DNA of 64,000 nt from Bilabrum cf. latius. Taxonomy: Eukaryota. The stretch spans positions 186,001 through 250,000 of the forward strand of contig OZ237773.1 of the NCBI GenBank assembly GCA_965178125.1. Reading direction: 5' to 3'. Under the pieces are notes generated by a model. That model was not told where the DNA came from and searched no databases. It saw nothing but the letters and a program-made list of their open reading frames with translations. This document shows, piece by piece, positions 1-64,000 of this stretch. Numbering within the stretch: the stretch's first letter is position 1; every line of letters begins with the position of its first letter. Position numbers and translations under genes: made by a program.

Positions 1-3000
1 TCTGCAGAAGAGCAGAACCACCCGAACTGGGTATCCCGCTTCGTTCTGACGCGCTGCCGTGCCCGCTCTTAGTCTGCCCTGCAGTATTGGATGGCTGGCC
101 AGCAGACTGCTTCTTTCGGGCTGCTCGCTATGCCGACTGATCCGATCCCGAGTCACCAGAGGGCAGCAGCCCGGCGGCAATGGCCAGCTGCAAAGCTGCA
201 AGCGATGCCAGGGCGATGACCTGCCTCGCGCTTGGCTGCTCCATTAAGCTACCAAGGGCATGACCCCCACCATCAGAGCCGAGTCCCTCTGGCGATGCCG
301 TCGGTGACACGCCAGCAAGCGGAGATGCTGCCATGGGACTTGACGAGATTCCAGGCCCAGGTTCCCCGCTTGCAAGCACCTGCATGCAGTCGGCTAGCTG
401 TGCCAATACACTGCCGATCGACGGGACTGGGTGCCTGCTTGCGGCACACGCCGCGGTTCCGAGGCTCGTCCATGGCATGCGGGAGGCAAGGAGTGCTCGC
501 TGGAGACCGTGTGACGAGTGACTTGGGTCTACCATGGAGGGGCCGATCGCGTCTCCGCAGGCGCGCGCAAATGCAGCAGTCTCCAGAGAATTGAGTCCAG
601 CCCACGGGGCACCAGCTGCGCCGCCACTTTCAAGAAGTTTCTCAGGAGTATCGGCCGATGCACCGTGCCCGCTAGCACTGCCCGGCTACTTCGAATGGGC
701 AGCACCACCGCCACCTACTTGGTACCGTGCGGCCAGCAAAGTCCTGTGCACCATCGCGGCTTTCTCCTGGGCCACCCGGTGCGACGAGTGCCGCGGTCCA
801 CCGGTGGATCGATCCGATCCCTGCGACCTAGCGGATGACGAACGGCCCATGCCCGAGCTGCTGGCGATCGCTCCAGCCCCTGCAGCACCACGTCTGCCCC
901 TAGCGGCCGAAGCGCTGTCGCTGTCGCTCGGCATAGACACTGACAACGATGAAGACGATCTGCCCATCGGTCCATCAGCAAATCTGATGGGGGCGTCAGA
1001 CTCCATGTCATTGTTAAGGTCTAGCCCGTGGCATGCCTCTAAACCGTGCAGCAGCACAAGCGCTATGCATCTGGGAGCTCCCTAGGTCTGGGCCGGCACT
1101 GAGCTCTGCTTGTTGGGCTCGTACGGCTGCAGCGCAAGCACCTGCAGCTTTGCAGGCCGGCCATCCGAAGCATGCGATTGAACTGCACCAGAATCGGCTC
1201 TTTCCATAGAAATCTGTCCTGCTGCTGCCTGGTAAGATGCTTCGCGACTCTCCGTCGTTCCCACGCCGCCAGGCAGGGATGCCTTCTCGCCGGCTGACCC
1301 GAGGAATGCGGCCGATGGCAGCATAGGCGACTGGCTTGAGCTGCTGCTATCAGCAGCATTCTGCAGGAGCACGCCTGCAGTGCACTGCTGAGCAATATGG
1401 CTGGTCCCAACTGTGACGCAGGCGGACCGCAGCAGCTGGCTGAACGCCTCCCTTGCCGCTCGACCGGTCGCAGTCTGTTCCTCCCGGGCAGCCGCTGCCA
1501 GCTGCGACCGCAAGCCGCCTCCAGCAGCTCCTGACACAGAGCCGATACTTGATAAAGCGCTACGATAAGGCTGATTGTTACTGGAATTAGCCGCTGCGGC
1601 GCCGTCACCGCCCTCACCATCCGCAGTGCCAGCGCCCTCACGATCGGATCGCACCGGTGCGGCCAGAGACAGCACAACGTCCTGAAGGACTGAGTCGTGG
1701 ACTCGGAGCGATATATCCATCGCCGGTGGTAGCAGGGTCAGAGTGGCTCCAGCCGCGTGGACTGACGCATTCCGCTACCCATACCCAAGCCACTGCCGCT
1801 GCCGCTGCCGCTGCCAGGATGCCTGAAGGTGACTGGCACCAAGCCATGCATCCACTACCCGACGCATCGACAAACTGACCGCCTCCATCGAGTTGCGACC
1901 AATCTGCGTAGAAGCACCTGCTTGCTCGCCTTCGGGCTCCCCAGACTGTTCCAAAGTGGCGTGCACGGAAGCAGCGAGGGACTGCTCCTGGGACCGAAGC
2001 AGCCACATCCAGCAGCTCACGCCGACAGCGTCTCCTGCAGACAGGTGTACCGGCCTGATGGCATCCGCGCAGGCCTGCAGGGTACCAGCAATGGAGCATG
2101 CTACCGTGTGCAGCGCCATGCAATGCAACTGTCCGGCAGAAGCCGGCCCTAGCACAGTCACAGGGGCCTTTCGCTCCTGCTGCGACGACAGCGCCGATCC
2201 GCCTGCTCCCAGCAATCCACCAGTGGATCGTAGATGACCCGCAGCTCCACCCGGGCGAACCCCTGGACGAACGTTCCTTGCTCCGATCCCGAGGCCCCCG
2301 AGCTGCCTCCCGCTCGTCCCGCTGGATGATGATGCGGCCCCGATCCCCAAACCGGTCTTTCTGGCTCCGAGTCCTGCTGCAGAGGGCGCTGCAGGCGTTG
2401 TCGCTGCGGACGCACCGCCTTGACGCCTGCCTATACGCGATAAAGTACCGGACGCACGTGGATTTCCGGCCTTTCCATGCGATGCAGCTGGTCCCGATCG
2501 TGGGTGTGAGGCTTGGCGGGAGCCAGCTGTGCCTGCAGCACCCCCATGCGATGCACCCGCAGCCTTTCCAGACAGTTTCCCTGCGCCATGCGAGGCGGCC
2601 GATCTATGGCTATTCTCCATAGCCACTTCGCTCGTCACACTAAGCAGGCAGGCGGCAGCATCCACGGCGGACTCTTCTGCGACCAGCCTCGTCATCCCGC
2701 CAAATGCTCCGATCAATCGGACAGCCGCTGGCCTGGACAGACACATCGGGAGCACCACGTCCTAGAATACATCTGCGCTGCCGATCACTGGCGCCGTCAT
2801 TTGGGAGGACGCACCGGCTCTATGCTTGGCGGCATTCGCACTGCTGCCGCTGGCTGGTCTCGCCTGTGCAGATGCCCTCCTGAGATAGGCAGACAGGGAC
2901 ATGCACTGGCCTGATAGCACTGCCCTGAGCGCGGGAAACTGCGCAAAGTCGTGGGCCAGGGGTACGGTGCCACGTCCTCGATCCGATCCTTGATCCGATC

Positions 3001-6000
3001 CTTGATCCGATCCTGAGGAGGGGGCGTTGCTTGAAGCGGACCCGCTGGTTCCAATAGCACGTCGCTTGCCAACAACGCTGCACCGCAGCAAATTGAACAG
3101 AACCAGCTCCGGCTCAGACAGTACCGTTTCGGGTTGTGATACTGAGCGGGACAGCTGGGTACTGCCACCTGCAGCGCCTGCAGCTTCTTCATCGGACTTG
3201 CCCTACTTAACCTTCGATGCTCCATGCTCGACATTTCTACCGTCCTCACTCGTTACACCGCTGGCTCGCATTAGTGGTGACGTGTCCAGAAGCAGCGCGC
3301 CGATGCACGTCGCGGGGTCCAGCACCGCAATGCGATGCGCCTCCAAGATCAGCCGCCTGCACTGTCCCACCGGCGGCCAGTCGCTCGGGCAGAGACCGGC
3401 AGACTCGAGATCGGCGTCTGTCGGAGTTCCGGTTTGCGAGCCCGGCCCTGCCTGCGCCGAAGGTGACGAGCTCGCGCCAGAATTCGGACTCTTCCGACCC
3501 CCCACGCCCGCGCCCGCACTCGTCACACCGGTGCCGGGCTTGCCCCCCCTCTGCCTCTGCCTCTGTGCCCTGGCCCGCTGCTGGGACGCCTGCTGCCTCG
3601 CCGACTGTGCCCGACGAACCCTCTCTTCCGCTTGTTCCCTGAGCACCGCGAAGAGCCGCCGCAGAAAACCGGAACAGCGCTCCCTGATTTCCCGGCCTGC
3701 CACCAAGTTGAGCCGCCGCGCCGCATGCCGCACCGTGCCGCGCGCATCGAGGCTCCTGCACACCGCCTGATGCAGGGTCGCTGTTCCCTGGCCCATGCGG
3801 TCCAGCAGTTCCGGTTTGTGCAGAACATCTGATCCGATCATCGTCTTCAGCTGCTTAAGGGCCCAAGGGGCTGAGGCCCCGGCGGTGCTCGCATCCTCTG
3901 TGGATGCACTCGTCACACCTCCACTCGTCACACCGGCCACGATCGTGTGGTCCTCTTCGTCGCTCGAACTGGCCATGGCCCCCGACAAGCCGCCGGTGGT
4001 CAATCCAGCTCCACCGGTGGATTGAGCGCGACCGGGCGCGGCCCATCCGAGAGCGGCCCCCAAACCAGACGCCCCCGTCACACTCGTCACGCCGCCACTC
4101 GTCACAGCACCCCACACGCCGCGCGCCAGCACCGCTCCCGCTTGCTGTGCGCAGTCACCGGCGTGCTTCAGCAGCATGTACCGCAGCGAGTCGCACAGGA
4201 GGATGCTGGAGGCGACTCTGACGCGCAACCGGCGGCTGCCGGCGAGCCGGGCTGCAGCGGCAGCGACTTCTGCGTTCTGTTCGGCCACGTCAGGAGCGGC
4301 TGGCTGCGACTCGGAGTCCGAAATACCGATGGGTGGCTCGTCCGAAAACGATGCCGCACGGGTTTCTGCCGCGGTTGCAACCGACCTCAGGAGGGAAACC
4401 GGAAGTAGAGTATCCACCGTTGCCTCCGACGCTGCCACGAGCACATCCGCGAACTGTCCGGGATTATTCCCGGAAATGCACACGCGAAGCACTCTGGAGG
4501 CCATGCGAGCCCCGCTGCTGGCCAGCAGTTTCCGCGCCTCCCCCAGAGCCGACTGCTGCTCCGCCTTGATGCTCAGTCCCATCACCTCCCGAAGGACCCT
4601 TTTATCGCTCCGGGTCGTCGAGGGCTCAGACTGTCTTGCCTCAGACAGTCCTACGACCTTGCCGCCTTCACGTTCGCCGTGGTCCGCGCCGTTGGACATG
4701 CTCGGTTGCGCGGCGCTAGCGGCACTCGCGGAACCGTCGGCCGGCCCCACATGCTCACTGGACAGCGCGGTACTTGTAGCTGCGGAACCATTGCAACCAT
4801 GCGCGGCGCCGCGAGGTAACCCTGCCTACTGCTCCAGAGCCGCGTACAGCTCCAGCGCACTCGTCACACCACCCAACGCTCCCGCTCCCGCTCCGGATCC
4901 GCCGAGCGAAGAGAGGGCCGTGGACTGCGCCACCGGAGACGAGGACAGCGACGGCGATGGCGACGGCATGGCGGACTAGGACGAGGACGAGGACGAGGAC
5001 AAATGCGCACGGTCCGTGGTGCTGGCTACGCCAGCCAGACCGGAACCATGCTCCAGGGCGCCCACGGTACCATCATGCAATGCACCCATGCCGGCGCTGC
5101 CACCCGGCTCGCCTGCTCGTCGCCGGTTGGCAGAGACTAGCTCCCGAGCTACTGCTTGGAGCAACTGCCTGGCGGAAACCGACGGCTGCCCGGACTCATT
5201 CAGTGCCAGCTACATGATGGGACCAGCTGCAGCTCTGGCCACCCCGCAAGTGGCCAAACTAGCGAGCGTGAGTACCAATGGAGTGAGTCCGATCGTGCCA
5301 GGGCTCGGCAGCATCGCACTCGTCATACCGCTGATCTCCTCCGCGGTGCGCAGGGTGAGGGCATCATCTGAGCCGGCAAGGAGCAATTGCGCGGCGCTGG
5401 GAAAAACGGAACCGCTTTCCTCCGCATGCCGCCGGACCGTCGCGAGGATGGAATCCAAGTACATTTCCCGGAATGCTCGCCGAGCTTTCTGCAGCGCTGC
5501 CCGCGCCGCGGCTCTCGGCACACGCGGGTCATCCGTGCGGCGACCCGTCGACGCAGCGGAACCTCGATCCGCCTGCTGCGCGGCGCCGGCGGACTCGTTG
5601 GCTGCTTCCCGAGCCAGGTGCTGCAGCAGCACCAACACCGCGGCGTCTCCAGCGGCGCGCTCGTGGCTGCCGCGCGGCGCCCCCGGTTCCGCAAACGCGT
5701 CTTCCGGAATGGGCTCACGCGGTGAAATATCCGATTCAATCGGTGGATCGCTGCTGCTCGGCTAGTTCCGGTTTGATGTCCTCCTTCTCTTGGCCGGACG
5801 CGGGGCATCGCCACCTTGGCTGCCCCCATCTGAATCTCCATTCCCGCTTTCACTGCCATGGCTAGCGTCGTAGCTGCTGCTTCTGCTTTTCGCGCTGGCT
5901 TTCTTGCTTTTACTGGTACTGGGTGCTGCTGCTCGCCGGCGAGCGAGTGAGTCTGACCGGGCCGCCCGTGAGGACACCCGCTCCCCCCGAGCACTTGCTC

Positions 6001-6103
6001 TGGAGGCGAGCACCGCCATGTGCAGGTCGCTGTCCTTGTTCACGTCTTCGTCGCCATTGCCGTCCACATCTTCATCCCCACCATCATCATCATCATCATC
6101 ACC

Positions 6104-6135
<32 letters not shown>

Positions 6136-6733
6136 CATCACCACCATCACCATCACCATCATCATCGGTTTTGCTCGAAGCTCCCGCAGCCTGTTCACCC
6201 TCGGAGCCGGCATCTTGCTCGCTTCCACTGCTCACGACCACAATCCCGTCTTCATTTTCATCTTCATCTTCGTCTTCGATGGCGTCGGTTTCGCTCGCTG
6301 CGACGCTGCTGGACCGGGAGCCAGTCTTGGCAGGCGACGATGATGCTCGCTTTGAGCCCGAGGCAGACTTGGCACCACTGCCACTAACATCATTCGGCTC
6401 ATGTTGGTGCAAGTCGCGTTCAGGTTCATCTGACTCTGTCAAAGAACTTCGTGGTCGCTTGTTGCCGATCTAGTCTGGCTGCATTTTATCTCGATCGTTG
6501 TCGTCGGCTTCGTGCCCTCCCTCCAGGCGAGTGCTTGGCTTCGATGCGTCTTCTTCCCTTTCCGAGGATGACACGACGCCCCCACGCAACGCTAACCTAT
6601 GTTCAACAAGATCAGATAGATGTTTCCCGCGTTCATCCGCCACCCAGTGCCGTGGACCGGATGCGTCTGCAACAAAAGCGGCGATCACTGCCGCTGGAAT
6701 GGCGCACTCAGCTGCCTGCGAGATGGGCGACAT
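1..6733 (-). CDS. Giant low-complexity protein of unknown function (>2240 aa, runs off window start); acidic N-terminal region with poly-Asp
   Basis: ATG at 6733. Track ORFs 6470-6733, 5762-6442, 5210-5638, 4976-5164, 3203-4750, 2762-3091, 1775-2758, 1082-1720, 686-1057 and 128-535 are all in one frame. They are separated only by TAG (6470, 5762, 5210, 4976, 4826, 3203, 2762, 1775, 1082, 686, 128), with no in-frame TAA/TGA. Confidence 0.8.
6080..6166. repeat. (CAT/CAC)n trinucleotide tract encoding poly-Asp/Gly on the minus strand
   Basis: Visible run of catcatcat/caccat. Confidence 0.95.
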
Positions 6734-7271
6734 GTGCGCTGTACAATACTAGAAAGTGTACAAGTAGTATCGCTTTTACTTAATTTTCGACGATTCATTG
6801 ACTAACCTGCAAGGCGCGAGCGAGCCATTGCGCTGCTATCCTGGTCGTCGTCTGCATAGATCGCCCTTCAGAAAACGAAATAGCATTATCAGCAGGCCTA
6901 AGCTCGCAAATAAGGGCAAGAATAAGTTCCTTAGACACGCATTCCGGCATTTTGTGAAGAACGCCTTGCGATAGCTCAGATTGTTGCTGGCTAGTGAACG
7001 ATGCAGTTGCAGTCCCATCCCCGTACCGCTGACGGAACTCTGTACGAATCGATTCAACAGAAGGATCACACTACAGGAACTGGAGGAATTCACGAACATG
7101 TTTCTTGTGTGACATGGCCACCGACCATTCAAAAGGAGATGTGGGCCAAGCGCGGTTGGCAATGCATTAATGGCTCCGGAAAATGGACAGGCTCCTTTTC
7201 GATCATTGCTCCACACCTTGATGCGGTTTTGGTAAACTCTCCACAACGAATGGCTTGCACTCGTCTTCATC

Positions 7272-7952
7272 TTAAGGCCAGTCCCCGTCGGGGTCACTTC
7301 CCTCAGCAAAGGGATTATCTCCAGGCCCACCCCCACTGCCAGGCGCTTGCCTCACAGGGGCGGGCGACGCTGGCCTTCCCCCCGCCTCGGGGTCATCGAA
7401 CCCACCCCCACCTGAGTCACTCCCATCCTCTCCGAATGTGGCCTGGGCTCGCTGCTCGTTTTCACGCCGCGCGGCGCTGTCCCGTGCTTGCTGCTAGTTG
7501 GGCGCTGAGCCGTGGCCCTCTCCCGTGGTCATGAAGCACGAAACGATGAACGAAAGCAAGCCCGCTAGCACGGTAACACCTCCTGTGGTATAGGTTGCCC
7601 AGTGGTTCACCGTGAAATAAAATATGCTCGTGAATACCGCAAAGAGCCCACGTCCCATGTAGTAGTCCAAGAACAAGAAAGGCCACAGCAGGTTCTTCTT
7701 GACTATCTCGATAGTATTCAATGAAGCAAGTGCCATCAGCAGACCGAAGCCGAATCCGTACACTGCCAAGCATGCGAGAGTGATCGTATTGTCGTCCGAG
7801 GAGCCGGAAGCAACGATCCTGTCAAGTGCAACACCGCACAGCGTGCACTGCACTACTCCTGTTAGACCATATAATACTCTCGTGATAGTGACAATGCTCC
7901 AGCATTGCTCTTCTCCGCCAGCAGCCGCTGGGGCAGGTGCTGGTGCAGACAT
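7272..7952 (-). CDS. COPI-associated / TVP15-like Golgi membrane protein
   Basis: Hydrophobic segments with the F-L-x-Y-x-GRGLF motif (PFLFLDYYMGRGLFAVF). TAG at 7494 reads into an acidic tail (N[Q]QQARD...DNPFAEGSDPDGDWP) ending at TAA 7272-7274. Confidence 0.75.
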
Positions 7953-8444
7953 CTGCAGTGAAAATGAAGCAATGCCGTTTTACAAGGTGCCGTCCCAAAT
8001 ACCGAAGAACACCATACCAGATGTACATATAGTAATGTAAGGCTGCTAGAACGCGCAGTGACCTCCAGGGTTGAAGCCTAAGGCTACGACGATTCTTCAC
8101 GATCTGGCGTTTGAGAGATACAACGAACACTGCGGCTCCCGAACTCACTGTCGAAAGCAAAGAAGCTTTAAAGTTTTAAAATGGATTGGTGCCTTCGCAA
8201 GAGCTAATTTGAACTGATGTAGCAAGCAGCATTCGGCGGCTGTCCACTGATCACACTTTCGAATCCACTGTGGCACCGATCCGAGCAGCTGGTTTTAATC
8301 TAGAACAGATAAATTGCAATACATGACACTGTATTGGCGAAAGGCAAACGCAATGCGTGCACATCTGACAAGCGGCGGAGCCTTCCCCATGTACCCAAGT
8401 GCCAGCCGATCAATCCATCACAAACGCATCAAGTCGATGCTCGC

Positions 8445-10057
8445 TCACTGCGTCGAGACGGGAGCATCCTCCTCCTCCGTCTTTCCGGGCGCACCCTGCC
8501 CCTTTACGACCGCGGGATCCAGGCAGGTCATGTTGCCGTCTTCGTACCAGCACACCGAGCCGCCCGCCGGCACAACGCGGCACCTCTGCGCCGACCGCAT
8601 GAGCGCCACCCCGATGGGCGTATCATCCTTCAGGTGGTACTTCTGGAACTCCTCCCAGCCGCTGAGGATCTCCGTCGCCTTTGTAGCGTGATAAAAAGGC
8701 ATGTCGGAGAACAAGTGGTGCACCACGTGAGAGTCGGCGATGTGGTGGAACGCGATGTCCCTGAGCCAGCCCCACGATCGGTCCACGGTCGCAAGGGCAC
8801 CCCTCAGGAAGGTGAACTCGCCCTCGTGCCAGTGGGGCACGTACGTGTCAGTGTGCTGCAGGTACGTGATCAGCGTCAGGTGCGCGTTGACCACGAGGTA
8901 GGGAACAAAGTAGTGCGCGCCCATGGCCAGAGGACCCACCCACACGGTCAGCAGCACCAGACCGGTTGCAACCGCCATGAACCACACCAGGCTCTCCCGC
9001 ACGAACGGCCGCTCTCCCTTGGTGAACAGCGCCGAACGTTCCTCGAAATGGCTGTTCCTCTTGCCGACGTATTTCTCCGGCCCCGCAGCGTTGATGGCGA
9101 GATAGGCGGGCCACCCCACCACGGCGATCTTGATCGTGTCGAGCAGCGCACCGAGGGGGCTCGTCGCGAAAGCCTCCTGCACCTTGTGGGAGGTGTGCCT
9201 CCACTGCAGCTGCTCCTGGGTCACCTACTGCTGGTCCTCGGGGGCGGTCTTGGATTCGGAGCCGGAATGCTCGCCCTCGTCCTTCTTCGCCTGGGCCGCA
9301 AGCTCCCCGATCGAGTCGTAGGCGGCCGGTACAAACACCTCGTCGTTCTCCATGCAATTGGTGTTTGCGTGGTGGTTGGCGTGTGAGATGCGCCATGGGT
9401 GGAAGGGGACGAGCAGCGCAGTGTGAAGCACATGGCCGACGAGGTAGTTGATCCAGTCCTGCTTGGCGAATGCGCGATGCCCGCACTCGTGAGCGACAAC
9501 CCACAGCCCAGTCATCACGCAGCCTTGAGCGTACCTGTGAGATGCATGGAAAGGGTGCGCAGGCAGGTGTGGATGGTGCGCCGGAGCAGCAGACTGACTG
9601 ACCTTAAAAGACATACATGCGAGGCAACGACAACTCAGATGCTTCAGAAGCAACAACGGCCTGATCGCCAATGAAGAAACATAACGCTTCTATGATTGTC
9701 TCAAACGAGCTCCGATAGAGTCATTTCATTGCATGGCTGTCCTCACCAGTATGTTGGCCAGGCCACCAGCTGCACTAGTCCCGGCAGCTCCTAAATTTGG
9801 AGACCGGCGTAAAGTAGTACAGCAACAAGAATAATATCACGAACCAAATAAACGAAAGACCAAAACAGGCTTGGCGTGAAAAGGTCTACTCCGTCGCTGT
9901 GGCTCTTGATGTAGTTGCGAACGTCGTTGATAGAAAACGGAGGTGGCTCCACACATTGCGGACTTGGCTACCCCGCGAGGCTCTTCTGCGGCTTGTTAAC
10001 TTGTTGAGGTGCCGCTTTGTTCCGAGATTGCGTAATTGACTTGCCTCCTTTGCCCAT
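8445..10057 (-). CDS. FAD2: Delta-12 (omega-6) fatty acid desaturase; exons 10057-9747 and 9534-8445
   Basis: N-terminus MGKGG...PPFSINDVR. Spliced WPTYW|YAQG with GT-AG intron 9746-9535. His boxes HECGH, HANHH and HVVHH. Three in-frame TAG (9968, 9791, 9225); stop TGA. Confidence 0.93.
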
Positions 10058-10351
10058 CTTGGCTGCTGTTCAAGATGCATCTCGCGACGCCAGCCCGCAA
10101 CGGCGGTTGTAACCAAATTGAGATAGAGAAACAATCAGAAATGCGGAATCGGGGATGGCTTGATGTCGCCGGTCCATTCCCTCGATTAGATTCGAGTGTT
10201 GATAACTGACATTCACTATGTTCAACAACTTTCTCCCGCTGATCGATGACACGTGCAGACGGCCCATTGAACCAGGCCATGGCACGTGGCTTCTACCCTA
10301 CCATGCCCAGCACGCAAGAATCCAAGCTTAGATTGCTGATAGCACATCAGG

Positions 10352-13300
10352 TCATGACTGCTTGTCACCATCGACTACTGCACTCCCAACCGACGTTTTC
10401 CTGCTCCACTCCCGCAGCATCGACAAACGCCTCTCGAGGCTGCGAATGGCTGGATCGCTCATCTCCCTTGCCTCTCGTGTTGTCGTGCCAGTGCCGTGCG
10501 AGTGGCTCCAGCCGAATCCATCCGTGAGCGAGCTTCTAGTGAAAGCTTGGCCCCCCAGAGTATCTCTGCTGTCCGATGGGGGCGTGCTGCTGGACGCCAA
10601 CCCGCTTTGCAAGCGTCTGCTGCTGCTTCTGCTTGCACCCCCTTCAGCACCCCCTTCTGCCTTGCCTTTCCTATTCTATATCCTCCTAGCCTTGGCCTCC
10701 TTCCTCCGCTCTTTTGCCAAGCGAATTTCCTTCCTGCGCTCGCTCCAGGCGAGAAATGAATCGCGGGAGGACTCCCGGAACGGCAACATTAGGTCAAACC
10801 CGTCACTTGTGTCACTTGCCCTGGGACCCGAGGACCCGGGCCCGGAACCTTCTCCCAATCCCTATGCAAAATCGCTGCCAGCCTCGCTCTGCTCCGATTT
10901 CCTTGGAGACCTGACTTCACCTGTGCTCTTTGATCCACTGGTTGCGGCGGCAGCGGCACCGCCTCTTGTAAATCCACTTGCGCCATCAGCGGCAGCTTGC
11001 GGCATGCCACCATGCCGCTTGGATACGACGGCACTGCGCCAAGTCCTGGGCGCCTCTCTCGCTGGAGATAATACGCCTGGCTCACGGGGGGAAGTCTTGA
11101 TCTTCCCTTGTTCAGGCGCGGCATCTGCAGCTTGCTCCCGGTCTGAATCTGGGGACTGCTAACGACGCCTCGCTGGCCTCTCGTTTTCTTTTTTCTTGCC
11201 ACTGCTACCGCTGCCGCTGCCACTTCCGCTGCTGCTTTGCAACGCGCTCTTACCCGGCGCCTTGGGGACTTTGCCCTTGCTTCCTGAGCTGCTGCTGGCG
11301 CCTTTCGATGAACCAACCGACACGTGTCTCACGATGGCTTGAGGTGACCCGTGGTGCTTACCATCTGACGAGCCACCAGCATGCTCATCATTGCCATCGT
11401 GCACTCCTTTGTCCTGACCCCCGCTGCCGCTGCTTGATGTCCCACCGCTCCCTGCACCAAACACCGGGCCTCGAGTTTCGCTGCTCTGCTCCCGGTACAG
11501 GGCCACAGGACTGCCGACAGCAACGTGTCGTTGCCGTGCCGCATCGCTGTCCCGGGTCGATGAAGATGACGACAATCCGGAGCTGGGATGTCCCTGTCCT
11601 TGCCCGTGACCGCGCGTGTTTCTGTCAAAGCATGGCTGCGAGTGACCGTGCGTGCCTTGTAAGGACGCGAGCTCAGTCAAGGAGGTCCCGACGGGCGCAG
11701 TGGCGGCGCCGGGCGAGTCACTGCCCTCCCCGGCTGCCACTGCAAGCGAGTCGGAGTCTAGGTAAACTGGCCGCATCACGTGCCGTGTTGCTGCCAGCGG
11801 TGGGTTGTGGGATCTTGCTCCAGCGGTCGCCGGTTTCTGTCTCGAGGAGTGCCTCCTTGGCCGTGATGACTGTACGAGACTGGGCGTGGAACCGGTGTCA
11901 CCTGATCTACCCGAGGCAGCGCGTGTCTTCTCTGCCGCGCCAGTGCCACCATCATCCCCATCTCCGTTGTCACTTGCCCCTGTCCCAATGCTTCCCCCCC
12001 ATGTTTGTAAGCTGTCGCCGGTGCCCGCGCTCTGGCCCCATGTTCGCCCTTTGCGTCCCTTGAGTGCCCAACGGCTTAGTGCCCGCCGGCGAGCGCCGGT
12101 CTGATCCGGCTCGATCACCGGCACGCCACCGACCACCTGCCGCGAGGCCCAGTCCGATGAGCCCATGTTGGATGTGGTAGCATTACCCACCATTGTTCCC
12201 TGTGCGACGCTATCGCTGAACCACCTCTTGCCGACCCCAGCATGGTCGCCATAGTCGTCTTCCTCGTCAGCGTCAGCGACTGGACTCACCCACCGCTGGC
12301 CACCCTCACTCGTCACACCATGAACCTCGACCGAAGCCGAATCGCCGGGCAGCAAGCCGTGGGCCACCCCGATGGTGTGCGGCCGGCGCCGGTGCTGCCC
12401 TCGTGCCCGGTCCCGAGGCACGAGCCACGCGCGCGGCTTGCGCACTCGGCTGGGGCCAGGGACAGGGCTTGCCCGCGCGTTGTTATCATGGCTGCTGATG
12501 CCTGCCCCCCGAATCGATCCAGAGCCGGAATGCGCGTCCTGACCTGCGGCGCTGCTGCCCTGCACGGTGGAGGAGGCGGGGCGACGCCTGGACGGCCGGT
12601 CGCTCTCACTGCTTTGTTCCCTAGACCCGTGCCGAGTTCCTGCGGCCAGCAGACCCGCGAGATGGCGGGATCGCTGACATGACCCGCAGGAGGGGCCCCG
12701 CTGCGATCTTGGAGGCTGCTGCAGGTGCGGGTGCAGGTGCGGGTGGGACGGATCTGCAACGGTCTGGGACCGCTGGAGCAGTGCTCTCGCACGGGCGCCG
12801 GGGTGGGCTTGGCCGAGTTGGGCTCGCAGATTTGCACGTCCATATGCTTGAATCTGGGCTTGCGTATTTCCTTGCGCAGTGGAATGTCCCTACTGCAACT
12901 GCTGCTGCATGGCGCTCGGCATGGGCGCCTTCATTCCGATCTTGAAGATTGACCTGCTCTCATGGAGGATCTCGCGGGCCTTGAGCTCTCCGCTGCTTGT
13001 TGTGGTGCTGCCCGTGCTGGTAGTGTCTCCGTTGTATTCACGTCGGTTGGTATCGCTGTCTGGATTCGAGCTGATCCGGCTCCTAGAGCGCACTGTCGGA
13101 TGGTCGTACAGCTGTCCAGACTTGCGATGCACCACATCATTGAGAGCCTTGTCAGCGGCGAGGGCAACTTTTGCTCTATCGCGGCGTGCTCGTTCGCTTG
13201 TTTCTGCTGGTGCACTTGATATGCGGGGGGAGCGGATGCGCCCCGCCTTCCGCTTTTTCCCGCTGTTACTGCTAGCAGTAATGTCGCCCGTCAGGTCTCT

Positions 13301-13639
13301 AACGGCCAAATCCGGGTCGAAATTCCTCAGCTCAGGAATGTGTAACGGCTAACTGCTGTAGCTTCTTAGCTCTCTGATCAGCGACTTGACGTACTCGAGC
13401 CTGCTCTCGCTGGCAGCGCGTCGAAGGGAATTATTGCCGTCGGCGCTAGCGATGGTCGCGCCGGCCGCAGTGCCGGTCGTTTCGCGCCGTCGCAGGTTGC
13501 CAGGCATTGGCGCGTCCGTCCCTTGATGCATGGGAGATGAAACGCCTTCATATTCATCACTTCTATGCTCACTTCCCTACTTTGCAACGGAGGAGGCGAT
13601 TGCGTCTTGCGGGCTGCAGCGTTCACCGTGACTTTCCAT
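10352..13639 (-). CDS. Large disordered Ser/Gly/Arg-rich protein of unknown function (~1095 aa)
   Basis: ORFs 13349-13531, 12890-13309, 11159-12565, 10676-10858 and 10352-10612 share one frame joined by 6 TAG; TGA at 10352. The ATG at 13639 is a best guess. Confidence 0.7.
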
Positions 13640-14461
13640 GTCCTTCCCCTGATTTCCAGGCTTGCGACCAACGCCACGGCCCACTGGCAGTCCTGCTTGC
13701 GGCTTGTCTCGTGGTGATGGTCCTCCTGCGCAAAGGAATGAGAGGGTGCGATAAATTGAACGCAGTAGTAATGGTATCCTGGATTTAGTAGACCCGGCCG
13801 GGTGGCCAATCTGATTGGACTGTATTGATCGATCTAGAATATAGGCAGAGAAGCATCATTACACGAGCATATTCACGCTAAATCGATACAAGGACCATCA
13901 GAACTTGTATGGCAGATTAATATACAGTGGCCAAAGACTGCCAGCCTTCGGCGTATCTCCCGTACTTCCCATCGATTTGGCCGATTGTGTGGCAGGCACA
14001 AGTATCATGCTGATTGGCCTTCCTCGCGAGCTTCTTTGACTATTTATCTCCTAAGAAACACTACATGGAATACCTTTGTCATTTCAACGGCAACATACGA
14101 GAACGATGCAGCAACGTGCGTGCCCTTCCACTCAAAGGGAGTGGCGAACACTGGACGACAAGTCAGCCCTTACCACTATAAAGAGGTAGAGAAGCGCCGC
14201 TGTCCAAGTCATTCTACTATTCAGTTACATTACATGCATATACTGCCTCTTTCGTATCTGCGCAGCAGTTTCCCATCGTGTCAATGCCGGCTAAACTTCC
14301 GAACGGAGGGTGACGATAGGGCCTAAATCGCAATCAGCAAGATCCGGACTCGAAATGTATCCAGCAACCAAGAACGGGGCCACATCAACAGAACGCGTGA
14401 TTTTGAATACGGTTTTCGGGGCTCTAGTTATTTGCGGATGCTTGCTCTGTCAACCGCAAGA

Positions 14462-15485
14462 CCTGATAATGACTAGTGCCGATTGGCATTCAAGGCTTTG
14501 CCTGCATGCAGCCCCTTTGCTGTTTTCGACACTTCAGTTGAAAGTCCTCTTGAAGCCATCAGTCTCGGTCTGGGCATACGACGCACGGCTTAGACCCTGC
14601 TCACTGCGAGGCAGTGCAAGCATTCTGGGGCTTAAGCAAAGACGCTCGGCGATGCGGGCTGCTACGGGGCTTGCCGGCTGCGTCTGGTGCTAGAACCCCT
14701 CGCCGGTGACGACAAGGCGGAGTGGGTCACCCTGGACGTGGAAGGGCCACATCATGCGCGTGGTACCTTCCGAGTATCTTCAGCTCTGGCCCTACGCGAC
14801 CTGATCGACATGGTGGGTGCCGATATGGGCATGGTAGACCCGTGCAAGCTTGTCGAGAGCGGGCCGAAGCCCCGAGACCTGCAACCTAGCTCGGAGACTC
14901 TGGCCGAGGCAGGCCTCGCAGGACGTGGCACAAGCCAGCTCCAGCTGCGTGTTATGCCGCGTTAGCAAGTGCTACACATAGTTCCTCTAGGGGGCGGGAC
15001 AATCAACATTTATGATATGGATTGGTCGGACACCATAGAGTAGCTGAAGCAGAGGATCAAGGACAAGGCGGGCATCCCCGTGGAGCAGCAGCGCCTTATC
15101 TTCAGTGGAAGTTAGCTGGAGGAAAAAGCCGCACGCTGGCGGACTACAACATTCAACGGGAGAGCGTTATACACCTCATTGTTAGGCTGAGGGGCGGGAT
15201 GATGCACCCCTCTTCTTGTTGGGTTGGCCTGCGTGCAGACATCCGGGAGAAGTTCGCCATTCCTGAGAGCGGCACAAATGCATGGAACTGCCTACAAGCA
15301 CAATTGCGAAGGCGTGGCGGGCCCAGCTGGAGGACGAGCCTGTCTTTGCCAACGTCCAACTGCCTGGTAGGAAGGACCTGGTGCGGGTGGAAGTTGAGTC
15401 CGGTATGACGCTGGAGCAGCTGAGGGACGCGGCTGAGGAGATTGCGGCTGCAGAGGATAAAGAGGATGAGGCGGACGGGTTGTAA
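14462..15485 (+). pseudogene. Tandem ubiquitin-like domain protein, frameshifted (pseudogene or assembly indels)
   Basis: SDTIE[TAG][23 protein letters not shown][TAG]LEE, then a frameshift in the A5 run (~15123) into [24 protein letters not shown]. Upstream degenerate UBL motifs KTLGDAG and ETLAEAG. Second frameshift ~15270; in-frame TAA at 14633. 5' boundary uncertain. Confidence 0.7.
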
Positions 15486-16053
15486 AATTGTAGCAATGAT
15501 AATGATTATGAGCTTTTCCCAAGAATAGCACTTGAGATTCTAAATTTGGGGGCGGCGGCAGCAATGGTTTGAAAAGAGGGAACAGGGTGCCAGCAACGGC
15601 CCAATGGGTACCAGAAGGTCCCCATTGGACCGGCCAGTGCGGGCTAGCCAGGGGGTTGCAGCAAACAAGCTACTCCTTAGGATGATGGGTGTTGGTGAGA
15701 AACCACCGCCACCTAGGCCTGGCATCCGGAATCCAAATCCACTGATCCGGATGTAGGCCTAGATAGGCCTAGATCTAGTGCGCAATGCGCATGCCACCTA
15801 CGTAGCCCTACCAGAAGCATCTCTAGGGATCCAGGGAATTTTATGGTCCATCCAAATGATCTTGGGAGATCATTGACTTGACCTTAAGTAAAATCTTTAG
15901 ACCCCCACGCTAAAAGCTAAGGACTGCATGGAATTGCAATCAAGGCCTCAAGCATCCAAGATTAGGACTCCTGAGTTAGGAAGCCACCCGGAAGACTGCT
16001 TGCTGCACCCCGGTTTCAACACATCCTTTGCTCGGCCGCTCGAATGATGCGGA

Positions 16054-19000
16054 TCAATCCACCGCCACTGTAGCTGCCTCCCGGAAGAACATCAGCCTCT
16101 CCCTTCGTACGTACCCCTCCACTGCCTCCACCTGCTTCCAGCGCTAGCTGAAGCTTGAACCCTCCATGGCACGAGCCAACTCCCGCATGCGATCGAACAC
16201 GCCTTTGGCCACGAATGCCTCGCGCATCATCCTGTCGAAGGACATGCTGAGGAACAAGGCGCTCGTCGAGTATGGGTCCTTCTTCCATTTGGTGACCACG
16301 GGCCCGCCCCGGCCGTCCCACATGACCCGTCGCCTAGTGAGCCTCATTCCCTCCGCCAGCTCGGCCGCCACCATGGTCAACGCCTGGTCCTCGTCCTCGC
16401 CTGCCCGGCACCCGGCAAGCCCGCCCGACTTTGTCCGCCGGAGGCACCGCGCGAGATACTGCGCCACCCCAGCGACGAGCATCATGAAGATCTTCTCGGA
16501 CAGATAAGGCATCCTCGTTGTCGTGGACAGGCACACAATCGTGGGGAATCGCACCAGCCGACCCGCTCTGCGGAAGCTCAGCCCGTCCGACTGCACCTGC
16601 TGCCAGCGGATCGCAGTGTAGACCTGATGCCCGATGGCAGGGTACAGCAACTGCCCAACGCGGCCTGCTTCTGACACAAATTTAGCATCTCTTTTGGAGA
16701 CGAGCGGCTTGGCTGATGCCGCAACCGCAGCCGGTGATGTGCCCGCGGCTGCAACAGCAGCAGCAGCAGCAGCAGCCCCAGAGGCCCTGCCCCTCTTGCC
16801 TCGCTTTCCCTTCCTCCTCTTCGCCTTGCTACTGCTGGGGGTGGTAGCAGTAGCAGCCGCGTTGCCCTTGATTGAGGCAGCCAGCGGCGTGGTACCGGCT
16901 GTTACCGCCTTGTCACCGTCCTCTGATGGGTCATGACCGGCTGCCACATCGCGAGCGTACTTCACGAGACTGTCCTGCTCGGCCCGTATGCTGACCAATG
17001 CACCGAGCCATTCCTGCACCAGCGGCACAGGCACAGGATGACCGTCATCCGCCGGTTGTGCGATGCAGATGGCGTCTTTTGTGCTGAGGCCGCGCATCTG
17101 CAGCACTATCTCCTGTGGAGCAACGATAGGCGTGCCCATCGCCACGTGCCTGTCGCTGACGAGGGTTGCGGCCTGACGAGTGCCGTTCTCGCCGAGAAAC
17201 GCGCCTGATCCGATGCCTCGAGAGAGTGCCAGGACCGCCGCACCCACCTGTTTCATCATCTTGGTGGTCCTGCGTCGAGGGACGACAACGGTCGCGCGCA
17301 GCATCCTGGGATGCTTCTGTAGGGCATCGGCCAGGTCGGGCAAGCCGCTGAGATCGGGAGCACCTTTGTTGTTGAAGCTCAAGTCGATCTTGTTCATGAA
17401 TCGCATGGACCAGTTGCTGCGCACACCCTCGGCAAGGTGCTCGATGAATGCCCGCGCGTCGGCCGACTGCAGCCCCAGCGTGTTGGTCTCGAGCGTTTCC
17501 AGATTTGCGGATTTCTTGAGGCTCGCTGCCAGCTGCTCAACCCCCTTTGTTCCCTGAGGATACCACGTGAAGTGCTGAAGTGGGCCGCATTCTCCCACCC
17601 CTTCGCACAGCAGCGCGGCAGCTTCGTCAAGCTTGGCTCTGTCCCTGGGGCTGATGTCGTGATAGACCACCGACGGGCGCGCGATGGCCATGCCCGGGCC
17701 CTGACCGCCGACTTGCCTGGGCAGCATTGCAACGCAGGCAAGCTTCGTGACGGACACGTCGCCTGTAAGGAGCGCTCGGCCAACGGCTTTGGCCACCTCA
17801 GGGTGGCAGGGACACTCCATGGCGAAGCTCTCCAGGTCGCACGACTGGGAGGACAGCAGCAGCCGCTCTATGGGCCCTGCGCATGCCGGCAGGACATACT
17901 GCTTCAGGTGCAACCTGTCTGCAAGATACGCTCGGATCGTCACTTCGCAAAGCCCCTTCCTCCCTGATACTGAATCGATCAGTTGGGGCAGCTGGTAGTT
18001 GAAGGGGGACAGCAGCACGTGCCGAGCCACTGACCCTGCCAGCGCCTGGGCCACTGGGTCAGTCCAGCAAGGCGGTCTATGGCTGCCATCCGAGGATGCT
18101 GCAGCGGGGTATGAAGCGCTGCGATCTCCGTCTTCCACGCTGCCCTATGTGACGAGTGCAGCAGCTCCTACGCTGGCCTTGGCAGCAGCAGGGCCAGGCC
18201 TCGCCCAGTCCGTGGGTGACTCCGTGCCGGCACCAGATGCCCCACCGTCAGTGGAAAGGTCCTCTTTGCTGTACACGGGCCAGCTCTTGCGAGCGTGAAC
18301 GCAGGAAATGTCGACCTTGAGCTCGCCGCTGGGCTGGAACAACCGGATGAGCTCGGCAGCGAATGCCCTGCTCCCGGGGCCTTGCTCCCTACCGGCGATC
18401 TGCAGCGCATTGACGCCCTGCGGTGCCTCCTCTATGTCCAATTTCATGTCGTGGACCTGTCCGATCCAGTTGAAAGAGTCCATGTTGGTGCCCTGCTCAA
18501 GCGCCCGCAGGACCGTTTTGATGCACGGGTGCACCAGCTCCGGCGGCGGGCTGTCGATGAGCAGCGTGGACAGCTTGGGCAGTGTGACGAGTGCTTTGAG
18601 CAGGTGCCTGCACATGGCCTCTGCGATGCCAGTCGTCATCGGAGATTTCGGCTCGTCGCTGCTGGGGTTCGGCTCGGCGTAACCGATGGAGATCACAAGC
18701 AGCGGCACAGCGGCGTCTGCCATCCGGCTCAGTATGAGGCCGATCTCCCGGGTCTCGATGCACTGGCCGTGGATTCGAAACCTTTGGAGGCGCTTCATTT
18801 TGTGGAAGGCGGGAAGCAGCCGAAGAGCCGCCGCTCGCTCGAATTTCGCATCCGCCATTTCGAGCTGCATGATGTCGTCTGCCTCCTGCTCCATCGCTCG
18901 GCGCAGCAGATCGGTAGCGGTTCGATTCCACGCACCGATTGTATCGATACCTGCATATATCGATCCGTCCTCTGTCTGGACGGGGGCAATCTGTGCTATG

Positions 19001-19104
19001 GCGGCCCGCGAAAAGTTCACGGTGGTGGGGCGGCCTTGCATAGCTTTTGCCACGGCCATGCGCACCTACTCCAGCACTGCGGCTTCACGAGGAGAAAATG
19101 CCAT
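16054..19104 (-). CDS. RNI/leucine-rich-repeat-like protein (~1016 aa)
   Basis: ATG at 19104, TAG at 19066, 18145 and 16144, TGA at 16054. LRR-like segments LQRFRIHG, LSTLLID, NLETLETN, IDLSFNN. Confidence 0.65.
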
Positions 19105-19386
19105 TAGTCTGCTATAATGTATATTCGGTTTACGGTGTTCGGTGTATGGAGCATGCCTGTCCAGACGTTAGTATTTCAAATTTGCTTCGAGAAAGTTCGT
19201 CTGTTGCCGTTGGGCTTTCCTGAAGCTACCGGGTATTGATAGCGAACCGTATTGCTTCAGTTGGTACATATTGTACACTCAAAACTCAATCAGTGATACG
19301 CTTGCCCATTCTTGCTGCTGTTCTTGCTCGCTTTCGGCAGTTGCAGTTAGTGATTTTCTGCGAACTCCAAAAAGATCGCTGTGGCC

Positions 19387-20598
19387 ATGCTTCGGCCCAT
19401 GTGGGGGGCGGCTGCTTGTATTGCAATATTACTGTATAGTCAAGTGGGCGCTGCTACTCCTCGGCTTGGTGCGATTCGCTGGGATGCTTGGATCGGTCGG
19501 AACACAACGGTTGGTCTTGCGGTGACGGAGGAGCTGGATCCGTAGAGGTGGCACTACCGGCTGCCATTCTTTGGAGCTATAATCGGGCCCAATAACGTAA
19601 CAGTAAATGGATCGTCATCGGCTGTTATGCACCAAGAGCTGCAGTACGCTCGCCAGTTCGGTATCGATTGGTGGGCCTTCGTGACGTACCCATCCGACGA
19701 CCCCATGACAGGAATCTTGGACAACTACCTAAATATCAGCAATCCAGGCGTGAACATGGCTCTGATAGTCGAAGCTGGCCGACTCGGGACGGAAATCCCG
19801 ATCGATCGCATCATCTAGTACATGCGGCGTCCTAGGTACGAAGCCATTCAGGTAGATAATGGGAACCCGCGCCCAGTATTTATCATTTTGTCTCCAACAG
19901 AATCGCTCGCCCCGGTGGTGAAGCAACTGCGTGCTGCTGCGGCGGCAGCAAGCCTCGGAAACCCATACGTCGTTGTCATGTCTGGGCACGGCGTGGGCGC
20001 TCAGGAAAACATGCGGGTGCAGATCGGAGCCGATGGGCTGGGGCGGTACATGTACCTGAGCCAGCAATGGGCGGACAAACCGGGAACGGCGTTCCCATTC
20101 GCGTCAAACGCCGCGGGTGAGCAGGCGTACTGGAAGCAGGTGAGCGCGCTGGGCACTTGCTCGGGCGAGCATCATGCTCGGAGTGAGCACATCCGGAGTC
20201 ACGTGCCATGCGCTGGCTGTCGCCCATATGCACTGCAATCCAATGCATCCATCGGCAAGCTGCTCGCTCCGCTCACCGCGGGGTGGGACCCCAGGCCCAG
20301 GGAGATCCTGCCTGTTCCCTGGGGACAGTCCTTCCCCTCTGGTTGTAAGGGCGACACGCTCTGCTGGGTGGAGGACCCCACCATGCAGGAGCTGGCCAAG
20401 CAAGCGGCATCGGCCGCGTGCTTCCTTCGGTCGAACCCCGAGCAGCCGCAGGTCGCTCTGGTCTCTGCTTGGAACGAGATAGACGAGGGCCACTGGGTGT
20501 TGCCCAGCCTGGCACACGGCACGCAAAAACTCGAGGCGCTGCAGATGGGATTCAGGGCCAGTGACCCGTGCAGCATGGCATGGACGTATGGCACTTGA
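19387..20598 (+). CDS. Secreted glycoside hydrolase-like TIM-barrel protein (GH99/WbsX-like)
   Basis: Signal peptide MLRPMWGAAACIAILLYSQVGA. Motifs GAIRWDAW, WHYRLPFF, QELQYARQFGIDWWAF, GWDPRPR, SAWNEIDEGHW. TAG at 19543 and 19816; TGA. Possible in-frame intron near 20140. Confidence 0.75.
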
Positions 20599-20806
20599 TC
20601 CTGACGCTTGACTACAGTGGTAGAGTTATCACTGTTTGAATTGTTTCGGTCCGGTGCAGGTGTACTCCAATCCAGTCCAGTGGGGATAGTGTCCCACTGG
20701 GGTACTTGAGACAGGCATGCATCACATTGTGGTCGACTCCGAGTAAGTCAGGGCCATAGATTGAACCCCCTGGATACACCACATTGCATTCTGCCGTGTT
20801 TCCTTG

Positions 20807-23800
20807 TCATTCCCAACCTTTGGCTGCAATCGATTCGGCCGATAGCTCAAACTCTCGGTTCAAGCAGGCGGCCATACGCGCCCGGCCTGCCATCCTCCTC
20901 ACCCTGTCCCTTGGATCCTCCGCCCTGGCTTGCCCTTCCTAGCAAGCCCCTGCATCGAGCCCACCCTACCTGAATCCAGGCGTCTCAATGCCTTTGGCCC
21001 CAGTTTGCGACCTGGATTCGCCACCGCTCAGCAGGTACTGAACCAGAGACCTCGCCCATGCCAGCGCAACTGCTTCCGGTGTTTCACAGTCACCACGCCC
21101 CGACAATGCACCGAAGGCCTCGCTGCTTGGCTTGCCACCTTGTCGACCGTGCCCACCGCTCACGGCGTCTTCACCGGCCAGGCTACTAGCCAGGGCGTCT
21201 TCACCGGTCAGGCTACAAGCCAGTGCAGCAGCACTGAGGGGGGCATCCTCGACGGACTCTAGAGCGGAGGGGACATGCAGTGTGACGAGTGAACCGGCGT
21301 TAGTTCCAGGGGCACAGCCATGGCCCGAAGCGGTCCTGTCCGTGCCTGGCACCTGGTGCTCGCTTGGGGATCGGTCCCCTGCAGTACGATGCACCCTGCG
21401 GCGCTTGCTCGCGCGTTGTCTACTCCCTGTGCTACCTCTCACTTCACTCGTCACACCACCTGCGCTAACACTCATCACACCGCACCAGGCTGCGGACATC
21501 AGCCGCAGCAGCGACCGAAGAGGCCACGAGGCCCCGTTGGGACCCCCGCACGTGTAGCAGTGGCCAGCGCGATCCGGCAGGGCGCACTCGTCACACCCCT
21601 ACTCGCAGTGGCCTGCGCGATCCGGCAGGGCGCACTCGTCACACCCCTACTCGCCTCCCCACTTTGGATCCGGACTGGACTCAGGTGAGGAGGCCGAGCT
21701 TGCTGGCGGCAGGTCCCCCGCCGCTGTCTGTTCTCTGCGTCCTGCTGCAGCTTGCCCCGCAGGCTCGGTCGTTGCATCGCTCCTGGTGCCCCCTGGCTGG
21801 GGACTGCCCTCCAGCGGCCGCACCCCCGGCGTAATGCGGTCAGCTGGCAGCAGGTTGCGGAATGCCTCGGCGTGACGAGTGCTTCCCGCGCCGCCCCACT
21901 CGTCACGCCCGGATCGCAGGACCAGGCTGACATTCACGCCCTTCACCTGCATGACACCTGTTTCACTGTGACGAGTGACCCCGGGGCTGCTACCACATCC
22001 CTCCCACCGCTACTCAGAGCTGCACTCGTCACATGTACACAAACACTCATCACACCCATGCAGCCTTGCCAGCGCTCGGAAGAGCAGCACGGCCTCGCTG
22101 CGAGTAGGAAGGGTGACGCCGCCGCCCGGGGGCCGCGTGTCCTGCCCATCCAGAACTGCTTTCCATTTGGTCATGGCACCCGTGGGCTTCCCCCCACTAT
22201 CAGCACTCCCATGATTTGAGCCAAGGCAAGAGAACACCCACTCCAGCGGAACCTCCACCCCCAGCGGCGCCGCGCCGTGGTCGGTACCCAGGCAGAATCC
22301 GTATTCCTCCGCCAGTTCCAGGGAACAACGGCTCCCGTAGTGGATGAACACCTGCGGAACCTCGACCCCGGGTGCATCGCATTCATGTGCACGTTCATGA
22401 AGCGGGCCATCATCTGCACCATCCCCGGTGTCGCTACCACCGGGGCCCGCTTCGGCACTGCTTGCTATGATACCTGCGGCTTTGCCCAGCCCTGCCTGGC
22501 CAGGCCCACAGGCCACCGCATACGCCACCTCGGATTCGGAGCCGGAAAATGCTCCACGGGTCGCTCTGAGCCGCTGACCTACAGTGCGCTGCACCCGCAC
22601 GGCCCCCGAGGTTGCAACCGCAGGATCGGGAGAGTGGTTCAGCATGCCCAGCCAGGGAACAAGGGCCCCGGGATCGCTCTCGTCCAGCCACTGCCAGTCC
22701 CAACCAGACAGACTCGAGATCGAGATCGGGATCGATCCTGCCATTATGTCGGCCGTCTGACTCGGTGATGCAGAGGGAAGCTATTTTGAGGGGCTGGCAC
22801 CCGCCCCCTCCTCCCCGAGGCCAGCGCCTGCTCCGGCACTAGCATGACCCCGCAGCAGTCTGCTCAGCTCGGGCGCAAGCTACGCCTGCGCCGCTAGCGC
22901 ACTCGTCACATGGGCCGCCGCCACCCTCACCCGCGCAGGCCTCGGGAGGACGTCCCCGCCGTGACCAGTGAGCTTGCGGAACCGGGCGCCGCGCCGCTCC
23001 CGCTTTCCCCTGGGTCCCAGCTCCGGGGGCAGGAAGCAAGCCCTGGAGGTCACGATCCCGTGGGCCCAGGCAAAGTCCAGCCAGGCGAGAACCCCGGGTG
23101 CACCTATATGCAATGCATCATCTGCACCAAAAGCAGGCGCAGAAGCAGAACCCCCGCTATGGGCACCCCCTCCTCCCCCTTTCTTTCCCGTTGTTCCCCG
23201 AGCCTGTGTGAGAGCCTCCGCGACTGCCGTTCCAGCAGGCGACATGGCCGCCAGCAGCCACATGCAGCGAACCCTGCCGAACCTTCTCTGAACTGCCCCT
23301 CGCAGCTGCGGGTACCGCAGCAGGTCCCTCGTGTCCTGCTCGCTCCATAGCTCGAGCAATTGCTCCAGATCTCTCGAGGCCTCAGGAGCGGGGTGCTCCT
23401 CCTCTTTGACGCCTGCCCCTGCACCTGCACCTGCACCTACCACCACCGATGCCCCTGCACCTGCACCTGCACCCGCCTCTACCACCACCGATGCCCCTGT
23501 CCCTGAAATTGCACCACCCGGGAGCGGGGCGCGGGGCGGTGCTGTTACTGTGCCTGTTGAAGCAGTCGCTGCAGTGAGAGCCGTGCTGGTAGGCTGGCCC
23601 TCTGCTGCTGCACATGAGTCTGCTTCCATACGGGCTGCTGCTCCAGCACCCGTGCCAGTGGTCTCGCTATACACGCTGGTTGCTGGGAACATTCGCGTGC
23701 CGATCGATGCAGCGTCGATAGCTGTGCTTGTTGTCACCCTGCTACTCCCTCTGGTTTCAGTACCATCCACACGGGAGGTGTAGGCGGTGTCTTGCTCATC

Positions 23801-24256
23801 CACAGCAAGTTTCGTGCTGTCCCGGCTCGGTGCTCCAGTTGCGCCATCGTGCCTTGAGACAGGTGCATTTCGACGAGCAATAATCGGTAAATCATGGTTG
23901 TGTCCTATGCCAGGCAGCTAAGAAATCCACAAATGCCATGGAGACGCCACCCCGCGCGATGCTTCGTGCAGCAGTAGCAGGGCGAGACGCACCGCTCGCG
24001 GCAAGCTGCTAAACTAAGCTTGCTAGGCCGCAACAGAGGCCTATTTTGTAAATCGTGGTTTCCAATCATCATGTGCCAGGCACACATCGAGTGGCACGCA
24101 GACAAGTGCGTCGGCATTTTCCAACGGAGTAGATGCCGACCTTGCAAACCAGCCCATTCCTCTGCCTGTAGTCTGAAACTGTCTTACTCCCAGCTCTTCT
24201 GCACTCCAAATCCCTACAGATTTCGCCCATTTCTAGAAACGCACCTGATCCGCCAT
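20807..24256 (-). CDS. SET-domain protein lysine methyltransferase (Rubisco LSMT/SETD3/4-like) with large low-complexity insertions (~1149 aa)
   Basis: ATG at 24256. Motifs TGRGMG, LALLLLHE..G..SPW, FAWAHGIVTSRA, ALVPWLGMLNHS, QVFIHYG....LAEEYGF. About 12 in-frame TAG; TGA at 20807. Confidence 0.85.
21557..21652. repeat. 48-bp tandem duplication (1 mismatch); each copy carries CACTCGTCACACC
   Basis: 21557-21604 versus 21605-21652. Confidence 0.95.
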
Positions 24257-24450
24257 TTGTGTTGACCGAGCAAGGCCACTCGAAGCAGTGCAGCAAATGC
24301 TTCGAGTGATGTTAGCTGTGATTCCCCTTTATCACCGTTAAACTTAATGAAACAAATCCAAACGCATTATGAACCTATCAATGAATGTTTTAGGCGGAAA
24401 AAACTCCACAATATTCTTTAGTCTGCAGAAGAATCACGATTCACTGTTTT

Positions 24451-24824
24451 ATACAGAAATACAGAAATACATTGTTGGGTAAAGATTCCACAAGCACCCA
24501 GATGCACCGTTGCCCCCGAAGGAGTTCGAGTGATCACCTGAATCCAGAGGAGTCCTCAAACAAGGACTACAAGACCCCCGACCCTTTCAGGCCAAAGGCC
24601 CCCCAATCTCAGCCTACACCGCCGAGTCCCCTTTATTCGCCATCAATGTGGTCCCCCACAAGCCCTCAGCCTGATGCCTTCACATGGAGAAAGCATACAG
24701 GTGCGGAGCATGTGCCCGGCACAAAGCGCGGTCCAGTCCCACATCAGGGTCCCCTGCCGGGACCCACCATTTCCTCCTCCATGACCGTCTCTGCGTCTCA
24801 CGATCCTTCAGAGAGGCTAGCATG
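24451..24824 (-). mobile_element. 5'-truncated non-LTR retroelement-like repeat, copy 1, with (TATTTCTG)n 3' tail and putative TSD TGTTTT
   Basis: ~375 bp near-identical to 39542-39923. The 8-bp tandem tail is at the left end. TGTTTT flanks both ends (24445-24450 and 24823-24828, overlapping the element by 2 nt). Confidence 0.7.
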
Positions 24825-24942
24825 TTTTTCAGGACTTTATTGTAACGTGATGCGTCTGATATAGGTCTTCGTCCAGCGAGGAACTGACGATTGAAACAGA
24901 GCGCGCCATTTCAAAAGAACTCACGAAGCGTAAATTGCTGCC

Positions 24943-25716
24943 ATGCCCCGCCGATCTGCGTCTCGTGGTCGTTCTTCGAAGAAGGAAGATGAGGAGCAGA
25001 AAGTTGCCAAGCGCGATGCAGAGGAGCAGCAGGCTGCAGAGGAGAAGGATGTGGAACTCGTTCCAATCCCATACCCAGTCGTGATGCAGCCGCAGAGCGA
25101 GCCCACCGAGTCCAACCAGAGTTCTGATGTTACCGCAGAGCAGGATAACCTCGGACTGTACGAGTATGAGGAGATGGACACGGTCGGGCGCACAATCCAT
25201 GCAATTACGGATTCGCTCGCTGCTCCTCTATTTCTCGTGTCTGCCCCTCGCGGACGCACCGCCGCTGGGCTGCTTATTGGCACGCACTTGCGTACGACCG
25301 AGGAAAACGCGCCCGCATCTGCCGCTCAGGTATTCAACGTGTCCGTGCTCAACCATGCGCTTGTGGCCGCGGTCTACTTCGCACTGACCTACCTGGTCGC
25401 CAACGTGGAGCAGGTCAAGAGCATCGTGGACAAGGTCACTTGCTGCGAGCAGGTGTACGTGTTGATCACCGCGGCGATCGTGATCGCTGCGCTGCTGCCT
25501 CTGGTGGCGGAGCGCACGGTTGGCGAGCTGGTCACGGGGACGGTCATCCTCAAGGACCTTCCCGTGGTGGACGTGGAGATCTCATTCGAGGAGGATGACG
25601 AGGACGACGATGACTACTACGGGGAGGACGAGGAGGACAACGAAGACGAGGACGACGAGGATGAGGATGGTGGTGACGAGGAGGAGGAGGATGACGAGGA
25701 GGAGATCGACGAGTGA
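24943..25716 (+). CDS. Membrane protein with very acidic C-terminal tail (weak RDD-like TVGELVTGT motif)
   Basis: 257-aa ORF, ATG to TGA, 2-3 hydrophobic helices, strong coding-type codon bias. Confidence 0.75.
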   Translation: MPRRSASRGRSSKKEDEEQKVAKRDAEEQQAAEEKDVELVPIPYPVVMQPQSEPTESNQSSDVTAEQDNLGLYEYEEMDTVGRTIHAITDSLAAPLFLVSAPRGRTAAGLLIGTHLRTTEENAPASAAQVFNVSVLNHALVAAVYFALTYLVANVEQVKSIVDKVTCCEQVYVLITAAIVIAALLPLVAERTVGELVTGTVILKDLPVVDVEISFEEDDEDDDDYYGEDEEDNEDEDDEDEDGGDEEEEDDEEEIDE

Positions 25717-26159
25717 TCGTGCTCACTCAAGCGATGAGGCTGCTGCTCGGTGCCGAGTTCGGCGTAATGCGCGCGGGATATTCTAGCTCTGACCTGTATG
25801 GCAGCATGGTATTAAATGGTTGGCTGTTGTACCATTTAATACTGAGTCCGTGTGGGGCCCCTTTGGGGATCGCCCCGGCATCGGCTGTGTCATGCCACTG
25901 GCAGGGTGTGCTTTCCCCAGGTACCACTCCCTATCTATTGACGATCCCACCCTGACAAAGTCCTTTGAACGGACGCACGAATGTGCTGGCTGCTGAGCCC
26001 GGCCTCATTGCTTTTGCAGAGACAATTTTGTGCAATAGTCAGAAGCGAAAGATGAAGCGATAAACCCACTGGTCCACGACAGCAGCCCACCAATCCCCAG
26101 AACGCTTCACTGTTTTTATTGCGAAAGGCACTGTGTCGTCTTGCTATAAAATCGGCTAA

Positions 26160-29100
26160 ATGGCTGCTGAGAGTGGGGCTGCCGGTGGTGATCAATCGCA
26201 AGAGGATCGTTTCGCTGAAGTTCCTCCCCCACTGCCTGCAAGCGTACTGGATGTCTATCGCATAACCAGGGTGGGTTCTTCGTCGTAGAGGCGGAAACTT
26301 GCTTTACCACTGCTGGACCGCTGCAAGAAGCCAAAATCCGGCAGGGCTCTACTCAGCCGCGGTGGATTTGGGGCGGTGTTTCGCATCGCGCTGTCGAAAG
26401 TCAGCAGTGGTGCTGCGGCCACCGCTTCCCGGCGCAAGTTCGATTATATTGCTGTTAAAGCCGTCTTTAACTGGGGGCTGTCTTCGTCCAAACTCGAAAC
26501 CGTTGATTCGCAAAAAGAGTTTGAAATCCTGACTCGCTTGCCCGAGCATCGCAACCTTTTTCGCCTCTTGTTCGAGTGCGTATGCACACCGCCAGTGTGG
26601 ATGGTTGAAATGCTGCCAGATCCTTCATTGGTATGCATAGATGCAGGCGATGACGATGACGATGAAGATGTGGACGTAGACGAGGACGAGGATGAAATGC
26701 CAACCCGGGCCGGAAATGTAGCCGCCCAACTGCTCCACCCGCGCGAGGCTCAAATGATGGGCATTGAGCTCCTGCAGAGGCGCATGTGCGATCATATGCA
26801 GATCCTTCAGTTACGTGAGACAGGTTCTGTGCCTGATGATGTGCTGGTGCAGCTGTCCAGAGACATCGCGGAGGGCGTGCATCACCTGCTCAAGCACGGG
26901 GTGGTGCACCGTGACCTGAAGCTGGACAACGTGATGTGGGACTCGAAGGGGGGTCCGGAGGGCGTGGGTCGGGCGGTGCTCGTCAGTCTCGGGTGCTCAC
27001 TGCGTGCGCACGTGGATGGTTCGGGTGCGGGGGCAGGATCGGGAGGTGCTGCATCCTCCTCATCCTCATCCTCATCCGCCTCATCCTCCTCGTCCTCATC
27101 CTCCTCCTCGTCCTCCTCGGCCTCCTCGTCCGCCTCATCCGCCTCATCGTCGTCAAGATCTGCGTCCTTCTGTTCCGCATCGGCGTCCACAGCTGCGTCT
27201 TTGGACGATCCAAGCCTTTCAGATAGCGCTCTGGAAACTGCTGCAATGAATGCATTAGATCGGGTCACATACCGATACCTGAAGGATGGTGGTGACGGGC
27301 TGGGCGGTAATCAGGCCCACCTGGCCCCTGAGGTGCTGGACGGGTGGAACAAGGGGGCGGCAGGGGACGACACAGCCGAGATACCGTTCGGAAAGCAGCC
27401 ATCATGGGCGCTTGGCGTGCTGCTGCACGAGCTGGCCACGGGAGGGCAGCACCCGTTTGGACACCTGTATCCTGGTGAGCTGTCAGATGGGGGCAGACCG
27501 AAATCCGGCGAGCTAACACTCGCCATGCATTCGTGCAAAGACAAGACAGCCGGCCCCGACATGCTGTCGGAGCGTCCTTCATGGTACGCGGACATGGTGC
27601 AAAAGCTGCTGTGCATCGACCCGGGAGACAGGATGCCAGTCTGGGAAGCGGTGGCCCTGCTTCGATCAAGCGGAAGAGGTGCTTCTGGCTTCCCAGCGAG
27701 CTGTGATATTGGGGAGTACTTGCCTTCGCTACTTGCGGGCGGGGAGCCTTGCAGTGCTGCAGCGATAAAGGTAAAAGCGAAAGTGGATGGGCTGGTAGTG
27801 GGTGGGGACTGGGACGGCATATACTGTGTGCTGTGGCAGCTGCAAATGGAGCCAGACATCCCAAGAGAAGCGGACTTGTCTCCTGTCGTTCAACAAATGA
27901 TCAAGACCATTTGCCATGGAGCTCATGCGCACTTTTAGGCTGATCCACGCGAACCCGAGAGACTCGTAAAGTGCCTGGCAGAGGGTGGGGACGAGGCTCT
28001 GCGAGCAGGAATCGCTGCTCATGTGATCGCGCAGGTCTGCCTGAGACACAGCGGCTCCCCCGGAAAATTTCTAGCTTTACGCGTTCTACCGAGCCTAGTA
28101 TCCCTTCTATCGTCAGAGAATGGTGAGGAAGCGGCATGTGCGGCCGAGGCCCTCTGGGGTGTCTCGTCGGGGTCAGATGATGTCAAGCTAGCCGTCGTGG
28201 ACGGCGGCGCACTCCCAGGTTTAGTCGCGCTTGTCGGGTCAGAGGCCGATAGAGCGGTCGATTTTGCGGCTAACGCACTCAATTGCCTCACGAGTGGTCC
28301 ACATTGTGTTCGAGAGGCCATCGTGAAAGCGGATACGCTGCGTGGGCTTGTGGGCCTTCTCAGCTCTAGCAAGGTAGAGCTAGTGGAGAGTGCCGCGAGT
28401 GCGCTGTGGAACATCGCTGCTGGAAAAAACATCCTGAAGCAGGCTGTGGTAGGTGCCAATGCTTTGCCTCATCTCGTGGCGTTGCTGGGCTCGAATGAGG
28501 GTGGAGAGGCGGAGTGTGCAGCTGGTGTGCTCAGAAACGTTGCATCAGGCCCTGACGCCTTGAAGGTGAAAATTGTAGAGGCAGGTGCAATGCCTGGTCT
28601 CACGGCCATGCTTTATTCCGAAAAGGGGTGGGAGGCTGAATGCGCAGCTGAGGCGATGTTTTTCATAGCTGCAGGTCCCAACAAAGTGAAGCAATCCGTG
28701 GTTGATGCTGGCGCGTTGCGTTGGCTGGTGGTGCTGGTCGGATGGAATGTCGGTAAATCCGCTGAGTATGCGGCCGGGACGCTGTGGAATGTGAGCGCAG
28801 GGCCAGATGACCTGAAGCAGGCCGTGGTGGATTCGAAGGCGCTTCCCGGCCTTGTGGCGCTGCTTGGATCCAGTAAAGGTAGGGAGGCCGAGTACGCGGC
28901 AGGAGCTTTAAGGGAGGTGGCTGCTGGGGCAGATGGCATGCAATCGGAAGTGACCGATACTGGCGCGCTGCCAGGTCTCGTGGCTATGCTTGGATCAACC
29001 GAAGGTGCATCCGCTGCATGTGCGGCAGGCGCCCTTTGGAATATCACGACAGGTGCGGACGACTTGAAGCATCTGGTTGTGGATGCTGGGGCACTCCCGG

Positions 29101-29996
29101 GATTGGTGAGTCTTCTGAAGTCGACCAAGGACGACGAAGCGGCATGGGCAGCAGGTGCTCTGCAGAACGTGGCAGGATTAGACGATACTGTCAAGCAGGC
29201 GCTGCTGGATGCAGGAGCGTTGCCCGGGCTTGTGTTCTTGCTGGGGTCCATCGTGGACACCGAGGCCGAACGAGCAGCTGCCACCTTGGGGAATGTGTGC
29301 ACTGGCCCTGATAGCATGAAACAGGCGGTGATCGACGCGGGTGCGCTGCCTGAGCTTGTGTCACTTCTTGGGTCCACCAAGGGCAGGGAGGCCGAGTGTG
29401 CGGCCTGGGTCCTGCAGAACGTGACGACTGGGCCGACAAGCATGAGCAACGCGGTTCTAAGTGCGGGCGCACTCGCCGGTCTCGTGCCATTACTTGGATC
29501 AAGCGAGGGCGAGGGGGCGGAGAGTGCAGCCGGAACATTGTCAAACATGGCCATAGGCCCGGACTCTGCGAAGAAGGCCGTGGTGGACGCCGATGCTCTT
29601 CCTGGACTGGTGATTTTGCTAGGATCTAGGAAGACGACGGAGGCAGGCCGTGCAGCCGGTGCAATCAGTGGGCTGTGCGCTGGATCCACGGATCTGAAAC
29701 AGGCTGTTGTGGATGCCAGTGCTCTGCCTGGGCTCGTTGGCTTGCTTGGGTCCAGGAATGGCAACGAGGCCCTAAAGGCAGCTACAGCGCTGCAATTGAT
29801 TGCAATCGGGTCGCCTGACCTAGCCCAGGCAGTGGTGGATGCCGGCTCGGTGGATCCCTTGAAGCGACTGCGGGAGTCCGGTAGCGGCGACGTGGTCCAT
29901 GTTGCAGGGCACGCCATCTCGGTGCTGGCCCGTATGGCGAGGGGGGTGGATCCCGATGCGGTGCATCGCATGAAGAGGAGGAGAGTGGGGAAGTGA
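26160..29996 (+). CDS. PINK1-like Ser/Thr (pseudo)kinase fused to ~15 armadillo repeats (~1278 aa)
   Basis: ATG at 26160. TAG at 26286 and 27936 join the kinase (GGFGAVF, AVK, HRDLKLDN, GGNQAHLAPEV, WALG..LHEL) to 42-aa ARM repeats (VVDAGALPGLVxLLGS...AAGALWN). TGA at 29994-29996. Confidence 0.88.
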
Positions 29997-30291
29997 TGAA
30001 CCGTAAGGCGAGAGGTTGGCGTACATGGATGCGGTGGAACAACACTGGCAGTGGGAGCACTTTGCAGCTGATGCTATGGCTGTATGGCTGTACGAGATAA
30101 TGTATCGCCTGCAGGTTTATCGATTGCAATACCAGCACCTGGGATAGTTTGTGTCTTGTACACTTTAATCACCATTTGATTGGCACAAGCATTGCAGGTG
30201 GACCAGTCTTGCGCGCGGCGCCTTCTCGATATTGGTTCCGCGTCTGACATGGCCAGCAAAAACTGAGCCTAACCTACACAGAAATCGCAAC

Positions 30292-30646
30292 ATGTCATTG
30301 AGATTGGCGACAAAAAATGCTCTTACTGGACTTCTGATTGCAGGGGGCGCAACAGGAATCTATCTATTCACAATGTCACGCATGCGAGCTGTGAGTGTAC
30401 CAGCCGTATTCCCATGCTATGCTTCGTCTGCGGTGGCAGGGGAGCCATCAACTTACAATCACTGTCTTATTACGCATGTTTTCCCATGTTGTCATGCAGA
30501 CAAACTTGAACGACATCGATGAGGAATTGAAGGCTCTGCAGGCATCGGAAAGGAAGAAGACGCCAGTTGCCGCGCAAGATAGTGCGTCAAATGGATCAAC
30601 AGAACGACAATCTGATATCGGTGGATCCGGCGATGGTCGAGGTTGA
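30292..30646 (+). CDS. COA3: Cytochrome c oxidase assembly factor 3-like (COA3/CCDC56); exons 30292-30390 and 30500-30646
   Basis: KNALTGLLIAGGATGIYLFTM TM helix followed by acidic NDIDEELK. Intron GTGAGT...CAG 30391-30499; TGA. Confidence 0.65.
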
Positions 30647-30743
30647 TATCTGCGCTCATAGCTTGGGCAGCATTTGAACAGATTTGACGAACAGGAAGGC
30701 ACCATCAGTCTCTTTCAGTCCCTAATCAATCTACACGGAACCA

Positions 30744-32057
30744 TCAGCCCGATTTCATCGGGACAATCCTGAACCTGTAGACATCATCGCTAAGTGCGGC
30801 CACATTCCGACTTACCTAGCCGCTTTCCACAGACCTTCTATCCTCTCCATGTCTGCTGCCGCGCCCTGCAGCAGAGGGACCCGCGCTACCGTGCCCTGCA
30901 CCCCCAGCCGCGGCACCCAACGCTTTACCACCACCCTCAGGCCCATCCCCGCCCTCACCCCCAAAGGCTCCCCCCGCCCCCGCCATCATGGCCTCACTCC
31001 CCCTCTCCCTGAGAAGCCTCCGGAGCCCCCGCAGGAAGCTATCAGCCGCTTCGCACAGGGCACCGACCTCCTCCCAGTCCCCGCCCATCCTGCCCCCATG
31101 GACGTCCAACCACCTCCTAAGACGCCGCAGCCGCCCTCCCGCCCTGGACAGCTGCCCTGCCTGGGCCTCGCCGTACACGAGATGCAGCTCGCAGCGGAGA
31201 GCTGCGGCATACCTCCCGGCCAGCAGGCATATCTTCTGCTACGCAAGTGCCATGCGGCGAGCGTGCCGCAGCTGCCGGCACATGAAATGTCCCCCGCCTA
31301 AAGTTGATGCCAGCGCTGAAAGAGACCCCAGCGTGGCCTCACGGCGCTCCCAGGCGCCAAGCCTCCTGCACCAAGACAGGCCGGGCACGCGGCGGGCTGG
31401 GTCTGCGGCGAGAATCGCCGGTACCAAGATATGGACGTGGCAAGTAGCAGGACGGCTTGAACAAACAGATTCGTGGCCTGTTACCCTGCCACTGGTGGGA
31501 TCGGATGCCCGGCCGGACTCGTCCCCAGAGGGGCCGGCGCCACCGCCAGATTGCGCGGAGGATTCGGCGCCTTGCTGATCATCATGATGATCATCTCCAC
31601 TGCTAATCGATGGTGAAGCTTTGTCCCGGAAAAACCGAAGTGCTATAGCTTGGCCGGTTCTTACCACGCCTTGCTCCACTGCAATGAATCTGCAGGAATG
31701 GTTGCGAGCCTGACACTCGCTTGCAGGGGTGCGTTCGTGTTCCTGAACGAATCGACGAGCTGCAACGGACCCAATGACTCTACCCCGTTGCCACTGTATG
31801 CCTGAATGCATGCTATTGATGCCCTACGAATGCTTCTGCCGCATTCGCTGGCGCTGTGTGCGATCGCCAGCAGTCGCCTCGACTGTGCGACCTATAGTAT
31901 CACTACTTGATAAAATTGCAAACGAAAATGAATTAGTAGCATATTGGCTGGTGCCGGCACTGCGCATAGCTCGTTGAAGTGCAACTCGCTCGCCACGCAA
32001 GAAATACCCCAACGAATCAGCAGTAGCAGGAGCAAACATGGTATGGAGAAGCGACAT
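30744..32057 (-). CDS. DUF4807-like protein (5' end uncertain)
   Basis: ORFs 31824-32069, 31239-31811 and 30816-31178 are in one frame via TAG. Motif STLGGGHFMCR...A[Q]QKIC..G...LRCELHLVY...QAG; TGA at 30744. Confidence 0.55.
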
Positions 32058-32226
32058 GTAAGCGTGCACGTATACCCGCGCTGTGCTTCAAATCTTTCCA
32101 ACGGAGCTTTCGAAGTGCGTAAAAAAAAAGGCCTACTAGTACTCGTCATCGTATCAAGCCAACAAAAAGTGCAACTGCAGCGCGCTAGTTACCCTTTGCC
32201 TCGAAATATGTTTGACGCAACATAAT

Positions 32227-33656
32227 ATGGAAACCTCAGCAAAGGGGCTCCGCTCGATCGGGTTGCACTAGGATGTCCATGGGCGGATAAAATCAGCGCA
32301 TTGGCATGCTCTCCGTGGTCCCCGAGCACCGGTTCGTGCGCTTGACCACGGCGGAGTAGCACAACAGGAAAATCGCAACACAATGGATGCAAGGTATGCA
32401 TTTAGTGCCCCCCGCGTAGCTCCCTTCGCTGAGGATATTGTTCATGCTCAGCCTAACCAGCTCGTGGCAAGGTTGGACGCAGCCATGGCGAAAACGTCAC
32501 TGATTTAGCATGTATCCCGTGATGATCTAGGCGCTTCCGGGGGGTTGATAGGTACAAATAGATTTAGAGCTTATGGTAATCGTAGGCTGTCGGGGAAGTA
32601 CGATCACTTGCGGAAGGCCCAGGAGCTATCAGCGCTACTTGCAGCAGCAATCGGCGATTTTCGGTCCATGCCGCGAGCTGTCACTGAAGCCGCAGAGCGA
32701 CTGTGCGACGAGTTAGACGATGTATTCAAAGGCCTGTATCAGCACCACTGGAGGAGTACCGGCCTGCGACTGGGACACACAGACAGGTCGCCGGGAGGCC
32801 TGGGCGCCTCTTCCGCTGGTCGGCAGTGGCTGCTGATGAGGGGGGCTCTCTCGTCCACTGCGCACAGCCTGGTGCACGCCGACCACCTTTGGGGACCTCG
32901 GATGCTAGCCCTCTATGCCAGGCTGGCCGGACCACCCGGTGCGCCACTGCAGTGCGATGCATTTGGCAACGCGATCGCAGGGAGTCGCCCCCCCGCTGGG
33001 TCGGTGCCTCCGGGCCCTGGTCCTGGCCCTGGTCCTGGCCCTGGCCCTGGCCCTGGTCCTGGCCCTGGCCCTGGCCTTGGCCTTGGCCATGGCCATGGAG
33101 AGGAAGTGAGAGAAGGAGAAGGAGAAGGAGAAGGAGAGGGAGAAGGAGATCCGATGGATCCCGTTAGCATCCAGGGAGCACAAAGGACCCAAGCAACAGC
33201 GAGGCTTACTCTCCCCGAGGCGGCAGCCAGGATGGCAGGTGCCGACCCAAGAACGGCGCGGCGACATGCCTCACGGCTGCTCCGATCGTCTGCGGAGGTC
33301 GCTGAGGCGGATTTTCGCGCCGCGTCAGAGGCAGCCCGCCTGATCCGATCCGCTGCGACGGCGGCAGAATGGGTGGGTGGTGACCCGGGCGTGCTCGCTC
33401 TAGAGGCCGGGCACATGCAGCGCGCGGTTGTTGCCATGCACCGCAGCCTCTTTCTGCGGCAGTGCAGTGCAGCTTTTCAGAGGATGGTGGGAGGGGGTGG
33501 GCGCGGGGGAGGCGATGGGGTGTGGGGTTCGAGGGGTGCTGGAAGTGACGGTGATGGGGGTGTGACGAGTGCGGCTGCCAAGGTGCGAGTGCCTAAGCGG
33601 GTGGGCATGGCTGCTTCCTCTAGCGATGATGACGATGACGATAGCGATGATTCAAG

Positions 33657-33690
<34 letters not shown>

Positions 33691-36690
33691 GGGGGTGATA
33701 GGAGTGCCAGACGTGGCGTCAACACGCCCGGGACACAGGGCCTCGATCGCGGCGGACTCGGAATCGGAGAACAGTCATCGCTTAAAGATGGAACCAATCA
33801 AAAAGATGATCGTGAAGATGATGGCGGGGCAGACGACGGGGGCGATGACTGGCTGTTTGGAGGAGACAGCGACGGCGATGGAGATGGAGATGTAGATGAA
33901 GGCGACGGTGCAGCAGGTGCAGCAAGCAGTTCTGTGACTGAACAGGGTGGCGTGAGGCAGAAAACCGAATCGAGCCAAAGCGAAACCACACCAGCTGGCA
34001 TGCAACCGAGCAGTGGTAGGGAAGGTGCAGGCAGCGAGGACGAAGGCAATGAAGGTGACGATGACGGCGGGCTCTTCGCGGGTCTGCTGGACGGCGATGG
34101 TAAAGACGACAAGGATTCGGATAATTCAGGCCCAGGGTCTCCGGCAAATGCACCCAATGGGATTGGTAGCGGTGGCGGTATGCGACTGTCGCAGTCCTCT
34201 GTCGTGAGCATGCCTGAGCCATCGGACCGATCCACAGGTTAGGGCTACACAGGTCCTGGTGAGGCCGATAGCAGGTCACCTGTATCGAGCATGAAAGGCG
34301 GATCCAGTGGCGGGGCGAGCTTAGGTCAGCCGCAGTACGTTTCGGACAAAGGAAACTCCGTGCGATTCGAATCCACGCCAGGGGGGTAGCAGCCCATGGA
34401 CACTGGCGGAGATGATGACGAAGAAAACACGGACGGAGGGAGCATCGGCTCCACTGACACTGGCGCGGATGACTTCGGCTCTGACGATGGAGGCAACAAC
34501 ATTGCCTCGGCTGCGCAATCCAATAGGAAGACCAAAGAGCTTCCGCCACTGGGTCCAGGCAATGCCGGCGCTCCCAGTACCGGCGGCACTTCCACTCACC
34601 GCGGCAAGCCAGGACTGGTGAATCAAGAACAAGTCGGATCTGCAGGTTGCAGTGGTGTGGCGAGGTCTAGACCGAGAGATCCGAGGTCAGGGAATAAGCA
34701 AGGTCCCAGGTCAGGGAACAGGCGCCTCAGGCTGGTTCGGCTGCCTTGGTCTCAGGAAGAGCAAGATGCTTGCTGTGGTTCTGAGGCTGACCAAGCCGAC
34801 GGTGAAAGCGTTGCGAGTCTAGCTCACTGCATCGCTGCAGACGGGCAGCTGCATTCCATCGAGCTGCCTGTAATCCAGGGCCACCCCGCCGATGGTTCAA
34901 TCCTGTGCACCAAAAGGCAGGAAGAACTCAAAGCCTTTGGAGTAATCGAGGCAGCCTACGTGCTGGACGCACTCGCCATGGCTCTGTCGGGCAGGGGTCT
35001 TCATGCTGCCGCGTGCCTGCTGCAGCTGCTGTTGGAGCGTGCTACTGGTGGCAATGCTGCCGAAATTCAAAGTGGTGGCTTGGTCTCTTGGAAGCAATTG
35101 GCCAATTGGCTTGCGGACGGTGCGAGACAGCAGCCGTCATAGGAGGTACCCGGGGGCTGCAAGAGCTAGTCCGAGGTATTGAATTCTGGTACGCTTGGGT
35201 CAGGGCTAGCTGCTCTGATAGACGTGGTGAAATGCGCCTACATAGGGTGCACGGCATTGCCATTCCTTACCAGTGCCCAGGTGGCAGGTGCTTTGTTGTT
35301 CTTTCAGTACGGAGAGGGCCTTGAGGAGCTGGACCAGTGGCACAATCAGGAGCAGCTGGAGTCTGCGGGTTCGTTGCAAGCTGATGCATCGAGTGCTGTT
35401 CACCAGGATGTAATGCAATCGGGTGGCAAATCGAGGCTTTCTGCGACAAATGGGCCCCGTGCCGTGCTCTCTGTTCTCTCCAGCCGACTGCATGCCATCG
35501 CTAGTGTTGCTGCAGACACCGGCTGCTGGATGGATGGGCCCATTCCATCCCATGGCAGCTAGGCGTTTCGGTAGGAGCTTGCGAGGGTTCGATTCCATCT
35601 GCAGTCGGAGGCTCCAGGGCGTAGATTAGGTGTTCCGGTGAGCCCGATCATCTCGTCAGGCGGTATAGCATCAGGGGGGGCTGCTCCTGCAGCATTTCCT
35701 GGTGCGTCCGTGATGCTAAGGTCGCGTCCAGCCATCTCGAGTTTAGCTTAGGAATCGTCCCAGGGAAGCAGTGAGCACCATGGTGTCACAGGAGTGCGAT
35801 GCATCTCTCTAGCTTCAGCCTGTCTCAGCCACAAAGGGGTGGATCGGTTTAACACGATTGGGGCAGGGCTGCACACAGGAGGACTGGAGGAGCCTAAAAG
35901 CAAGCAGAATAGCCCAGGTGCTATTCCGGTTGATGCGGGCACGGGTGGCGTGGCTGTCCCAATGACTTCATCTTCCTCCCCAGACGATACGCAAGCCGCC
36001 CAAACAGCAGAAGAAGCTGCCGAGGATCAGCGGCAGCAGGCGATTGACGAGACAGTGAGGCTGGAGACACTCGGGCGCGAGGCGGCCGCTGCGGTGCATC
36101 GGCTAGAAGCATTCCCAAAGATCGGATTGGAATCCATCCGCGGACTGCGATCGCGGCGAAGGAGCAGCCGCCGAGGCGCTGACAACGGCCATGAAGGGCT
36201 CAGGCGTGCTGCGTGGGAGGCGCTCCGTCAGCTGGCGGGGTTTGACCCAGACGGACTGGGGGCGGGCGATGAGGCAGGCAGCGTGGGCGCCGGCGCTGGG
36301 ACTGCGGTTGCGACCGGTCGGAGCGGTAGAATGGGTGCTCGTTCGTAGCATCGGCCCCGCCGCCATCGCCGAAGCACCTTCGGTACCGGGCACCGTTCGA
36401 ATGCGAGGCATAGGGCGAGGCGTGGCAGGCGCTCCTCGCTGATGCCTCACCGCAAGAGCGGCGGCATGGGCGCGATGCTGGCCAGGAGGGGCGATGAGGA
36501 CGAGGACGAGCAAGAGGACAGTAGCAGCAGTGACAGCGACAGCGATCCCGATTCTTTTGGCGGCAGCAAGGGTGGTGATGACTCGGATCATGGTCATAGG
36601 CGAGTTCGACTGAGGGACTCCACCGGTGGATTGAAGCACGCACGGGCCAGTGCTGTTCACCCCGGCCAAGCCAATCATCGCGCCAGAACC

Positions 36691-36758
<68 letters not shown>

Positions 36759-37776
36759 CAGTGCCTCCGGTGCGACCGGTTCCAACCAAGGTGTATCACA
36801 CGATGGTGCGCTCCGGATCCACTCGAAGGCAGCCCGTAGCCTCTCGGTCGCAATGGGCGGCCATCTCAGCGATGCACGAACAGGCAATGCTCTCGAGCAA
36901 CGGCGGTACGCGAGCAAAGATACAGCCTCTAATGGGATCATGGGCGCGGCATCGAGTGAAGTATTTCGGAAGGATGGCACTACTCATACCGAGCCAGGTG
37001 CATTCGGGAATTCACATGGTGGTGCCAGGCCTAGCACAGACGGCCAGGCACACATCCCAGGGACAGAGTAGGCAAGCGACACCGACTCAGTATTCGAGGG
37101 ACCTGCAGTAGACAACAACCGGCCCGAGGTTGGCACTGACCCCCTCCGGCACCCCTGTCCCATCCTGCGCGTGCCCCGGCCCCACGTTGACCTGGCCCCT
37201 CTGGACGTTTCGGCTGCTGGTGCCTTGGATGCGCTCCAGCAAGCTGACTCGCTGGCGCTGCACCGTGTGACGGTATGCGATTACGGTATGACGGCCATGC
37301 AGAGGGACTGGTGGGCGGCTGCTACAGGTGTGACGAGTGATGGACCGCTGTGCGAGGCCGTGTCACTAGCAAGGCCTGACCCGATCAGGATCGCTCGGGG
37401 CTGTGGGGATGCGGACGACGGCCCTGGTGATGTTGGGCACACAAACGGTACCGACGTTGGAGTAATTGATAGCCGCGATCAATCAGGTCGATCATCCGGC
37501 ATAGATCGGCAAGGCCCCTCCACTGGACCGCCAGATGAGCAGCAGCGTGACAATCGTCATCTTCGGCCAAGCGAAGCAGGCCTTGGCAGAGGTCCGGGTC
37601 AAGTAAACCACTCCAGTCCATGCGCCGCACCTGAAGATTAGGTTGCCATGGATGGGTCCGAAGATTCAAATGCCGGTAGCAGTGATTCAGACATAGCCAG
37701 TCGGGATTGTGCTGATCCTGCGTCACCTGTCCAAGCAGGTGAGCGAGCTGCTGGTCAGTCACAGCAATCACCAGGT

Positions 37777-37810
<34 letters not shown>

Positions 37811-39291
37811 GCGCAGTCACGCAGCTCCCGCCCCACACGCAGGCCAGCGGATAGGTGGACTCGGCCTGGCGCGCACTGGCTCTATCCAGGGAACAAATGG
37901 GCCTGTGCATCGACTCGCGGGCCGCATTGCTCACGGGGATCATGGCAGCGAGTGGTAGTATGTGGCGGGTGGAAATGGCACTGAGAAGCTCTGCGGACAT
38001 GCGCGGGCTGTGCCTGTTCCACAGCAAGGCGCACTTGGAGTACGCTGGACGGGTTGCACCGAGTTGTGCGGTGGATCTGCTCCGTGTGTGCAGTGACCAG
38101 CTGGGGTCTGCGGCTGCCAGCTCGGTGGCAGCACTGGATGGAATCGGAAAGGGGTAGGCTCCAAGGGCATTGGCGCTTGGGAGGCCTGGCGTGCCCATGG
38201 AGCTCCTGTGCAGAAATACCAAGTCTGAATGTGGCATCAAGGTGTTATTGGAGTAGGGCAGACAGGTGTCGGCCTCCACCACTGCCGAAGCCGTGCATGG
38301 ATCCGGGCAGGCCGCTGGTCTTGATGATCTCATTTCACATGACGGAGGAGAGAGGGCTGAGATATGTGACACTGGCAGCGAGTCATCTAATAATGGTCTG
38401 GAAGCAGCCGAGGACGAATCTGCCTCCAAGGTCCGGCTGTCGATGTGGCATGCACGAGCCGAGGAATCGTTCCAGTTGCAGCTGCTCGCAAAGACGGACC
38501 AAGTGGACGTGCTGTGCGGGGGCGGGACCCAGGGCCGACAGAGGAGTGCGCAGGCCGTGGAGAGGGGCGGGAGCACTGCACTGCGGTGCTTCGGGTGGCT
38601 CAGAGAGGAGGCTGCGGGGGCCAACGGCACGCTTGGGTGCTGGTGTATAGCAGCTGCTATGCGCTGCGATGCGATGTCGCGGCAGGTGGCAGAGGCGATA
38701 CAGCGAGCCGATGTTGTTTGCTTGGCAGCAGAGTGCTCGAGACTGGTGCTGGCGGGATGCGTGGCGCCTCAACTTGCGGAACCATTTGCTGTACTGGCTG
38801 CTGTGGCCGATGCTGTACGAGCCTCGGGTGCACTGCATGCCTGCTTAGTTGGCGATGTAGGAGATGAAGCGGTCGATGCAATGGACAACTTGCTTGCAAA
38901 CTTGCAAGATGCCTGCAGCGGTGCGAGATCGGATCAAAATAGCCTGGGCTAGGGGTCTCCTGGGCTAATTGAGCTTGTGCAGGCGTGTCGAGCCCTTGTC
39001 AGCGAGAATGTGCTTGAGCATCGCATGCCCTATCCATAGGATCGAGCTGCTAGTTCAGGCCATGGTGTGGCTGCACTTGAGACGCAAGTGTTTGCCGACG
39101 ATAGATCTGATCGTGGTGAGCACCCGAGCGCATCGTTGTCGCTGCTGGTGTCTATTTTACAACTTTGGGAGGTCACCATGGTAGGGAAATCCACTGCCGG
39201 AGATGCGCCGGTCCTTCCCAGCCCGCCCAAGGGGAGCGTGGTGGCGCTGGCAGGTAAACTGATTGTTTCAATGGCCTTACCATAGGATTAA
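32227..39291 (+). CDS. Giant low-complexity protein of unknown function (~2350 aa; 3' end may be spliced to ~39500)
   Basis: ATG at 32227. Eleven track ORFs from 32545 to 39285 lie in one frame with ~18 TAG and no TAA/TGA until TAA 39289-39291. Candidate splice donors at 39254 and 39296. Confidence 0.78.
33016..33147. repeat. Hexamer tandem repeats (CCTGGY)n and (GAAGGA)n encoding (PG)n and (EG)n
   Basis: Directly visible. Confidence 0.9.
36693..36762. repeat. (AGC)n microsatellite encoding poly-Ser
   Basis: Directly visible; shorter copies at ~33661 and ~37778. Confidence 0.95.
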
Positions 39292-39541
39292 ATCGGTAAG
39301 TAGCCGAAAACAACCATCTCACCGCCGCGGTAATCAACTTTAGGGCAGCGCTGGTCCCGAACAGGCAGTCGATCTATACTAGGAGGGTGTGCCGGCATCT
39401 GGTGCTGCTGGAGGGAGCGTGGAGGCTGACGCCGCCCTGATAGGAAGTGGAGGTTGGCCCTCAGGGTGGTGCCCCAGGGGCCTAGACAACTGCAGCTGAT
39501 GGGCAAATCATCGTGGGTTCCGGGCCATAGTTTAAGATCGG

Positions 39542-40330
39542 ATACAGAAATACAGAAATACAGAAATACATTGTTGGGTAAAGATTCCACAAGCACCCAG
39601 ATGCACCGTTGCCCCCGAAGGGGTTCGAGTGATCACCTGAATCCAGAGGAGTCCTCAAACAAGGACTACAAGACCCCCAACCCTTTCAGGCCAAAGGCCC
39701 CCCAATCTCAGCCTACACCGCCGAGTCCCCTTTATTCGCCATCAATGTGGTCCCCCACAAGCCCTCAGCCTGATGCCTTCACAGGGAGAAAGCATACAGG
39801 TGCGGAGCATGTGCCCGGCACAAAGCGCGGTCCAGTCCCACATCAGGGTCCCCTGCCGGGACCCACCATTTCCTCCTCCATGACCGTCTCTGCGTCTCAT
39901 GGTCCTTCAGAGAGGCTAGCATGCACGCGCTCATGCCTTTGGCCCATTGCCTCTCTATGTCCCTTAGCTAGCCGTGGGGCTTAAACATCCGTCGCTGTAG
40001 CCGAGCGTTCGCATTGGTTGCCGCTATCAGCTCTTGCGTGGCCGTGGCGGCAAGAGCAGCCGCCGCATCGCCTCGCATCCACTGCCTGCACGTCAGCTAC
40101 TCCTGCTAGCGCAGCTGGTTCCTGATCACCTGCACCACTCGGTTGGCCAGCTCCTTGACAGCTGTCCGTTCCGATGACCGCGCAATCGTACGCTCTATCC
40201 GAGTGAGTGCGTCTTCGACGATTGGCTTGGCCCTGCTGGTGCGCTCCAGCTTCTCGTCCCAAGGGTCCTGAGCGAGAGCTGTCTTCGCCCATGCTTTCCG
40301 GAGAGAGGCAGGGGACCTCCCTCTATTCTG
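39542..40330 (-). mobile_element. Longer copy of the non-LTR retroelement-like repeat: C-terminal ORF fragment (TGA 39779), ~230-nt 3' UTR, (TATTTCTG)3 tail; 5' boundary approximate
   Basis: 39542-39923 matches 24451-24824. The minus-strand frame of ORF 40106-40525 continues through TAGs to TGA 39779-39781. Confidence 0.6.
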
Positions 40331-40539
40331 ATCCGCATCATCGGGTTGCCACGGTCTCGTTCCGGCATGATGGTCGGATTCGGGATTTCGTGATTGCGTG
40401 CGCTTTGGGGTTGGTTGCACCAGCAATATACCAGATCTGAATCGAACATCTGCACCAAAATTGGGCAGATCTAGGCAGACAGCATTTACAGCAAGTTGTA
40501 CATTTCTTACTTCGTCATTTATCACTCAAGAACAGCTCC

Positions 40540-41988
40540 ATGTTTGCGGTTACGATAGCACTACTATGCCTCGCGGTCGTGTCCCTGGGTTCCAAGACCT
40601 CCGTTAGTATCTGTGGTGACGGGACACAATGGTGCGTGAATGGCAGAGAGACCAACAAAGGTGCGAAACAGCGTTCATGCTCCAAACTGTTATGCAGGAG
40701 AGCTTCAACTGAGAAAGTGGTGCAGCAGTTGCAGTTGACTCTTTATTCGCAGGATCCAAGGCCGAAGGTCTTCTGATAAACAGCCGAATGATCCAAGGCA
40801 TATTTGATGATGAAAACTCTACTACCGTGGACATGTGGAAGTACCCTGACACTGGGCGGTAAGCTGTACTGAACGCAATAATGATGATCTTGCATCGCTG
40901 TCGAACGTATTGACCAAGCCTTTGCACTGGATCACTCCGTACTTACAGTTGGGACCCGGCTCGCAACACCAATGAATTCATCGGTAATATCTCCTAGTGG
41001 GTGTCCAAGGGACTTAACGGCTTCACGGTCGGCATGCAGGGCGGCGGGCCAGTGGGCGGCCATTTCGGGGACAAGCAGCCCTTCATCACCACTGCGTACA
41101 ACCCCGACGGCAGCCTAAAAGCCTCATGGAACGACCGTATCACGCAGATCCTGCGCGCGGCGGACGACGCCGGCGCAGTCGTGATCGTGCAGTGCTTCTA
41201 CCACGCGCAGACGAGGCGGCTTGCCGGTGACATCCCAGTGCAGAAGGCCATCAACGAGACGGTTGACCTGATCGTTTCAGGGGGATGGACCAATGCGGTG
41301 CTGGAGGTACTCAAGTGAGAGACTAGCGGGGTGCGGGGTGGGGGGGAAGTGCATGCCCTGCATCGGCCTGTCTGTTGCCTCCAGTGCAGCTGCCCATGAG
41401 CTTGGCTCTAGGTCAGGCTAGTGGTTGCTTGCCGGTCACGCGCGCCAAGCACGGCATTTCCCATCTCATCAATCGTTCCCTCCATGCTTCCTAAACTATG
41501 TTCACTACCGCAGCGAGGTGAACGTGGGCACCCAGGACAATCCGCCCTACCTGCAGCCAGATGTGATCCAGGTCGCCATCGCGCAGGCCCAGGCGAGGGG
41601 CAAAGGGCACCTGCTCGTGTCCAGCTCCTGGGGGGGAAGGTCCACCATGCCCACAGAGGCGTGTGTGGCGCAGGAGGACTTCGTGCTGCTGCACTGCAAT
41701 TCAATGCAGCCCGGTGAGATCGGGCCCTACCTGCAGACGATCCGGAGCATGTCTGCGTACTCCAGCAAGCCCAAGCCCATCCTGTTCAACGAGTGCTCCG
41801 TGGACTTGGGCGTGTTTCAGCAGGCGGTGCAGCACGGCGCCGGGTGGGGCTACTATGACCAGGGCACGAGCGACTACAACGACGGGTACCAGTCCCCGCC
41901 CACGTCCTGGCTGGACCGTGGGACGAGCAGCAAGGAGGGGTTCTTCGCGATGGTGCAGAACCTGACGAGCGCTGGGTATGGGCAGTGA
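40540..41988 (+). CDS. Secreted glycoside hydrolase-like TIM-barrel protein; exons 40540-40660, 40753-40858, 40949-41314, 41514-41988
   Basis: Signal peptide. Spliced GLLINSRMIQGIFDDEN...YPDTG-WDPARNTNEFI, LEVLNE, KPILFNE, WGYYDQG..DY..GYQSPP. Three GT-AG introns; TAG at 40995; TGA. Confidence 0.8.
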
Positions 41989-42107
41989 GTCGCTGCCACT
42001 GGCAGCAGTGACACCGGTGCTAACCAGCCGGGAGCCTGAAATTCCACCCATTGCTCACAGTACTCGTACAGGTCAACTTTGCTGAAATCAATCAGTACGA
42101 ATGCATT

Positions 42108-43207
42108 TTATTCATTCATTGGTTGGCCACTTTTCTTTTTGCCCGCCCTCATGGAGCTGGCGCTGTCCCTTGCTCGCTCACTCACGCGCTCCTGACCACC
42201 TTTCAAAGTTGAGGCTGATGTGGTGACCACGACTCCGTCCTCTCTTGCACATTTGGCCAGCTCTTCACCCAGTACGGAAGGAGCCGACTTGCACTCGTTG
42301 GTGTCACAGTAAAATCCATCTGAATTTCGCCATTGTCCTGCATATCTGCCTTTTTTGAAGCCCTGGAGCCCTCCCACCGCTCTGGGTGAAGCTGGCGGCT
42401 GGGCTTCGCTGAGCCTCATCATCATGCGGCGTATGCTGTCCTCGTCACCGGTGCCGGTCGGCTCTCCTTGCTATGCATCAGATCTGTAGGAACAAGTAAA
42501 TTCGACCACCTTTGGCTTCGCGAGCGCTGCCGCGAAGGAGTTTGCCACCGAGGCAGTATCGTGCTCCCTGCTCTTTTCGAGCTCCTGCAGCACACTGAGG
42601 ACGAGCACTTGCTTGGGAGAGCGCAGACGAAGTTGCTTGCTCTTCACAAAATTTCGCTAGCGCAGCTTCATTCGTCGTGGGATTCCGATGCGAAGCTGCC
42701 CGCGGTCGGCATAGTCCTAAGACAGCTCGCCTGCGGCGATGCTAGAGCCTGTGGCGCCCGAGCCGATCGAGCCCGACAGCGTACAGTCGTTCATGCCATC
42801 ACTGCCGACGTGCAAAGTTCCCTCTGTAAAGTCACCATTAACTATCATTGATTTGGCCCTCATGCAGGCTTTGGGCTCCACATTCTCTAGATGCACTGCC
42901 TTTGCCCGGGGGTGCACAACTTGGGGTCCCTCTTCCGCGAAAGCTCCCTATCTTCCGCGCCGTGAGCGTTTGGGGATGCTATGCCACGAATCTGAATCAA
43001 TTTTGCTATTACTTTGATATTTTTTAATCGTTGGCTGCAATGTAGCGACAGAAGTCAGTGAACTTCAACTAGACTGCTGCAGCACATTGGAATTGTCCAG
43101 CGAGGTATGAGGCTACATAGAACTCTCACCAAAGCAGCAGCACCAGCATGCGAAAACTCAGTTGCAATTCCAATGCGAGAGTCGGTAAGGGCGATGCACT
43201 GTCCCAT
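42108..43207 (-). CDS. Uncharacterised protein with MGQC N-terminus (possible myristoylation/palmitoylation); exons 43207-43130 and 43034-42108
   Basis: Intron 43129-43035 (GTGAG...CTGAC...TGCAG); four in-frame TAG; ends at TAA 42108-42110. Confidence 0.6.
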
Positions 43208-43554
43208 GGTTTAGCAGATTCCTGGAATGATCTGGAGCGAAGTGACGTTTGGGTGATTCCGGCTGCGATTTGTGGCTCCGAACTGCTAGCGACCCAGGCT
43301 TGCAAAAATGCATGTCAGGCTGCTGGCATCCAGGATACTCCAAATAGTAGATGTGGCGTAAAAGCACACCTGAAAGAATTGAATGCTGGCACACGCAATC
43401 CGCCCACAAATGCAATAATCCGAAGAGGCCCACCACCGGCAGCGTGCATAGATCTAGGCAAAAGCCCACCCCAATCGAATGCCGAGCCCATGCCCATGCC
43501 GAGCCCATGCCCCCGGCCAAGCAAGACCTCTCTCCACCCGCGCCGCCGCTCTCA

Positions 43555-44699
43555 TCACACGTCCGCCTTGACCACCGGGTTGGCCGTGGGCGTGGACGCC
43601 GATGGGGTGAGCACCTCCACACCCCCCCCTCCCTCCAGGGGGCGGGGGGGGGCCGTCCGCGGCACGGCGGTCTTGGCAGTGGGCTCATGGAATACCAGCC
43701 AGTAGATGAGGGCGAACACGGCCCCGCCAACCAGGGGTGCGATCCAGAAGATCCAGTGGTCCTTAAAGTTGCCCGAGATGACCGCAGTGCCGAAGCTCCT
43801 GGCCGGGTTGATGGAGCAGCCGTCGACTGGGATCATGACAAAGTGGGCGAGCATGACAGCCATGCCGATCATGAACGGGCCGAAAGTGGGGAGCTGGGAG
43901 TGCTCCACGTGCTTCTGCTTGTCCGTGACCACCATCACCGTGAAGACCAGCAGACCGGTTGCAACCACCTCGCCCACGAAGGCGCCGCCACGCAGCCTCT
44001 TGTCGGCCACCTCGTTGGCGCCTCCCCCGTTGTCGAGGTATGCGTCCCTGTCCATGGCCGCCACGATGCCTGCGCCTGCGACGGCGCCGGCCATCTGAGC
44101 CAGCACGTAGAAAGCGAACCTGATCGCGGAGATTTTGCGGGTCACCAGGAGGCCCAGTGACACGGCTGGGTTGAAGTTGCCACCGCTGATGGGAGCCAGG
44201 ATGAACACAAGCACGGCAATCGAGAAACCGAACGCCATAGAAATCTGCAGAATCAATAAAACGATAGAAATGTGAAAATTGGGTGGCTTGGCATGACACA
44301 GCTATCCGGTAAGTCCCTGCGCGAGGACACCCGCTCATCGACGCGCCAGCAGGAAGACGCCGCTGTGAAAGCTCCACACCACATTCAATGGCAGATCAAG
44401 TGCCAAGAGGGATTGATGTTTGCCATTCAAGTACACAATTCAGTCAAATACCATTGCAATCATCTAGAAAAGGCGAGGTACCAAGACATTCTCTGGTGCA
44501 ACCTAGTCAACGAGTCTGCCCTCACCGTCTGCACAAAGCCAGCACCTTCACTGCCTCCTTTGACTCCAAATATGACTGTACCAATTGTTACAAACAGGAA
44601 GAATGTCATGCCGATGAATTCGGCCAGGACACTGCGCCAGAAATCCCATTGATACAGTAGCTCTACGCCGATCACTGGCACTTCATCCTCATCAACCAT
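43555..44699 (-). CDS. Aquaporin (MIP family); exons 44699-44526 and 44244-43555
   Basis: FWRSVLAEFIG, ISGGNFNPAVS, GCSINPARSFG, HWIFWIAP. Intron 44525-44245; TGA. Confidence 0.93.
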
Positions 44700-45066
44700 G
44701 GGTGCTACTAGGCCGTCGCGGGCACTCAGGGAGCGCTACTAATCAAGGGTCCGTGATGACATACTGATGGGTACGTGGCCTTTCTGTGTCTACGGGTAGG
44801 TTGCGTGTTTCTGTAGCTCGCGCGCCAAACCGGGAGTTGCGAGCACTTTGTTGCGGTGGTGCAGTTGCCGTGCCAATCCTGGGCTGACTCAGCGAAACTC
44901 ATCGGGGCGGGAACAAATCGACATGCCCCCTTAACTGAGCTTCCAGACGCAGCTGCCACGCGCACACGACACATCCAGGATCATAGCAAAGCAAATCAAA
45001 CCAAGCTGCATTCTGCACAGAGCCTGCGAACCGCGGACTGCATTGGGCTAAACCGCACCTGCCGGT

Positions 45067-47082
45067 TCATTTAGCGGGGTAGGAGAACTCCAGCGGTTGC
45101 CCCGCGTCCTTGAGCGCCTGCCGCAGCTCCTTCGCCCTCCCGTCCTCCCCAAGCACTTGCTCGGTGCTCGCCCACCCGTTGCTCACCATCAGCCCCGCAG
45201 CCACGCCGGCGGCCTGTCCCGTGCTCCACTCCTCGGGATGCAGCCTCGTGGCGGCGTTGGCCTTGTACGATTGCGCCATGCCTTTGCCCGCCACCATCGC
45301 ATTCGTCACACCGCCGATGGTCAGCGCCCGGTAGGGGATGTAGTAGGGCAGCACGGTGTGGTTCGCAATGTAGGGAGGAATGTTCGCTCCGCAGTCCACG
45401 GCGTGGATGTCGTCATTGTACTGACCGATCGCGATCGTGTCCTCAAACCGGAACCCCTTGCCGCCCTCGGAGGCGGGGGGTGCCACCGGTTGCAGCGGGG
45501 CTCCGCTGTCGTCACACCGGCCCGCGAGGTGGCACCACAGCAGCCGGAAATTATTTATTCCGGTCACCACCCGCCTGGAGCCCCGCAGATACGGAAACTT
45601 CACGAGGCCGGTCTACGTGCCCGGCATGTCCCTCCTCATCTGGAGGCGCCGCTGCTCGCTCGTCGTGTTCTGCGACAGGGCCCACCAGTAGGACCCGTAG
45701 GCCCGCTGTTCCGCGCCCCGGAGTGACGTCAGGTTGAATCCGCCGGCCCATGACCCGGACGATGCTTGTTCCCTGGTTGATCCGATCCCAAGGAACAGCT
45801 GCGCCGTGTCATAGTCGTTGCCTCCGGCCCAGTTCTGCTGCACGCTGTCGCCGGGGAACACGCTCGCAGGGGGGATCCATCCGAGGTGTGACGAGTGGTT
45901 CGTATCGTGTGACGAGTGCGATTTGGGACCCCCGTACACGTTCCGCCTGTACATCCAGATCTGCGCCCAGGTGAAGTTGTGTTGCCACGCGAAGGGTGGG
46001 TTTGCCTCGCTGGGCTTGAGCCCTTTCGGAGGCTACCACTCCCCCGGGCCCGGGTCGGGCTCGTTGCTCGCCAGGTACCTCATGAAGTACGTGATGGTGG
46101 CTGCCTGCCCGCACTGGTCCAAGTAGGCGCATGGGGGCTGCCCTGAGCCAGGGAGGCCGCACGTCTCGTCGGGTGTCTCGATGCCGAAGCTCCAGTCGAT
46201 CAGGGGAGTGCTTCTGGCAGACGGTGCATGACCATGCTTGGCTTTTCCGTTGCGGTGGTGGTCGCTTGCTCTGGGTGACGGGTTTTCACCGGCCATGGCA
46301 GCAGTTTGCTCGCTTTCCGAAGTGGCTTGCGGGGCTCGTTTGGATATACCCGATGGGGCAAATGTTCGGCTGCCTGCCAGTGGGACGTGCATGGCGCCAC
46401 CGAGAGCAAGCACGTCGCCAAGTTCGGTGGCTTCGATCAGCGCAGTGAAATTGCGGAAGGTGATCTGCCTCTTGGTGGCTAGCGAGCTGTTGCTCGGGCT
46501 GTACCAGTCCTCGAATTGCGACGAAAGAAGCTGACTCCACTGATTCGAAGCATTACGAGGCGTTCGCTGGATAGCATCCAGCTATGATATGCGATACTGC
46601 GAGCCGCTCTGAGCCCCGTTCGGTTCACCCGCAGCGATCTTGGTTGGTACGGTATTCCAGTACACTCGCAGGTGATCAGCGTGTCCCGCGATGTGCTGCT
46701 GAACAAAGCTTTCCTAAGCAATTACAGGATCGAAGCATAGGTCAGATACCCAACAGTGCCCGGGGTTTCCGAAGTCAAACAGCTCCCATAGATACTGGAA
46801 CGACGTTGGGAGATTGGATCTATGGCTCATGTAGCTGCCGAAATCGATTGCAGGAACACTATTTAGCTAGCCACCTGCCCAGTCGTACGGCTCGAGCAGA
46901 CATGCTGTAGTATTCCTCCCATCCGGGTGTGTTGGAAACCTCTGCCGGAAGAACTCGGCTGTTGCAAACGAGGTGGAGAGTGCGGCCAAGCTGCCACCGG
47001 CAATCACCACATCGCAATCTGTGACTATTTCGCTTGACGCTGTGGTTTGAAAGACAGCCAACAACACTAGAAATTGAGCCAT
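45067..47082 (-). CDS. Secreted FAD-dependent oxidoreductase (FAD_oxidored/PF12831-like, ~671 aa)
   Basis: Signal peptide. DVVIAGGSLAA, LLEPYDWAGG[Q]L..VPAIDFG, IEATELGD, PYYIPYRAL, NAMVAGK, RLHPEEWSTGQAAG. 5 TAG; TGA. Confidence 0.88.
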
Positions 47083-47201
47083 AGGTTGCCCTGCGTTCGT
47101 CCAAATTATTAGATCTAGAGTCTAGACCCTAGATCTACAGGCTCCGCCTGCTATTCAAGCATAATCTTGTGAATTGTATATTGAAATGAACTCTCCATAC
47201 C

Positions 47202-47321
47202 GTCTTCGTTCATATGTGATTGGACCCGCCTGAGCCCTGCCGACCTCAGAAGCTAAGCAATCACCAGTCGGGCCAGTACTAGCGTGGGTGACCAGCTGGG
47301 AAGCCCCGATGATGAAGGCCC
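47202..47321 (+). rRNA. 5S rRNA: 5S rRNA gene
   Basis: ~120 nt GTCTTCG...GAAGCTAAGCA...AGTACT...TGGGTGACC...GGGAA...TGAAGGC aligns to eukaryotic 5S. Helix I GTCTTCG/TGAAGGC and helix II GTGATTG/CAATCAC pair. Confidence 0.92.
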
Positions 47322-47323
47322 TG

Positions 47324-47328
47324 TTTTT
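47324..47328 (+). terminator. Pol III oligo-T terminator of the 5S gene
   Basis: TTTTT immediately after the 5S 3' end. Confidence 0.7.
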
Positions 47329-47533
47329 GTCTAGCCACCAGTGTAGAGAACGTGTATTTGCCAAGTAGCTTCAGGGTTCGCCCCGTTTTTTGTACAAAAT
47401 TGAGGGTTTTTTCTTATTTTTGTCTGGATTTTGTTCCTTGCTCGGGGTGATCCGGAGTGAATATTGGGCCAACACGAAATGCAACCGGAATGCTTTGGAA
47501 CTTACAGCGAAGAAATTAAATCTACTTTGAACC

Positions 47534-49424
47534 ATGCCTCGCCGTGGTGGAAAACGGGTACGTTTAGCTTCCCTCTGCTTTGCTTGGATACTATAGTTAT
47601 GCATGCATCCTTTTGGTTGCCACGTTCACGTCTCGTCGTTGTCGCAGAAGAAGGCAAGGACACACGTAGATGCCGACAAAGTCCAGCAGGCAGCAGCCGG
47701 CTCAGAGAAAATACCGCGAACGTTTGTTATCAAGCGCGGCAAAGTGAGAGCGACAGGCCCCGCACATTTTGCGAACCACCATGCCCGCTAGCAGCTGCAA
47801 CTGCTGTTCAATTCAGGCTTGAATGGTTCCTGACGGAAGCATCATGCATGCATTTCGCATATTTCATTGTTGAACAACGCAGGTAGAGCCCGTTGTGGGG
47901 TCAGTGGTGCAGAGCCTACGGCAGATGATGCTCCCGTACACGGCGCAGAAGCTCAAGGCCAGAAAGACAAACAAGCTCAAGGATTTCGTGTCTGTAGCAG
48001 GCCCCATGGGAGTCACGCACCTCATGATGCTCACTCAGAGCAGAGAAAAGGACCCGGATCAGCAGCAGCCACAGAAGAAAGCTCACTCACCCTCCCCGGG
48101 CGGCCAGGCCGTGCCCACATCAGCAGCCTCCTCCTCCTCCTCCTCCTCCTCCGCCTCCAGCGGAACCGGCGCCGCGGCGAGCAGCGAGGCCCCCGAAGAC
48201 CTCGACGACACTATGGGCGCCGGCGTGCAGCTGCGGATCGCCCGCTTGCCTAGGGGCCCAACGCTCACGTTCAGGCTGCAGAGGTTCAGCCTCCCCGCGG
48301 AAGTGCTCGCATAGCAGAAGAGGCCGGCGGTGCCTCCCAGCGCATTCGAGACCCCGCCCCTTGTGGTCCTAAATGGGTTTTAGGGTGTGCCTGCTGATAG
48401 CAAGCGAGCGTCTGGAGAGGACGACGGCGATGAGGACGAAGACGAGTAGGCGTCCAGTGCCCCGGGTACTCCCAAGCATCTTGCTCTCGCATCCACCGTG
48501 CTTAAGTCCATGTTTCCAGCCATCAACATCGCAACGGTGCGACTTGGTGACTGCAGGAGGGTCTGCCTCTTCCACAGGGACCCGGTGAGCGGGTGCATTG
48601 AACTGCGGCAGTTCGTGGTGGGGCTGCGGCCCGCCGGCATCAGCAGAGGGGTCAGGAAGGCGGTTGCAACCAGGAAGCTGAACCTCGGCGCCGCGCAGGA
48701 TATTGCGGAACTTGTGGAGCGCGGGTCCACCAGGGGACTGGCGGCCCGCTCCTCCTCCTCATCTTCATCTTCGTTATCTGCGTCGGGCACGGTGGAAGAC
48801 GGCTACGTGTCTGCTGGCACTGCATCGGATAGCGAATGGGAGGAGGACGAGAGCCACGGGAGGGTGGTGCTCCCCGAGGGGAGGGGCTCCACAGGGAACA
48901 AGGGCCTGGGGTTGGGCTAGTCAGCGGTTCGGCTGACGGAGGCGGGTCCCCGGCTGTCCCTGCAACTGCTCAAGATCGAGTCTGGGCTGTGCGAGGGCAC
49001 TGTTCTCTGGCACGCGCACGTGTCCCTGAGCGATGGCCAGGCGAAGAGGCAGAGGAGGGATCATGCGGAGAGGCAGGCCCTGAGGAAGGCGCGGAGGGAC
49101 GAGCAGGCCAGGAATGTGGAGAAGAAGGAGCAGAGGAAGAAGGAGAGGGAGGAGCAGCGGGCGGCCAAGAAGAGGAGGAGGGAGCAGGCGGCGGAGGCTG
49201 CGGCTGAGGCGGCCGGGGGAGATGGAGACGGGACCGAGGCGGATGACGAGGATGAAGATGAAGATGATGGGAGCAGCAGCGAGGGGAGTGACGTTGGTGA
49301 AGATGAAGACAGCAATGAGGGGGCTGGGAGCGGGGATGGAGGTGGTGGGGATACCGACAGCGGTGATGAAAAGGAGGAAGGTGATGAAGCGGTCGTTGGA
49401 ACCAAGCGGAAGCGAGGCCAGTGA
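47534..49424 (+). CDS. PPAN: Peter Pan / Ssf1 Brix-domain ribosome biogenesis protein; exons 47534-47557, 47648-47743, 47883-49424
   Basis: MMLPYTAQKLK..KTNKLKDFVSVAGPMGVTH, RLPRGPTLTF, PLVVLNGF, MFPAIN, [Q]SAVRLTEAGPRLSLQLLKIE. TAG at 48312, 48381, 48447 and 48918; TGA. Confidence 0.93.
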
Positions 49425-49562
49425 TATGTGGAGGTATGAAATCGCTGAATTCCTCGCCAAGCAAGCAAGCAAGAGAATCTCACCAACTTGGAAAGCGATC
49501 AATCCTGCTTCCGGTTTGACAAGACAGGGCTCTACTGAGAGCATATCCAGCGTGTATGCCGC

Positions 49563-52500
49563 ATGAGGCACCAAAGGCGACTTGTTCCATGGTTATTGCT
49601 TTTAGTAATTGGGTCATCGTAGCGTTAGATCAACCCGATTGGTCCTGTATCCCGAATAGAGGCGAGCATAATCAAGCCAAGTGCAATCCAGCCAACCGGT
49701 AATTTATTTGACTATATCGTACCTAGTCCGCAAGATGTAGCCAGCCCCTTTGCATTCATTAGGATTGAATCAAGTTCTGCACTTACCTACGATTCATTGA
49801 TGATCGTGAACGTGGCTACTTCGAATGCAACGTGCTGGCAAACGGAACAACTATTCAATTTTCGGACGGATCCAGCGATTCAATGGATATCGTCGGACTG
49901 CTCGCGGAACCATGGAATCGACTTGCAATTACGGACCAAAACATACCGTTGCAAGCTTAGAATTGCTACAGTAGACAGTACATCGGTTCGGGTATTCATC
50001 GTCGATTTGAGCAAGTGGGTCCATTCTGGATGTCCTGCTGGGCCAGTGTCTCAACGCGCCATTCCAGACTACAAGTATGATCTAAGCAATATAGTTTCTA
50101 CGATAGGCCCAAAGCGAGTGCAGGCGGTGCACTTCAGGGAGCCGGCGCCTGCTGCCACCCGATCGGACCAAGCTGGTGGAGGACTCCACAGAAGATCAGC
50201 AAATTGGCAGCAACTGCGCCATGCAGGTCGACAAATGGCATCCACCCCCAGTTCTGTCGCCCCAGAGGCGTGGGAGAACCACGTGGTTGTGTTAGCTACG
50301 AGCGGGATCGTGTCCGACAGCGGTGACAGGCTGGATGCCTCCAGCAAGTCGCCCCACCTCGTGGCAGTCGACATGGTCGCTGGCACCACGGTATTCGTCA
50401 CACCACTCAGCAGGAAGCCGGCCTTTGTCGGTCCAAGCTTCAGTCAAATATCGTTCGGCGAGTCCTTGAGTATATTGATGTCCGTTACGGGCGTGCAGGT
50501 CGTGTATGCCTACCCGGAGGTAGCGGATGGGGGGCCGGGTGCAGGTCGCAGCTCGAAGGGATTGGGAAGTGCTCTGAGTTAGAATGAGGAGGGTATTGGT
50601 GCTGCAGATTAGGTCAGTGCTATGCCCGGCGGGCTCGCAGTGATCGCTCTCGAATCTGACTTTAATTATGTAGGGTCCAGGCAGATCGGGCACGCCGCTG
50701 CACTTGGGGCGGTTGTATCCGTTGACCTGCGCACAGGGGATCTGGTGGGTGCGTGGATTTTCCGGTGCAAAGGGGACGGCTGCAAGCCGTTTCGAAAGGT
50801 TCAGTGCGGAAAGTCCCGGGACAGCGGAAAACAGCTTCACACTCTCGACCTACAGCTGCTGGGGCAGCCGCAGCGACTGCTGCTGGAAGGATTGGTGCGT
50901 AATGGTCATTCGGACGACTCTGAAATCCGGTTGCAAGTGCCGATTGTCGTGCTTGTCACGGGCTGGAATCGGACAGAGAGCCCATATGTGGACTCTGATT
51001 CCTTTGGGCATTCGATGGCACCGGCAGAGTACTTGGATTCAACGAGCCACTCGGAGGTGGACGATGACGCGTATCCGTGGGAAGATGACGACGATGAAGG
51101 AAGTGGGTGCACCTGGCCCACACCACACATCCCACCGTTTTTTTCGCCTTTTGCAGGGAGCAAACGGGGGCTCGGCAGTCGAGCGGATGCTGTTTCCTAC
51201 TAGCAAGACTATCATGACGTCGACGACAACGACATATTTTGGCCCGTAAGTGATCATGCTGACCTTGGAACATCATACATGTTCAACCTGCGCTTCGATC
51301 TGCTAGATCAACAGCAAGATAGGGACGGAGCTGCCGGTGCATCTTTCCATGGCCAGGGCTTGAGCCAGTCTGCATTACTAGCCGGGGGCTCGCCATTCAG
51401 CAGCACGCACACGTCAACTGGGACGAAATACCTGAATAGCGGTGCAATCGATCAGCCAGGCGCAAGCATACACTCCGTTGCGCTGAGGCTGCTGACCTAG
51501 TGCCCCGTCCGGGGCCAGTACATCCCAGTGCATATCACGGCGCCGGCAGTGGGTCTATCCATGCTGATCCAGACCAGCTGCGCGAGTGCCAGCGCTGACG
51601 ATGACGCTGCCGGCTGGGATTGGGACACGGGAGGGCAATACCAGTGCATGCAGATGCTACTTGACGGGCCTCTGGCGATATCATCTGGACGGATGCTGCT
51701 GCCTGCCTGCGGCGGCACAGCAGAAGGGATTCGCCCCTTCTAGCGATTTCGCTGCCGCCCACAGCAGGCCAGCTCGTGCAGTACCCGTCGCATCTTCTCG
51801 ATAGCGCAGCGGCCGGTGAACACCTTGACACAGGTGACTCGCGCATCATGCGAGTACAGCTGCGGGATGATGCCTCCCAATCGAGTCGCGATGGAAGAAA
51901 CCGGGCGCATCAGGGCAGGCCTATCGAATAGGGCGAGAGGCGAGAGAGTCAAGGCGGAGCTGGGCATGGTGATGGTGGAGACGCTCTGCGGTGGGGCTTT
52001 TTATCACTCACGATGAGACCGACAGGAGCCGCATCGGGCGACATATTATCATTCAACTCGACCGTGCACCTACTGATTCGGGACCTACTCACTGGTCACG
52101 TGCTCCGGAACCAGCAGCTGGCCACTCTGCGCGGGTTCTTGGACGGCTTTGAGGGTTGGACTAACGTGGCATTCGGCAGAGACTGCGACTTGAATCCATT
52201 GGTGAGATCAACATAGGAAGCCAAGTTGCCTGAGTCTAAGTAGGCCTAGGGCACTGGAGCAGCAGACCCTGTCGTGTGCCTGCTGCACCGCTCCGTCCTT
52301 CGCCCTGACTACACGGCAGTTGAGTGCGACCTTCGCGTGCACTTGGGAGGCAACGCTCCCTTTGATCAGCTGGTTCTTGAATCGCCATACCCAGTGCTCC
52401 CTGTCTATCCGTCGCCCGGGTTCATGCCCATGCCCACTGCAAGCCCTGCGCTGCCTTCCGCGGCTCCGCCGTCAGCGACACCATCCGATCCTAGGGGGGC

Positions 52501-53026
52501 TGGGCCAGGCGCGAATGATTCACGCGTGTGGCTTGCAGTTGCAATCGTGGCGGGAGCTTGCATTGTGGGTGGATTCGGGGGATTTGCACTGATTCGGGCC
52601 AGAGGCAAATATGCGCGAAGTGGCTCCTGTGGATGTGGCCGACAACCGCTTGGGCTGGATCAAGGCAATCGTGACTCGGGCGGGGCGGGGCGGGGCGCCT
52701 ACCATCGAGTGGATGACGGCGATGACGACAGGTAGGAATCAAGCGGCAGCGGGGAATAGGATGATCGCCGGGACTCGTATGTTGGATCCGCAGATCCGGA
52801 TGCAGTGCAGCAGCCGCACAAGCAGCAGCATCACGGTGTAGCTATCGAGCTGAGCGACATGCGGACGACTGGAATGGCCCCCGATGAGCAATCGACGAAT
52901 AGCAGCACGGCTACCACTGGCAATGGCCTCGTGGTGGAATCAGACGCAAAGGACCCGACAGGCATGGACGCGCTAGTGAACAGCGAGCGGCTTGGGGACA
53001 GAGTGTTGCAGAGCAGCCTCGTGTGA
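49563..53026 (+). CDS. Large type I membrane protein (signal peptide, Pro-rich stalk, single TM near the C-terminus); apparent 1-nt frameshift at ~51733
   Basis: MRHQRRLVPWLLLLVIG signal; ~12 TAG. The frame switches at a C4 run near 51733. TM VWLAVAIVAGACIVGGFGGFALI; TGA at 53024-53026. Confidence 0.65.
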
Positions 53027-53289
53027 CAGGCAGATGATTGCCACCCTGTAGGATCGGCCTCAGGCCGTGCGTGGGAGCGTCGTGATTTTCGTTCGATGCA
53101 GTAGACTAGCAAGGTTTGCTCAGGGTACTAGCGATTTGGGATAGGCGTGCATACCCACATCCGGATCCGTCGTTTTAACAAGTTTGCATCTTTGGAAAAA
53201 GTGCAAATGATCCCGGATTAGCTCGATCCATGGATATATCGCGATTTAACCAATATTACGGAATCTGGGTACTACAACGCATCCACGGA

Positions 53290-54953
<1,664 letters not shown>

Positions 54954-55294
54954 CGCATGCTAATCACTCATAGTGCAGATTACACCGAATGTGCAGTCTT
55001 TTGTCTGAATCTGGAGCTAGCCAGCCAGCCGTTCCGTTGGTCATGCTCAATCGTCACCTCACAGGCTTGTGCTTGCCACTGGCAGACCAGTGGCAGTGGC
55101 GACATGACGTCTAGAATCTTTCAAACGCACTGGCTGATATGGGATAGACAAGTGTTGTCCGTTAAAGCAGTGCAATAACTTTCACAGGCGCTGGGCACTG
55201 CGCAGACCACCCAGCAAGCTCAAGATGGAACGCCGTCGTTCACATCGTGCAGCAGCTGCCCCAATCAGGCAGCACACCACATGCACCGCCCGAA

Positions 55295-57745
55295 TCAAGC
55301 ACCCACTCGATTGATGCCAGGGGACCATTCGATGATCTCCTCGCAGCTCTCCGGGTGCAAAGGACACAGGCTGTTGCCCCCGATGCTCACTCCCTCGTTG
55401 AGCCCCTGCACCGTCAAGTTGGTCGCAAGGCTCATCGCGTTCCCCACCACGCTGACCCCAAGATTGTAGGGGATCCCGTCAGGGGCCCCCTGTGCCCCGC
55501 TCGTGATCACCTGGACCCCTGTTGCGTTCGCCATTGTGTTCCTGTACACCTGAAACCTGTGCAGGGGCTGCTGTCCCCCTTGGTAGGTCCTTCCCCACAC
55601 GTTGATGCCTCCGGGGTGGATGTGCTCCGATTGGAGCATCCGGGTGAGGGTATTATCCGCCATGATCACGTTGTTTCCAGTACCGAAGATCTGCAGCGTC
55701 GTGCCATCACTATACCTGTTTCCGGCGAGGACAACCCTGCCTTTGTAGGGAACAATCGAGACGAACACGTCCTTGTAGTGGTCGGCCGCATCTCCCATCA
55801 GAGCCAGCATGTATGTCTACAACTGCATCACGCCGCTAGCGGAATCGAACCAGCGACCCGTGCCCCATGAACCGGCCGCCGTCCCATTCATCACGATGAA
55901 CGCAATGCCGTTCACCCCGTTGGGATACGCCCCCGGATTTGCGGCCGACTTGTTCGCAATCGTCACACGGAACGTACCCGGGTCATAGTCGGCAATTCGT
56001 CCGGAATACAGCCCGCCCCCCCCGTCAGAGGTGAAGGTCTCCTGTCTCTCCACCGTCGCCTCCAGGTTGCCCTCGTCTGTTCCCCGGAGCATCGCCAGGT
56101 GCTGCATGCGGAGGGGCGTGCTTCCGCCCAGCGAGTTGAAGCCCTGCCCCCCCGTCGTGTTCCCTACAGTGTGCATGGCCAAGCCGTCCGTGATCACCTT
56201 GAACGTGTTCTCGCCGCAGTACCCCTGGCACGTGGTTGTGACCGACACGTTCTCAATCGTCACACCACGCGCGTTCTGGAGGAACAAGGCCACCTGGTTG
56301 CTCCAGCCCACCCCGGCGCATTCGCCCTCCCGCGACAGGACCGAGTCGGCGATGCGGAATCCACCGGTGGATTGGATCCGGAGCAGGTTGGCGATCTAGC
56401 TGTCGCCGCCCGCAGCGGCAGCAGGGGCGTTGACCTTGACCGTCAAGCCGCGGATGGAAGTCTCATTCCCTGTGACGAGTGCGGCGATACCAGCCGGTGA
56501 GTCGGCGAGCAGCGTGAAATTCTCCGCCCTCGAGCTGGTTCCGCTGAGGTGCAAAAGCGCGGCGCCGCTGGGCCCTGGAGAGCTGTTGCTGCGCCACGCG
56601 AGGGCACTCGATGACGATGCACCACCCGTGCCTAGCAGCGTGACGTTGGCGGGGACAGTCGCATTGGATCCATCGGGCATTTCAAAGGAATGATCGGCAG
56701 CCAGAATGACGTCAGCACCCCCGATAGCAGAATACTTCTGCGCGAATTGCAGCGCCGACTGTACGTCTCCCTTGAACTGCTCCAGCACGTCGATCTGGGG
56801 ACGGTGCTGGGAGGCGGGGCGGGGTGCTAGTGGAATGAGTTGCGTGCCGTTTGCATCGGATACAAGTGGCCCCGTGGCTTCCACCAGGTCCATACCGAAG
56901 ATCCTGTTGCTGACCGACATGTACGTCTCGCGGCCCAGGACCTCGTTGAACTTGGCCTGCAGCTGGGGGCTCCATTGTGCTCCCAAATCCACGATCAGGT
57001 CAAAGCACGTAGAGGATGTAGCGTTCAGATTGGCGATCATGCCAGAGTCCCACCAAAGCTGCACCTGCGCCGCTGGATGCGCCACGCCTGTCTCCGGGGA
57101 ATGAGCCGGGATGCACGTCACGGCCCCTCCATCATTTGCACCGCTACTTTCGAATGCGAGGGAGCGGCCGACCACGCGAATCCAGCCATTTGGACCCGCT
57201 GTAAACCCGTTTACGCCTCTATCACCTAACGCGAACCATGGATCGGGAGCGTTGGTCCAGGAAGGCCGCGTCCTGGGCGGGTCGAAGCGAGCAGCGAGCC
57301 GATCCGCTCGCTTTCCCACGAGCTCGACGTCATCCGCTGCGACTGAACACCCGACAACGGCCGACGAGCCGGCAGACATTCTATAGGATGTATTTTCTGC
57401 ACTCGTCCCGCTGATCTTGTCGATGCTCGAAAGGCTGCAGCTGGGCGCCACAGCATAGAACTACAACGGGGTGTTCTGCCAGTGCAACGATCCAGGTACG
57501 AGAACTGTTGCCGCGTGGTCCGTTCTATTCTCAAGAACTGTGACATCCACGCAACTAGCGTTCAATAGACCGAAATCAGGGCACGCTACGATCCTGGAGT
57601 CCAGCAAGCCCCTGCCCAGCAGCTGCACTGGATCTTTCGGTCCTGATGGGGAGGAAGCCCACTGCACGTTTGGGCTCGATGCACCCATTGTACGTGTCAT
57701 TAACGCATATACAGTAATGAGTACAGTCACCATGGTCAGCCTCAT
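55295..57745 (-). CDS. Secreted protein with probable right-handed beta-helix (pectate-lyase-like) C-terminal half
   Basis: Signal peptide. ORFs 57461-57850, 56396-57451, 55817-56311 and 55295-55810 are joined by 3 TAG. Repeated IxN/xxN strands (VPANVTLLG, VTIENVSV, NNVIMADNT); TGA. Confidence 0.7.
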
Positions 57746-58006
57746 CTTGTACCTCTGTGGGAAATGCCACGGAAATAATCTAGAGCTTGCAGATTCGGAA
57801 TGTTGCAGCCACACGATGTGGCCGAGCATCATGCTGTGCAACAGGCGCAAGCTGAAGAAATGTATGATTGAATTTAATAGCTTCGAGAGAGAGCTTATAG
57901 TTCAGCACCATCCCGTGGGCTGCCGACGGTGTCGGGCCAGGGGTGTCGGCTGCACCAAGACGGTGGTAGTTGTGGTGGCATGGCCATCTGCCTCGAGTCG
58001 CACTCG

Positions 58007-60120
58007 TCACACACCGTGCCCCGACAAGCGCCTGCTGCGCCGCAACCCAGAGGCAGGGCTCGCGGACCCCTTCCGGCCCCTTGAAGCACTCGTCACACCA
58101 CCGCCAGTGCGCTTGGCGGCCGATCGGGTCAGCGGCGGGCTCACCGCGCTGCCCAGGGGGGCGCGGACCTCGCTCGTCACACCACCTCGACTGGACCTTC
58201 GCTTCTGCGAGGACGAGGTCGAGGAGCTTCGGCGGAAACTGGAGGTGCCCGGCGCCGCGCCCATCTCGAACTGCCTGGTTCCGTCGTCGGCGCGACCGGC
58301 AGACCCCGCCCCGCTCGCAGGCCCTGACAAGGTTCCGCTGCTGCGCGGCGCCGCGGGCAGCACGCCCATGCCCTTGAGCGCCGATGCCACCTTGTTCTCC
58401 GACTTGGCCATGCCCTCCCGCAGCCTCAGGTGCCAGTCCTCCACAGCCACGAGGAGGCCCCTCAGCGACTCGTCCATCTCGGCGCACATGGCCTCGTGCT
58501 CCTGCCGGGCCGCCCGACGGGCGCCGCGCAGCTCCTCCAGCTGCGCGGCGCCGTCCTGCGCGTCTCTCCCCAGGGCCTGTGCCCGGTTCCGCAGTGTCTC
58601 AAGCTCGTCCCTCTGTGCTGCGAGCGCCCTGTCGCTTGCAGCCCGCTTCACCTCCGCGCTCGACCTGAACTCCCTGATCTTGGTCTCCATGCGCCGCTCC
58701 TGCCTCTGCACGTGTGACGAGTGCGTCTCGGCCTCGGTGCTCTCGGCTTTCAGCCGCTCCAGCTCCCCCACCCTCTCCCTCACCTCCTCCGCCGCCTCCT
58801 GCAGCCTCGCCAGCTCGGCCCTCGCCCTGCTCATGAGCCCCGAGGCCTCCTTGACCTCACCCTCGGCCCTCTGCACCACCTCTAGGCGGACGGAGGCCTC
58901 CCTCCTCGCCCTCTCGGCATCGTGCAATGCACCCTGGGCCTCCTCCAGCGCGCGGGAGGCCGCGTCCAGGCGAGCCCTCACCCCGTCCGCGTCCGCCACG
59001 ACACCCTCCCTCAGCTTGTCGGATTCCCCCTGTGCCGTCAGGGACCGGAACTGCGCGGCAGCCGTCCGGTCCTTGGCCTCCTGCTTTTTCTTCTTCTGCC
59101 CGTGCGTGTGCGCCCTGAGCTTGGCCTGGGTCGCGTTGAGCTCCTCGATTTCTGCCTCGAGGGCCCCGCACTCGCGCCTCACCGCGTCCAGCTCGGGTGC
59201 CTCTGACTCCCTAGCCGCCTTGGCCGCTGCCACCTGTCGGCGGAGCTCGTCCCGCTCTGCCTCCGCGGCGGCGTGTTCCTCCATGAGCTTGCTCTGCGGG
59301 AAGGGGTGTGACGAGTGGTATTGGTGGTGGGGGTGGGTCTCGCATGACCACATGTGCACGCGGCGCAATGGCCCGTCTCGTCTTGTCTCGGCCATGAGCT
59401 TGAGAAGGCAAGCAGCGCGCGCAGCATGCAAGACAGGTTTTACATTGCTCTTCCCCGAAATTGTGGTACTACAGCAAAGACACAGCTGACGATTACAGCA
59501 TTCGAGACACTATGGAGAATCCACTGCCTCACCGTGAGCTCGGAGAAACCCTGGTACTTCTTAAGGCGGTCTTCCCTGAACTTGTGAAAGTTAATAATAG
59601 CAGAAAGATTCCTCCGGACCCGCCTCGGGTCTGGTTTCGCGAGGTCCTTCAGCTAGAAGCCGTCGCGCACGCCCGCAGCCACAAGCAATTTGTCCCTGCG
59701 AAAACGGCAAGGGGAAGCTGGCATTACACCATGCCTTGGAGAACCCATATAATCATGCATTGCAATGTAACACAATCCTCACATGCCTCGGATAAAATGT
59801 AGAGCTGGGATACTTTCGTCGTGAAGCTCCTGGAACCGAAACGCCTCCAAGCCGTAAAATTTGGGCTGGGAGAGCTCATCCTTGCTCATGTCCAGACAAT
59901 CAACTAGCAAGGATTCATACACGTGCCTCAGCACGTCCGGCCGGCACTTCGTGAGGTCAGCCTCGGTAATGTGAATTCGAAGGTCCGAAAGGCAACTGAT
60001 GATCTCAGAGTTTTTCAGGATGGGGAAGGAGAAAGTCTCCTTTCGCTTTGTCATTGATCGTCCTCCAACACTAGCCCTCCCGGAAACACCGAACACGCTG
60101 CTTCCTGCCATCGCCGCCAT
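58007..60120 (-). CDS. NUF2: Kinetochore protein NUF2; exons ~60120-59783, 59695-59533, 59293-58007
   Basis: FSFPILKNSEIISCL, ELHDESI, GVRDGF[Q]LKDLAKPDPRRVRRNLSAIINFHKFRE, then a long coiled coil. Two GT-AG introns; TGA at 58007. Start could also be 60111 or 60054. Confidence 0.9.
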
Positions 60121-61036
60121 AGCCTTGATTCGAAGCGTGGTTCGCACGGCAAGCCAAACGGCTGCCACCGATATATTCTTTTAAAGTACACGTTACCATA
60201 CATCAGCCCAGCGGAATCCAACCGCTTCGATGAACAATTCTAAGTCGCAAAGAAAGGTGAGGCGGTAATACTTCATGGTTTCAGTTTTTGTATTATACAA
60301 AGCAATGCACCGTTTGCTTAATACTGCTAATAGGCATGGAATCCTTCGATATATGGGCTTGGATTGAAACGCCGGTGGTGACCTGACTGTGTATTAGGCT
60401 GCAATAACTAGATATTATCGATTACATCAAAATATCACATGTTTGCGTACATTGGTGCTGCTCCATTCGTTACTGGATCAGCGATTACCAGGCTTGGGAG
60501 CAATTTCACCGAACGGACTTTGCAAGTGTGAATCAGCGCATTGGACTGACGACGGGTAGCCCAATGCCAGTGCCTGCTTGCGCGCTCTGGGGTATAGGAA
60601 GCTTCTAGAATCAAGATTTAATAGGGGTCAAGGTACCCCTCAACTCCCCGCGCAAGATTTCGACTAGACGTTGAACAGGGATCGTTTGTGGCCTGCGGGT
60701 GCCCAACCAACCGAATCAACGGTTCACTTAGCCGTTGCCAGTCTTGTCAAGATGTATAGTTTATATTGCAGCGGTAGTAGGTGGTTGAATGGCTGCTGCT
60801 TCCATCCATACGCGGAAACACCACAGCTTTTTTAGTCACGGTACTTCCGTCCGCACCGCAGGCTCAATCCAAGGCTTGAAGCCGCAAGTAGGTTGAAATA
60901 TCTAGCTCAGGGGCTCATTGGCTGGATTTCTGCCCGTGTATCTGGTATCTGGCAGAAAGAGATTTGGCAGCGACTGGCATCAGCGACCGCAACTTGGCGG
61001 CGTGATTGAGGGTGAGCAGACCAAAGCAGGAAGTCC

Positions 61037-64000
61037 ATGCAGTACAACGACGAACCGCAGGGAATGTTCGGCGACGACGACGGAGCGGCCGGTGGCCGCC
61101 GCAACCGGCACCCGGGCGGCGGGCAGGCCGCCCCCCAGCACCGGGCCTTCGGGAACCAGGCGAGCGAGGAGCTGGGCAGCATCGAGGACGATGAGGACCT
61201 CATCAACGCAGAGGAGGGCGAGCTGGAAGGGGAGCGGCTCCTGGGAGACTTCGGGGAGGAGACATTCCTCTGGGCCAACGCGGACCCGTTCGAGCCTCAG
61301 GGTGCACTGCACGGTGATGTGCGGACCCTCCAGTTCCAGGACCCCGAGGACGAGGAGGCCTACCAGCGTTGGACCTTGGAGAGGTATGCCCCCCTGGTGC
61401 AGATGGCGACCGGGATGATGGCCGTGTTCGCGCTGGCGTCCGTGTTCTCTGGCGGGGCCGGGCCGCTTGCGGAACCGATCGTTGTGGCGGTGGCTGCGGT
61501 TGGCCGGATGGTGCCAGCCGTTGTGCTGGTGCTGCTGGCCTTCACTCGGGGGAACATCGGGGTGAGCTGTTCCGCGATGACGTGGCACTACGTCACCGCC
61601 TTCCTCGGTCTGATCATCGTGATGACGGTGCACTTGGAGGACATTTACTGCGGCGAGGTGGCGGACGTAGGGGACACACAGCTGGACCCGGCCCCCAGCG
61701 GGTGCAGGGCATTGGGGGGCGCGGGCAGGGCCACCGCGGGGGGGGGGTCCACCCCCGCCCTGGGGGCAATGCTGACGATCGTGCTCCCGTTCTGGCTGTT
61801 CTTTGGTCTCAAGACGGGGTGGATGCTGGGCGTGGCGGTCGGGGTGATTGCGACCGCCATGCAGGTGGGCATGGTCGCAAGGCTGGTGCGGCCGGAAGAG
61901 GCGTGGATGGTCCCCATGATGAGCGTCATAGCACTCGTCACAGCATCCATGGGCGCCTACCTCCACGAGAAAGCGGAGAGGAGCAGCTTGCGAGAGATGG
62001 TGCAGCACAGGAGGAGACTCCAGTCGGTGGCCGACGCGCGCCTCCCCGACCTTGTCAGGGAACAGCTGGGGGCACAGACCCACGACACGCACAAGCGGAT
62101 CCCAGTGGTGGTCGCAGAGTGCCCCGTGGACCGCAATATGTCCGTTGGGCCCATCACCTTCACATCACGGAGGGGCGCCAAGGACCTGTTCGGTCGTGAG
62201 GCAGACGACCTCATGCAGGCGAAGCTGACGGATGAAATCCTCTGCGCGCCCGACGACCGGGCAAGGCTCGACCACGAGCTGCGAACGTTCGTCGAGCAGC
62301 AGGTGAACCTCCTGATCGCGCCTCACCACGTGCAGGCAGGCGGGGGCATCCTCCGCACCTGCTTTCGGGTCAGGCGCCGGCTGAGGCACTCGACGCAGAG
62401 GGGCTTCGGTTTTGCGCTCATGGACGGCGATGCGCCTGGCCTGGCCATGGTGCCAGAGCTGTAGGTGCCCACCGGCAACGACGGTACCAACGCCCCCGCC
62501 TATGAGAGGGTGGAGATCCTGGGGCGGGACGGGCAGCCCCCCCGTGACCTAAACACGAGGGGCAGGAGCGTCAATGTGCCGGGGACGGCGGAGGTCAACG
62601 ACGCCGAACAAACCGGTTTCCTGTGGGTGGAGATGACGGCGCACCTGGTCGCAAGGCGAGGGAACACAGCGTTCTCTCTCCACTTCTCGCTTCGGGAGGC
62701 AGGCTCGGAGATATGCGGGTGGAGGCCCAAGCTCGGCATGGAGGTGGAGGACATCCGGAGGCGGTACGGGCTGGCCGACGGGCCGCATCTCGATGGGGGG
62801 GGCTCCACCCCCGGTGGGGGCAGGAAGGGGTCTTCGCTCACCTCGGGGGCGAGGGGTGTTGCGGGAGGTTCCTCAGGGGATCGAGCCTCAACCCGGAGCG
62901 GGGCCTCGGGAGCACCGGGGAAGGGTTCCGGTTCCGCAAGCGGCGCCGCGCAGAGCCAGGTCACCCGGGACCTGGAGGTTGCACGGCGCCGCGACGGAAC
63001 CACCGGCGGGCCTAGCAGGTACCACACCACGGACGGACACACGACCGCGCTCAGCTCACGCACCGCGAGCCTGGACGGCGGGACGGCGGCGGGCCCCGGC
63101 GGCGTCACCGCACTCGTCATACAGCCGGTACCCCTCGTGGATCCCGCCCACGACAAGGCACGAGCGGTTGCCAGCACCTTCGCGATCGCGTACACCCGCG
63201 CTGCGGTGGCCGCGGCCGAAGACTCCAGGGCTCGAGCCGCCGAGGCCATGGAGGAGGTTGCAACCGCGAGCGCGGAGATGGCCTGCTCCCTGGCCATGCT
63301 GCGAGAGGCCATGGAGGAGATCGATGGTGTGACGAGTGCGGGGGCGCGCCGCTCGGGGAACAAGCGCGACAAGACGGAGGTGATCATCCCCATCCCCCCC
63401 TCCTCCTCCTCGTCTTCCTCGGGCGGGCGGGCTTCCGCTCTGATCGAGAGCGACGCGGGGGATTCGTCCGAGTCCAGCGGAACCGTTCCCAGCGGCGCCG
63501 CGCAGGGGCTAGGCACGCGCAGGAAGCTCGAGTCGAGCACGGTGCCGGTGCAAAGGGGCAAGCTCGGGGCCGGTCGCAGGGGCCAGCAGAGGTCGTCTGC
63601 GTCTGCCAGCGGGTACACCGTGGGCAGCACGGCGGGGACCGGGCCCGGGTGGATCGTCCCGGGGGGAGGGTCCTCGGCTGCGGCTCGGCTGGCCGCCGCT
63701 GCGGACCAGGCTAGCCTGCGGAACCTCAGCTGGGCGCGCGGCGCCTACTGGGGGGTGCCCCTGGGGGGCGCCTCGGGGGGTCCCAAGTGGGACGGGGACA
63801 GGAGGCCCGAATGGAAGCGCCAGCGAACGTTCGCTCTGGGGTTGCTCGAGCCCTCGGAGTCCCCGAGCTGGGACTACGAAGACCCCACAGCGGGGGAGGG
63901 TACCCCGGGGGATGGCCTACAGGGGTCTGGAGGGGACGGGGCGCGGCCAAAGGTCGAGGTGGCGCTCGGGGGGATCGGATCTGCAAGCGAACGGAGCGGT
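61037..64000 (+). CDS. Multi-pass membrane protein with a PAS/PAC-like cytoplasmic region (runs off window end)
   Basis: ~6 TM helices, then ITFTSR..AKDLFG...DL......CAPDDR and FLWVEMTAHL. TAG at 62462 is read through and the frame stays open to the window end. Confidence 0.7.

Follow-up and report, generated by a model that had tools for sequence, protein, structure and literature searches.

How are the many in-frame TAG triplets of this locus read? The window (the whole 64-kb stretch of DNA that was analyzed) is contiguous, has a GC content of 60%, and carries about 20 genes, some of more than 2000 codons, with sparse, canonical GT-AG introns of 87–281 nt whose edges are GTGAG..CAG. We conclude with considerable confidence that it belongs to a nuclear, GC-rich eukaryotic genome in which UAG specifies an amino acid, most probably Gln, UGA is the usual stop, and UAA never occurs within genes and appears to end a few of them. 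The code in effect would be NCBI table 15, a known variant, of a rare kind, in which only UAG is read as Gln, and we regard this reading as a whole as very likely correct. An initial annotation of the same DNA had proposed that UAG is read as Gln and UAA is not reassigned, and that central reading survived every test run, with Gln as the likeliest amino acid; the evidence it offered for Gln is thinner than it claimed.

TAG Is Open within Long and Conserved Reading Frames

With TAG taken as sense, the longest ORFs in the 64-kb window come to 2409, 2258, 1278, 1173, and 1167 aa; the longest under the standard code has 685 aa. Freeing TAA alone brings no gain (the top ORF stays at 685 aa), and freeing TGA alone raises the maximum to just 797 aa, though TGA is the commoner triplet. 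Across 21 ORF segments (16,659 codons) we counted 94 in-frame TAGs, close to the roughly 90 counted earlier by hand, and not one in-frame TAA or TGA. The two other frames of the same segments contain 121 and 126 TAGs, 50 and 61 TAAs, and 284 and 361 TGAs. The gain in ORF length with TAG as sense is far beyond chance, and TAG makes up about 13% of the putative Gln codons. It is found in several very long ORFs:

2..6775, minus strand: 2258-codon ORF with 12 in-frame TAGs, running off the window, without a Pfam family
32062..39288, plus strand: 2409-codon ORF carrying 19 TAGs in frame, with TAA next at 39289-39291, without a Pfam family
20810..24328, minus strand: 1173-codon ORF with 12 in-frame TAGs, ending at TGA

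TAG is also present in conserved genes that are otherwise intact, and the gene identities given in the initial annotation are borne out by Pfam (FAD_oxidored, Brix/PPAN, ArfGap, ubiquitin, FA_desaturase, and Nuf2):

45070..47082, minus strand: FAD-dependent oxidoreductase coding sequence (Pfam PF12831, E = 1.4e-24; 67 homologues), ending at TGA, with TAGs at 46867, 46714, 46582, 46033, and 45613
14636..15187, plus strand: ubiquitin-like ORF (Pfam ubiquitin, E = 2.1e-12) with TAGs at 14963, 15041, and 15113
47883..49421, plus strand: main exon of PPAN/SSF1 (Pfam Brix; PDB alignments to SSF1/PPAN) with TAGs at 48312, 48381, 48447, and 48918
53293..54792, minus strand: main exon of an ArfGAP (Pfam ArfGap) with TAGs at 54760, in the zinc-finger motif NPxW, and 53803
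58010..59694, minus strand: NUF2 (Pfam Nuf2_DHR10-like; splice joints), exons 58010-59293 and 59533-59694, intron 59294-59532
8448..9527, minus strand: delta-12 (FAD2-type) desaturase (Pfam FA_desaturase) with a TAG at 9225

The spliced NUF2 ORF has a single TAG, at 59653 in exon 2, within the N-terminal domain and opposite Asn of the yeast protein in a PDB Nuf2 alignment; a further TAG, at 59510, is intronic. In the desaturase, alignment places TAG 9225 in the stretch that separates His boxes two and three, within a lineage-specific insertion, and a public gene call (P0068) begins right after it.

TAG Is Retained in Genomic DNA and in Spliced RNA

We compared the window with assembled contigs over positions 41000-60999, using a DNA run (X2) and three RNA runs (X6, X7, and X8). 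The contigs of the RNA runs skip seven GT..AG introns, none of which is skipped by any joint in X2. The joint across the intron upstream of the PPAN exon (47744-47882) is present in all three RNA runs, and both the joint across the ArfGAP intron (54793-54905) and its exon are covered by RNA contigs.

Within this interval 29 of 31 in-frame TAGs lie on RNA contig pieces, with at least two runs covering 16 of these TAGs, and at none of the 29 is another letter found; all five TAGs of the FAD oxidoreductase are among those covered. The DNA contigs likewise have no other letter at the TAGs, and no contig aligned over 41000-60999 has an insertion or deletion relative to the window. As contigs can lose rare variants, this agreement of RNA and DNA holds at the contig level. 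The mRNA check proposed in the initial annotation thus came out in its favor, with TAGs kept unedited in spliced message, and none of the escapes it had listed (editing, micro-introns, or basecalling errors) is seen over these positions.

Which Amino Acid Does UAG Specify?

Four TAGs had been put forward as conserved Gln sites (46867, 15113, 48918, and 54760). All four are correctly placed and in frame, but only two of them held as such. One lies in the FAD oxidoreductase:

46867..46869, minus strand: TAG in the DWxGGQ motif at an invariant Gln (all 62 aligned homologues have Q; five more are gapped)

The other is 15113, which falls opposite Gln49 of ubiquitin, in an alignment that puts 15041 opposite Asn25. 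The claim is weaker for PPAN 48918, where 103 homologues have K 69 times, Q 24, R 3, other residues 6 (Ser once), and a gap once, and for ArfGAP 54760, where PDB alignments show Q for ArfGAP1 but S for both ArfGAP2 and ArfGAP3. Small residues prevail at three further TAGs. In PPAN the homologues have Ser 56 times, Leu 26, and Gln once at 48312, and Gly 54 times, Ser 25, and Gln once at 48381; in the FAD oxidoreductase they have Ser 25 times, Ala 18, and Gln 6 at 46582. Summed over nine alignable TAG columns from three families, the profile log-odds are -0.08 for Ser, -2.27 for Gln, -4.5 for Ala, -7.05 for Lys, -11.2 for Leu, and -13.4 for Glu, and four of the nine columns have a Q-versus-S score under the 10th percentile of the scores at true Gln sites. 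Judged from these alignments, family profiles by themselves do not tell Gln from Ser, with Ser slightly ahead. Nor did the reported clustering of TAG with CAG and CAA stand up: Gln occupies 16 of 375 positions within two residues of a TAG, or 1.11 times background (p = 0.37).

A comparison of orthologues bears more directly on codon identity:

19387..20595, plus strand: gene of a WbsX-like glycosyltransferase family (Pfam PF14307, weak; 1136 library matches) with TAGs at 19543 and 19816

Its orthologue on a metagenome contig of 53% GC (L001) shares 249 of 402 residues (62%) with it and has five in-frame TAGs and no TAA in 432 codons. That gene is open with TAGs of its own at positions other than those of the window gene, and three of them lie about 75 codons before a TGA end common to both orthologues. 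The seven codons paired with a TAG in the alignment are CAG, CAG, and CAA (Gln), GAA and GAG (Glu), AAG (Lys), and GGC (Gly). The log-likelihood of such a set of partners is -14.85 for Gln, -17.0 for Glu, -21.2 for Lys, and -22.9 for Ser, and the comparison, as aligned, favors Gln over the other three. Two copies of the gene at about 90% (P0292 and P0443) end exactly at window CAG 20062, which we counted for Gln. TAG columns aligning mainly to another residue had been named as a refutation of Gln, and on the combined evidence (the invariant Q column, ubiquitin Gln49, and the orthologue partners) the outcome is Gln; the profile columns alone lean slightly to Ser.

The chief competitor is a reading in which UAG is decoded as Ser by a tRNA-Ser with a CUA anticodon, as reported for the green alga Scotinosphaera (cited in PMC11687900). 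Besides its first place in the nine-column sum, it draws support from Ser being the commonest residue at PPAN 48312, FAD oxidoreductase 46582, and WbsX-like 19816, where both 90% copies also have Ser, from the Ser of ArfGAP2 and ArfGAP3 at 54760, and from a frequency of Ser just before TAG (position -1) of 17% against a background of 10.6%. Just after TAG (position +1), however, Ser is depleted (3.2%), and the 62 Gln residues of the invariant column, the single Ser among 103 at PPAN 48918, and the position of 15113 opposite Gln49 all speak against it. So do the orthologue partners: none of the seven is Ser, though true Ser sites are self-conserved at 44%, and three are Gln, as compared with 5% of Ser partners. 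We therefore consider a Ser assignment improbable.

UGA and, Apparently, UAA as Terminators

TGA is clearly a terminator: it follows 16-17 of 20 ORFs. TAA follows one to three of the 20, and it is on those ORF ends that its apparent role as a terminator rests. The case that argues most strongly for it is a spliced and transcribed ORF:

42108..43034, minus strand: ORF with four in-frame TAGs, ending at TAA (42108-42110)

RNA contig pieces cover 42069-43034 and 42122-43034, with a joint 43034>43130; the contig ends 39 nt past the TAA, beyond which no in-frame stop-like codon occurs for 150 nt. The 2409-codon ORF ends in CCA TAG GAT TAA, its last TAG preceding the TAA by two codons, and its TAA is followed by GGTAAGT, a possible splice donor. 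That UAA is not a sense codon, as the initial annotation had it, is upheld by its absence from 16,659 codons, by the lack of any ORF gain when it is freed, and by its absence from the L001 orthologue.

These observations bear on the remaining alternatives. UAG and UAA might both encode Gln, as in NCBI table 6, with UAA rare simply owing to the high GC content. Among nuclear variants UAR = Gln is the most common (PMC5304391 and PMC11687900), and the preponderance of TGA at ORF ends is what a sole stop would give. However, if TAA:TAG tracked CAA:CAG (171:464) about 35 in-frame TAAs would be expected, and none is seen, though the off-frame counts are 50 and 61; other NNA:NNG ratios range from 0.15 to 0.86. 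Freeing TAA as well as TAG adds just short extensions at ORF ends, the spliced ORF at 42108..43034 stops at TAA with its RNA contig ending 39 nt on, and the orthologue has five TAGs to no TAA. We judge this possibility to be very unlikely. Equally slight is the chance that the meaning of UAG depends on context, being sense within genes but a signal to terminate close to some 3' ends, as in Condylostoma or karyorelicts, or that it encodes Glu or Lys. The TAG near the end of the 2409-codon ORF might be a real stop, but no ORF needs TAG as a terminator, and homology passes through TAGs to TGA wherever the C-terminus could be checked (WbsX-like, PPAN, and FAD oxidoreductase). Glu and Lys both appear among the orthologue partners, and Glu is second in likelihood there (-17.0 versus -14.85); in the profile columns they score -13.4 and -7.05, as against -2.27 for Gln. 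Finally, an unchanged code, with sequencing or assembly errors, pseudogene lesions, RNA editing, or micro-introns accounting for the TAGs, has a negligible probability and, at the contig level, is refuted; nothing speaks in its favor. Two studies supply five runs that are likely DNA (kind unrecorded) and contain 99-100% of the sampled words, DNA and RNA contigs agree at the TAGs without indels, ORFs extend to 2409 codons free of TAA and TGA, and a relative at 62% identity keeps its gene open with TAGs elsewhere.

Mechanism and Relation to Known Codes

Decoding of UAG as Gln would proceed via a predicted tRNA-Gln with the anticodon CUA, which pairs with UAG and not with UAA; UAA may thus have escaped reassignment because this anticodon would not read it. 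The release factor eRF1 would also have to recognize UAG less well, and decoding would have to be efficient because single ORFs contain up to 19 TAGs. Neither a tRNA gene nor eRF1 occurs in the 64-kb window, and L001-L003 likewise have no tRNA genes. The host probably represents a new, non-ciliate lineage. We further think it somewhat better than an even bet that it marks an independent, unreported origin of UAG-only reassignment to Gln, in a GC-rich, aerobic, non-ciliate clade that has at least two diverged members (the host and the source of L001) and uses UGA as its main stop. If so, the clade would offer a tractable system for learning how eRF1 loses UAG yet keeps UAA, a question for which its public genome and transcriptome data could be used.

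UAG alone has been reassigned to Leu in the rhizarian exLh. In exLh and Scotinosphaera, as here, the nuclear code separates UAG from UAA; an exLh-like Leu scores -11.2 on our TAG columns, and Ser, as in Scotinosphaera, is the runner-up, contradicted by the orthologue partners and the invariant Gln column. Both UAG and UAA are read as Gln (NCBI table 6) in ulvophyte green algae, Hexamita, Streblomastix, and Amoeboaphelidium protococcarum, and oxymonads and hexamitids are also named among such lineages. These codes resemble the present one in the change of UAG from stop to Gln in a non-ciliate nuclear genome but differ in that UAA is sense. Among ciliates, macronuclear DNA is AT-rich, and phyllopharyngean chromosomes are gene-sized; the window, with its 60% GC, contiguous 64 kb, long genes, and GTGAG..CAG introns of 87–281 nt, is unlike either. 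Amoeboaphelidium itself was considered as host and ruled out by its GC content (40.5% and 39.9% for its genomes, PMC10608142 Table 1, versus 60%).

The same codon table, with UAA and UGA as stops, is used by Protocruzia tuzeti and two phyllopharyngean lineages, in which only UAG is read as Gln according to McGowan et al. (2024; PMC11687900). In the fornicate Iotanema spirale, too, UAG is read as Gln and UAA still terminates (Panek et al. 2017, PMC5304391, the source also for what follows on Iotanema). As here, the reassignment is confined to UAG, and the predicted decoder is a tRNA whose CUA anticodon reads UAG only; changes in eRF1 domain 1 are expected, Iotanema has T32G, and an altered domain 1 would be anticipated in the host. 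The two differ in that UAA is the dominant stop in Iotanema and TGA (16-17 of 20) in the host, and in that the Iotanema evidence is from the transcriptome only, whereas here contigs from genomic DNA and from spliced RNA concur. The host carries a gene for a delta-12 desaturase, an O2-dependent enzyme, which would be more in keeping with an aerobe than with an anaerobic fornicate. The one hint bearing on the stramenopile-like flagellate considered in the initial annotation is that the best named matches of this enzyme are from oomycetes and ochrophytes, at 40-45% identity.

Gene Content and Nuclear Origin of the Window

The window has a GC content of 60% over its 64 kb and is tightly packed with long open reading frames (ORFs) on both strands. 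The features recognized in it were as follows.

Features of the window (coordinates, strand, identity; from Pfam unless stated otherwise)
8448–9527, −, delta-12-type fatty-acid desaturase (FAD2)
14636–15187, +, ubiquitin-like domain
19387–20595, +, WbsX-like gene
26160–29993, +, protein kinase with armadillo repeats
43558–44244, −, aquaporin
45070–47082, −, FAD-dependent oxidoreductase
47202–47320, +, 5S rRNA gene, flanked by protein genes (Rfam, 81 bits)
47883–49421, +, PPAN/SSF1 (Brix)
53293–54792, −, ArfGAP
58010–59694, −, NUF2

Seven introns of 87–281 nt, with boundaries mostly of the form GTGAG...CAG, are spliced out in contigs of three runs. Given these introns, the gene set and the 5S rRNA gene, we conclude that the window is eukaryotic nuclear DNA. 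The 5S rRNA gene was the sole Rfam match, no 18S rRNA being found in the window by this means, and no tRNA genes were found in the window or in L001–L003 (L001 being the metagenome contig described below). In sequence searches, neither the 1173-codon nor the 868-codon ORF had a match in the PDB. The depth of the DNA-run contig is 1134 at the 5S rRNA gene as against about 35 in its flanks, which suggests that the gene is present in roughly 30 copies, dispersed or in tandem. At 49539–53023 (+), long ORFs of 825 and 453 codons, containing seven and six TAGs, respectively, lie in different frames and overlap at 51665–52013; a single RNA contig spans 49587–52726 without a gap, and the region holds either two neighboring genes or an unresolved frame change.

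TAG Is an In-Frame Sense Codon

With the standard code, no ORF in the window exceeds 685 amino acids. Freeing TAG alone from its role as a stop gave longest ORFs of 2409, 2258, 1278, 1173, 1167, and 1037 amino acids, whereas freeing TAA alone left the longest ORF at 685 amino acids and freeing TGA alone raised it to just 797, even though TGA is twice as frequent as TAG. We also counted codons in 21 ORF segments, whose frames were picked for length or Pfam support. Their coding frame (16,659 codons) contains 94 TAG codons and no TAA or TGA codons. In their two off-frames, by comparison, TAGs number 121 and 126, TAAs 50 and 61, and TGAs 284 and 361. Thus, TAG acts as an ordinary triplet in the coding frame, from which TAA and TGA are excluded. 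The presence of in-frame TAGs is genuine and highly significant, and the four TAGs for which the initial annotation had given coordinates (15113, 46867, 48918, and 54760) all lie in frame.

The TAGs Are Found in DNA and in Spliced mRNA

Sampled words of the region 44900–49500 were 99–100% present in five runs of two studies, which are likely to be DNA, the kind of run not being on record. We also compared the region 41000–60999 with contigs of a DNA sequencing run (X2) and of three runs (X6, X7, and X8) that were taken by guess as RNA and that came from two studies other than those of the DNA runs. Joints in the X6–X8 contigs drop seven GT..AG (or CT..AC) introns and X2 has no such joints, indicating that the X6–X8 contigs derive from spliced RNA. 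No letter was omitted or inserted in any contig aligned with the region, and differing letters were confined to 41042–41562, where there is no in-frame TAG. At least 29 of the 31 in-frame TAGs in the region lie on RNA pieces that show no other letter, and at least 16 of these recur across two or more runs; the TAGs at 52733 and 52757 fall outside the RNA pieces among those listed. This agreement, seen in contigs, which may lose rare variants such as low-level editing, indicates that the TAGs are present both in the genome and, unaltered by editing or micro-introns, in mature mRNA.

TGA Is the Main Stop Codon

If TAA were likewise read as glutamine, about 35 in-frame TAAs would be expected from the CAA:CAG ratio of 171:464, and none was found; TAA is not a sense codon. 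The stops at 20 ORF ends are TGA in 16–17 cases and TAA in 2–3. TGA is therefore the main stop, and the dominant terminator is UGA rather than UAA. TAA is probably still a stop. Its strongest case is the ORF at 42111–43034 (−), which is transcribed and spliced and whose RNA contig stops 39 nt beyond the TAA, the next 150 nt being free of any stop-like codon. For the 2409-codon ORF, GGTAAGT follows the TAA at its end, and an unrecognized intron may therefore lie there. The flanks of the TAA stops showed no clear drop in GC content.

UAG Very Probably Encodes Glutamine

To assign a residue to UAG we turned to homologues; the queries that collected them had X in place of TAG in three families and, for the WbsX-like gene, were translated under NCBI table 15 (UAG as glutamine only). 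Part of the earlier claim that TAGs occupy conserved glutamine sites was borne out: the TAG at 46867 in the FAD oxidoreductase gene falls in an invariant column (Q in 62 of 62 aligned sequences; 67 homologues, five with gaps), and that at 15113 lies opposite Gln49 of ubiquitin. The column of PPAN 48918, however, is mostly lysine (K 69, Q 24, R 3, and S 1 among 103 homologues), and that of ArfGAP 54760 is Q in ArfGAP1 but S in ArfGAP2 and ArfGAP3. The other aligned sites in the FAD oxidoreductase are variable (L 42/V 12; S 25/A 18/Q 6; G 20/A 10/R 7). Two further PPAN columns (103 homologues) read S 56, L 26, A 7, and Q 1 at 48312 and G 54, S 25, A 8, and Q 1 at 48381; the TAG at 15041 is opposite Asn25 of ubiquitin; and two WbsX-like columns (150 representatives) are highly variable (N 29, E 25, S 20, and Q 7 at 19543; S 22, G 18, A 15, and Q 5 at 19816). 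The TAGs of FAD2, inside a lineage-specific insertion, and of NUF2, opposite an asparagine of yeast Nuf2, are uninformative. Profile log-odds summed over nine well-occupied TAG columns were −0.08 for S, −2.27 for Q, −4.5 for A, −7.05 for K, and −13.4 for E, and four of the nine columns were un-Gln-like when calibrated on true glutamine sites in the same proteins. Thus, family profiles by themselves cannot separate glutamine from serine. Nor does the context of the codon help: TAG had been described as often adjoining CAG or CAA, yet glutamine within two residues of TAG is at 1.11 times background (p = 0.37). Serine is enriched at position −1, and at position +1 glutamine is enriched and serine depleted, so that clustering of the two residues around TAG is nonsignificant or contradictory.

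An exhaustive library search of the WbsX-like gene returned short fragments from close relatives, two of which, from a single relative, pointed to L001, a metagenome contig with 53% GC. Its WbsX-like orthologue is one open frame that is identical to the window gene at 249 of 402 positions and likewise ends at TGA, and it has five in-frame TAGs at positions other than those of the window gene. The code is thus common to this diverged relative. The two window TAGs are opposite CAG(Q) and GGC(G) in L001, and the five L001 TAGs are opposite GAA(E), CAG(Q), GAG(E), AAG(K), and CAA(Q) in the window. Against the partner distributions that this alignment yields for every real amino acid, these seven partners gave log-likelihoods of −14.85 for Q, the best, −17.0 for E, −21.2 for K, and −22.9 for S.

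Serine, the minor rival, is the residue that leads the summed profiles, and it stands opposite the TAG at 19816 in both P0292 and P0443, proteins that are ~90% copies of the WbsX-like gene; the orthologue partners, on the other hand, speak for glutamine over serine. Both copies also terminate exactly at the window CAG at 20062, which roughly offsets their serine at 19816. When the profile and orthologue terms are combined, glutamine is ahead of serine by ~6 nats and of glutamate by ~13 nats, and Gln49 of ubiquitin adds further to its lead. We therefore consider it very probable, from these comparisons, that UAG encodes glutamine; serine is improbable, and any other residue is still less likely. 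The proposal of the initial annotation, UAG as glutamine with UAA unreassigned, is thereby supported by different and stronger evidence than was first offered, although the choice of residue is less settled than had been written. As for the ~89–90% copies, which include a second X2 contig over 41000–41207 (~89% identical, 22 of 208 letters differing), they represent either a second haplotype that has diverged, or a homeologue, or a sister strain.

Decoding, Lineage, and Known Codes

Single ORFs contain up to 19 TAGs, which argues for efficient decoding rather than leaky read-through. With CUA as its anticodon, a tRNA-Gln would read UAG but, owing to a C:A mismatch, not UAA, an argument made for Iotanema in PMC5304391. 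The release factor eRF1 would have lost efficient recognition of UAG while keeping that of UAA and UGA; the Iotanema factor has T32G in the GTS motif.

In its GC content, the length of its genes, and its introns, the window differs from ciliate macronuclear DNA as generally characterized. The best named matches of FAD2 are oomycetes and ochrophytes (40–45% identity), and PPAN matches carried no lineage signal. Amoeboaphelidium, brought to mind by the divergent copies and the algal-metagenome runs, was excluded, its genomes being 40.5% and 39.9% GC (PMC10608142, Table 1) as against 60%. PMC11687900 lists UAG-only reassignment to glutamine in Iotanema spirale, Protocruzia tuzeti, and two phyllopharyngean lineages, to leucine in a rhizarian and phyllopharyngean ciliates, and, as cited there, to serine in Scotinosphaera; it lists UAR as glutamine in ulvophytes, Hexamita, Streblomastix, and Amoeboaphelidium. 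The code variant itself is already known, and the host lineage is probably new. A literature search of main texts, in which few subscription journals were represented, found no report of UAG as glutamine in a GC-rich non-ciliate. Nuclear uncoupling of UAG from UAA is known in few lineages only, according to PMC11687900, and a further GC-rich non-ciliate case would be an independent data point on the co-evolution of eRF1 and CUA-anticodon tRNA.

Standard-code annotation, phylogenomics, or proteomics on these data will go wrong. Four public calls (P0068, P0442, P0295, and P0312) made on a contig of 20,179 bp from this organism (window 8448–20595) begin or end at TAG codons, and the public FAD2 call is without the first two His boxes.

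A Repeated 10-mer

Finally, we note that the 10-mer GTGACGAGTG (consensus GGTGTGACGAGTGC) occurs at 31 sites in the window as against 0.15 expected (for example, at 3517, 3907, 3922, 4858, 12307, 21445, 33562, 37330, 45888, 45909, 53637, 58087, and 63329). It lies within long ORFs at 29 of the 31 sites, 18 sense and 11 antisense, and 14 sites share one phase, giving the peptide GVTS. Its flanks are not conserved, and L001 has no copy. In the FAD oxidoreductase gene, two copies, both antisense, fall in an insertion that 15 homologues lack. The 1173-codon ORF has a 48-nt tandem duplication at 21585–21642 (−), in which the peptide E-[TAG]-GCDECALPDRAGHC recurs; a TAG and the 10-mer motif are present in each copy.

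Follow-up and report, generated by a model that had tools for sequence, protein, structure and literature searches.

A ten-letter word, GTGACGAGTG, is hyper-abundant in the window, by which we mean the whole 64 kb stretch of DNA analyzed here, and the signal sits in the DNA and not in the encoded peptide. The window belongs to a eukaryotic nuclear genome and contains GT..AG introns as well as 5S rRNA, Nuf2, kinase and aquaporin genes; its host is a GC-rich single-celled eukaryote. At least 31 copies on both strands had been claimed in the first-pass annotation, and our count confirmed exactly 31 at matching coordinates, 14 on the plus strand and 17 on the minus strand (Table 1). Dinucleotide-preserving shuffles of the window gave a mean of 0.15 copies and never more than 2, and an order-4 Markov model fitted to the window's own sequence predicted 0.75. 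Inside genes, this amounts to roughly one occurrence of a 10-15 letter word per 2 kb.

The copies share a graded consensus, GGT-GTGACGAGTG-C(G). Upstream of the core, the T is present in 28, the adjacent G in 24 and the outer G in 20 of the 31 copies, and C follows the core in 19; the usual extension that had been reported corresponds to the full 13-mer GGTGTGACGAGTG, carried by 15 of the 31. When up to three mismatches to the 14-mer were allowed, 53 sites were found where 8.5 were expected. Exact copies outnumber those with one mismatch (31 against 18, of which 9.6 are expected by chance), leaving about 30 exact and about 8 one-mismatch copies after subtraction. The copies fall into 13 independent, unlinked clusters, and the pairing described earlier was recovered in full (15 bp at 3907/3922 and 4081/4096, 21 bp at 45888/45909, and the inverted pair 21872/21897). 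Among 49 sites, nine neighbor distances are 60 nt or less, where an even spread gives about two, an estimate to be read with the regional clustering of word sites. In the 4081/4096 pair, both cores are intact and four of the five flanking positions differ (4/15 overall). The densest cluster, beginning at 21282, holds eight exact copies and two CpG>TpG variants in 775 nt.

Table 1. Exact copies of GTGACGAGTG in the window, with reading and context
Position	Strand	Reading	Context
511..520	+	antisense HSSH	stop-free frame 131-685(-); coding status ambiguous
3517..3526	-	sense GVTSA	ORF 3206-4825(-); VTS kept in orthologue P0003
3907..3916	-	sense VTS	unit 2 of 15-nt pair; kept in P0003
3922..3931	-	sense VTS	unit 1 of 15-nt pair; kept in P0003
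4081..4090	-	sense VTS	15-nt pair with differing flanks; kept in P0003
4096..4105	-	sense AVTS	AVTR at this place in P0003
4858..4867	-		just upstream of stop-free frame 3206-4825(-); probably untranslated or upstream exon; coding status ambiguous
12307..12316	-	sense VTS	low-complexity ORF 11162-12889(-)
18149..18158	+	antisense ALVT	1 base from the sole in-frame TAG between ORFs 18148-19065 and 16147-18144 (-)
18584..18593	+	antisense ALVT	ORF 18148-19065(-), coding score 13.7-14.3
21282..21291	+		first copy of dense cluster; coding status ambiguous
21445..21454	-		cluster copy; GTGATGAGTG variant 24 nt off
21585..21594	-		unit 1 of 48-nt tandem repeat (21557-21652)
21633..21642	-		unit 2 of 48-nt tandem repeat (21557-21652)
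21872..21881	+		inverted pair, left arm
21897..21906	-		inverted pair, right arm
21968..21977	+		cluster copy
22023..22032	-		cluster copy; GTGATGAGTG variant 21 nt off
22900..22909	-	sense HVTSA	near C-terminal end of ORF 22883-23917(-)
33562..33571	+	sense GVTSA	low-complexity ORF 32509-34239(+)
37330..37339	+	sense GVTSD	ORF 37072-37638(+)
45888..45897	+	antisense HSSH	ORF 45616-46032(-), upstream of FAD_oxidored exon
45909..45918	+	antisense HSSH	21 nt from 45888 copy; unlike spacers, hence not a simple tandem duplication
53637..53646	-	sense GVTSA	stop-free minus frame downstream of ArfGap ORF; one-mismatch copy 28 nt off
56472..56481	+	antisense ALVT	ORF 56399-57460(-)
58001..58010	-	stop codon	internal TGA terminates the Nuf2 homologue; GV end in 3/3 orthologues
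58087..58096	-	sense GVTS	Nuf2 C-terminal tail; absent in P0001 (94-96% identical; 3-residue indel)
58714..58723	+	antisense THSSH	within Nuf2_DHR10-like domain; TQSAH in P0002, same length
59308..59317	+	antisense	14 nt upstream of putative Nuf2 3' splice site (..cccgcag|AGC); probably intronic
61932..61941	-	antisense ALVT	hydrophobic stretch of ORF 61016-62461(+), coding score 17-19
63329..63338	+	sense GVTSA	ORF 62465-63997(+), coding score 20

The same letters are translated as VTS, HSSH or LVT, or supply a stop codon, on either strand and even within one gene: the Nuf2 homologue (Pfam PF18595 and PF03800) combines sense VTS, in-domain antisense HSSH, the stop codon and a probable intron copy. 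A hand tally over the whole window puts sense sites at about 12, spread over about 8 genes, and antisense sites at about 6-8, spread over about 5-6. Frames that would yield a stop or Cys/Trp seldom occur in sequence that is confidently coding. Codon usage does not account for the excess. Within 23 ORFs (24,282 nt), 18 copies were observed. Shuffling synonymous codons with the protein unchanged predicts 0.36, shuffling the order of codons 0.054, and a dicodon Markov chain fitted to these 23 ORFs 1.35; the enrichment thus survives the amino-acid- and dicodon-preserving comparisons that had been named beforehand as its refuting test. In addition, the word uses AGT, the rarest Ser codon (59/760). 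The earlier proposal of a DNA-level signal that alters protein sequences is borne out by this variation of frame and orientation within one gene, by the codon shuffles and by the rare codon.

With regard to placement, the copies had been said to avoid the AT-richer gaps, and this holds when restated by composition: none of the 31 copies (0/13 clusters) lies where GC over 300 nt falls short of 0.60, a class that makes up 46% of the window, and all 31 are within its GC-richest half. The accompanying claim that all copies lie in coding sequence plus one intron stands in part. Fourteen of the 31 are confidently coding by codon score and the 59308 copy is probably intronic; the coding status of the nine copies at 21282-22900 and of those at 511, 4858 and 18149 is ambiguous. 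Rather than to gene bodies only, the word is better described as confined to the GC-richest, mostly low-complexity and poorly conserved parts of the window. Seven Pfam-matched genes (kinase, ARM, desaturase, MIP, Brix, WbsX and ArfGap; a count that leaves out Nuf2 and the downstream FAD_oxidored exon) contain no copy, and the upstream part of the FAD_oxidored gene, ORF 45616-46032, which has no Pfam match, contains two. Word density tracks GC2, that is, amino-acid composition, and not GC3, which removes a simple link to GC-biased gene conversion. Binding sites are more usually expected in promoters, and the lack of copies in the AT-richer spacers counts against viewing the word as a binding site.

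Orthologues, all compared at the protein level, show that the copies turn over through substitution and small in-frame indels. In the closest relative, 24 of 28 word-encoded residues are kept, as are 98 of 116 flanking residues, so that conservation is no higher in the word residues than in the flanks. Most copies are common to a relative whose protein is only 85% identical, and none of the copies compared is present in the distant orthologues P0002 and P0004; P0004 has AVRSRGVASG and GGSWSSGGTSS, of equal length, in place of two word pairs. Taken together, the lack of extra residue conservation and the copy-free distant orthologues give no evidence of selection on individual sites.

The word is not a single isolated element, and on this point the first-pass interpretation, upheld as to DNA level and protein change, has to be amended: at least six enriched words form a small vocabulary, at least five others being located in the same regions as GTGACGAGTG. 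Palindromes are enriched in the window as well: GGTTGCAACC (8 sites) and TCCACCGGTGGA (4 sites). Outside the window, an unlinked 2.4-kb metagenome contig (L043) carries six copies of the word, all read GVTS, together with four other vocabulary words, the sole such case among 120 fetched loci; in addition, many partial contig matches end at word positions. Seen in both the 64 kb window and this 2.4 kb contig, the word may be genome-wide.

We tentatively propose, at slightly less than even probability, that the word GGT-GTGACGAGTG-C(G), hyper-abundant and lineage-specific, belongs to the same type as USS/DUS or HIP1 and owes its maintenance to a putative reader of double-stranded DNA or to a repair bias. 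The word would act on double-stranded DNA, not as a peptide, codon effect, RNA element or transposon, and it belongs to the small vocabulary described above. An abundant sequence-specific factor, whether a binding protein or an enzyme of repair or recombination, would favor it in GC-rich gene bodies. New copies may keep forming through point substitutions and small in-frame indels or duplications, and would persist where GVTSA, HSSH or ALVT is tolerated, mostly in poorly conserved, low-complexity protein regions; single sites would turn over while word density is maintained.

A purely mutational origin, with copies filtered by purifying selection, accounts for much of the data no less well. 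As a full account, a functionless by-product or selfish 'drive', in which a short-patch process writes the words and purifying selection clears them from constrained sequence, is possible, although we consider it rather unlikely. Candidate processes are templated insertion at breaks, ectopic micro-conversion between copies and sequence-biased mismatch repair. The restriction of copies to poorly conserved, indel-prone, low-complexity regions and their absence from the seven Pfam-matched genes would follow from it, and the scarcity of stop and Cys/Trp frames, the unexceptional positional conservation, the close pairing and the sharing of regions by several different words are in keeping with it, as is the 3-residue indel that falls exactly at the 58087 copy. 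However, random insertion should also reach the AT-richer introns and spacers, where no copy lies. The 58714 copy and the pairs compared with P0004 differ by equal-length substitution, not insertion; with at least one copy in a length-conserved domain where the orthologue differs by substitutions only, templated insertion is not the sole route. Furthermore, the excess of exact over one-mismatch copies would require that the copies be very young or under continuing correction, yet a relative at only 85% protein identity has most of them.

A peptide-level module, in which GVTS(A/D) is functional (e.g., as a modification site) or merely an expanding repeat spread with the same codons by local duplication, is very improbable. 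Sense VTS is the commonest reading, and 11 of the 14 VTS tripeptides are spelled GTGACGAGT, with two more one base away; tandem 15-nt units occur in the window and four GVTSD units in L043, and six of the seven same-strand close spacings are multiples of 3. The idea is nevertheless largely refuted by the antisense copies in coding sequence, which encode HSSH or ALVT in well-supported frames at 18584, 45888, 45909, 58714 and 61932 (scores 11-30), and the stop codon at 58001, the probable intron at 59308 and the 13 unlinked clusters without shared flanks also stand against it.

We give equally little probability to an element acting in RNA, for instance the target of an RNA-binding protein or small RNA, or a signal resembling a splice site or branch point. 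RNA-like contigs cover the word copies in all regions looked at (3001-23000), the 59308 copy lies close to a putative 3' splice site, and GT-rich strings in the sense word resemble 5' splice sites. Sense and antisense copies are, however, about equally common in the hand tally, an RNA-like contig (X6, 3001-4581) passes unspliced through five sense copies, and no copy falls within the three joint-supported introns (91, 196 and 212 nt).

Remnants of a repeat family, whether a miniature transposon, an introner, a decayed (GTGACGA)n satellite or a telomere-like repeat, are likewise highly unlikely. The core equals 1.43 units of the heptamer GTGACGA, and arrays of exactly this unit occur in many metagenome contigs, but heptamer-array contigs lack this genome's vocabulary (119/120 loci), and the core is preceded by GGT, not CGA, with no heptamer run in the flanks displayed. 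No common flanks extend beyond about 15 nt and, as had been noted, target-site duplications are lacking (3-nt flanking repeats at no more than 2/31 and 4-6-nt repeats at no more than 1/31 copies, the chance level); no repeat family of greater length was found across 20800-23000, the cluster region. An assembly, adapter or contamination artefact, for which we found no point in favor, has negligible probability and is refuted by contigs of three further studies, since those of X5 (study P2) cover 7181-21596 with no other letters, RNA-like contigs of X6 (P3) and X9 (P4) carry the copies unchanged (X1, P1, was left out as a possible source sample), and the same peptides appear in orthologous proteins of other assemblies.

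Among known systems, the uptake sequences of Pasteurellaceae (USS) and Neisseriaceae (DUS) are likewise short, non-palindromic, hyper-abundant on both strands and built up by point mutation and drive, with a graded flanking consensus. Many of them lie in intergenic terminators, whereas the word described here avoids the AT-richer spacers; here the host is a eukaryote with spliceosomal introns and with no known natural transformation or uptake receptor, and several words coexist. Uptake sequences resemble the word in occupying coding regions in several frames, inflating particular tripeptides and preferring poorly conserved positions, and Findlay and Redfield (2009; PMC2817400) report that USS-encoded residues are no better conserved than others. 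HIP1 (GCGATCGC) and other highly iterated palindromes of cyanobacteria are also hyper-abundant in genes regardless of frame and possibly tied to sequence-specific DNA enzymes, according to Elhai (2015; PMC4390886). The enriched palindromes of the window extend this likeness, but the main word is non-palindromic, longer (10-15 nt) and located in a eukaryotic nucleus.

Escherichia coli Chi (GCTGGTGG) and its RecBCD/AddAB analogues provide a further parallel, being over-represented, non-palindromic words that genes tolerate and that a repair machine reads on the DNA; unlike the present word, Chi is about 8 nt long, far less enriched and replication-oriented, and RecBCD is bacterial. CRE/M26-type bZIP sites (ATGACGT) are recombination hotspots inside fission-yeast genes, and M26 acts as double-stranded DNA within a coding region in either orientation. 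Their TGACG half-site is contained in the word, which differs from the CRE palindrome; hyper-abundance is not a feature of M26-type sites, and hotspot motifs are expected to erode rather than accumulate. We know of no eukaryotic mechanism of the kind proposed. With no obvious counterpart in eukaryotic nuclear genomes, the word resembles the 'genome words' of some bacteria.

The window of 64,000 bases contains 31 copies of the 10-mer GTGACGAGTG (14 on the plus strand and 17 on the minus strand), against a mean of 0.15 and a maximum of 2 in dinucleotide-preserving shuffles, and against 0.75 under an order-4 Markov model which, being trained on the window itself, already "knows" the pentamers of the word. 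All positions listed for the word in the first-pass annotation were reproduced exactly and, simple CAG-type repeats excepted, no other 10-mer in the window comes close to it in over-representation. The copies follow a graded consensus, GGT-GTGACGAGTG-C, in which the T upstream of the core is present in 28 of 31 copies, the G before it in 24, the next G in 20 and the C directly after the core in 19, and the full 13-mer is found in 15 copies; with up to three mismatches allowed, the 14-mer has 53 sites versus 8.5 expected. One-mismatch copies number 18 (9.6 expected by chance) versus the 31 exact ones, and CpG decay was rejected as the main source of variants, since CpG-to-TpG changes make up only two of the 18. 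Each of two such GTGATGAGTG variants (~21468-21477 and ~22046-22055) has an exact copy 21-24 nt away, and both are extended to the identical AACACTCATCACACC.

The signal resides in the DNA itself; neither the protein nor the codons carry it. Among 23 ORFs (24,282 nt) with 18 copies of the word, a synonymous-codon shuffle preserving every protein gave an expectation of 0.36 copies (largest 3), a codon-order shuffle 0.054 (largest 1), and a dicodon Markov chain trained on the same ORFs 1.35 (largest 6). The enrichment thus persists under the amino-acid- and dicodon-preserving nulls that the first-pass annotation had named as the critical test, and an effect of codon usage or peptide repeats was rejected. 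In addition, 11 of the 14 VTS tripeptides are spelled GTGACGAGT and two more are one base off, although AGT is the rarest of the six serine codons (59 of 760); therefore, the DNA word is primary and the peptides result from it. In well-supported coding frames, the word is read in sense orientation as GVTS (3517-4096, 12307, 37330, 53637 and 63329) and in antisense as HSSH (45888 and 45909) or ALVT (18584, 56472 and 61932); by our own rough tally, there are ~12 sense sites in ~8 genes and 6-8 antisense sites in ~5-6 genes. The Nuf2 homologue alone holds a sense copy read as GVTS (58087), an antisense copy read as THSSH within a Nuf2_DHR10-like domain (58714), a copy supplying the stop codon through its internal TGA (58001), and an antisense copy 14 nt upstream of a probable 3' splice site (59308). 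An explanation at the peptide level is contradicted by these direct tests, and so is one at the RNA level: an unspliced contig passes through five sense copies, which argues against a 5' splice site, and only the copy at 59308 lies at a plausible branch-point distance from a splice acceptor.

The window has a GC content of ~60% and is eukaryotic nuclear DNA, as indicated by GT..AG introns in RNA-like contigs, a 5S rRNA gene, and Nuf2, ArfGap and Brix homologues. The introns are standard, beginning with GTGAGT or GTTAGT and ending in CAG, and the gene models, summarized with the other features in the table below, are approximations made in this analysis. The 5S rRNA is the sole Rfam match in the window and lacks the word, and no tRNAs were found, so derivation from a known RNA was rejected. 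A homologue search with ORF 61016-62461 and a PDB sequence search with ORF 45616-46032 returned no match, and the Atlas search returned generic aquaporin clusters only. On the minus strand, a 27-nt stretch (18145-18171) starts with GT, ends with AG, and contains the word and a single in-frame TAG separating ORFs 18148-19065 and 16147-18144; it could be a tiny intron, a true stop between two genes, or chance.

Genes, the dense word cluster and sites of the co-enriched words in the window
Feature	Position	Strand	Remarks
Fatty-acid desaturase gene			split gene
Aquaporin gene			
Brix-domain protein gene			
Kinase gene			
Armadillo-repeat protein gene			
FAD_oxidored protein gene			
ArfGap gene			
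Nuf2 kinetochore protein homologue	58007-60180	minus	C-terminal half and N-terminal domain found
5S rRNA, solitary	47202-47320	plus	Rfam RF00001, 81 bits; between the FAD-oxidoreductase and Brix-domain genes
Dense cluster of the main word	21282-22032		8 exact copies and two GTGATGAGTG variants in 775 nt
GCGCGGCGCC	within 4801-63745		15 observed, 0.78 expected
GCGGAACC	within 4801-63745		18 observed
GGTTGCAACC	4373, 8964, 22610, 43957, 48662, 53848, 54016, 63256		perfect palindrome; 8 observed, 0.10 expected
TCCACCGGTGGA	798, 4011, 36620, 56361		perfect palindrome, 12-mer; 4 sites
GATCCGATCC			8 observed, 0.28 expected
CAGGGAACA			9-mer; 12 observed

The placement of the copies is strongly skewed. 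All 31 copies, which form 13 independent clusters, lie where the 300-nt GC content is at least 0.613, and none lies where it is below 0.60 (46% of the window), bearing out the earlier observation that the AT-richer gaps are empty; as the word itself is 60% GC, base composition does not explain this placement. The word-rich, GC-rich sequence mostly encodes poorly conserved protein rich in Gly, Ala, Ser and Arg. A simple link to GC-biased gene conversion was dropped because GC2, not GC3, distinguishes the word-bearing ORFs. No copies were found in seven Pfam-matched genes (kinase, ARM, desaturase, aquaporin, Brix, WbsX-like and ArfGap), and the FAD_oxidored gene has none in its Pfam-matched exon and two in the upstream ORF 45616-46032. 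The claim that all copies lie in gene bodies holds for at least 14 of the 31, which fall within confidently coding windows by a conservative codon score; it is not proven as a whole, because the coding status is doubtful both for the dense cluster, in which an inverted pair and a 48-nt tandem repeat occur, and for the copies at 511, 4858, 18149 and 22900. The same coding copies and the absence of copies from the AT-richer spacers bear on a role as promoter or enhancer transcription-factor sites, as does the possibility that the dense cluster and the copy at 4858 are non-coding.

Comparisons with orthologous proteins from other assemblies, made at the protein level only, indicate how the copies change. 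For Nuf2, the closer orthologue P0001 (94-96% identical to the compared part) retains THSSH and one GGVTSE but not the copy at 58087, precisely where it has a gap of three residues; P0002 (72-77% identical) has TQSAH for the THSSH of the window, at equal length and in a conserved domain, and lacks both copies of the Nuf2 tail. For ORF 3206-4825, P0003 (85% identical) keeps VTS at five of six sites and has AVTR at the sixth, and P0004 (39-48% identical) shows AVRSRGVASG versus AVTSGGVTSV and GGSWSSGGTSS versus AGVTSGGVTSA, both at equal length. Residues encoded by the word are not better conserved than their flanks, either in the closest relative, which P0001 and P0003 represent (24 of 28 kept versus 98 of 116), or in the more distant P0002 (3 of 10 versus 24 of 48). 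These protein comparisons show that copies are gained and lost between related species through substitutions and small in-frame indels, and that individual sites are under no visible constraint.

The copies do not form a transposon family. As the first-pass annotation had stated, flanks and target-site duplications are not shared: in the window, nothing is conserved beyond ~15 nt, and flanking repeats resembling target-site duplications are at chance level. Since these hallmarks and terminal repeats are absent, remnants of a transposon, MITE or introner are contradicted by direct test. A micro- or minisatellite was also rejected, as only three pairs are tandem-like (3907/3922, 4081/4096, and 21585/21633 in the 48-nt repeat) and the other copies are solitary or have unlike spacers. 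Nine neighbour distances among 49 sites are at most 60 nt, and six of the seven close same-strand spacings are multiples of three. The two flanks at 4081/4096 differ at four of five flanking positions (4 of 15 overall) with both cores intact, and the spacers at 45888/45909 are unrelated; therefore, not all pairs are fresh tandem duplications. The core corresponds to 1.43 units of the heptamer GTGACGA, and the 120 loci fetched by a metagenome scan for paired cores are nearly all (GTGACGA)n or (GTGACAA)n arrays. Contigs with such arrays (e.g., L114, L084, L106, L047 and L089) come from varied habitats, range in GC content from 0.34 to 0.75 and often have inverted arrays nearby. The arrays appear to be a separate phenomenon, unrelated to the word, because the other words of the window are absent there and because GGT, not CGA, precedes the core in the window. 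A scan of viral contigs with the 15-mer gave 105 loci, 99 with the ascertained match alone and six with two 10-mer copies, which is chance level.

An assembly or adapter artefact, the other challenge raised in the first-pass annotation, was ruled out directly by contigs from independent studies among four public sequencing runs compared over 3001-23000. One run (X1) was not counted as independent support because it may be the source sample. A single contig from another study (X5) spans 7181-21596 with no letter different. Two runs from further studies (X6 and X9) behave like RNA, and we guess that they are RNA, because their depth is very uneven and they contain joints with GT..AG ends on the minus strand, which remove 91, 196 and 212 nt; in X6, one gapless contig over 3001-4581 runs through five word copies, all intact. 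The 48-nt tandem repeat (21557-21652) interrupts the contigs, as repeats commonly do in assemblies. For many contigs from elsewhere the alignment stops at word positions (with loose ends at 4857 and 12320), a hint that the genome contains many more copies. At 4945-5000, a coding (GACGAG)n repeat draws a large number of partial matches from contigs of each of the four runs (bin depth 198-809), and it is therefore a frequent low-complexity motif of this organism; its unit GACGAG also forms the centre of the word.

Besides the main word, further 8-12-mers are strongly enriched in the window, and all of them occupy the regions of the main word, some inside conserved coding sequence. Almost every GCGCGGCGCC site has GCGGAACC within ~25 nt, on either side and in either orientation, and together they look like a two-part module. 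Some GCGCGGCGCC and GCGGAACC sites lie within the Nuf2 coding sequence and others in possible untranslated regions, and some sites of the palindromes GGTTGCAACC and TCCACCGGTGGA fall within the coding sequences for the desaturase and the aquaporin. A 33-nt near-perfect palindrome in the Nuf2 coding region (58520-58552) consists of two inverted GCGCGGCGCC copies with ~13-nt arms around GGAGGA and encodes DGAAQLEELRGA. A general excess of palindromes was rejected, as it is modest (106 versus 77 for 10-mers) and comes mostly from the specific words. Outside the window, one metagenome locus, L043 (2,399 nt, 58% GC), contains the main word six times, read each time as GVTS in long low-complexity ORFs, together with four of the other words; it is the sole such locus of the 120, the only one regarded as a relative, and has no alignment to the window except the words. 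With 64 kb and this one 2.4-kb contig as the sequence examined, L043 is the only evidence outside the window that the vocabulary may be a property of the genome or lineage and not of the locus.

Hyper-abundant genome words are known from bacteria, namely USS/DUS, HIP1 and Chi, and there they reveal machines by which the entire chromosome is read. According to the available part of one study, bacterial uptake sequences within genes inflate specific tripeptides, show frame preferences, and occupy poorly conserved positions of poorly conserved proteins, where the encoded residues show no extra conservation; this pattern was attributed to copies arising continually under a drive, with selection at the protein level as a filter (Findlay and Redfield 2009, PMC2817400). 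The word of the window resembles USS/DUS in its excess (31 versus 0.15) on both strands and its flank consensus (20-28 of 31) and, as far as the available part of that study describes them, in its coding location in several frames at poorly conserved positions without extra conservation of residues. However, the host of USS/DUS is a competent bacterium with word-preferring uptake, whereas the window is eukaryotic nuclear DNA; likewise, HIP1 is palindromic, whereas GTGACGAGTG is not its own reverse complement, although the co-enriched GGTTGCAACC and TCCACCGGTGGA are palindromes, a HIP1-like trait. The word most likely works like USS/DUS and HIP1 but, with its eukaryotic host and non-palindromic main form, belongs to neither. 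In the open-access literature searched, the literal words were found only within primers and unrelated sequences, and at the abstract level no comparable word was reported from a eukaryotic nuclear genome or its genes.

Based on the close match with bacterial uptake sequences inside genes, as far as these are described in the available part of that study, we tentatively favour, at close to even chances, a DNA-level word whose high density is maintained by some sequence-specific agent that acts on double-stranded DNA. This agent could be a binding protein present in abundance, or a step of repair or recombination with a bias, and copies would survive where GVTSA, HSSH or ALVT is tolerated. The main rival, which we consider rather unlikely, would need neither reader nor function to produce these dynamics, which would stem from a short-patch mutational process followed by purifying filtering; however, blind insertion is at odds with the AT-richer introns and spacers being empty of copies, and with the equal-length substitutions that separate the copy at 58714, and the copies compared with P0004, from their orthologues. 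If the DNA-level word with its sequence-specific agent is extended to the co-enriched words, it is possible, at somewhat less than even chances, that a eukaryotic nuclear genome keeps a private vocabulary of hyper-abundant words through a sequence-specific reader or word-biased repair in gene bodies, as a counterpart of USS/DUS, HIP1 or Chi. Such a vocabulary would comprise the 10-15-mer, GCGCGGCGCC with GCGGAACC, GGTTGCAACC, TCCACCGGTGGA and others, would be driven strongly enough to rewrite proteins and recruit a rare codon, and might be a mark of self DNA.

Should the word occur throughout the genome, an abundant factor or repair bias would shape thousands of sites and alter proteins, and the 15-mer would be a ready-made bait for that factor (bait sequence GGTGTGACGAGTGCG). 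The recurrent GVTS, HSSH and ALVT peptides would be by-products of a DNA word and not protein motifs, and the annotation and evolutionary analysis of the lineage would be affected by the word.

Follow-up and report, generated by a model that had tools for sequence, protein, structure and literature searches.

When stop codons are reassigned in eukaryotic nuclear codes, UAA and UAG mostly change together, a pattern that the original prediction for this locus took as its background and that PMC5304391 describes. The locus raises the question of whether the two codons have parted here, with UAG read as an amino acid while UAA persists as a minor stop and UGA dominates. We addressed it in the window, by which we mean the whole stretch of 64,000 nucleotides that was analysed; it is nuclear DNA (60% GC) of a GC-rich, intron-bearing eukaryote. 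We consider it likely that this eukaryote uses a code of the NCBI table 15 type, in which UAG alone has been reassigned, to Gln, with most genes stopping at UGA and a minority at UAA. A UAG-only, table-15-like code had been proposed from the letters of the DNA, and both the in-frame codon counts and the gene ends reported below support that proposal.

In-frame TAG and TAA in the window genes

Our gene set consisted of 22 curated gene models, which cover 50,106 of the 64,000 bases and comprise 16,682 codons. These models contain 87 in-frame TAG and neither an in-frame TAA nor an in-frame TGA, alongside 479 CAG and 167 CAA, and UAG accounts for ~12% of the Gln codons of the window genes. The counts agree closely with the "~90 internal TAG", the absence of internal TAA and the use of CAA on which the original prediction was built. 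The TAG positions cover all deciles of gene length in the 22 genes, with 1 of 75 falling within the last 10 codons. With TAA, TGA and TAG all taken as stops, the longest ORF has 686 codons; opening TAG lengthens it to 2410, and opening TAA besides TAG brings it to 2484, a gain of 74 codons only.

With CAA and CAG at 167:479, a TAA that shared the meaning of TAG would be expected in frame ~30 times, and the probability of finding none is 5e-12; it is 8e-6 even with the lowest A-ending share of the gene set (CTA/CTG, 0.126). Codons that end in A are not scarce here (CAA 26% of CAR, GAA 29%, AAA 31%), and the same 22 genes hold 107 out-of-frame TAA, 50 in the +1 and 57 in the +2 frame. Over the whole window TAA occurs 224 and 228 times on the two strands, compared with 901 and 874 occurrences of TGA. 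Past the TAA that bound reading frames (n = 11), stretches of 1–192 codons lead to the next TGA, with a mean of ~55, where the TGA density of the window predicts ~70 codons for non-coding DNA. Together with the 74-codon gain, these stretches mean that taking TAA as a stop is not circular. In the 16,682 codons of the 64-kb window, UAA is not a sense codon. An internal TAA had been reported at 14633, in a locus described as frameshifted. The frameshift at that locus stands; the codon shares the frame of a ubiquitin-like ORF but precedes its first ATG by 59 codons, and so is not demonstrably internal.

The amino acid read at UAG was assessed by comparison with related proteins at the following positions.

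46867..46869, minus strand: in-frame TAG, codon 72 of an FAD-dependent oxidoreductase gene (45067-47082), in a Gln column
48918..48920, plus strand: in-frame TAG of a Brix/SSF1 ribosome-biogenesis gene (47534..49424, 3 exons), placed in an alignment column
15113..15115, plus strand: in-frame TAG of the ubiquitin-like ORF, opposite the Gln of ubiquitin "...FAGKQLED..."
54760..54762, minus strand: in-frame TAG within the zinc-finger motif "NPxWAS" of the ArfGAP gene, placed by chain alignment

The oxidoreductase column is Q in 20/20 aligned homologues, one further row having a gap, and the 29 homologues in the Brix/SSF1 column carry Q (15), K (6), R (5), T (2) and H (1). Among the ArfGAP chains, ArfGAP1 has Gln in this column, and both ArfGAP2 and ArfGAP3 have Ser (Q in 1/3 chains). 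Six of the eight TAG columns scored in the FAD-oxidoreductase and Brix alignments are variable, and crude log-odds across the eight were uninformative. At the conserved sites examined, the alignments indicate that UAG is read as Gln.

Gene ends and the three TAA-ended genes

Among 20 complete 3' ends, 17 (85%) are TGA and three (15%) are TAA, and TAG is required as a stop at none of the 20. Both the dominance of TGA and the three TAA, at 7272, 39289 and 42108, are as they had been described. The genes ending in TAA are the following.

7272..7952, minus strand: TVP15-like (COPI_assoc-like) membrane protein gene, 226 codons, TAA stop at 7272-7274
32227..39291, plus strand: giant ORF, 2354 codons, 18 in-frame TAG, TAA stop at 39289-39291
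42108..42863, minus strand: "MGQC" gene, 251 codons, 3 in-frame TAG, TAA stop at 42108-42110

UGA acts as a terminator, ending 17 of the 20 genes, and with no in-frame occurrence it is not a sense codon. Two further genes bear on its use.

58007..59395, minus strand: last exon of a Nuf2-like gene, ending in TGA
43555..44762, minus strand: aquaporin (MIP) gene, 2 exons, intron 44245-44525; Pfam MIP E=7e-52

The C-terminal residue of the Nuf2-like protein is shared with two relatives, at 94% and 77% identity. The aquaporin gene ends in TGA TGA and has two neighbouring in-frame TAG close to its N-terminus. Opposite-strand ORFs at the aquaporin and ArfGAP loci were spurious and were replaced by these genes (44762..43555 and 54804..53290, both on the minus strand). 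A fourth TAA-ended ORF (53096-54871, plus strand) is not a gene; it runs antisense to the ArfGAP gene.

Contigs of runs X5 and X6 revealed GT..AG introns of 90–281 nt, with eight joints in 20 kb, and on the basis of such introns the gene convergent with the MGQC gene was re-modelled with three introns.

40540..41988, plus strand: secreted hydrolase-like gene, exons 40540-40658, 40751-40857, 40948-41314 and 41514-41988, TGA stop

The in-frame TAG of the hydrolase gene (40995-40997) is retained in a spliced contig (X5 record 12). Upstream of the MGQC ORF lies an intron at 43035-43129 (joint 43034>43130), and X6 record 17 matches 42122-43034 with 0 differences, retaining all three TAG of the MGQC gene. 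Because TAG is unchanged in these intron-spliced contigs, it is not edited away. In-frame UAG is thus present in genes that are conserved and in genes that are expressed. Read-through past the TAA of the MGQC gene would add 96 codons, up to a TGA at 41817-41819, and would run into the convergent hydrolase gene as had been predicted, overlapping its CDS (end 41988) by ~170 nt in antisense. In a codon-score test, which is a weak one, both flanks of this TAA appeared coding-like, the downstream flank being antisense to a strongly biased gene.

The giant ORF matched no Pfam family in a Pfam scan. It carries a TAG two codons ahead of its TAA, and a donor-like GGTAAGT lies 4 nt past the TAA. An X5 contig is colinear with the genomic DNA over 37821-39566, a span that includes this TAA, in a run that may hold DNA.

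The TVP15-like gene has a single in-frame TAG, codon 153, and its next in-frame TGA lies 22 codons past the TAA. The Pfam COPI_assoc match of its product (E=0.0055, residues 25-160) fails the curated cut-off. Homologues were found for only this one of the three TAA-ended genes, and its tail is unconserved. A relative 94% identical to it, P0190, ends on the same final residue (...DWP), and the two tails differ by an in-frame indel of two residues. This comparison of protein ends at 94% identity weakly suggests that the position of the stop is conserved. One TAG pairs with Ser in the 94%-identical relative. From the ORF ends and this one conserved C-terminus, we infer that translation ends at the three UAA.

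Alternative readings of the two codons

TGA might be the sole working terminator, with TAA unassigned or strongly avoided. In that case the three TAA-ended ORFs would be mis-modelled, either because the CDS exits by an unseen splice or because the TAA belongs to a UTR or an intron. There are three such cases, all modelled from genomic ORFs, in DNA where introns are common and TAA is scarce overall, and a donor-like GGTAAGT follows the TAA of the giant gene. We nonetheless regard this explanation as unlikely, since none of the three TAA lies within a GT donor (0/3), the P0190 ORF stops at the same residue despite the indel in its tail, and the X5 contig, with the caveat on its run, crosses the TAA of the giant gene without a break. 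A share of 3/20 ends would, moreover, be ordinary for TAA in a 60% GC genome.

Context-dependent or ambiguous codes, in which UAG or UAA is sense or stop according to its position, have precedents of the Condylostoma, Blastocrithidia and Amoebophrya sp. Kv type (PMC12005148, PMC4967479, PMC12153298). DNA alone is compatible with some termination at TAG, and the TAG two codons before the TAA of the giant gene could be seen in this light. Such codes have terminators inside genes, whereas TAA and TGA are both absent in frame from the window genes; no gene end needs TAG, and a single TAG lies near a 3' end. We judge a code of this kind to be very unlikely here.

A coupled UAR-to-Gln code of the table 6 type would require that TAA is rare through GC bias and that the three TAA are read through to TGA. 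The genome is indeed GC-rich, and chytrid fungi and a nucleariid, which are relatives of aphelids, are among the best named matches of the Brix protein. UAR-to-Gln is the commonest eukaryotic variant (PMC5304391), and UAR = Gln lineages such as the aphelid Amoeboaphelidium protococcarum resemble the window in being non-ciliates with TAG = Gln, but they are reported to read TAA as Gln as well (PMC6299283), whereas the window has 0 in-frame TAA in 16,682 codons. Against the ~30 in-frame TAA expected, the 107 out-of-frame TAA in the window genes, the antisense overlap that read-through of the MGQC gene would create and the stop kept at the same position in the TVP15-like relative, this reading is highly improbable.

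Proposed decoding and comparison with known codes

Under the UAG-only code that we favour, UAG would most likely be read by a tRNA-Gln with anticodon CUA, which is one mutation away from tRNA-Gln(CUG). By the decoding rules such a tRNA should not read UAA, as C34 does not pair with A. A single eRF1 would have lost efficient recognition of UAG and kept that of UAA and UGA. Anticodon CUA has been argued to be the only way of reading UAG while ignoring UAA, and changes in eRF1 were reported in the first two UAG-only lineages (PMC5304391). ARAGORN and Rfam detected no tRNA genes in the 64-kb window, and Pfam scans detected no eRF1 gene among its ORFs.

To our knowledge, the uncoupling of UAG from UAA in nuclear codes was unknown before 2017 and is still confined to a handful of lineages. 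Several UAG-only lineages are known solely from transcriptomes or metagenome bins. Ciliates are mostly AT-rich, and the window differs from those that use table 15 in its 60% GC and its ordinary GT..AG introns of 90–281 nt. The UAG-only codes described since 2017 (PMC5304391, PMC11687900) include those of Iotanema, Protocruzia, phyllopharyngean ciliates, a rhizarian and Scotinosphaera. The fornicate Iotanema spirale resembles the window in being a non-ciliate in which UAG alone means Gln and UAA is a stop (Panek et al. 2017, PMC5304391), and a tRNA-Gln(CUA) and a change in eRF1 were proposed for it as we propose here. According to the same source, it is represented by a transcriptome only and its dominant stop is UAA, whereas the window is genomic DNA of 60% GC with UGA at 17/20 and UAA at 3/20 ends. 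The ciliates Hartmannula sinica, Trochilia petrani and Protocruzia tuzeti likewise use table 15, with UAG = Gln and UAA and UGA as stops (McGowan et al. 2024, PMC11687900). In these three, 93.5–100% of aligned C-termini are reported to correspond to UAA (PMC11687900), in contrast to 85% TGA in the window. UAG and UAA are also uncoupled, with UAA kept as a stop, in the rhizarian exLh and some ciliates (UAG = Leu) and in Scotinosphaera (UAG = Ser) (PMC5304391, PMC11687900); the amino acid differs from that of the window, whose conserved columns point to Gln (20/20, 15/29 and the Gln of ubiquitin).

The kind of code is thus already known, and what sets the window apart is its GC richness and the use of UGA, not UAA, as the main stop. 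We tentatively suggest that it may represent an independent, so far undescribed origin of a UAG-to-Gln-only code, in a non-ciliate eukaryote that is GC-rich, has introns and terminates mostly at UGA. If so, the lineage could stand midway from the standard code to a full UAR = Gln code, as UAA is already a rare stop, and the tRNA-Gln(CUA) and the changes in eRF1 could be read directly in such a system because genomic DNA exists. Each independent case asks how a single eRF1 retains UAA and UGA but drops UAG, and whether one tRNA-Gln(CUA) is enough. The eRF1 of this organism would have to keep two terminators that have no common purine position and to reject a codon that shares two bases with each of them. 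Spliced transcript contigs and genomic DNA both exist for this organism. In public protein collections, standard-code gene calls of this organism are cut at every TAG (P0187, 48 aa; P0189, 152 aa; P0192, 71 aa), so that without table 15 homology searches miss most of its proteome.

Gene models and stop-codon usage

GC content ranged from 56 to 64% across the 64-kb window and was about 60% overall. Contigs of the public sequencing runs X5 and X6 that aligned to positions 30001-50000 omit eight GT..AG intervals (CT..AC on the other strand) of 90-281 nt, and the same eight intervals are retained in the DNA run X4; because of this difference, the window is identified as nuclear DNA of an intron-bearing eukaryote with spliced transcripts. 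Gene models were built from long ORFs and the eight splice joints, giving a curated set of 22 genes (50,106 bases, 16,682 codons), two of which run off the window, leaving 20 complete 3' ends. The desaturase, ArfGAP and Nuf2 models are last exons only, and the majority of the 22 models have no transcript support in the aligned contigs. Two ORFs were judged spurious on the basis of splice joints and ORFs, and their place was taken by opposite-strand aquaporin and ArfGAP genes. The models needed below are as follows.

7272..7952, minus strand: TVP15-like gene, ending in TAA
30292..30646: small gene, completed with splice joints
32227..39291, plus strand: giant gene, ending in TAA
40540..41988: secreted hydrolase-like gene with three introns, completed with splice joints
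42108..42863, minus strand: MGQC gene, ending in TAA
44762..43555, minus strand: aquaporin gene, intron 44245-44525
45067-47082, minus strand: FAD-oxidoreductase gene
47202-47320, plus strand: 5S rRNA gene, full length (Rfam, 81.4 bits)
47534..49424: Brix gene with two introns, completed with splice joints
54804..53290, minus strand: ArfGAP last exon (curated model)
58007..59395, minus strand: Nuf2-like last exon

Pfam domains in the window ORFs were fatty-acid desaturase, ubiquitin, protein kinase with Armadillo repeats, FAD-dependent oxidoreductase, Brix, Nuf2, MIP (aquaporin) and ArfGAP, and a PDB search with hydrolase exon 3 as query gave no match. The closest homologues outside the organism's own lineage were about 40% identical, and the best named Brix matches were scattered among chytrid fungi, a nucleariid, animals and stramenopiles. 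Neither ARAGORN nor Rfam found a tRNA gene in the window, where the 5S rRNA gene was the sole Rfam match. That gene is solitary, lying between the FAD-oxidoreductase and Brix genes, and, to judge from the X4 depth of its bin (~630 vs ~70 nearby), is multi-copy.

The longest ORF of the window has 686 codons when all three stops are enforced and 2410 when TAG is opened. Stop triplets were counted in all three frames of the 22 genes.

Stop triplets in the 22 curated genes, by frame
TAG: in frame 87; +1 frame 118; +2 frame 122
TAA: in frame 0; +1 frame 50; +2 frame 57
TGA: in frame 0; +1 frame 295; +2 frame 369

UAA and UGA are excluded from the reading frames and close them instead, UGA at 17 and UAA at three of the 20 complete ends. 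With 479 CAG and 167 CAA codons in frame, a TAG synonym following the same preference (26% A) would be expected to yield about 30 in-frame TAA, and the probability of finding none is 5e-12; even the strongest GC skew of any purine pair in these genes, that of CTA/CTG (12.6% A), gives 8e-6. The usage of TAG and TAA noted in the original prediction is confirmed and statistically solid within the window, and the TAA stops that had been placed at 7272-7274 (-), 39289-39291 (+) and 42108-42110 (-) lie at exactly those coordinates.

The ORFs had been defined with TAA as a stop, and the sequence beyond each bounding TAA was therefore inspected. The longest ORF gains only 74 codons when TAA is opened too. 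Past a bounding TAA, eleven extensions in the same frame (eight upstream and three downstream) reach the next TGA after 1-192 codons, with a mean of about 55, against a non-coding expectation of about 70 codons at the observed density of 901 TGA in 64,000 positions. The single long extension, 192 codons upstream of gene 2..6733, corresponds to an ORF at 6776-7270 with a GC3 of 0.54, which matched no Pfam family. The small gain and the shortness of the extensions indicate that genes are not split at TAA. A codon-score test on the flanks of every stop triplet has low power, coding windows averaging 0.14 bit per codon, and is not used as support: at a threshold of 0.2 both flanks were coding-like at 5/912 TAG, 0/451 TAA and 0/1774 TGA, and at 0.15 at 13 TAG, one TAA (the MGQC stop) and three TGA.

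The amino acid read at TAG

Among 21 homologues of the FAD-oxidoreductase, the column of codon 72, a TAG, holds Gln in all 20 aligned rows, the remaining row having a gap; the remaining four TAG of this gene fall in variable columns. For Brix (29 homologues), one TAG column contains Q 15, K 6, R 5, T 2 and H 1, and the others lie in two variable columns and one insert. One TAG of the ubiquitin-like ORF stands opposite the Gln of '...FAGKQLED...' and another opposite Asn, the TAG in the ArfGAP zinc finger is opposite a Gln of ArfGAP1 and a Ser of both ArfGAP2 and ArfGAP3, and a TAG in the TVP15-like tail corresponds to Ser in a relative. Conserved columns indicate Gln at TAG; variable columns are uninformative. 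A log-odds ranking over eight TAG columns placed Cys (5.99) ahead of Gln (3.73) and was discarded because the rarity of Cys makes this a pseudo-count artefact. Gln adjoins TAG codons (11/87) about as frequently as it adjoins Gln codons (71/645) and more frequently than other codons (1167/15,926; p = 0.064), an adjacency that is suggestive only.

An X5 contig with two hydrolase introns spliced out retains the TAG at 40995-40997, and an X6 contig from which intron 43035-43129 has been spliced retains all three MGQC TAG, each with 0 differences from the window. TAG is therefore not removed at the RNA level. UAG is a sense codon in these genes, and its most likely meaning is Gln.

Public standard-code gene calls of the same organism end exactly at its TAG codons.

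Public-collection proteins that stop at a TAG of the window
P0187: MGQC residues 1-48 (48 residues), window 42720-42863
P0189: TVP15-like residues 1-152 (152 residues), window 7497-7952
P0192: FAD-oxidoreductase residues 1-71 (71 residues), window 46870-47082

Because gene calls are cut in this way, the proteins of this organism are badly under-represented in homology searches.

TAA as a probable terminator and alternative readings

The three TAA ends stand in the contexts CCT TAA GAT, GAT TAA ATC and GAA TAA AAT, none within a GT donor. Read-through to the next TGA would add 22, 45 and 96 codons at 7272, 39289 and 42108, respectively. At the last of these, as had been predicted, it would enter the convergent hydrolase gene, running about 170 nt antisense into its CDS. 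The giant gene has a TAG two codons ahead of its TAA and a donor-like GGTAAGT 4 nt past it.

For the TVP15-like gene, a comparison is offered by P0190, a protein of 250 residues from a relative (94% identical) in the 90% cluster of P0189. It reads through the window's TAG position, carries an in-frame two-residue insertion in its tail, and ends (...GSDPDGDWP) at the same residue as the TVP15-like protein before its TAA, which lends modest support to this TAA as a probable real stop. By comparison, the TGA end of Nuf2 is conserved in relatives 94% and 77% identical. For the giant and MGQC ends, a representative search and exact look-ups in the public protein collection gave no comparative or 3'-end evidence: the MGQC query had two matches in the representative search, of which one is a 48-aa fragment with exactly the sequence of residues 1-48 and the other is weak and unrelated, leaving the C-terminus uncovered, and in the exact look-ups (3/6 and 1/8 fragments found) the C-terminal fragments of MGQC and the giant protein were absent. 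In-frame back-up stops were not significantly enriched (9/20 ends vs 11/40 in other frames, p = 0.25). Tandem TGA TGA ends occur in the kinase-Armadillo gene (29994-29999, plus strand) and the aquaporin gene (43552-43557, minus strand).

From the counts given above, a code in which UAG alone is reassigned, to Gln, is the best reading of the window, and we hold it with considerable confidence. The foremost competitor is that TAA is unused and the three TAA ends are mis-modelled; it draws on there being only three such ends, each without independent confirmation, and we consider it improbable. Still less credible is an ambiguous code in which UAG is both stop and sense: termination at some TAG is compatible with the DNA data, but in-frame terminators are absent and TAG is not needed to close any gene. 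A coupled code with both UAR codons read as Gln, TAA being rare through GC bias, is effectively excluded by the in-frame counts.

The table-15-like code of the original prediction, with UAG alone as a sense codon, probably for Gln, is well supported, while its molecular mechanism, including the proposed eRF1 that discriminates the third base, is one that we infer. From decoding rules and the literature, UAG would be read by a tRNA-Gln(CUA), UAA being ignored because this tRNA should be unable to pair with it, and eRF1 would have weakened recognition of UAG. According to PMC5304391, CUA is the sole anticodon able to read UAG yet ignore UAA, and eRF1 carries T32G in the GTS motif of Iotanema and Ala at position 69 in exLh, a rhizarian with UAG = Leu.

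UAG and UAA were first described as uncoupled in nuclear codes in 2017, for a rhizarian (UAG = Leu) and Iotanema spirale (UAG = Gln) (PMC5304391). PMC11687900 adds Scotinosphaera (UAG = Ser) and, with UAG = Gln (NCBI table 15), Protocruzia tuzeti and the phyllopharyngean ciliates Hartmannula sinica and Trochilia petrani. UAA is called the 'dominant' stop in the PMC5304391 lineages and occupies 93.5-100% of aligned C-termini in those of PMC11687900, whereas TGA holds 17/20 ends in the window, a dominance that fits its 60% GC. The window also differs from Amoeboaphelidium, for which PMC6299283 and PMC5304391 report both TAG and TAA as Gln, in having no in-frame TAA, and from the AT-rich Amoebophrya sp. 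Kv, in which each of the three stops also serves as a sense codon (PMC12005148), in being GC-rich and never using TAA or TGA as sense. A literature search that covered mainly freely accessible journals, main texts only, revealed no GC-rich eukaryote outside the ciliates for which a UAG-only Gln code has been described. The UAG-only type of code is already known; what chiefly sets the window apart is its high GC content, the dominance of UGA among its stops and the fact that genomic DNA is available.

A frameshifted locus, contig ends and repeats

The ubiquitin-like ORF at 14810-15260 (plus strand) contains three in-frame TAG and a frameshift beside an A5 run (~15122-15126), after which the end of the ubiquitin fold carries on in another frame; either the locus is a pseudogene or the homopolymer was assembled wrongly.

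Contigs of X5, X6 and the further run X8 diverge from the window at 41693, 38976, 30446 and 48424. Loose contig ends (38976, 39141, 39147, 41693 and six others) were not counted as splices, their continuing sequence being found nowhere in the window (0/10). At 41693, the continuation begins with GT and includes the reverse complement of a 13-mer, GGTGTGACGAGTG. These ends could be strain-specific insertions or differences, or assembly joins to other loci.

A high-copy repeat occupies 39339-40672, directly 3' of the TAA that ends the giant gene. It has a second, partial copy at ~24385-24894. ORFs at 39499-39984 and 24385-24894 encode near-identical peptides, and the repeat bins, which contain many variant positions, have summed X4 contig depths of ~9300 and ~2100 vs ~55-70 in the bins on either side.

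The 13-mer GGTGTGACGAGTG has 34 sites in the window at ≤1 mismatch vs 0.06 expected from shuffles, for example at 3517-3529 (-), 33559-33571 (+) and 58087-58099 (-). All 34 copies are inside curated gene models, 24 in sense and 10 in antisense orientation. In sense orientation, 19 of the 24 lie in phase 0, encoding Gly-Val-Thr-Ser, and four phase-1 copies in gene 20807-24256, within a tandem repeat, encode Cys-Asp-Glu-Cys. Copies are variably present or absent at homologous sites in the Nuf2 proteins of relatives, and the 13-mer resembles a DNA motif, either mobile or related to recombination, that coding sequence tolerates.
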